In this document: positions 1 through 15,288 of the stretch, one piece after another | Position numbering within the stretch: position 1 is the first letter of the stretch | Layout: the number at the start of each line of letters is the position of its first letter | Virus record (IMG/VR): IMGVR_UViG_3300043447_000376 | Location: 1 to 15,288 of that record | DNA length: 15,288 nucleotides | Direction: 5' to 3' (one strand) | Source: a virus | Translations under genes and position numbers: made by a program | The notes under the pieces: model-generated | Databases searched by the model: none | What the model was told of the DNA's origin: nothing | What the model saw: only the letters and a program-made list of their open reading frames with translations

Positions 1-122
1 ATCTTGTATTTACATTGAAGTCAGCAAAGAAGTTTTCTGTATTTGATAGATTAATTAGTGACCACTTTTGTGGATCAAGCAATGAGGTTATTGATTTTTC
101 TGATTTCCAATAAGTTCCAGCA
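1..122. repeat. Left copy of an exact 122-bp terminal direct repeat (identical to 15167..15288). It implies a unit genome of 15,166 bp.
   Basis: Base-by-base comparison: atcttgtatttacattgaag...taagttccagca is present at both window ends. Confidence 0.95.
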
Positions 123-1999
123 TTATATCCATCAGTAACGTATACAGCATTTATCTTTCCATTGTTAGAAATTAAGCTATCAGCAGCTCTTGTCAAATAA
201 TTGTCAATGCCATTAAATACCCAAATGCCATTTTCTTCAGTCTTAATTTGGTTAGTAAGAAGAACTCTATCGCCGTTATTTAGCACAATACCGCTGAACA
301 TTATGTCAGATCTTGGACCAACAAATCTCTTGAATCCAGTAAGCTCTGTATTGTCAACGCTATCTAGTCCTCTAGACTTTGGATTTGTTTGTAACGCACT
401 TGCAGAAAGTCCTAGTCCAGTTGCAGCTATATAAGCCTCTTCTGTATTTGCAAAGAAGACTGAGCCTGGACCATTTACCAAAACATTGTCATTAAGTGCA
501 ACACGAACGTCTTGAAGAATGTTCAACTCTTCTTTGTTAATCTTAATGTCATTGTTTAGAGTTTCTGTAGAACTACCATTTAGTACGTGAGTAATGCTAA
601 ATGTTTCTACTTGGAAATTATTATCAAGCTCAACACCAAACTTTCCAGTTTCAACTAGGTTATTCCAGAATAGTCGTAATGCCTTTTTTGAGTTTGTTGA
701 GATTTCTGGAGACACCATTTCTGCATTAACATTTACAGTTTTTGCAAACTTCTTTGTTTCTTTTCTCCACAAACGCATTCTTCTTTTAATCTCATATTGA
801 GAAATTGGAATATTGATGCCATGTGCAAATGTGTGAATAGCACCGCTAAAGCCATTTACTGAATAAAAGTCCGACGATACTGCTAATTTAAATAGGTCGT
901 TGTCTGATGCAATATCATTGATTCCAACAGTTGCTCCAGTTCCAAGACCCTGACCATAATCAGTAAAAGTTGATCCTGGAACAAGTCCACGAACATCCAT
1001 ATTATTTTCAATATCAACATCATTTTCAAGATAGTTATATACAACGTCTTTTACATTGTTAAATAGCCACTTAATTGTTGGGTAAAAGATTTGATACTCA
1101 TTAACCTTGTCATCAAAACGCTTATCTAGTTGACCATCTACCCAAATTTCAACAAACTTCTTGTTAAACTTGACTCCGTTTGTTTTAATAAGTCCAGGTC
1201 TTCCAAAATTAATAACAATGTGGTGCCAAGTATTATCTGCAACGTTTTCATTGCCAACAAAAAGATAATTTACATTATCTCTATTAAAATCATCATAATA
1301 TTCAATAGCAAGTTTTCCATCTTTAATAATTATGTTCAGATTAATTAACGCACCATCAAAACTATCTGAACGATAGTATGGGTAGTGTTCTGATACCAAA
1401 GATTTTGGAGACATGGTATCGCCAGTTGAAAGAGTTGAAATGGATGCACCATTATCCATTGATGCTCCAAAGGTCCACAGTATTGCGTCCAGGTCAGCAG
1501 CGTCAAGCTGAGAAGAACCAGATGCAACGATACAATTTTGCTTATTTGTTTTAATTGTAAATTCAACATATCCAGATCTAAAGAAGTTAACTTGTTCTGC
1601 CAATTGTGGGCCACCAAGAACAGTTGATGCAGCCTTATTGATATGCATAAGTGTATCTGCATTAACAGATATTGTAGCCTCATCAGAATTAACAGTTCTT
1701 GCGGTAGAAAGTGAACCAATATATTCTGCCCTACCACCAGGTGATCCATAAGCTGCAAAAGAAACTGCTGGAGATAGATTTGTCAAAATCTTATCCTTGA
1801 ATGGCGTATAAGTTGTTCCTGAAGGATTTTGTAGATTTAGCAAATAGTCGTCAGACTCGCCAGGCAAAATAGGAAATGAAAAGTCATAGATAAATCTATT
1901 CTTTGTGCCGTGAAGTTTCTGAGTTTCCCATTGGTCAAATTGAAAGAATGTGTTCTTTTCACTAAATCCAGTAGGATCATTAAATTTTTTCTCTATCAT
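1..1999 (-). CDS. 666-aa tail-fibre-like structural protein with one LamG/concanavalin-like domain and a C-terminal GDRVLL...NGIW module. It is missing from the ORF track because it runs off the left edge.
   Basis: Manual translation from ATG 1999..1997 (MIEKKFNDPTGF...) stays open for 666 codons down to base 2. SD-like GAGAGG lies upstream, and the start overlaps the preceding stop as TAATG. The stop codon TAG is completed only across the circular junction (base 1 plus 15166..15165). LamG-type signature: NTWHHIVINFGRPG...FVEIWVDGQ. Confidence 0.85.
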   Translation of the reverse strand, partial: MIEKKFNDPTGFSEKNTFFQFDQWETQKLHGTKNRFIYDFSFPILPGESDDYLLNLQNPSGTTYTPFKDKILTNLSPAVSFAAYGSPGGRAEYIGSLSTARTVNSDEATISVNADTLMHINKAASTVLGGPQLAEQVNFFRSGYVEFTIKTNKQNCIVASGSSQLDAADLDAILWTFGASMDNGASISTLSTGDTMSPKSLVSEHYPYYRSDSFDGALINLNIIIKDGKLAIEYYDDFNRDNVNYLFVGNENVADNTWHHIVINFGRPGLIKTNGVKFNKKFVEIWVDGQLDKRFDDKVNEYQIFYPTIKWLFNNVKDVVYNYLENDVDIENNMDVRGLVPGSTFTDYGQGLGTGATVGINDIASDNDLFKLAVSSDFYSVNGFSGAIHTFAHGINIPISQYEIKRRMRLWRKETKKFAKTVNVNAEMVSPEISTNSKKALRLFWNNLVETGKFGVELDNNFQVETFSITHVLNGSSTETLNNDIKINKEELNILQDVRVALNDNVLVNGPGSVFFANTEEAYIAATGLGLSASALQTNPKSRGLDSVDNTELTGFKRFVGPRSDIMFSGIVLNNGDRVLLTNQIKTEENGIWVFNGIDNYLTRAADSLISNNGKINAVYVTDGYNAGTYWKSEKSITSLLDPQKWSLINLSNTENFFADFNVNTR

Positions 2000-4900
2000 T
2001 AGGCTACCTCTCTTGTAGGATAAATTCCATCTATTTCAGTTGCTCTTAGCCATGCAGCCCAAGGACTTGTTAGATTGTACATTGAAATTGGATAATTAAA
2101 TGTATTTGTTGTAACAGTAATACCATTAATATAATTATTTGCCAACTTAATTGTTGCCTCCATTGGACCACCAGGAATAGTGATTCGTACACCAGCACTG
2201 TTAAATATTGCAGTTGCTACCATTATATCAGCGATTATGTTAGCAGGCGATGATATAGCTCCACCGTTCATTTGAGCAGATGCTGTCAATGAAGTTGCAT
2301 TAATAGAGATATTTCTAATTGCTGACACAGAAGCATCTGGTGACTCAGATTCAGCTAATGCCCAGTCAGCAGTGTAATTTACAGATGTGCTGGTTGTTGC
2401 AGCGGTTGCCAATGCAGTTGCTGTTATAGGAGATGTAGTAATAACCTTGTTGGTCTGACCAGGCATCATTCCATATAGATTAGAAACAAGTGTCTGAGAA
2501 GCAGAAGTCTTTGCCCAAATTACCTCGTCTACATAAATAATAGTATTTGTTGGTGCAACTGGCAATGATGTAGAGCCAAATGGAGTAATCAAACATCCAA
2601 CAGAAAGTCTTGGATGGTTGTTTGCCTCATCGTTAGCTGGTACAGAGACGGTACCATTGACTGTGGTTCCGTTGTATGTTCCAAGCTGTACTGTCATAAT
2701 ATCAACACCATCAATAAATAGGTTTACACGATTATTTGAGCCAGTGTGATCAAATGCCACTACAACGAAGTGTCTCAATCCATCAAATAGGTTATAGTTT
2801 GAAACTGTTGCCTGATCAATGTATGATCCAGAACCATTGTTAAACTGCAAGTGTAGTTTGTTCTGATATTGATACAAAATTACATGCTGGTTATCATAGT
2901 GTCCGTTTAGGTTCCAAAGAACTCTTAGACCAGTAGAATTATCTTCATCAGCTTTTCTAAACCAGAATGATGAATGGTAATTGTTTAGGCCAGTTCCCCA
3001 GGTATCATTGTATTCAGATTCCTTTAGGATTACTCCGTCAGTAATGTATGATGTTCCAGCTGTCTTGGCAGACTTACCGTTAATGCCAAAATCGGGGTTG
3101 ACGACTGTACCACCAATAGTTACAGGAGCAACTGCATAATCATTGTCTGAGCCATAGTCAAGGAATGAGTTGCTTCCATCAAAAGTTACATAACGATATG
3201 GATTTACATTTGCCATCACATAGTTGTAATATGTATCACTTAATGCAAAGGCATTGTTAGATTCAGCATACGCAATTAACGTTTCTGCAATGCTTGTATT
3301 TCCATATTTTGTAGAAGATTGAACAATTGTTGCAGAAGCAGTAAGCACATCTGCTGCAATATTGTTACTTACCCCAGCAACCACTGTAGCAGATACAATT
3401 AATGCAGAAGCTGTTGCAGCAGTTATTTCTGGAGTAGCATTTGAGTTGACAACAAAATTGTGTGTTCCAGATTGAACAGAAGCAGTCACTGGTGATGGGA
3501 AAATAGTCTTATCTGGAGAAAGAACATTTATAAATGAATAGTGATCAATAATTGTGCTATTGGATAATGCAGATCCATAAATGGCAAATTCATCAACGTA
3601 ATCAGCAGTTGCAATATTATCGCCAGATTGACCTGCAAAGAAATTATCCCATGTTGCTGATGTAAATGATGATGGATTAAGGGTGTCAGTAATAGATCCA
3701 GCAATAGATCCATTTAGATACCAAGATGCAACAAATTCGTTTGTTCCAGAACCTGGAGCAACTCTAACAACATAGTGATTCCAGTCATTGTTTTTATATA
3801 ATGCAGAATTATCTATATATGCTTCTGTTATATATTGACTACCGCCATCTTCAGGCCAATTCGGATTAGTTCTACTAACAAGTCTTGAAATTGTTATTCT
3901 TGATTTAGAAATAGATATATTTCCAAATCCTGCAACTACTTGATCTTCACCCTTAGACCAAACTTCAACGGTAAAGTTTCTTGATGCAACTAAATCTGAA
4001 ATGTCAGATGATGCAGTTGGGTAAATTCTAAAACGGTTTGGGGCATTTGTATAATTTCCAGTACCTGCCCAAGACAGACCAGCACCAACAAGCCCCATAT
4101 CTCCGCCAGATGCCTGTCCAGTGGACATTGTAGATCCTTTGTCATATGAAGCAATAGACATTGTTCCATAATTTGCACCAGTAGCTGTATCAAAATTAAA
4201 GTAGTAGACTGGATTAGATTGCTTAACTAATGCATAGTAACTTGGTGTTACATAAACAGTATGGTTACCAGATTCAGCAGATGCTGTGAGTGCTGCAATT
4301 GGAAGAACTGGTTCAATAATTTCTGCAGTAGCAGTCATTTCTAGTGCTGACCAAGATATATCAGATCCAGTAGAAATATCAACATTATTAATCATCTCAA
4401 TAGATGCTATGAGGGTTGTTGGACCAAGTACTTGTACATATTGTTCTGCCACAACTGCAATGTTTGTTGGCAAAATAGCATTAACTAAAATTGATGTAGT
4501 AATTTCAACATGATCTCCAGCTGTAACTGCAATAGTTGGGTCAGCAAGATCTGCTGAGGCAGTTATTGGGGTTGCTGTGTATGACACGTTTGTTGCATTA
4601 ATTCTTGCATCCCAAATCTGAGAAATTGCAGTAGCGTCAATTGCTGAATATGGAGCAATATAGTAATCAGAAATTTCAAATGTTGTCAATACGCCAGAGT
4701 CTGTGGTAGAACCTCTTGTTGAAGTTCCAAACTGGCTATATGCAGTACCAGTTGTTGTTGTTCCAAGTAGGTCATAAATAAAAACACCGTCTATATAAAC
4801 TTCAGTGTGATATCCAGAACCATCAATAAATGATCTTTGTGCAACATAGTGCCATTCCTGATCATCAACACGATTAGTAGAATATACTGTTCCACCAGTT

Positions 4901-5337
4901 GAAACAGTCAATGTAAGCTTTCCAAGATTTCCAGATGAGCCATTTAACTGAGTTGTCATCGCTCTACCCATACCACCAATCTGAGCGATCATTATATTTG
5001 TGTTATAGGTTTTTCCTGTTTCGTATGTAAAGTTTGTTTTAAACCAAAAACCCAATGAATAGTTACCATCTGTAAGCGGTACGTTAGCAGCAAGAACATT
5101 GCTAAACATTCTGTACATGGTAGTAGTCAAATCATTTGTGCCATTACCAACATTGATTGCCCAAGATCCGTCACCATGCACACCGCCAGTTGCATTTCTT
5201 ACTGGTGCTTCATTTGTAAGTGTAAATGTTGCAGTACCAGATGTACCGCTATTTGTAGGAGTAAGTGAATATGCACCATTAAATCTTACATAAGTTTCTG
5301 GTGAGTAGCTTAAAATTTTGTCTGATAAATTGCTCAT
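1999..5337 (-). CDS. 1112-aa large virion or tail protein with three LamG (Laminin_G_3-like) domains separated by Ala/Thr/Ser-rich linkers.
   Basis: ORF track entry. The LamG signature recurs three times: SLGFWFK...EWHYVA...YIDGV (aa 8-243), NDWNHYVVRVAPG...WYLNG...VDEFAIYGSALS (aa 366-600), and SSFWFRK...RHFVVVAFDH...LFIDGV...VDEVIWAK (aa 702-955). There is no SD, and a T7 run lies immediately upstream of the ATG. Confidence 0.85.
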   Translation of the reverse strand: MSNLSDKILSYSPETYVRFNGAYSLTPTNSGTSGTATFTLTNEAPVRNATGGVHGDGSWAINVGNGTNDLTTTMYRMFSNVLAANVPLTDGNYSLGFWFKTNFTYETGKTYNTNIMIAQIGGMGRAMTTQLNGSSGNLGKLTLTVSTGGTVYSTNRVDDQEWHYVAQRSFIDGSGYHTEVYIDGVFIYDLLGTTTTGTAYSQFGTSTRGSTTDSGVLTTFEISDYYIAPYSAIDATAISQIWDARINATNVSYTATPITASADLADPTIAVTAGDHVEITTSILVNAILPTNIAVVAEQYVQVLGPTTLIASIEMINNVDISTGSDISWSALEMTATAEIIEPVLPIAALTASAESGNHTVYVTPSYYALVKQSNPVYYFNFDTATGANYGTMSIASYDKGSTMSTGQASGGDMGLVGAGLSWAGTGNYTNAPNRFRIYPTASSDISDLVASRNFTVEVWSKGEDQVVAGFGNISISKSRITISRLVSRTNPNWPEDGGSQYITEAYIDNSALYKNNDWNHYVVRVAPGSGTNEFVASWYLNGSIAGSITDTLNPSSFTSATWDNFFAGQSGDNIATADYVDEFAIYGSALSNSTIIDHYSFINVLSPDKTIFPSPVTASVQSGTHNFVVNSNATPEITAATASALIVSATVVAGVSNNIAADVLTASATIVQSSTKYGNTSIAETLIAYAESNNAFALSDTYYNYVMANVNPYRYVTFDGSNSFLDYGSDNDYAVAPVTIGGTVVNPDFGINGKSAKTAGTSYITDGVILKESEYNDTWGTGLNNYHSSFWFRKADEDNSTGLRVLWNLNGHYDNQHVILYQYQNKLHLQFNNGSGSYIDQATVSNYNLFDGLRHFVVVAFDHTGSNNRVNLFIDGVDIMTVQLGTYNGTTVNGTVSVPANDEANNHPRLSVGCLITPFGSTSLPVAPTNTIIYVDEVIWAKTSASQTLVSNLYGMMPGQTNKVITTSPITATALATAATTSTSVNYTADWALAESESPDASVSAIRNISINATSLTASAQMNGGAISSPANIIADIMVATAIFNSAGVRITIPGGPMEATIKLANNYINGITVTTNTFNYPISMYNLTSPWAAWLRATEIDGIYPTREVA
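2222..2230 (-). promoter_or_regulatory. Internal copy of TGATATAAT, a possible promoter for the 666-aa gene.
   Basis: Plus-strand attatatca gives TGATATAAT on the minus strand, 223 nt upstream of ATG 1999 and inside the 3' end of the 1112-aa ORF. Confidence 0.35.
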
Positions 5338-5346
5338 AAAAAAAGA

Positions 5347-5568
5347 CTACGCCAATACAGACGTAGCCATTCCTCCTACCAAATTAAAGTCTGGGTTAAT
5401 TGCATTGAGGCTATGGCCATTAATGCTAAGTGGTGCTGGAGTGAAGCAAGACCAAGATGAGATTACCAAACTAACACCTGTGTTAATTTCAGTTTTAACA
5501 CAAGCAATCTCAATCATTTCAGCCTTTAGGCTGACTGAAAATGGTCCTGCTTCAACTCCAACGTTCAT
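5347..5568 (-). CDS. 73-aa hypothetical protein (MNVGVEAGPFSV...). It ends in a TAG that is in frame with the 1112-aa ORF.
   Basis: ATG 5568..5566 overlaps the upstream stop as TAATG. The frame is open for 73 codons. No homology was recognised. Confidence 0.5.
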   Translation of the reverse strand: MNVGVEAGPFSVSLKAEMIEIACVKTEINTGVSLVISSWSCFTPAPLSINGHSLNAINPDFNLVGGMATSVLA

Positions 5569-6002
5569 TATGCTACTGTGATCCTTACGATACCTGTAGC
5601 GTCCCAAGTAATAGTAAAGTTACCATTGCTTGAAGACTGGTCTGAACCAAAGTCAACATAACCAATAAGTGGCTTTGTTGCGTTAGTTGCAGGTGTTGCA
5701 TCGTAAATAACTGCATAGCGAGCAGTAATTGTAGACGAAGACCAAGTTACGTCATCAGCATCAAGTGTAATAACATTTGTTGACGAGTTGTAAGAGTTGG
5801 TCTTGTTTGCGAGGGTAGCTCCACCAGCGGTGTAGCCAGTTCCAGTAACTTCGTTTGCAACAACATCATCAAGATAGTTGTGTGCATCCTGGTCTGGAGT
5901 GTATGCGTTGGTGAGAAGAGCCACCTTAATGGTGTCTGTATCCCAGTCAATTTCTTTGTTTAGTGCCTGTGATAGGAACTGTCCGTATAGTTTGCTAGCC
6001 AT
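5568..6002 (-). CDS. 144-aa conserved phage structural protein, possibly a head decoration or head-proximal protein.
   Basis: ORF track entry. SD GGGGAGA lies 6 nt upstream. The gene sits immediately downstream of the capsid gene. The sequence pattern (IDWDTDTIKVALL...GTGYTAGGATL...DADDVTW...ITARYAVIY) looks like a family I have seen next to capsid genes, but I cannot name its function. Confidence 0.75.
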   Translation of the reverse strand: MASKLYGQFLSQALNKEIDWDTDTIKVALLTNAYTPDQDAHNYLDDVVANEVTGTGYTAGGATLANKTNSYNSSTNVITLDADDVTWSSSTITARYAVIYDATPATNATKPLIGYVDFGSDQSSSNGNFTITWDATGIVRITVA

Positions 6003-6015
6003 TCTCTATCTCCCC

Positions 6016-6918
6016 TTAAGCCGCAGCTGTCTTCTCAACGACTGCGAATGCATCAGCGTCAGCAACAGCGAATGCACGACGGATACGAGTCTTAAGAAGA
6101 ACTCCGTCAGTGTCAAACTGTGCGTCACGTGATACAACAGACTCTACGCCTGAGCGAACACCGTTGATCATCATGTTACGGTTACCAACAATAAGTAGTG
6201 GGTTACCAGTAGGTGCATCAGTTGCAGCAGCAGATGTAGCAGCACCGTATGAAACAACTAGTGGGTAACCGAATAGGCTTCCAGGAGTTGCTGCAATTGG
6301 GTTAGGAAGAACTAGCTGACCAGTTCCATCTACCATTCCACGAAGAGCTGCAAGCATCTTAGGGTGTGCAATGAATACAGTGTTAGCTGCATCAAAGTAC
6401 TGGCTGTCTTCTACGATACCAAGAGCAGCGTTGATGTCAGCGAATGACAAGTCTCCACCAGTCTGGATAAGGTTTGAACCAGAGTTTAGCTGTGATACTG
6501 CACGGTAAACAGAAGTGAACGGCTGACCGTCATCACCATCTGCAGCTGCAGTTACACCTAGACAAGCGTTGTCGAACTTACGTGCGAAACGGCTAGCCCA
6601 CTCAGACTTGTAAACAGAAAGTGTGTCTACTAGTGAGTCGTTTACGTCTTCCTCAGAAATGTGGAAGATCTTTGCATACTTCTTTGCTGTCAGTACGATC
6701 TCGTCAAGAGTAGCAGAAGCCTCTGGAATTGTTGCACCTTCGGCAACAACTTCTGGAGCATCTGCAACAAAGCGAGGGACTGACTTAGTGCGAGAAGCCA
6801 TTGCTTCTCTACGAGCAAACGATTCTACAGCAGAGTTTGCAAGAAGTGCCTGAATTACAGACGATCCTTGCTCTTCTAGGATGTAGCCGTTTGCCTCTGT
6901 TAGGTCAATACGAGCCAT
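6016..6918 (-). CDS. Major capsid protein (HK97-fold type), 300 aa.
   Basis: ORF track entry with a strong SD (AAGGAGA). It follows the scaffold gene, has the typical size, and contains motifs such as LTAKKYAKIFHISEEDVNDS. It has its own upstream TGATATAAT promoter. Confidence 0.8.
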   Translation of the reverse strand: MARIDLTEANGYILEEQGSSVIQALLANSAVESFARREAMASRTKSVPRFVADAPEVVAEGATIPEASATLDEIVLTAKKYAKIFHISEEDVNDSLVDTLSVYKSEWASRFARKFDNACLGVTAAADGDDGQPFTSVYRAVSQLNSGSNLIQTGGDLSFADINAALGIVEDSQYFDAANTVFIAHPKMLAALRGMVDGTGQLVLPNPIAATPGSLFGYPLVVSYGAATSAAATDAPTGNPLLIVGNRNMMINGVRSGVESVVSRDAQFDTDGVLLKTRIRRAFAVADADAFAVVEKTAAA

Positions 6919-7017
6919 TTTTTATCTCCTTAAGATAATTATTAGTTAATTTATGATGAATCGTCTAATTCACATGCTACTTAAAGCAAGCGTCCACCTG
7001 CAATAAAGTCTATGTAA

Positions 7018-7026
7018 ATTATATCA
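7018..7026 (-). promoter_or_regulatory. Extended -10 promoter TGATATAAT upstream of the capsid gene.
   Basis: Plus-strand attatatca lies in the 112-bp scaffold-capsid intergenic gap and is a member of the 6-copy motif family. Confidence 0.6.
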
Positions 7027-7030
7027 TCAT

Positions 7031-7480
7031 TTATTTAATTTTGCCCAAGATTTTTGCAGCCTGCATCTCGCTTGCTGAGAATCTTGTGCTTACTGTTGCC
7101 TGAATGGCAGCATCAGCCTGACCACCAACACGAAGCTTTGGATCAAATACTTCTGGTAGATCTTGCTTTAGTTCTTCAATCTGATCTTCAAATCCAATCA
7201 AATCAAAATTTTCATCAAGAGATAGATTTTCCATCTTTACGAACTTCATGACTCTTTGTGGGTCCTTAATTCCTTCAGATGCAATCTTTTGTGCAATCTT
7301 CTCTTGAATAAGTTTATTTGTGTAGACATTTATAGCCTGATCCTTGCTTGCAAGTACAGATTCTAGAGATTCCTTCTCTTCCCTGAATTTCTTAGCATCA
7401 TTCTTAGCACGGTCAAGGGCAGCAAGTACTGCCTTTGGATCTTCTATAACTGTTTCATTTTCCTGGATGTCATTTTCCAT
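7031..7480 (-). CDS. Scaffolding protein, 149 aa.
   Basis: Acidic, helical, coiled-coil-like sequence located between the portal and capsid genes. SD AGGAGG is present, and the start overlaps the portal stop as TAATG. Confidence 0.7.
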   Translation of the reverse strand: MENDIQENETVIEDPKAVLAALDRAKNDAKKFREEKESLESVLASKDQAINVYTNKLIQEKIAQKIASEGIKDPQRVMKFVKMENLSLDENFDLIGFEDQIEELKQDLPEVFDPKLRVGGQADAAIQATVSTRFSASEMQAAKILGKIK

Positions 7481-8820
7481 TAGTTGCCTCCTGTTTGTTC
7501 CATTATGACATTATTTGTATTGGTATTCTGAGACAAATCAGTCAGAGCATTCTCTGCAGCAACGATTCGCTGTGCGATTTCAAGGTCATACCCCATCTCA
7601 AGCAATACCTGTTCTAATGATACACCAACTACACGCTTCTTCACTGCAACTTCCCAAGCATCTAGGCTGTCCATAGATTCTACTGACTGCCACTTAACCT
7701 GGACATCAGAGTTGATTCCTTCTACCTTTAGAACAAATCTAAACATATCTCTCCATGTGTTACCAAATGAAATTTGGCGATCTTCTACCTTCTTAAGTAG
7801 TGGAGATTCTGCTGTACGAAGTGCTTCACCAGATGGCACGTTGCCAGTCTTTTCAAAATAGTGAAGTGGTGTATTTGTAATTGAAGCCATTGAGCGTACA
7901 AAGTCCTTAACTGGCTCTGTAAATACCTTGTGATCAGCTGGTGAGAATTCGCCAACCTTGCTAACGCCCTTTAGGTACCAAAGCTCTCCTGGACCATTTC
8001 TTAGCTTGCCAAGATTTTCAGCTTCTGCTGCATCATCATCAAAGTCTTCAAATTCTGCTGAGTTTCCGCCACCTGAAAGTGCATATCTTTGAGGAGCACC
8101 CTGGTAATCAACGGTAGTCATGTGAGTAACGATAAGCTTATTAATTGCATCCTGTGGACCAAACGCATCAGCGTGTTCTGGTCTACCGTACTGCTTTGCT
8201 GTTCTAAAGTGGAAGATTGGAACCTCTCCCCATGGATTGTCAATTGTTTCAACTAGCTTAAAGCTAGATGCAGACACAATGTTTTCAATTTCTCCAAATG
8301 CAGCATACTTTTCAATACGGTCTGGGTAGTACATGTTAAGCTTTGCAATCTTCTTGCCCTGGCTATCTTCTGTTTGCCAAAGCTTTGCACCAAAACGCTT
8401 AATACGAGGATTTTCGTCATCATAGATAACAACTGTAGTTAGTGGTGAGTTATAATCAATAGTTGTCTTACCATTTACATCAGTCCATACGATAGCATAG
8501 GCATTTACATATACTAGAGCACGGCGGTGAATCTCATCAGCATCCAGCACTAGATCGTTTGTTTCCCAAATTTTGTTGATTTCCTGATTTGCTGAGTCTG
8601 TTGTTCCAAAAATATTTGCAATCTCAAGACGGTTAAGTACTGAGTCAACAACGGTTCTTGCAAAGTTAAATCTAAAATCGCTACCTGCGTTTGTTAGTAG
8701 CTTGTACCATCTTTGGTTTGGGAATACCTCTGAGTTGGTACCTTCGTAGTATGCTTCTGCTGTAAGATAGTGATTCCTGCTATCTACGATTGCATCTATA
8801 GCCTTTTTAATATCAGACAT
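7480..8820 (-). CDS. Portal protein (SPP1 gp6-like size and N-terminal pattern), 446 aa.
   Basis: Lies directly downstream of the large terminase, with SD AAGGAGA. The N-terminal ...YLTAEAYYEGT... pattern is typical of portal families. Confidence 0.8.
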   Translation of the reverse strand: MSDIKKAIDAIVDSRNHYLTAEAYYEGTNSEVFPNQRWYKLLTNAGSDFRFNFARTVVDSVLNRLEIANIFGTTDSANQEINKIWETNDLVLDADEIHRRALVYVNAYAIVWTDVNGKTTIDYNSPLTTVVIYDDENPRIKRFGAKLWQTEDSQGKKIAKLNMYYPDRIEKYAAFGEIENIVSASSFKLVETIDNPWGEVPIFHFRTAKQYGRPEHADAFGPQDAINKLIVTHMTTVDYQGAPQRYALSGGGNSAEFEDFDDDAAEAENLGKLRNGPGELWYLKGVSKVGEFSPADHKVFTEPVKDFVRSMASITNTPLHYFEKTGNVPSGEALRTAESPLLKKVEDRQISFGNTWRDMFRFVLKVEGINSDVQVKWQSVESMDSLDAWEVAVKKRVVGVSLEQVLLEMGYDLEIAQRIVAAENALTDLSQNTNTNNVIMEQTGGN

Positions 8821-8821
8821 A

Positions 8822-10321
8822 TTATCTCCTTAAGTAATTTACCTGTTTTGCTTCTAGTTTCACTGCTTTATTGTCCAAAAAGTACAAAATGCCTGAAACT
8901 ACAGCATCTAGCACGTCTTCGTGGCTTACCTTTGGGAAAGACCACATCTGCTCTTCTAGCACTGGGAAATGGGCTGTGTGCCTTACCTTACCCTGTTGAT
9001 AGAAGTTCAAAGCCTTACCTGCACGGATCTGCTTTGATAGGTGTTGAGATTTTGATCTATATTTGGCAGGAACGTTCTTAAAAACATCCTTCCATAGGTC
9101 ACCACCTTGGTTAACCTCAACATAAACCACCCCAACGCCAAATGTGTCTACTAGATAGGCTACTCTTTCAGCCATATCTGAAGGAGACATTTTGACTTGT
9201 TCTGCATGTCTGACATAAACATTCGTTTTACCGTTTTCATCAATACCTTTTGACAAAACTGCAATTCCTGTATAGTCAGAAACCTTATTTTTTGTTACTG
9301 CTGGGTCAATAGAGATAATGGTGTTTCCATAGTCTTCTATTTCTTCTATAATTATATCTTCATTTGTCCAGAATGTGCCATCTGTGTTGACTGGACGGTT
9401 CATGTAGTTCTTAGCAAAGTCACGAAGGTGTCTCTGGCTCTGAAGCCACTCTAGTGACCATTTCTCAGGCCATACAGATCTTTCTGTACCATCATCGTTC
9501 TGCATGATAGCTGGATAGTAGTGAGCATTTACATTCTGCTCATCTACCCAATTAAGTTCAATATCATCATATCCTTCTGCCTTCTTGCGGAATTGGTCCA
9601 TTACAGAGTTAGGCATAGTAGTGGTACCCACAAAGATCATACGTGCGTATATATTCATAGGTGCGATATCATCAAATACTGTGTTCTTCTGCTGCCCTGC
9701 TTGATATTCAGAGTAGTTCTTTTCACCCTTTTCAATATCGTCAAGAATAATTAGGTCTGGACGCTGTCCAAATACCTTCTTACCAAGCGAGTTGGTGTCA
9801 ATACCATTAGCGTCAAAGATAAAGTCGTTAGACTGGATAATACGCCACGCATTGCTTGCCATAGCCCTTCCAGAAGACGCTACAAGCTTAGGCTTGCATA
9901 GATCAGGATAGTCAGCTTGAAGCAATTCGTTGGATTCAAGTTCGTTTTTAAATGTCATCAAGTGAGTTTCGGCCTGGGATGCAGCGTCTGAGAAAGCGGC
10001 GATAAACTTCACATGTCCATGACAGGCAGCCCACATTGGCAAAATAAGGAAAATCCAAGTAGATTTACCACATTCACGTGGAGCGATAAAGGCATCTCTA
10101 TTCTCCTTTGGATTCTTAGGCTTGCTAATCCATGATTTGCCATATTCTGCTAGATCAACATGGAATTCAGACAATGTTATCTGTCCATGAGCATTCATAA
10201 GGTGATGTGGCAAGTAAGTTAAGGCGAAAAGTAGAGGATCGTACTTTGTTAGCTCTTTTCTACCCTCAGAAAAAGTTAAAAGCTCAACTGGAACGTTCTC
10301 TAGCACCTCTTCTATGTTCAT
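8822..10321 (-). CDS. terL: Terminase large subunit, 499 aa.
   Basis: Walker A APRECGKST (about aa 80-88), Walker B LIILDDIE, and a C-terminal nuclease-type ISIDPA motif. SD AAGGA is present, and the gene sits immediately upstream of the portal. Confidence 0.9.
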   Translation of the reverse strand: MNIEEVLENVPVELLTFSEGRKELTKYDPLLFALTYLPHHLMNAHGQITLSEFHVDLAEYGKSWISKPKNPKENRDAFIAPRECGKSTWIFLILPMWAACHGHVKFIAAFSDAASQAETHLMTFKNELESNELLQADYPDLCKPKLVASSGRAMASNAWRIIQSNDFIFDANGIDTNSLGKKVFGQRPDLIILDDIEKGEKNYSEYQAGQQKNTVFDDIAPMNIYARMIFVGTTTMPNSVMDQFRKKAEGYDDIELNWVDEQNVNAHYYPAIMQNDDGTERSVWPEKWSLEWLQSQRHLRDFAKNYMNRPVNTDGTFWTNEDIIIEEIEDYGNTIISIDPAVTKNKVSDYTGIAVLSKGIDENGKTNVYVRHAEQVKMSPSDMAERVAYLVDTFGVGVVYVEVNQGGDLWKDVFKNVPAKYRSKSQHLSKQIRAGKALNFYQQGKVRHTAHFPVLEEQMWSFPKVSHEDVLDAVVSGILYFLDNKAVKLEAKQVNYLRR

Positions 10322-10605
10322 TATTGTCCTTTGTTGATATGGTCAATAAGCAATTTGTAAATCATGTCAATCTTTTTGTCCATTTCTTTACGAATTACTT
10401 CAGCTTGAGCCATTTGGCTATTAAGATCTCCAAATTTACCCTCAAGACGATTGACCTGGTCCTTGATTGAGCTACCCCCATTTGGTCTAAGCTCTTTTAG
10501 ATATTCTTCTATCTTCTTGAATAGCATTCTTATCCCTGCTACTAGAGCTGCACCTACTGCACCTATCATAGATACAATGGCTGCAATGATTTCTGGATTG
10601 TTCAT
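10321..10605 (-). CDS. 94-aa protein with an N-terminal transmembrane helix and a coiled-coil tail, a holin-like or membrane-anchor candidate.
   Basis: The hydrophobic segment IIAAIVSMIGAVGAALVAGI is followed by a charged helical region. Both ends are TAATG-coupled. Confidence 0.65.
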   Translation of the reverse strand: MNNPEIIAAIVSMIGAVGAALVAGIRMLFKKIEEYLKELRPNGGSSIKDQVNRLEGKFGDLNSQMAQAEVIRKEMDKKIDMIYKLLIDHINKGQ

Positions 10606-10775
10606 TATATCCCATACCCCATTTTGAATTTGCTGGAAATATTATTTTGAGACAGCAAAATTAGCAAATCAGAAACAATCTTAGTAGTGGGTACCCCCCT
10701 AGCCACAAAGCCTGACAAATTATCCAAATTGACATTGCCAAATAGTTTCATATTCGTTATCAAATTGTTATACAT
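10605..10775 (-). CDS. Small hypothetical protein. It is 56 aa from ATG 10775, or up to 72 aa from the track start at 10823.
   Basis: The frame is stop-free between the TerS-like gene and the next gene, and its stop overlaps the next start as TAATG. No start candidate has a good SD. Confidence 0.4.
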   Translation of the reverse strand: MYNNLITNMKLFGNVNLDNLSGFVARGVPTTKIVSDLLILLSQNNISSKFKMGYGI

Positions 10776-11238
10776 TGTTATCAATGTTTTCCTTTGTCTT
10801 CTCATTACGAGCTTTGGCTTCATTCAATAGATCTATAATAGCCAAATCAGTATTATCCTTATTTCTCTGTTCATTGATAGCAGTTGACTTACCTTCAATA
10901 AGATTGATAGTCTGAATAGCCTTATGTACAGCATTAGCCAATTTGTTTAGTTCATCAGGATCTAGTGTACTTTCCATTAGTGTTTCAACACATCTATCTA
11001 GCACTGTCTGTGCAGCTATTAGCTTTTCTTTATCTGAATAGAATACCCTGAGATCTACCGCCATTTTTGCCAGGGTATCCATAGTTGGCAAATCTACATT
11101 TCTTTGCTCAAACCATTTCTTAGCTGTGTGATAGCTCTTAGGATATCCCAAATTGCGGATAGCTGGTCCAATACCCATTTCTTGAGCAACTTCAATAAAA
11201 TTCTCAATTTGTTCTTCTGTGAATGCTGAATATCCCAT
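10768..11238 (-). CDS. Putative terminase small subunit or DNA-binding protein, 156 aa.
   Basis: SD GGAGG is present. The N-terminus is HTH-like (EEQIENFIEVAQEMGIGPAIRNLGY) and is followed by a helical oligomerisation-like region. The gene lies upstream of terL. Confidence 0.55.
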   Translation of the reverse strand: MGYSAFTEEQIENFIEVAQEMGIGPAIRNLGYPKSYHTAKKWFEQRNVDLPTMDTLAKMAVDLRVFYSDKEKLIAAQTVLDRCVETLMESTLDPDELNKLANAVHKAIQTINLIEGKSTAINEQRNKDNTDLAIIDLLNEAKARNEKTKENIDNNV

Positions 11239-11310
11239 TATTTGATACCTCCAATTTGGAAATTTGACATTACGGCGTACGTTTGGTAGGATCCAGGTAT
11301 AAATAACATA

Positions 11311-11508
11311 TTATAGATCTGTCCAAAATTCAGGTTCTTCATCATCTTCTGGTTCATCAAATAATCCTTCTATAATTTTACTCAAATTGTCATCTACCAA
11401 CATAGTAATACCAATGTCTGTGTTAGATGTCTTATTCATAAAAGATATCACAAATGAGAGTTGTTTGTTCTTATACTCTAGATCTTTAGCATATGGGAAT
11501 AGTAACAT
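11311..11508 (-). CDS. 65-aa protein with a highly acidic C-terminus (EPEDDEEPEFWTDL), function unknown.
   Basis: ORF track entry. It is the first ORF after the promoter at 11557..11565. The SD is weak. Confidence 0.5.
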   Translation of the reverse strand: MLLFPYAKDLEYKNKQLSFVISFMNKTSNTDIGITMLVDDNLSKIIEGLFDEPEDDEEPEFWTDL

Positions 11509-11556
11509 TGTTATCTCAATTCCCTCCGAAAATCACCTAGTTTATACATCATTGCA

Positions 11557-11565
11557 ATTATATCA
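11557..11565 (-). promoter_or_regulatory. Extended -10 promoter TGATATAAT.
   Basis: Plus-strand attatatca lies just downstream of the terminator at 11576..11621 and upstream of the 65-aa/TerS/TerL gene string. Confidence 0.6.
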
Positions 11566-11575
11566 TACTTTATTC

Positions 11576-11621
11576 AAGAATGGAAAAAGGGGAAGGCTAA
11601 GAGGTGACCAAAACCTTCCCC
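11576..11621 (-). terminator. Rho-independent terminator.
   Basis: On the minus strand, GGGGAAGG (11621..11614) is followed by a 17-nt loop and CCTTCCCC (11596..11589), then TTTTTCCATTCTT. The 8-bp stem is GC-rich and is followed by a U-run. Confidence 0.75.
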
Positions 11622-11692
11622 AACTCCTGAGCCCTATGGTGGGTATGAGAGACATCAGGCTCATACTCACTAGGCAACCAGTGAGATACTTA

Positions 11693-11701
11693 ATTATATC
11701 A
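11693..11701 (-). promoter_or_regulatory. TGATATAAT motif whose TGA is the stop codon of the HNH gene.
   Basis: Plus-strand attatatca. The motif is followed by three hairpins and the terminator at 11576..11621. Confidence 0.45.
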
Positions 11702-12325
11702 CTTATTCTTTGCTTTGGACTTCTTAGTAATATTAGTCCAGCAAGGCTTACAATAGCTCAAATGACCATCAGGAGAACCTGATCTCTTACCAAATTGAGA
11801 TATTGGTTTCTTGTCATTACACTTTGCACAAGTCTTGCTATCTCTATGGATGGTTGGACCATTGACCATACGCTCATCATACTTAGCTCTATTCATAGTG
11901 TTCATGCATTGCTTACAGTATGTCTGTCTTCCATCAGATAGCCTTGATGACTTATGGAAATCATCTATATGCTTTGATATATTACATTTAATACATAGCT
12001 TATTCATACTTAAATCTTTTCTACTCAAATAATCTTTGTTTGCCCTGGTTTTTTTAATGTGACATGACTTACAAAGTGTCTGAAGGTTGCTAGGCTTATT
12101 GTTAGACTTGTTACCATCTATGTGATCTACTTCAAGCGATCCCTTATTTTCTGGCATTTCATAACAAATCTCGCATTGGTTTTTCTTAAATTTTCTAGCT
12201 TCAACAATGCATTTTTTACATGCTGTACCAAATACCTGTTGACCTTTAGTGTTTCTTCCTTTTGATAGAGTTGGATATTGTCCACACTCACACATTGTTC
12301 TTACTAGTAACCCTGTTGTTGCCAT
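11699..12325 (-). CDS. HNH endonuclease with several CxxC zinc-ribbon modules, 208 aa.
   Basis: HNH core: EVDHIDGNKSNNKPSNLQTLCKSCH. It is flanked by CECG...CKKC and CEIC, plus two C-terminal repeats of the form CxKCN..K.I..F.K.....DG....YCKxC. SD AGGAGA lies 8 nt upstream. Confidence 0.85.
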   Translation of the reverse strand: MATTGLLVRTMCECGQYPTLSKGRNTKGQQVFGTACKKCIVEARKFKKNQCEICYEMPENKGSLEVDHIDGNKSNNKPSNLQTLCKSCHIKKTRANKDYLSRKDLSMNKLCIKCNISKHIDDFHKSSRLSDGRQTYCKQCMNTMNRAKYDERMVNGPTIHRDSKTCAKCNDKKPISQFGKRSGSPDGHLSYCKPCWTNITKKSKAKNK

Positions 12326-12449
12326 TTCTTATTTCTCCTGTTATCATTCCGATTTCTTCTAAAATACCGTCGCAATGCTCTGTGCTTGCATCTAGAAGAA
12401 CTGTTCTGCATTTTTCACACCAAAAGACTGTCGTCTCTATATCTTCCAC
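12288..12449 (-). CDS. Possible 53-aa small protein (GTG start) with a CEKC...HC half zinc-ribbon.
   Basis: AAAGGAG lies 6 nt upstream of GTG 12449. It would be the first ORF after the promoter at 12492..12500. It overlaps the HNH start by 38 nt and is too short to appear in the ORF track. Confidence 0.3.
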   Translation of the reverse strand: MEDIETTVFWCEKCRTVLLDASTEHCDGILEEIGMITGEIRNGNNRVTSKNNV

Positions 12450-12491
12450 CCATTACTCCTTTGGTTATAAGTCCCCTTAAGACCTATAATA

Positions 12492-12500
12492 ATTATATCA
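12492..12500 (-). promoter_or_regulatory. Extended -10 promoter TGATATAAT. A second perfect TATAAT lies at 12515..12522 (TGTATAAT).
   Basis: Plus-strand attatatca in an AT-rich stretch, about 40 nt upstream of the first SD of the HNH operon. Confidence 0.6.
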
Positions 12501-12559
12501 TATCTTTTTAACATATTATACATTTTTTATCTATTTCTTATTTATTTTAGATATAGTTT

Positions 12560-12860
12560 TATTCCCCCCCAGTGCCTAGGAACATGTTCCGCTGGTGAGT
12601 TTTTCTTCCTGATTACGATATCAACCTCCCAGTCACACGTTGATACCCTTGGGGCTACATACCAAATATATGTAGATCTTTAATTATTTTGCTTGTCAAG
12701 GGCTTGGGAAAGACGGTAAACCAATAAAATCGGACAAATCAGGACATGCCAGAAGTTTGCCTCTTGACCACCGCTGTTGAATTAGGTAAAGCGTACCCTT
12801 ACTTCTCGTACTTCCCTGTGGCTGGGAGCTTGTGCTTGCTACGAGAGTGCTTTCTTGTTG
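12560..12860. other. Structured non-coding region, a candidate ncRNA and/or replication or packaging origin.
   Basis: No ORF on either strand. Several stem-loops are present: 12619-12625/12639-12645, 12655-12661/12669-12675, and nested 12804-12810/12840-12846 with 12811-12815/12824-12828. There is also the 12-bp palindrome GGAACATGTTCC and a C7 tract. Confidence 0.4.
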
Positions 12861-12867
12861 CTTTATA

Positions 12868-12876
12868 AGTATATCA
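12868..12876 (-). promoter_or_regulatory. Variant motif TGATATACT (extended -10-like) embedded in the inverted repeat AAGTAT-N3-ATACTT.
   Basis: Plus-strand agtatatca. The palindromic arms are 12867..12872 and 12876..12881. It lies directly downstream of the 12887..12929 hairpin. Confidence 0.45.
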
Positions 12877-12886
12877 TACTTTTATG

Positions 12887-12929
12887 ACAAATGCAAAGAG
12901 GACCTAGTAGCAAGCACGTTACTAGGTCC
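12887..12929 (-). terminator. Probable intrinsic terminator at the end of the structural operon.
   Basis: Perfect 10-bp stem (12900..12909 pairs with 12920..12929) with a 10-nt loop. On the minus strand it is followed by CTCTTTGCATTTGT, a moderate U-tract. Confidence 0.55.
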
Positions 12930-12969
12930 CCTAAATGACAACACACCAGGTCATAAACCTAGTACATCT

Positions 12970-12978
12970 ATTATATCA
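12970..12978 (-). promoter_or_regulatory. TGATATAAT motif whose TGA is the stop codon of the 94-aa gene.
   Basis: Plus-strand attatatca. The predicted start near 12963 would give a transcript of about 75 nt ending at the 12887..12929 hairpin. Confidence 0.45.
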
Positions 12979-13260
12979 GATTTTATAAATTGCTTTGAGA
13001 GCTGAGGTGGCAATCTTAGCAGTCATATATGCTTGTTCCATAATTTGATTGCCAGCTTCTACCGTTTCACTCATAAATGACTGATAAGGCTGTGGATCAA
13101 CAGGCTGCCAGCCATCTGATGGATCTGCCTGAGCATTTTTCTCAAAATTTGGGATAAAAGTATCATTTAGGACAGTTTCCTGACCCTCATTAACAATCAT
13201 TCCCTGCATTACAGCTATTGCTTCATTTAGTGCAGATTCTATAATGCCAAATGGATCCAT
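12976..13260 (-). CDS. 94-aa hypothetical protein, the last gene of the structural operon.
   Basis: ORF track entry. Its start overlaps the upstream stop as TAATG. Confidence 0.6.
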   Translation of the reverse strand: MDPFGIIESALNEAIAVMQGMIVNEGQETVLNDTFIPNFEKNAQADPSDGWQPVDPQPYQSFMSETVEAGNQIMEQAYMTAKIATSALKAIYKI

Positions 13261-13589
13261 TACAATTCACCCTGGAACTTTGTAGCCTTCATTCTGTAGC
13301 TCTCAATATTATTAAAAGCATTTAGAACTGGTTCTAGACCAACAATAAGCCAGGATGTATCGTCAAGAATAAGGTTGTTCTCTGAGTCCTTTATATCTTT
13401 AATTACTGAATTGATTGGAATTGGCTGTTCGCAACGAATTCCCATTCTACCGCTGATATCAAGACCAGCAGTAATTGGAACGGTACCAACAAAGTAGTAC
13501 TTAGTTACTTCAGTGCTTCCAGTCTTTTCAACAACAGGCTTGTAAAAATCACCAGAGTATTTGTGTCTAGCATATGCCATTGGCTTCAT
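13260..13589 (-). CDS. 109-aa putative head-closure or head-tail joining protein.
   Basis: I prefer ATG 13589 (MKPMAYARH...) to the track start at 13604, because GGAGAA lies 9 nt upstream and the ATG overlaps the upstream stop as TAATG. The function call rests on position after the adaptor and on size only. Confidence 0.6.
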   Translation of the reverse strand: MKPMAYARHKYSGDFYKPVVEKTGSTEVTKYYFVGTVPITAGLDISGRMGIRCEQPIPINSVIKDIKDSENNLILDDTSWLIVGLEPVLNAFNNIESYRMKATKFQGEL

Positions 13590-13981
13590 TAGATGGTTCT
13601 CCAATCAGAACTATCAGTCAATTGTGACACTTTACCAGTTTTAATTGATCTTGAACGCATAAAACTCAATTTTGCACAAATCATTACTGCCATTGGGGCA
13701 ATGAAAGGAGAAATTGAATCCCCTTGCTTGAATGAAGTATAAGCGTCATTCTGACCAGTTGTAGAAACTGCCATTTGTTCAAAAACAATGTCTTCGTTGT
13801 TCAACATGTACGCAGCTTGATATGCTACTGCACGTTTTAGTACTTCTATGTCTTTTGTATTTGCGACTTCCGACTCAAATTTACCAACATAGGCTTCAAT
13901 TGCATATTGTGCACGTTGAACTAGATCAGCTTTAACGATCTTGCCAGTAATTGTTTTTACTTCAGTTATATTAGCAAACAT
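13589..13981 (-). CDS. 130-aa head-tail connector or adaptor (gp6-like).
   Basis: I prefer ATG 13981 (MFANITEVKTITG...) because it follows AAAGGAGAAGAA. The N-terminal pattern ITEVK....V.ADLVQRAQYAIEAYVG resembles head-tail connector families. Confidence 0.6.
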   Translation of the reverse strand: MFANITEVKTITGKIVKADLVQRAQYAIEAYVGKFESEVANTKDIEVLKRAVAYQAAYMLNNEDIVFEQMAVSTTGQNDAYTSFKQGDSISPFIAPMAVMICAKLSFMRSRSIKTGKVSQLTDSSDWRTI

Positions 13982-13994
13982 TTCTTCTCCTTTC

Positions 13995-15098
13995 CTATTC
14001 TGCCAACCATTGTAGTCCAAGCCATGTCATTGACAAGACTGGGATTTGTTGTGTTGGGTAAATTTCTTCAGATTCAGTTGGGTATAGGTCAGACTGGTAA
14101 TCTGTGTTATTTCTAACCGTCTCTGAAGTAATAATACCATTGGATGAATTGGTTGGTGCCTGAATTAGTGGGCCACCACCACCATTTGTAGGAATTACCT
14201 GACCATATGGAGTGACATCCTTAATATTAATTCTTCTTGGTGCTCTATTTAATCTACTTGTTGAATACTGCCAAGCTCTTGTTGATGTGGTTTCATTAAC
14301 AACATCATTTGGAACAACCTGAATTGTTGCCTTGTTGTATTCTTCACGACTCATTGTTAGTGAATCCTCAACACAGTTTACAAAGATTTTTCCATTTATT
14401 GGATAGTTTCCAAGCAATTGACCATCATGAACAACAATTGTTGTAGCGTAATCATCAAATTCATTAACAACTAGATTTGATCCATGGTAATGATTATTTG
14501 CAAGACTTGTTACAACAGTTCCAGCAATCACATTATTAGGAGCAACTGCATGAATGTTTTTTGTTCCACGAGCATTTTGTCTAAATCCAGGAATAGAATC
14601 ATTCTCTGTTGACTGTCTTAGTGCTAGAGATGGAATTATAAACTCATTACCTTCTTGCAAACCAAATTGACGATAAGAGTATTTTGCGTGATATTCTTCA
14701 TAGTCATACGTGTTTTCTGGAAGATAGTTAATAAACTCAGCAAGCACCCATGTTTCCTTGTCAGTAAGTCCAGGAATTGCTGTGTCAAGGTGGTATGAAT
14801 TCTGTCTGTGAGTATCAAAATATCTTTCAGCTGGTTCATCAAACTGGAATGGATTTACTACAGCAGCTCTTCCATCGCCAATCTCAACCTCTTGAGGTAT
14901 AGAAGAGTATTGCTTTACAATTCCAAGATCTTCTGCAAGTTTTGGACTTGAAACAAATAGGCTTGCACCATTTGCAGCAGCAAGCTTAAGGGATTCAAGG
15001 AATTCTGCATATCTATTTAGTATTTCTGACTGTGGGTCATTTGGGAACATCTCAAAGATTTGTTCATTGTACTCTGGATAGTTAACAAAAGTGACCAA
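13995..15098 (-). CDS. 367-aa putative tail-associated structural protein. Its frame stays open upstream to 15164 and is in frame with the 666-aa ORF through a TAG.
   Basis: ORF track entry (TTG start with no SD). The first ATG is at 15050, also without an SD. The ORF ends in TAG. No family was recognised. Confidence 0.7.
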   Translation of the reverse strand: MVTFVNYPEYNEQIFEMFPNDPQSEILNRYAEFLESLKLAAANGASLFVSSPKLAEDLGIVKQYSSIPQEVEIGDGRAAVVNPFQFDEPAERYFDTHRQNSYHLDTAIPGLTDKETWVLAEFINYLPENTYDYEEYHAKYSYRQFGLQEGNEFIIPSLALRQSTENDSIPGFRQNARGTKNIHAVAPNNVIAGTVVTSLANNHYHGSNLVVNEFDDYATTIVVHDGQLLGNYPINGKIFVNCVEDSLTMSREEYNKATIQVVPNDVVNETTSTRAWQYSTSRLNRAPRRINIKDVTPYGQVIPTNGGGGPLIQAPTNSSNGIITSETVRNNTDYQSDLYPTESEEIYPTQQIPVLSMTWLGLQWLAE

Positions 15099-15164
15099 GT
15101 CATAACTAGATAGATCAATATCAGAGTTAATATCAATAAATCTGTCTTCGCCACGGTAGTTTTT

Positions 15165-15288
15165 CTATCTTGTATTTACATTGAAGTCAGCAAAGAAGTT
15201 TTCTGTATTTGATAGATTAATTAGTGACCACTTTTGTGGATCAAGCAATGAGGTTATTGATTTTTCTGATTTCCAATAAGTTCCAGCA
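15165..15288 (-). CDS. Duplicate C-terminal 40 codons plus the TAG stop of the 666-aa gene, the same gene as 1..1999 seen across the junction.
   Basis: 15167..15288 equals 1..122. The reading frame ...FADFNVNTR is followed by TAG at 15167..15165. Confidence 0.85.
   Translation of the reverse strand, partial: AGTYWKSEKSITSLLDPQKWSLINLSNTENFFADFNVNTR
15167..15288. repeat. Right copy of the 122-bp terminal repeat, either circular-assembly overlap or terminal redundancy.
   Basis: Identical to 1..122. The junction lies inside an ORF, which favours a circular or permuted genome over fixed physical ends. Confidence 0.95.

Follow-up and report, generated by a model that had tools for sequence, protein, structure and literature searches.

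A closed 15,166-bp viral genome with MiniFlayer-like gene order is probably that of a helper-dependent satellite

The window, by which we mean the whole 15,288-nt stretch of DNA analysed here (IMG/VR virus record IMGVR_UViG_3300043447_000376), is probably the genome of an uncultured MiniFlayer-type satellite virus that depends on a helper and lacks an integrase, a reading built on homology and on gene absence. MiniFlayer (OQ357865) is a satellite of the Streptomyces phage MindFlayer (deCarvalho et al. 2023, PMC10690885). It was inseparable from MindFlayer on purification, where it made up 73% of reads; it carries neither primase nor integrase, and its virion attaches to the helper's neck (PMC10690885). 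Nine window genes are syntenic homologues of MiniFlayer genes (21–72% amino-acid identity), and the best cultured matches to the large terminase subunit in tblastn searches are MulchRoom and MiniFlayer. A preliminary description of the sequence had offered helper dependence as one option, and the gene-by-gene synteny with an experimentally defined satellite backs it.

Positions 1–122 (copy 1, inside the 3′ part of a fibre gene) and 15167–15288 (copy 2) are identical, and this exact repeat of 122 nt closes the sequence into a unit of 15,166 bp, as previously described. The 15,288-base record is classed in IMG/VR as having direct terminal repeats, with a CheckV completeness of 100. Reading the repeat as a property of the genome, as had been supposed, is, however, not supported, because the overlap position varies between relatives, which have overlaps of 123–127 nt located elsewhere on the genome. 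By this comparison it looks like an overlap left by the assembler and does not map a genome end. G+C is ∼37%. The ORFs supported by a protein family or by relatives are all on the minus strand, to which the coordinates of genes and intergenic features below refer. All 17 window proteins were scanned with Pfam and PHROGs, and no polymerase, primase, helicase, initiator, integrase, repressor, endolysin, tape measure or tail tube was found; nor was a nozzle or ejection protein recognisable. These data confirm the earlier view of a complete, one-strand genome with recognisable functions limited to packaging, head, neck and fibre.

The encapsidation genes stand in the same order as in MiniFlayer, with 34–47% identity (blastp, E 1e-22 to 1e-165). 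TerS, the small terminase subunit (10768..11238), is 34% identical to its MiniFlayer counterpart over 153 aa (E 1e-28) and matches PHROGs weakly (phrog_6299, E 0.0036). TerL, the large subunit (8822..10321; phrog_38, E 5e-70; Terminase_6C), shares 46% identity with MiniFlayer TerL and 53–54% with that of MulchRoom. There follow an SPP1 gp6-like portal (7480..8820; phrog_104, E 1.5e-70; PF05133), a scaffolding protein (7031..7480; PF06810; phrog_194) and a major capsid protein (MCP) of the HK97 fold family (6016..6918; PF05065, E 4e-27; phrog_10), respectively 44%, 35% and 47% identical to the MiniFlayer proteins. The head-to-tail adaptor (13589..14020; phrog_22288) is 46% identical to MiniFlayer gp10 and 32% to MulchRoom gp6, both annotated as adaptors. 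Next to it, a 114-aa neck protein (13260..13604) is a weak homologue of MiniFlayer gp11 (21% identity, E 6e-5) and is conserved in relatives. PDB sequence searches gave no relative for either. An acidic 94-aa protein (12976..13260) closes the structural operon.

In the window, unlike in MiniFlayer, the HNH gene and a non-coding hub lie directly upstream of terS. The 208-aa HNH protein (11699..12325) combines an HNH domain with two EndoVII/Lar-like zinc modules, matches Pfam HNH and HNH_3 and PHROGs 5558, 1035 and 2255, and is 31% identical to MulchRoom endonuclease VII; it is a probable packaging-associated nuclease. An overlapping 53-aa zinc-ribbon ORF (12288..12449; CxxC...HC) is probably real, because relative L024 has it joined in frame with the HNH domain. 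Between these genes and terS lies an acidic 65-aa protein (11311..11508), kept in relatives at 37–98%. The spacer between terS and the next gene, encoding a membrane protein, (10606..10767) contains phased ATTTG repeats, a 22-bp repeat and the palindrome GGGTACCC; it may be a terminase recognition site. A 72-aa ORF in this spacer (10823-10605) is conserved in the nearest relative, L004, alone, and is doubtful as a gene. Pfam, PHROGs and MiniFlayer homology together uphold the earlier HNH, TerS-like, TerL, portal, scaffold, capsid and adaptor assignments.

The order shared with MiniFlayer extends over terS, terL, portal, scaffold, MCP, gp6, a small ORF, a giant LamG protein, adaptor and gp11. 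Both genomes fall at 15–17 kb, encode an HNH nuclease and lack integrase, primase, polymerase and tRNA genes, and neither has recognisable lysis or tail-tube genes. As in MiniFlayer/MulchRoom-type satellites, the window carries its own homologous encapsidation module (TerS, TerL, portal, scaffold, MCP, adaptor) and no primase, polymerase or other replicase gene; most of its relatives carry an initiator resembling lambda O. As in the Flayer subtype, there is no integrase or lysogeny module, and an adsorption module (homologues of gp6 and of the gp8 C terminus) lies between the capsid gene and the adaptor. A MiniFlayer-type genome is linear and has about 15–17 kb with ∼1-kb direct terminal repeats (1,057 bp in MiniFlayer); the 15,166-bp unit agrees in size, and its 122-nt repeat behaves as an assembly overlap. 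The two genomes also differ in G+C (∼37% versus 46.7%, with 71–72% in the MiniFlayer host genome) and in fibre genes (two of ∼1,100 aa versus one of 1,376 aa). MiniFlayer gp9, annotated 'tail fiber', has no homologue in the window, but a second environmental branch of the family encodes one at 39–53% identity. MiniFlayer gp12, gp13 and gp17–gp25 have no window counterparts, and there is no gp13-like gene with iterons.

Among other satellites, MulchRoom (OQ784832) and Ando (PMC13587820) have homologous TerS, TerL, portal, scaffold, MCP and adaptor proteins, an EndoVII-type nuclease and a small genome of 13–15 kb. Yet they are temperate, with a tyrosine integrase, regulators and Lsr2, whereas the window has no lysogeny genes; and they lack a fibre module and use helper siphovirus tails, whereas the window has a large one. 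Capsid-forming PICIs (cf-PICIs) are likewise satellites with their own HNH, terminase, portal, capsid and head–tail connector genes and small capsids. They differ in residing in the chromosome as islands that encode an integrase, regulators and a primase/replication module but no fibres. A cf-PICI was ruled out, given the lack of integrase and primase and the closed free contigs without flanking host genes. An autonomous small podovirus of the phi29 kind was also rejected; Pfam and PHROGs revealed no protein-primed DNA polymerase and no endolysin.

The first gene of the adsorption module encodes a 144-aa protein (5568..6002; phrog_644) that is 72% identical to MiniFlayer gp6. Its AlphaFold2 model (pLDDT 98) was compared with known structures in VIA, where it matched the baseplates of Klebsiella KP1 (9f4a) and T4 (5iv5_BJ) over 130 residues (Z 13.8 and 13.3), each within a chain of ∼1,000 residues, and the Bxb1 tail tip (9d93_Ra, Z 11.0). 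The protein as modelled has the baseplate fibre-docking fold seen in the T4 baseplate and Bxb1 tail tip. In Gordonia phages, its counterpart ends the tail module and precedes a large ORF. Next come a small protein of 73–86 aa at the MiniFlayer gp7 position (5347..5607), whose TAG stop is in frame with the following gene, and a 1,112-aa fibre protein with concanavalin/LamG-like modules (1999..5337). The latter gene is the most variable of the family, with orthologues 29–69% identical. Large LamG fibre proteins had been described from the window itself. There LamG is sub-threshold for Pfam (E 0.002 and 0.03; Laminin_G_2 in the case of the 1,112-aa protein); strong Laminin_G_3 matches are found in the giant fibre proteins of relatives L026 and L043 and in MiniFlayer gp8. 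Together with the docking-adaptor fold, these matches support an adsorption module.

The hub (12450..12975), put earlier at about 500 bp, spans 526 nt, and in whichever frame it is read no ORF exceeds 61 codons. Besides extended -10 motifs at 12970–12978, 12868–12876 (one mismatch) and 12492–12500, it has the palindrome GGAACATGTTCC, a run of seven G residues and an AT-rich stretch with 11-bp periodicity (12522–12548). No Rfam family or tRNA was detected in it, and its RNA fold was no better than that of shuffled sequences (z +0.55). It is a plausible candidate for an origin or regulatory region. Outside the hub, a perfect extended -10 motif, TGATATAAT, lies just upstream of the capsid gene (7018..7026), where many relatives keep a copy. 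Six exact copies occur in the window, all on the coding strand, versus 0.47 expected; these are predicted host-type extended -10 promoters of the window's operons.

At the hub's position, 19 of 27 relatives have a small winged-helix gene resembling the lambda replication initiator O. The encoded proteins are short (131–211 aa), and within the ORF lie 2–4 iterons at 21–22-bp spacing followed by an AT-rich periodic stretch. MiniFlayer gp13 probably has the same layout, with a winged-helix domain and iterons within the gene. An N-terminal winged-helix domain and iterons plus an AT-rich stretch inside the ORF are features of lambda O, but the relatives' genes have no adjacent P-like helicase loader, and in the window neither an ORF homologous to the initiator nor iterons of either family type were found. 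The initiator module appears to have been replaced by the 526-nt hub in the window's sub-clade. Replication from the hub by host machinery had been suggested before. An origin there is plausible, and the relatives' initiator and iterons map to this site; the proposal is nonetheless unproven, because the window carries neither. That most relatives encode an initiator with iterons is itself a point against a satellite: a lineage with such replication functions could replicate with host enzymes alone.

A second observation of this kind concerns the 94-aa membrane protein (10321..10605), for which hydropathy predicts a single transmembrane helix at the N terminus, ahead of a coiled coil. It is kept across the family (phrog_9869, E 3e-11) and weakly matches a lipoprotein (phrog_462, E 7.5e-5) and a holin (phrog_15431, E 2.6e-4). 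Judged by these matches, it could be a holin or single-gene lysis protein, and it is the sole such candidate in the window. Pfam and PHROGs otherwise assigned no replication or lysis function to the small ORFs; such an assignment would have counted against the preliminary description.

Could the virus do without a helper? It would then be an autonomous minimal tailed phage, among the smallest known. Host enzymes would copy its DNA starting at a hub origin (that of its relatives by way of the O-like initiator and iterons), it would infect by means of a short fibre apparatus of its own, and lysis would fall to the 94-aa membrane protein or to some small protein that has escaped recognition. Host-type promoters on all operons fit this idea, since no helper polymerase would be needed, as do the lambda-like initiator and origin of most relatives, the conserved single-pass protein with its weak holin similarity and the complete head, neck and fibre set. 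But the sole studied relative depends on a helper, the window lacks even the initiator, and nothing in it can be recognised as an endolysin, tail tube, nozzle or ejection protein; moreover, MulchRoom relies on neck genes of this type to dock helper tails. We therefore regard autonomy as unlikely, though it is the most serious of the alternatives.

The second fibre gene raises a different issue. By sequence comparison, ORFs of 666 and 367 aa are one gene of ∼1,056 aa split by a single TAG: the N-terminal 666 codons lie at 2..1999, and the TAG (15167-15165) with the C-terminal 389 codons at 13995..15167. In relatives the gene is a single ORF of 1,042–1,076 aa. Thus the three LamG or tail ORFs earlier said to fill about 45% of the length do occupy 42.5% of the unit, but represent two genes, one of them TAG-split. 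The C-terminal domain is kept down to residues 896–1257 of MiniFlayer gp8 (26% identity); its AlphaFold2 model (pLDDT 84.5) gave marginal GATase1/ThuA-like fold matches only (Z 6–7). The TAG results from a TGG-to-TAG change at a conserved Trp and, with the initiator gene missing where 19 of 27 relatives have one, might mark a defective or decaying member of the lineage that persists only because intact sibling satellites complement it in mixed infections. However, the changed base sits right at the assembly junction: 15166 is the final unique position ahead of the overlap, so the TAG could reflect a minor variant or an error of assembly. In addition, L004, L024 and other near relatives also lack the initiator while their genes are otherwise intact, which makes its loss a clade trait rather than recent decay. 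Decay is therefore improbable.

As to the comparison with IMG/VR proposed earlier as a check, an MCP scan confirmed at least 253 contigs as the same lineage. Among the 80 loci kept (MCP identity 74–98%), no contig exceeds one genome unit, ∼14–16.6 kb; an 18.5-kb relative is made up of one 16.6-kb unit and a 91%-identical overlap. The 144-aa protein recurs in at least 120 clusters (92–100% identity); the contigs that carry it almost all measure ≤16.4 kb, and not one exceeds 21.8 kb. No integrase-sized extra ORF was seen in 24 near-complete relatives. Integration in host contigs had been another suggested check, and a search of 185,579 species genomes returned a single match, a contig binned into an archaeal MAG. 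The purely structural and packaging gene content and this archaeal bin might suggest a GTA-like element, or else that a larger phage or cellular genome was misassembled or recovered only in part, but we dismiss this as highly improbable: the window is self-closing, dozens of contigs assembled independently, from many samples, close at 14–16.6 kb with identical gene order, the archaeal contig holds satellite genes only, and no locus has flanking cellular genes.

Under the helper-dependent reading that we favour, the virus would propagate only in cells co-infected by a larger helper phage, which would be the source of lysis; helper and host between them would provide the replication machinery. 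The hub would work as an origin or control region on which a factor provided in trans acts, and unit genomes would be packaged into the satellite's own small capsids. The adsorption module is made up of the baseplate-type docking adaptor, the small protein at the gp7 position and a pair of giant lectin-like fibre proteins, and the fibres may carry the satellite to new cells either via the host surface or by gripping the helper virion, as MiniFlayer does.

The window is an entire IMG/VR virus record (CheckV completeness 100), and its first 122 nt recur exactly at its end (1–122 = 15167–15288), so that closing it gives a unit of 15,166 bp. The minus strand of the closed circle is an unbroken series of ORFs, and plus-strand ORFs are short and lack family or relative support. 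Coding density is ∼93%, with a single long gap of 526 nt (12450–12975), hereafter the hub. Pfam and PHROG scans of all 17 minus-strand proteins recognized an HNH nuclease with two EndoVII/Lar-like zinc modules, TerS (weakly), TerL (phrog_38, E = 5e-70), an SPP1-type portal (phrog_104, E = 1.5e-70), a scaffold, an HK97-family capsid protein (6016–6918; PF05065, E = 4e-27), a 144-aa protein (5568–6002; phrog_644) and a 143-aa protein (phrog_22288). Among these 17 proteins, none matched a polymerase, primase, helicase or initiator, nor an integrase, repressor, endolysin, tail tube or tape measure. These data bear out the preliminary description of a complete, small, one-strand genome, closed by its end repeat, with one non-coding hub of ∼500 bp, only packaging and virion genes recognizable, and no gene for replication, lysogeny, endolysin or tape measure. 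Replication or lysis functions in the small ORFs would have told against it. No replication match emerged, but the one membrane protein, a single-pass product of 94 aa encoded between terS and terL, weakly matches lipoprotein and holin PHROG families and is, from its sequence, a candidate lysis protein. An atlas search with it returned nothing informative.

Several local features accompany this gene set. The capsid gene has a G+C content of 47.7%, above that of the genome, with a GC3 of 33%, near the values for TerL and for genes w10 and w11. Because GC3 is not raised, we ascribe the excess to amino-acid composition; codon adaptation is rejected on the same count, and recent transfer was also set aside as the source. 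How the zinc-ribbon, HNH and EndoVII-like modules are combined varies from relative to relative. The window fuses HNH to EndoVII (11699–12325) and encodes the zinc ribbon as an ORF of its own in another frame (12288–12449), contig L024 (1053–1825) fuses the zinc ribbon to HNH and leaves EndoVII by itself, and two ORFs of ∼105 aa are present in many relatives. Positions 10606–10767, which separate terS from the membrane-protein gene, contain a GGGTACCC palindrome, 2.1 copies of a 22-bp repeat and phased ATTTG repeats, and could be a terminase recognition site. A 72-aa ORF predicted there is kept in L004, the nearest relative, only.

When TerL was compared by tblastn with 50,697 phage records, the top two were the Streptomyces satellites MulchRoom (14.8 kb) and MiniFlayer (17.4 kb). 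MiniFlayer is known from one soil isolate and is, to our knowledge, the sole described virulent phage satellite. The window is syntenic, gene for gene, with MiniFlayer's annotated proteins: identities are 34% for TerS, 46% for TerL, 44% for the portal, 35% for the scaffold, 47% for the major capsid protein, 72% for the 144-aa protein (gp6), 46% for the 143-aa protein (gp10, adaptor), 21% for a 114-aa protein (gp11) and 26% for a 367-aa ORF (gp8, residues 896–1257). MiniFlayer could not be separated from its helper MindFlayer on purification and made up 73% of reads; it lacks a primase and an integrase, its 42-nm capsids bear short fibres and grip the helper's neck, and its terminal repeat of 1,057 bp includes terS (PMC10690885). 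We think it likely that the window is a new environmental member of this kind of satellite virus, and we infer that it, too, depends on a helper.

The main rival reading is an autonomous minimal phage. A TGATATAAT motif occurs six times, always on the coding strand (0.47 expected), at operon starts, and many relatives retain the copy ahead of the capsid gene. By its sequence the motif is a host-type extended –10 consensus, so a helper polymerase would not be needed for expression. Set beside this are the lack of replication and endolysin matches and the synteny with a known satellite, and we regard autonomy as unlikely.

Scanning IMG/VR with the capsid protein confirmed 253 relatives. Among the best 80 of these, the capsid protein is 74–98% identical, G+C is 33–41% and contigs concentrate at 14.3–16.7 kb; a lone 18.5-kb contig is a 16.6-kb unit that continues into a copy of its own start (91% identity). 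The 144-aa protein recovered at least 120 clusters at 92–100% identity, and there too the longest contigs are mostly 15–16 kb, with a few at 18–22 kb. An integrase-sized extra gene was seen in none of 24 near-complete relatives. The recurrence of unit-length contigs, several of them self-closing, indicates that the genome size is real and that the window is not a fragment of a larger genome, as had been considered earlier. A host search by one scan of 185,579 species genomes gave a single match, an 11-kb contig (L086, RHCX01000049.1; 34.6% G+C) in the MAG Nitrososphaeria archaeon WBC_8_2A_255. Because this contig is made wholly of satellite-family genes, it says nothing about the host; it is probably a binning artefact and lends no support to an archaeal host. 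All cultured TerL relatives infect Actinomycetota. The closest cultured relatives of the 144-aa protein are likewise Actinomycetota phages, with further homologues in Caulobacter and Pseudomonas phages. Literature searches, in an incomplete library, found no paper describing the environmental lineage.

The end repeat is an assembly overlap, not a mapped genome end, because it is of k-mer size and its position varies among relatives. In the window it falls within a fibre gene and in L004 within the hub, and four further closed relatives have it between the hub and terS; several closed relatives have self-closing overlaps of 123–127 nt. Overlaps of k-mer size at shifting positions are the usual assembler residue on circular or terminally redundant genomes. 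Five of six self-closing genomes (L004, L006, L014, L020 and L043) open between the hub and terS; the window, by contrast, opens in the fibre gene at a SNP. By analogy with MiniFlayer, whose ends flank terS, the clustered openings may mark true ends.

The junction also bears on the number of fibre genes. A 666-codon frame stops at a TAG (15167–15165) and then runs in frame into the 367-aa ORF, whereas in relatives the second fibre gene is a single ORF of 1,042–1,076 aa. Where the window has this TAG, 26 relatives have an aligned residue, which is Trp in 22 of them; L005, the closest at the DNA level, has TGG, and the stop was seen in the window genome only. Because the changed base, 15166, is the last unique base ahead of the overlap, the contig probably opens at a polymorphic or erroneous site. 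Recoding is rejected for a stop unique to the window, at a conserved Trp and on the contig junction, and the intact protein is ∼1,056 aa. The three LamG or tail ORFs counted earlier thus reduce to two genes. Another in-frame TAG separates an 86-aa ORF from the 1,112-aa gene (1999–5337). Of 72 relatives, 51 keep this ORF and this gene in one frame, 17 of them with a double stop, and at 21 loci the frames differ. The double stops and out-of-frame loci speak against programmed readthrough, and we read the in-frame arrangement as shared ancestry, not a recoding signal.

Structural comparison suggests how the fibres are attached. An AlphaFold2 model of the 144-aa protein (pLDDT 98) matches, over 130 residues at 2.4 Å, baseplate chains of ∼1,000 residues from Klebsiella phage KP1 (9f4a, Z = 13.8) and T4 (5iv5_BJ, which we take to be wedge protein gp7; Z = 13.3). 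It also matches the Bxb1 tail tip, in a chain of 105 residues (Z = 11.0), and, at Z about 6, A511 gp105 and the phi812 baseplate arm. In Gordonia phages a homologue closes the tail module, directly ahead of a large ORF. We read the protein, from its model, as a putative docking adaptor for peripheral fibres. Its family, to which the homologues P0122–P0271 belong, is very large (5,912 clusters at 50% identity, E ≤ 0.001), has no Pfam entry, occurs in Gordonia, Mycobacterium, Caulobacter and Pseudomonas phages, and includes some tandem duplications of ∼290 aa. Both giant proteins of the window match LamG below threshold only (E = 0.002 and 0.03); Laminin_G_3 matches strongly in MiniFlayer gp8 (E = 1.6e-18) and in the giant proteins of relatives (E = 1e-16 to 1e-48). 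At its C-terminal end the second fibre gene encodes a conserved domain that models well (pLDDT 84.5) and has no conserved Cys or His and no significant Foldseek match; a wide VIA search returned only marginal GATase1/ThuA-like hits (Z = 6–7), treated as a common fold and not as function. PDB sequence searches yielded no usable match for the 144-aa, 367-aa and 1,112-aa proteins or, with profiles, for the adaptor and the 114-aa protein. The family has two tail layouts: two fibre genes, as in the window, or one gene of 1,850–1,950 aa and, after it, a gene for a 111-aa protein homologous to the 'tail fiber' gp9 of MiniFlayer (39–53% identity). The second layout is carried by L036, L043 (6503–12334 and 12331–12663), L068, L071, L072 and L083, and the tail module of this branch is nearer to MiniFlayer's than is that of the window.

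At the hub position, 19 of the 27 relatives that cover it have an ORF of 131–211 aa with a winged-helix domain (PF13730), flanked by the last structural gene and the HNH gene, and 17 of 22 hub-position proteins match PHROG 'replication initiation O-like' families (best E = 1.8e-11). Two to four iterons with 21–22-bp spacing lie inside these ORFs, at 0.5–0.7 of ORF length, and an AT-rich, 12-bp-periodic stretch follows directly. The same layout is found in lambda, where the origin lies inside gene O. Two iteron types, CAGTTGTCCAA and GTAGTCAAATCTGAC, follow two protein subgroups, the pattern that cognate initiator–origin pairs would show. Iteron loci include L062:4348–4410, L020:13913–13990, L081:10536–10615, L053:13646–13686 and L086:4467–4510, and translate as short peptide repeats (QLSN..., VVKSDE...). 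In MiniFlayer (OQ357865), gp13 (11911–13017, 368 aa, annotated hypothetical) contains 3.8 copies of a 22-bp unit (12335–12416) and, directly after, 3.8 copies of a 12-bp unit, the two together spanning 12335–12467; in hhalign its N-terminus shows a weak alignment to the winged-helix profile (probability 45%, E = 2e-4). Perhaps gp13 is an initiator that went unnoticed, with an origin inside its gene, in a satellite credited with no replication genes, and MiniFlayer, like most of the lineage, probably carries a small O-like initiator with the origin inside its gene.

The O-like gene and the relatives' iterons are absent from the window, L004, L024 and other near relatives. A hidden hub gene is rejected, as no frame exceeds 61 codons and tblastn with the relatives' hub-position proteins found nothing in the window below E = 0.01; neither family iteron, CAGTTGTCCAA or GTCAAATCTGAC, occurs in the window above chance. 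The hub of the window and its near relatives retains three extended –10 motifs. It also has a block that is conserved between the window and L024 and contains a palindrome with compensatory changes, a G7 run and an AT-rich, 11-bp-periodic stretch. A structured RNA is not supported: Rfam at E ≤ 1 gave, across the window, one sub-threshold snoRNA match outside the hub, and the predicted fold of a 362-nt hub transcript is no more stable than those of shuffled sequences (z = +0.55). No tRNA or tmRNA was found in the window. As a tentative scenario, the lineage would ancestrally have had a lambda-like initiator-plus-origin cassette (gp13 in MiniFlayer), which the window's abundant sub-clade discarded, keeping a promoter-rich, AT-rich hub fired in trans by an initiator borrowed from a helper phage or sibling satellites. 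Of the whole interpretation, the least certain piece is the hub's proposed role as an origin or control region that depends on a factor supplied in trans.

If the scenario is true, MiniFlayer-type satellite viruses are not replication-less, and the window is a tailed-virus genome cut to head, neck and fibres, more dependent than any described phage satellite. The MiniFlayer design (a self-encoded head plus lectin fibres, with integrase, lysis and replicase genes all lacking) recurs in metagenomes as hundreds of closed genomes of 14–16.6 kb. Helper-riding or helper-dependent mini-phages may therefore be common, perhaps miscounted in viromes as ordinary small phages. Comparison across the family alters the picture of the type, in that most members have an O-like initiator and one sub-clade, including the window, lost it. 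The iterons, initiator, docking adaptor and candidate lysis protein offer handles for experiment, and the family forms a natural series of rising helper dependence.

Follow-up and report, generated by a model that had tools for sequence, protein, structure and literature searches.

The only long non-coding stretch of the viral genome considered here, positions 12450-12975 of the window (by which we mean the whole 15,288-nucleotide stretch analysed, IMGVR_UViG_3300043447_000376), carries on its minus strand what is almost certainly a real structured RNA, about 299 nt in length (approximately 12862-12564), with two domains, nine covariation-supported helices and two pseudoknots. It very probably belongs to a new, previously undescribed family. 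We consider a cis-acting leader to be the most likely identity of this RNA, because no terminator follows it in any lineage, and our best explanation of the gap as a whole, which we hold tentatively, is a control region, made up of promoters, a terminator and a leader, in a satellite-type phage resembling MiniFlayer.

The window is a circularly assembled genome of 15,166 bp with a GC content of 38%, and its terminal overlap of 122 nt (1-122 = 15167-15288) lies elsewhere than the gap. All genes are on the minus strand, a layout absent from the preliminary description of this DNA, as were the satellite-phage type and the helper phages with the same RNA. Plus-strand ORFs at 201-1348 were discarded as spurious because a minus-strand gene of ~1050 aa, which wraps the assembly junction, runs through the same DNA. 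The boundaries first given for the gap are correct: the 94-aa last structural gene stops at 12976 and a zinc-ribbon ORF starts, with GTG, at 12449, both on the minus strand. Re-annotation also leaves it the sole long non-coding stretch, the runners-up measuring merely 190 nt (11509-11698) and 112 nt (6919-7030). The accompanying statement that no ORF exists on either strand needs amendment, since plus-strand ORFs of 40 and 57 aa overlap the gap, but relatives carry indels of 1, 1, 2, 5 and 7 nt and paired substitutions in this DNA. Pfam and PHROG scans of all ORFs in the window detected no primase, polymerase or other replication gene and no initiator gene, as had been described, and ARAGORN reported 0 tRNA or tmRNA genes in the window; the gap holds no iteron-like direct repeats. 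The GC-skew check that had been proposed was uninformative for an origin, because every gene lies on one strand. A phi29-type packaging RNA, which would go with a phi29-like packaging ATPase and connector and with protein-primed replication, was rejected on account of a TerL of the classical kind (Terminase_6C, phrog_38) and a portal of the SPP1 type.

Of the three or four promoter motifs noted earlier, three are extended -10 promoters on the minus strand (Table 1), and the promoter scan found no plus-strand promoter-like site within 12450-12975. Generic promoter and terminator scans performed at chance level genome-wide; the specific motif TGATATAMT occurs seven times in the window, always on the minus strand, versus 0.62 expected, and none of 200 shuffles reached seven. 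In all relatives P1 has a counterpart, a TGnTATAAT placed where the homologous gene stops, and a hairpin of different sequence occupies the matching place at the start of the P1 transcript. The terminator seen earlier is T1, whose stem keeps its pairing in the closest relative via compensatory changes on both arms (GGACCUAGUA/UACUAGGUCC vs GGACUCAGUA/UACUGGGUCC); it would end both the genome-long operon and a P1 transcript of ~70 nt. We considered an attenuator in the P1 transcript and rejected it: the 5' ACUAGGU is complementary to the T1 5' arm in the window, not in the closest relative. P2, the 12868 motif of the preliminary description, is conserved within the window clade and reads as a sigma-70-type extended -10 promoter placed just after the operon terminator, with a spacing that would start the RNA at ~12862. 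The A/T-rich tract after the G run would be either the upstream region of P3 or, possibly, a DNA-unwinding element; the most AT-rich 60-nt window of the genome is 12485-12544 (GC 10%). Relatives have A-tract/AGATAA arrays comparable to this tract. As candidate origin repeats these arrays were dismissed, being weak evidence because both types of genome place them 40-90 nt ahead of promoters.

Table 1. Features assigned in and beside the gap, from high to low window coordinates
Feature	Position	Strand	Details
P1, extended -10	12978-12970	-	TGATATAAT; overlaps the TGA (12978-12976) that ends the last structural gene
Small hairpin	12946..12962	-	CUAGGU-UUAUG-ACCUGG; start of P1 transcript; from sequence
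T1, intrinsic terminator	12931-12889	-	Stem 12929-12920 / 12909-12900, loop ACGUGCUUGC, tail UCUUUGCAUUU
P2, RNA promoter	12897-12868	-	-35 TTTGCA 12897-12892, 18-nt spacer, TGATATACT 12876-12868
RNA 5' domain	12676..12862	-	97.1% of cells paired; 16/25 pairs changed on both sides vs 0-6 in slid controls
Palpha	12822-12817/12772-12767	-	5' domain
Hairpin of 5' domain	12802-12786	-	5' domain
Pbeta	12766-12761/12702-12697	-	5' domain
Pgamma	12752-12731	-	5' domain
Pa	12714-12709/12681-12676	-	Crosses Pbeta, forming a pseudoknot
RNA 3' domain	12564..12675	-	97.4% of cells paired; 25/34 pairs changed on both sides vs 4-7 in slid controls
Hx	12675-12655	-	3' domain
C-strand	12654-12650	-	Pairs with UGGGG 12571-12567
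Hy	12647-12639/12625-12617	-	Invariant loop GUGUGACNNNNGAG (12638-12626)
Hy-loop pseudoknot	12632-12630 + 12628-12626 to 12594-12592 + 12599-12597	-	3' domain
Hz, 12-bp palindrome	12590-12579	-	3' domain
Invariant CUAGGNAC	12579-12572	-	3' domain
G7 run	12570-12564	-	RNA 3' end
A/T-rich tract	12501..12563	-	After G run; TATCTA...TAGATA inverted half-sites
P3, extended -10	12500-12492	-	TGATATAAT; serves zinc-ribbon/HNH/terS transcription unit; conserved in clade
mRNA 5' hairpin	12489-12465	-	Before zinc-ribbon ORF
Ribosome-binding site	12462-12456	-	AAAGGAG; zinc-ribbon ORF
Zinc-ribbon ORF, 53 aa	12449 (GTG start)	-	Homologs in relatives (W-C-x2-C ... EIGW)

The evidence that the RNA exceeds chance is conservation and covariation, not thermodynamics. 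Single-sequence folding energy is unremarkable (z = +0.44 for the minus strand, -0.84 for the plus strand), and the minimum-energy fold misses the covarying helices, as does RNAalifold applied to two near-identical sequences. Across the related sequences, ~97% of cells are paired in the RNA overall and 41 of its 59 pairs show changes on both sides, with covariation in both domains (Table 1). Slid controls of the 3' domain are 35-44% paired, and its covariation score is 0.716 against 0.06-0.07, a value that 0 of 500 shuffles attained. The nine helices are kept by compensatory changes in at least seven lineages; even within the clade one helix changes from GUCAAG/CUUGAC to GUUAUG/CAUAAC. Plain MAFFT misaligned the variable hairpins, and the helices were re-registered by hand between invariant anchors, with N padding keeping the register. 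Because such hand registration, used for both helix alignments, favours the named structure, we rely on the slid controls, which together with the invariant anchors limit the bias. No variation is seen among the aligned lineages in the loops GUGUGAC..GAG and CUAGGNAC or in a stretch of six or more G; the pattern by which these lineages were retrieved already demanded the two loops. Every lineage has more G in this run than the pairing would need. The 12-bp perfect palindrome GGAACATGTTCC at 12579-12590 and the C7 tract at 12564-12570, which is the G7 run of the RNA, are both where the preliminary description saw them, and its "at least five" stem-loops have become more than five.

The Rfam scan asked for at the outset placed the RNA outside the described families. 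Rfam 15 gave nothing in the gap at E <= 1 when run on the whole window; the gap alone at E <= 10 returned only two plus-strand matches, Srn266 (25.9 bits, where the threshold is 63) and tp2; seven homologous loci yielded tRNAs only. Over the window, the gap alone and eight related loci, Rfam thus gave nothing relevant. The GOLLD and ROOL covariance models had no match at the gap or the related loci, and literature searches found no description of the RNA. With its predicted promoter, 299 conserved nucleotides, nine covarying helices and no Rfam match, the region bears out, at the level of sequence analysis, the earlier suggestion that a new structured ncRNA of about 300 nt would start from the 12868 motif. 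The gap has no blastn match among 50,697 phage records; a link to cultured phages emerged through the TerL protein and a motif pattern: the RNA is present, unannotated, in the Streptomyces satellite Mulchroom and its helper MulchMansion, and also in ~16 further, distinct Streptomyces phages of large size (120-135 kb). When 185,579 species-representative genomes of bacteria and archaea were scanned twice with a pattern, there were 0 and then 6 matches, all six being chance occurrences lacking the Hy stem, and hence no true match. Among relatives the 5' and 3' domains are swapped, and the genes downstream vary: zinc ribbon and HNH, endonuclease VII, small ORFs with a hydrolase, or an acetyltransferase-like ORF.

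Among close relatives the RNA core is 95.7-96.7% identical, versus 84-94% for the flanking genes and 81-92% for the flanking non-coding DNA. One might nevertheless suppose the gap to be a non-functional remnant, either a decayed gene, such as one for a winged-helix (wHTH) initiator, or a chance structure in an AT-rich spacer, given a folding energy no better than that of shuffled sequence and the presence in sister genomes of a protein gene at the matching position. A core better conserved than the flanking genes, the extensive covariation, the homologs in unrelated large phages and a tblastn comparison in which the wHTH proteins showed no similarity to the gap leave this supposition with practically no credence.

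By its genes the window resembles the satellite-type phages MiniFlayer (OQ357865) and Mulchroom (OQ784832), Streptomyces satellites described together with their BE-cluster helpers (deCarvalho et al. 2023, PMC10690885). Satellites of this type are reported to lack replication genes (PMC10690885, PMC13587820) and to rely on helpers for replication (PMC10690885); neither report mentions the RNA. TerL of the window is 54% identical to that of Mulchroom and 46% to that of MiniFlayer, and seven more of its proteins, p144 (72%) among them, have MiniFlayer counterparts in unchanged order. Over these eight proteins identity to MiniFlayer spans 34-72%. The terS-terL-portal-scaffold-capsid-adaptor module is syntenic, gp6 and the giant protein sharing in the conserved order and similarity, and these genomes likewise combine the absence of replication genes with a non-coding slot between the adaptor-side genes and a nuclease gene. 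In Mulchroom, as in its helper MulchMansion, the RNA is of the identical kind. The window differs in its uncultured source, its GC content (38% vs 47-51%), its two giant genes and its minimal right arm. MiniFlayer has in its slot three promoter-hairpin-terminator units instead of the RNA; because this slot has no blastn match in any other phage, helper sharing is shown only for Mulchroom/MulchMansion.

The same genomes bear on the proposal that the gap is a pac or cos packaging site read by the neighbouring HNH, TerS and TerL. The gap lies ~125 nt upstream of the zinc-ribbon/HNH/terS/terL block, and HNH nucleases aid cos cleavage in HK97-like phages. The terminal repeat, however, starts 167 nt upstream of terS in MiniFlayer and 33 nt upstream in Mulchroom, several genes from the equivalent gap, and in helper genomes the RNA is ~17 kb inside, with terminal repeats of 11-12 kb (PMC10690885). 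Compensatory changes in the stems and a loop-to-linker pseudoknot point, moreover, to a folded single strand rather than to a duplex site for a protein. We therefore regard packaging as a very improbable role for the gap.

In all lineages the RNA is co-oriented with the genes that it precedes, and is itself preceded by a terminator and its own promoter; this leader position holds in the window, in the Streptomyces helper phages, where the next ORF starts ~25-35 nt past the G run, in Mulchroom, and in L046, where the RNA lies upstream of the acetyltransferase-like ORF. With no terminator after the G run in any lineage and the helper ORF so close downstream, RNA polymerase from P2 would read on into the downstream genes, making the RNA their 5' leader. 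Co-transcription as a leader is probable, with transcript ends and read-through predicted from sequence. That its main function is an action in cis on transcription or mRNA is plausible, and we put this forward with some reserve. Such a leader would act during or after its own synthesis, perhaps on the elongating polymerase, by put/nut-like read-through, or on what becomes of the transcript. The packaging and right-arm genes of the satellite might in this way be tied to a host or helper factor on which the copy in the helper also draws. Several observations weigh against a leader. In the window clade P3 lies between the RNA and the first gene, so that the operon has no strict need for P2; the same operon is expressed downstream in sister satellites that have the wHTH gene and lack the RNA, which counts against a leader essential for it; the 5' and 3' domains are interchanged among relatives; the MiniFlayer slot lacks the RNA; and in size and intricacy the RNA far exceeds the antitermination RNAs known.

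The last property invites another thought, namely that the structured part is cut from an early transcript and works in trans as a stable free RNA or ribonucleoprotein, which might sequester or redirect a host factor, be it RNA polymerase, a ribonuclease or a defence sensor, and so favour helper and satellite alike. This would place it with GOLLD and ROOL, large ornate phage RNAs of unassigned function. Size, pseudoknots and invariant loops are typical of partner-binding RNAs, the sequence is viral only, with no true match in the species-representative genomes, the promoter is strong and the region apparently early, and the swapping of domains as modules recalls the variable halves seen in ornate RNAs. 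Yet in none of the lineages does the RNA possess its own terminator; it is always directly upstream of co-oriented genes, and no conserved protein partner adjoins it, the downstream genes varying by lineage. A trans-acting RNA thus seems to us rather unlikely.

Sister 15-kb genomes hold in the equivalent slot either other structured RNAs, none with a G run, or a lambda-O-like initiator gene with internal repeats. The latter encodes a wHTH protein of 140-150 aa that matches HTH_36 and the PHROGs replication initiation protein, O-like initiator and DnaD-like loader, has no tblastn match among cultured phages, and contains within its gene 22-nt repeats (two direct, one inverted) followed by an A-rich stretch. 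This combination of iterons and initiator is a feature of the sister genomes L004, L008 and L011, not of the window. The likeness to lambda O lies in the N-terminal wHTH, the internal 22-nt repeats and the A-rich stretch that follows within the coding sequence; the sister protein differs in being only 140-150 aa, and the window has neither such a gene nor such repeats in its gap.

Let us assume, then, that the gap is an RNA-primed, initiator-free replication origin. The P2 transcript would fold, its purine-rich 3' end (G7 and the A-rich tract) would hybridise to the adjoining AT-rich DNA, and the persistent RNA-DNA hybrid would be processed and prime leading-strand synthesis by host or helper enzymes, as proposed by analogy with ColE1 RNA II, the mitochondrial LSP/CSBII primer and the promoter-dependent T4/T7 origins; a satellite that lacks replication genes could then be copied by virtue of bearing the element in its helper's form. 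A preprimer of the ColE1 type would need a promoter of its own and no terminator before the origin; the sequence offers the predicted P2 and, past the G run, no visible terminator. Consistent with such an origin are the initiator-like gene with 22-nt repeats in the slot of sister genomes, as in lambda O/ori, the want of an initiator or any replication gene in the window, the gap being its only sizeable non-coding DNA, the AT-richest 60 nt of the genome after the G run, a G run exceeding the pairing need in every lineage, and the replication dependence of the published relatives on helpers (PMC10690885), one of which shares the RNA with its satellite. Against it, helper phages have an ordinary ORF shortly after the RNA and no AT-rich tract there, and in 130-kb phages that have replication genes of their own the RNA stands at the head of ordinary operons. 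A primer has no need for nine conserved helices and invariant loops, the gap offers no plus-strand promoter for an antisense regulator, and the A-tract/AGATAA arrays, placed as they are before promoters in both genome kinds, may be promoter upstream elements. Other RNA types in the same slot do without a G run, and MiniFlayer has neither the RNA nor the wHTH gene. Such an origin is the main rival to the leader, but we judge it unlikely on balance, and hold the same doubt about the broader notion of a replication or helper-coupling module, in which a fold derived from the helper's genome replaces the lambda-O-like initiator and its repeats as an RNA-based origin specificity element common to parasite and helper, by which helper or host enzymes would recognise and copy a satellite lacking replication genes.

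Irrespective of the details of its action, the RNA matters for several reasons. Satellite viruses of bacteria without replication genes were first described in 2023, and their coupling to helpers is an open question; an RNA common to the satellite Mulchroom and the helper MulchMansion, located in the slot that sisters give to an initiator, is a concrete candidate for this coupling, and the cultured Streptomyces system permits it to be tested. A ~300-nt, two-pseudoknot family absent from Rfam is an addition in itself. It fills a region left unannotated, or mis-annotated as a small ORF, in ~17 distinct large Streptomyces phages, and the search reveals 15-kb relatives of the Streptomyces satellites to be widespread in metagenomes.

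ColE1 RNA II and the mitochondrial LSP/CSBII primer resemble the predicted gap transcript in being promoter-driven, folded and terminator-less, with a conserved G run before the would-be DNA opening and no element-encoded initiator. The gap, however, has no promoter of the antisense RNA I type, the pseudoknots and invariant loops of its RNA would be superfluous in a primer, and in helpers an ORF follows the RNA at once. GOLLD and ROOL, ornate RNAs that are reportedly the subject of a cryo-EM study (PMC12286853), are likewise large, pseudoknotted and phage-borne, of unassigned function and partly variable architecture; the gap RNA is half to a third their size, and lies as a promoter-proximal leader where they are free-standing genes near tRNAs. 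For the cis-acting leader that we favour, the relevant systems are HK022 put, Bacillus EAR and lambda nut. The architecture of the gap RNA, at ~299 nt with nine helices and two pseudoknots, is not that of put (~70 nt, two stem-loops) or EAR (~120 nt), it has no sequence or Rfam similarity to any of the three, and sister genomes manage without it. What it has in common with them is position, for all are RNAs just past a promoter at the head of a long operon, acting in cis or, in the case of the gap RNA, proposed to do so; in the window P2 and the RNA are followed by an operon with a strong internal terminator at 5368-5345. Elements of this kind need no gene-specific logic, which fits an RNA whose downstream genes vary from lineage to lineage.

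The exact 122-nt overlap between the window ends (1-122 = 15167-15288) indicates that the genome, 15,166 bp in length, was assembled as a circle. Searches against Pfam and PHROG identified the genes listed in the table and, in agreement with the preliminary description, found no replication genes in the window. TerL is nearest to those of Mulchroom (54%) and MiniFlayer (46%), two cultured Streptomyces satellite phages, and seven further proteins match MiniFlayer with gene order kept (p144 72%, adaptor 47%). Satellites of this type are reported to encode capsid and packaging genes and to have no replication genes; they rely on BE-cluster helper phages of ~130 kb (PMC10690885). Considering homology and gene content, the window most likely represents an uncultured low-GC (38%) relative of these satellites.

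Three plus-strand ORFs within 201-1348 (201-434, 594-800 and 1130-1348) are spurious; the same DNA is covered by a minus-strand homolog of a relative's 1076-aa protein, running from 1999 across the assembly junction to 13995 (window 1-1999 and 13995-15288). Thus, all genes lie on the minus strand and the whole genome would be transcribed one way. The wrap-around gene (~1050 aa) carries an in-frame TAG at 15165-15167 (minus strand; Trp, TGG, in the closest relative), precisely at the inner edge of the terminal overlap. This codon separates two ORFs (666 and 367 aa) and may be a true nonsense mutation, may be read through, or may stem from a sequencing mistake. The 208-aa HNH protein appears to be a fusion, since relatives have two adjacent separate genes in its place, an HNH gene (~106 aa) and a Cys-rich one (~103 aa) (e.g. 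7089-7409 and 7414-7725 in L004, the locus of one relative). A strong intrinsic terminator (5345-5368, minus strand; 9-bp stem and T7) separates the head genes from the gene for the 1112-aa protein, whose ATG (5337) follows too closely to accommodate a promoter, so the distal genes would depend on read-through.

Features of the window and of equivalent positions in relatives (L handles, loci of relatives, numbered by locus)
Feature	Position	Strand	Basis
P1, TGATATAAT, overlapping last gene's stop codon	12978-12970	minus	
Small hairpin	12962-12946	minus	
Terminator T1, between P1 and P2	12931-12889	minus	
P2, TTTGCA-N18-TGATATACT	12897-12868	minus	
Conserved core, 299 nt, G7 at its end	about 12862-12564	minus	
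Most AT-rich 60 nt of genome (GC 10%)	12485-12544		
P3, TGATATAAT	12500-12492	minus	
mRNA hairpin, ribosome-binding site, GTG start of 53-aa zinc-ribbon ORF	12449 (GTG)	minus	
TGATATAMT copies	2222-2230, 7018-7026, 11557-11565, 11693-11701, 12492-12500, 12868-12876, 12970-12978	minus	
HNH nuclease	12325-11699	minus	Pfam/PHROG
TerS-like protein		minus	Pfam/PHROG
TerL	10321-8822	minus	Pfam/PHROG
SPP1-type portal		minus	Pfam/PHROG
Scaffold		minus	Pfam/PHROG
HK97-type capsid		minus	Pfam/PHROG
1112-aa protein		minus	Pfam/PHROG
Other ~300-nt structured RNAs	L014 4690-4985; L016 6425-6715; L034 4410-4705; L029 4282-4811		
Repeats in wHTH gene	L004 6731-6774; L008 6618-6683; L011 3933-4029		

The gap at 12450-12975 is indeed the sole long non-coding stretch; the two that come next in size measure 190 and 112 nt. 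The window contains seven copies of TGATATAMT, where chance would give 0.62; all are on the minus (gene) strand, and three of them lie inside the gap. Judged by motif, the seven are probably the complete set of the genome's host-type extended -10 promoters. A second promoter/small RNA/terminator unit at 11585-11701 (minus strand) consists of TGATATAAT overlapping the HNH stop codon, two hairpins and a GGGGAAGG...CCUUCCCC-UUUUU terminator, arranged like P1-T1 and like the three units of MiniFlayer's slot, the position equivalent to the gap. A further TGATATAAT promoter for the 65-aa/terS genes lies at 11565-11557.

Relatives' sequences were obtained via the neighbouring 94-aa protein, by motif search (GTGTGAC...GAG / CTCA...GCG / CTAGG.AC) and from GenBank phage records. 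Among close relatives, the core downstream of P2 is 95.7-96.7% identical, compared with 84-94% for flanking genes and 81-92% for the flanking spacer. The 3' domain, aligned by hand from 13 sequences of seven lineages, comprises five helices: Hx, a C-strand/G-run helix, Hy, Hz, and a pseudoknot joining the Hy loop to the Hy-Hz linker; the 5' domain has four (Palpha, Pbeta, Pgamma and Pa), Pbeta being crossed by Pa. With helix registers hand-set between invariant anchors, and hence biased towards structure, 97.4% of cells are paired in the 3' domain, with two-sided changes in 25 of 34 pairs and a covariation score of 0.716 (0.06-0.07 with slid partners; 0 of 500 shuffles as high), and 97.1% in the 5' domain, with two-sided changes in 16 of 25 pairs (0-6 in slid controls). 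We argue that the signal is real because of these slid controls and because stem sequences differ wholly between lineages. Folding energy alone is unremarkable for the gap, Rfam contains no match to the RNA, and ARAGORN returned nothing. The novel structured RNA of ~300 nt proposed earlier from the 12868 promoter is thus supported by P2, the conserved core, covariation and the Rfam result; the C7 tract and 12-bp palindrome noted there are its G7 run and hairpin Hz. The suggested pac/cos site, on the other hand, is very improbable, considering that terminal repeats of cultured relatives start beside terS and that the covariation pattern is the one expected of a folded, single-stranded molecule.

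In Mulchroom the full RNA is present, in a gap of 1 kb that precedes the endonuclease VII gene. MulchMansion, the helper of Mulchroom, also has it (at 16767-17081 in that phage), and it recurs in about 16 further distinct, large (120-135 kb) Streptomyces phages, including Jay2Jay, Mildred21, Yaboi and Mandalore; in StarPlatinum the 5' domain is different. These records leave the RNA unannotated or place a small "hypothetical protein" ORF over it. Such ORFs over the 3' domain (Jay2Jay gene 45, record 18398-18718; Targaryen gene 42; one in Warpy) are probably mis-calls; a Jay2Jay ORF (L042 13755-13919) would give 54 aa across the pseudoknot region. In the helpers, the RNA lies within a divergent intergenic region with its own promoter, TTGAAATAAT, preceded by one or two promoters, an RNA of ~150 nt and a terminator, and followed after about 25-35 nt by a small ORF, then hydrolase, HNH and tRNA genes. 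The upstream unit, likewise unannotated (L053 4790-4975, MulchMansion; L054 400-590, Yaboi; L042 14110-14290 minus, Jay2Jay), has a TTGACA...TATATC promoter, an internal promoter-like site, a hairpin region of ~150 nt and a strong terminator. No true copy was found among 185,579 species-representative genomes; the RNA was found in viral sequence only. It is mentioned in neither of the two satellite papers (PMC10690885, PMC13587820), and a wider literature search found no description. Because satellite and helper both carry it, it is unusually amenable to testing.

P1, the hairpin and T1 are kept in all 15-kb relatives, while the content beyond T1 varies. Some have the same RNA, and four (L036, L040, L044 and L015) have its 3' domain joined to a different 5' domain. 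Other structured RNAs occupy the slot in L029 and, separately, in L014, L016 and L034, the latter type with 10 compensatory pairs among three sequences only; none of the four matches Rfam. The L029 RNA has a 5' module common to L044 and L036 and a different 3' end. MiniFlayer's promoter-hairpin-terminator units are accompanied by neither the RNA nor a wHTH gene. In L004-L013, the first gene of the slot encodes, in place of the RNA, a 140-150-aa wHTH protein matching HTH_36 and PHROG families of replication initiation protein, O-like initiator and DnaD-like loader. The gene contains three copies of a 22-nt repeat, one of them inverted relative to the other two, then an A-rich stretch (AAAGATAAA repeats), the same layout as in lambda O/ori; it looks like an origin inside the initiator gene.

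Could the RNA, then, prime replication? It stands where sister genomes have the initiator-plus-repeats module, the window has no replication genes, the G run is followed by an AT-rich tract, and satellite and helper share the RNA; however, the helper context and the structural complexity are hard to square with an RNA-primed origin, which we regard as possible, though somewhat less probable than the cis action suggested below. The RNA has its own promoter, a terminator upstream, an elaborate conserved fold, loops that are invariant, and a G run. Beyond that run a terminator is absent from every lineage, and the helpers have an ORF immediately behind it, so polymerase should read through; the RNA is likely a 5' leader of the downstream genes. 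We tentatively suggest that such a leader might act in cis, put/nut-like, on the transcription complex or mRNA, in line with its constant place at the head of operons whose downstream genes are unrelated, although its size and the sister genomes without it speak against this. Processing into a trans-acting RNA seems more doubtful still. The element constitutes a new RNA family, belonging to the already recognised class of large structured RNAs carried by phages.

Follow-up and report, generated by a model that had tools for sequence, protein, structure and literature searches.

The window analysed here, a 15,288-nucleotide stretch of DNA recorded as a virus in IMG/VR (IMGVR_UViG_3300043447_000376), contains a TAG codon inside what would otherwise be one long reading frame for a fibre protein. 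The locus raises the question of whether this codon is a designed feature of the genome, such as a read-through signal or a reassigned codon, or an ordinary stop that has arisen by mutation. The initial annotation, made from the sequence of the window alone, had offered read-through, suppressor dependence and codon reassignment as candidate explanations. We addressed the question by comparing the window with its relatives and by examining the use of TAG across the family.

Positions 1..122 of the window are identical to positions 15167..15288, so the molecule is a circle of 15,166 bp. Since this 122-nt terminal overlap lies within the fibre gene, we interpret it as an assembly overlap of a circular path and not as a physical genome end. 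The GC content of the window is 38%, and all credible genes are carried by the minus strand. Two of them are giant genes, of 1,112 and 1,056 codons. The gene content is best explained if the window represents the complete genome, approximately 15.2 kb, of a relative of the Streptomyces satellites MiniFlayer and MulchRoom, either a small tailed phage or a phage satellite.

Translation of the minus strand across the closed circle confirmed the reading frame proposed earlier: 666 sense codons from the ATG at 1999 are followed by TAG at 15167..15165 and by 389 further in-frame sense codons, which gives a composite frame of 666 + 1 + 389 = 1,056 codons broken by a single TAG. The 667th codon consists of T (position 1, equal to 15167), A (15166), and G (15165). 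The first 22 codons past it (KNYRGEDRFIDINSDIDLSSYD) are free of stops and lead in frame into the 367-aa ORF that begins at TTG 15098, again as initially described. The TAG is contiguous at 15165..15167 and is preceded within the window by 40 in-frame codons (15168..15288); therefore, it is not a product of circle closure. It was also correctly noticed that neither TTG 15098 nor the later ATG 15050 is preceded by a Shine-Dalgarno sequence, whereas most other genes of the window have SD-like AGGAG motifs or TAATG overlaps. The coordinates of the features are collected in Table 1.

Table 1. Positions of the features discussed in the text, in window numbering.
Feature	Position	Strand	Remarks
Terminal overlap	15167..15288		Identical to 1..122; inside the fibre gene, read in frame throughout
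Putative fibre/adsorption gene, N-terminal 666 codons	1..1999	-	ATG at 1999..1997; position 1 is the T of TAG; collinear with the N-terminal two thirds of the relatives' ORFs
In-frame amber codon TAG	15165..15167	-	Middle base 15166 substituted; TGG in relatives
Putative fibre gene, C-terminal 389 codons and normal terminator TAG (13997..13995)	13995..15164	-	Most conserved module of the protein
9-bp hairpin (GGCTACG, loop, CGTAGTC) followed by TTTTTTT	5345..5368	-	Directly before ATG 5337 of the 1,112-aa gene

Relatives were retrieved by scans of IMG/VR, JGI metagenomes, and GTDB genomes, with the best 80 of about 400 IMG/VR relatives taken; they comprise many contigs of about 15–16 kb belonging to the same family. 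The fibre ORF runs uninterrupted across the site in all 8 relatives found first as well as in all later ones that span it. Full-length fibre ORFs of the relatives encode 951–1,076 aa and are collinear with the composite frame of the window. Homology continues across the amber stop in the same frame in all relatives, which is more than would be expected by chance. These fused, collinear homologues, which the initial annotation had proposed as a check, indicate that the 666-aa and 367-aa ORFs of the window are two pieces of one gene.

The residue aligned with the stop, the second check proposed, is tryptophan. After removal of duplicates, 62 unique 300-nt contexts remained, that of the window included. 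The codon at the site is TGG in 60 of them, TAT in one distant member of the family, and TAG only in the window. In the closest relative (L008/L010), which is 88–95% identical to the window in nucleotides and 97% in amino acids over the fibre, AGA TGG AAA stands in place of the AGA TAG AAA of the window. Thus, tryptophan is nearly invariant in the relatives; even the closest of them does not share the stop, and none of the relatives examined has any stop at this codon. The exact-pattern scan of IMG/VR revealed no other genome with the TAG allele, nor was one present among the matches listed from the profile scans of IMG/VR, JGI metagenomes, and GTDB. Exact-protein look-ups for the allele returned only an identical contig of the Logan assemblies. 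Judging from the alignment, the TAG is a G-to-A transition in the middle base (15166 on the minus strand) of a nearly invariant Trp codon. Uninterrupted homologues with a sense codon one substitution away, here TGG vs. TAG, are what a spontaneous nonsense allele should have.

We consider it very probable from these comparisons that the locus carries a recent natural amber mutation (TGG to TAG) in a conserved Trp codon of an adsorption-protein gene. A single G-to-A transition at base 15166 of the minus strand would have converted the codon, which lies in the short linker that leads into the C-terminal module. In a host of the ordinary kind, translation would then end after residue 666, and the only sources of the C-terminal module would be rare near-cognate read-through and provision in trans by co-infecting wild-type genomes. 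Amber (UAG) mutants in late genes are classical objects of phage genetics, e.g., the am mutants of T4 and Sam7 of lambda. The window resembles them in that one base change has turned a sense codon of an intact structural gene into TAG, with the downstream part in frame and homologous to the wild type. It differs from them in being a natural allele from a metagenome and not a selected laboratory mutant, with nothing that indicates a suppressor host. A lethal mutation in a late structural gene would not be expected at the consensus level, except where the phage can do without the C-terminal module, obtains it by complementation in trans, or makes it by read-through.

The part of the gene downstream of the stop is well preserved. 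All 389 codons are open, with a dN/dS of 0.17 vs. one of the relatives (L001), and the C-terminal module keeps 114 of the 122 columns conserved in the family. The 8 deviations at conserved columns appear, in an alignment inspected by eye, to be mostly common to the intact relatives L001 and L008. Since the downstream region is intact and undecayed, the mutation is presumably recent. Relaxed selection downstream of the stop was considered and rejected. In comparison with L008, dN/dS was 0.15 downstream of the TAG vs. 0.03 upstream (Fisher p = 6e-4), and amino acid changes polarised by outgroups were 7:3 downstream vs. 5:1 upstream, i.e., not specific to the window lineage. Because the changes fall on both the window and the L008 lineages, the higher downstream dN/dS is regional and not caused by the stop.

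The first alternative to be weighed against the amber mutation is a sequencing or consensus error, in which the true codon is TGG and the A comes from the read data or from the collapsing of variants during assembly. The window is a JGI/IMG contig, and the Logan contig (L138, label SRR35179909, 6,809 bp) is 100% identical to it, with the TAG in its interior and perfect identity over more than 3 kb on each side; gene calls on this contig give products of 666 aa and 351 aa. The same base is thus present in two assemblies with different sample labels, and these two contigs are the only occurrences of the allele among the scans and look-ups, which together with the undegraded downstream part is the distribution expected for a nonsense allele confined to one lineage or sample. 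The two assemblies may or may not share reads; still, the allele is no artefact of circle closure or of a single assembler, and substitution errors seldom survive the consensus of short-read assemblies. Other contigs of the family have scaffold gaps or out-of-frame joins near the hypervariable linker, as would suit an error. On balance, we regard an error, systematic or otherwise, as unlikely; the base may also be one of two alleles, major and minor, in the sample.

The substituted base 15166 is also the last unique base before the terminal overlap, and the contig starts one base after it. Such a position next to the start of the contig path might reflect a branch in the original assembly graph, caused by a polymorphism, and would then speak for variant collapsing. 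However, the Logan contig passes the site unbroken, so we do not take the contig start as evidence of a polymorphic branch and leave it as an unexplained coincidence.

According to another explanation, the stop is functional and leaky, and low-level read-through of UAG yields a major short form of the fibre of 666 aa and a minor long form of 1,056 aa. Programmed read-through of this kind is known for the A1 protein of Q-beta, via UGA, and for retroviral gag-pol, via UAG, and such systems conserve both the stop and its context among relatives. The likeness of the window to them consists in a short product ending at the stop and a potential C-terminal extension in the same frame. The position of the codon in an inter-module linker and the intact, undecayed module behind it would suit a leaky stop, as would an in-frame TGA one codon away in a distant relative (L086), likewise without a nearby start codon. 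The base following the stop is A, and the RNA downstream may form a modest hairpin (minimum free energy -25.1 kcal/mol, z = -2.05), but this fold is only marginally better than those of shuffled sequences, 7 of 200 being as stable, and neither a known read-through motif nor an Rfam element was found. The window stop is a singleton whose context is the same as in the Trp-encoding relatives: tryptophan occupies the site in genomes with 88–95% nucleotide identity and in 60 of the 62 contexts. Moreover, the residue replaced is this conserved tryptophan and not a variable position of the linker. The neighbouring TGA of the distant relative is itself a singleton in its clade, so neither the stop nor its position is conserved among relatives. 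With TAG confined to the window among the 62 contexts, the short and long isoforms suggested earlier find no support, and we consider a functional leaky stop quite unlikely.

Disruptions of the fibre gene are present in other members of the family too. The TGA of the distant relative just mentioned (position 5302) stands exactly one codon after the same tryptophan, and homology continues in frame beyond it; the members of its own clade (L125-L127, 82–85% identity) have AGA at this codon. In another contig (L136, position 137), a TAT has become TAA in the first half of the gene, i.e., in the N-terminal part, and sister contigs keep TAT. Two further contigs, L130 (about 3890-3930) and L131 (about 3256-3292), have out-of-frame deletions of about 45–50 codons lying at most about 55 codons from the junction; they represent deletions or misjoins, and the disruptions in relatives may in general be either real variants or misassemblies of a hypervariable region. 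Other short database proteins that start at MNYPE are contig-edge truncations or are due to scaffold gaps (L129, L132-L135). A TAA in L060 was rejected as an in-frame fibre stop, being the normal end of the homologue of the 1,112-aa gene. As far as the sequences go, the fibre gene is disrupted sporadically, in single lineages, and TAG, TGA, and TAA all occur among the stops; reassignment of one codon would predict the opposite.

The amber mutation of the window and the TGA of the distant relative lie so close together that the probability of this by chance within the gene is roughly 3 in 1,000. The two deletions add little weight to the clustering, because the look-up behind them was biased towards events near the junction. 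Clustering of disruptions at the linker hints that truncation there may be tolerated or even selected, which is not the pattern expected of a random lethal mutation. The linker could be a recurrent truncation point of this kind, and if the element is a satellite like MiniFlayer, the stop could act as a conditional switch, with the attachment module added only via read-through or via a suppressor tRNA of the host or helper. We hold this reading to be very unlikely.

An extremely unlikely explanation is that a host or a co-infecting helper provides tRNA(CUA) or reassigns TAG, so that the codon is read as sense. Two general considerations make the idea worth stating: judging from its genes, the element resembles helper-dependent satellites, and recoding of stop codons in late genes is known in phages. 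Recoded phages (code 15; crAss-like, Lak, and others) share with the window an in-frame TAG in a late structural gene and low GC; in those phages TAG is recoded to Gln in late genes, and contigs of 5–100 kb were recognised by a gain in coding density of at least 10% when TAG was read as sense (bioRxiv 10.1101/2021.08.26.457843).

In other respects the window departs from this pattern. Coding density rose from 92.6% with the standard code to 93.2% when TAG was read as sense, a negligible gain of 0.6 points. Apart from the TAGs that end ORFs, about 4,700 codons of the window contain no internal TAG but the amber codon, where recoded genomes would be expected to have many in-frame TAGs and no TAG terminators. 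TAG terminates three ORFs of the window and ends the fibre gene both there and in 30 of 46 non-redundant relatives, the remainder having TAA (14/46) or TGA (2/46). This alternation at the end of the gene shows that TAG is an ordinary stop in the family, and the end codon of the small upstream gene g73 also alternates between TAG and TAA among relatives. No tRNA, including suppressor tRNA(CUA), is encoded in the window according to ARAGORN, and Rfam likewise gave no match. The ancestral residue is Trp, in 60 of the 62 contexts, and not Gln; the relatives are free of the stop, the singleton stops of sister lineages are TGA and TAA, and no in-frame TAG was present in about 200,000 non-redundant aligned codons from 8 structural genes of the relatives.

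Reassignment of TAG, which had been proposed by analogy with recoded phages, is therefore rejected on the grounds of terminator usage, the single occurrence, the lack of a tRNA, coding density, and the alignment with Trp. The proposed dependence on a suppressor tRNA is extremely unlikely as well, with no tRNA in the window and only one internal TAG, and nothing points to dependence on a suppressor of the host or helper. An equally improbable explanation is a true split of the gene, with the second half re-initiated as a separate protein at TTG 15098 or ATG 15050: the stop does lie at a module boundary and gene callers do give a 351-aa product, but neither start has a Shine-Dalgarno sequence, starting there would drop 23–39 residues including the strongly conserved RFIDL..D.N...YDLIVFMNYPE, and none of the relatives examined has a separate gene here. 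Of the overall interpretation given in the initial annotation, the single gene stands, and read-through isoforms, suppressor dependence, and TAG reassignment as designed features are not supported. We conclude that the allele is most probably an ordinary nonsense mutation; an error is the less likely alternative.

The affected gene is best explained, from homology and gene order, as a second large tail or adsorption gene. Its normal state is a single ORF of about 1,050 codons, in which a variable N-terminal part is followed by a C-terminal module of about 390 aa that is conserved. The C-terminal module is 55–91% identical to those of the relatives. In a tblastn search with the second half against 50,697 phage records, the single hit was gp8 of MiniFlayer (OQ357865.1, here L009), with 27% identity, an E-value of 1e-28, and coverage of 98% of the query; the homologous region lies inside one uninterrupted ORF of 1,376 aa. 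The window and MiniFlayer share the gene order of TerL, portal, scaffold, HK97-type capsid, a 144-aa protein, a small protein, giant protein(s), head-to-tail adaptor, and HNH. The best matches of the portal are to MiniFlayer (44%) and MulchRoom (42%), with other actinobacteriophages at 33% or less. Homology and gene neighbourhood thus agree in placing the protein with MiniFlayer gp8, and we designate it a MiniFlayer gp8-like putative adsorption protein. The differences are that the window belongs to an element of 38% GC from a metagenome and has two giant genes instead of one.

The tail fibre gene of MiniFlayer and three adjacent hypothetical proteins were proposed to form an adsorption module that attaches to the neck of the helper (PMC10690885). 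By our own reading of the gene map, gp8 would be among those three adjacent proteins. Neither half of the fibre protein of the window had a Pfam match, and weak PHROG matches to virion structural, head decoration, and tail fibre families were confined to residues 570–653 of the first half. An AlphaFold model of the second half had a pLDDT of 72 and a pTM of 0.71. Its first 11 residues are coil, which places the amber stop in the linker between the modules. No significant structural neighbours of the C-terminal module were found: the profile search of PDB gave nothing, and the best Foldseek match against PDB, a GATase1-like protein, was rejected as a relative, being not significant (E = 0.29).

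A second in-frame TAG occurs at 5349..5347, between the TAATG-coupled 73-aa ORF and the 1,112-aa ORF. It was considered as support for recoding and rejected, because it falls within the 3' arm of a conserved hairpin, with T7 and the ATG behind it. In many relatives a further in-frame TAA precedes the equivalent TAG by 9 nt, and in three relatives the frames do not match. The hairpin is kept at the equivalent site in 19 of 19 aligned relatives (from L001-L080), with GU, GC, and AU alternatives at one pair. Together with the T7 tract, it resembles an intrinsic terminator or an attenuator placed behind the capsid genes. An AGGAGG stands immediately 5' of the hairpin, and ATG 5337 is otherwise without a Shine-Dalgarno sequence; we infer that the hairpin might bring this distant Shine-Dalgarno sequence close to the start codon.

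Elsewhere in the window, a 208-aa ORF (11699..12325, minus strand) has an HNH endonuclease domain and, C-terminal to it, a zinc-finger, endonuclease VII or Lar-like region. The two parts are separate genes in about 20 relatives, adjacent and in frame, with TAA (TAG in one case) and a new ATG between them; hence, the ORF of the window is a fusion or has lost a stop. This fusion is the mirror image of the fibre case. Polymerase, primase, and integrase families had no match among the ORFs scanned, a set from which several small ORFs of the early region were left out.

For annotation, these results mean that the 666-aa and the 351/367-aa products should be merged and flagged as one gene broken by a nonsense codon, and that the genome should not be treated as one with an alternative code. 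Three inexpensive observations tell a nonsense codon from recoding: which codon close relatives have at the aligned site, whether orthologous genes end with the same stop codon, and how much coding density changes. In the improbable case that truncation in a satellite-like adsorption protein is tolerated or conditional, it would bear on how attachment is tuned, although nothing requires that reading.

The TAG itself deserves less attention than the conserved hairpin and the family to which the window belongs. One member of the family (L046; RHCX01000049.1; P0014) is in a GenBank MAG labelled as a Nitrososphaeria/Thaumarchaeota archaeon; because all portal matches are to actinobacteriophages, this is probably a viral contig that was binned by mistake. 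Dozens of related contigs of about 15–16 kb are present in IMG/VR and JGI metagenomes. By their gene content, they may form a low-GC clade of wide occurrence, made up of MiniFlayer-like elements that could be satellites of actinobacteria-infecting phages.
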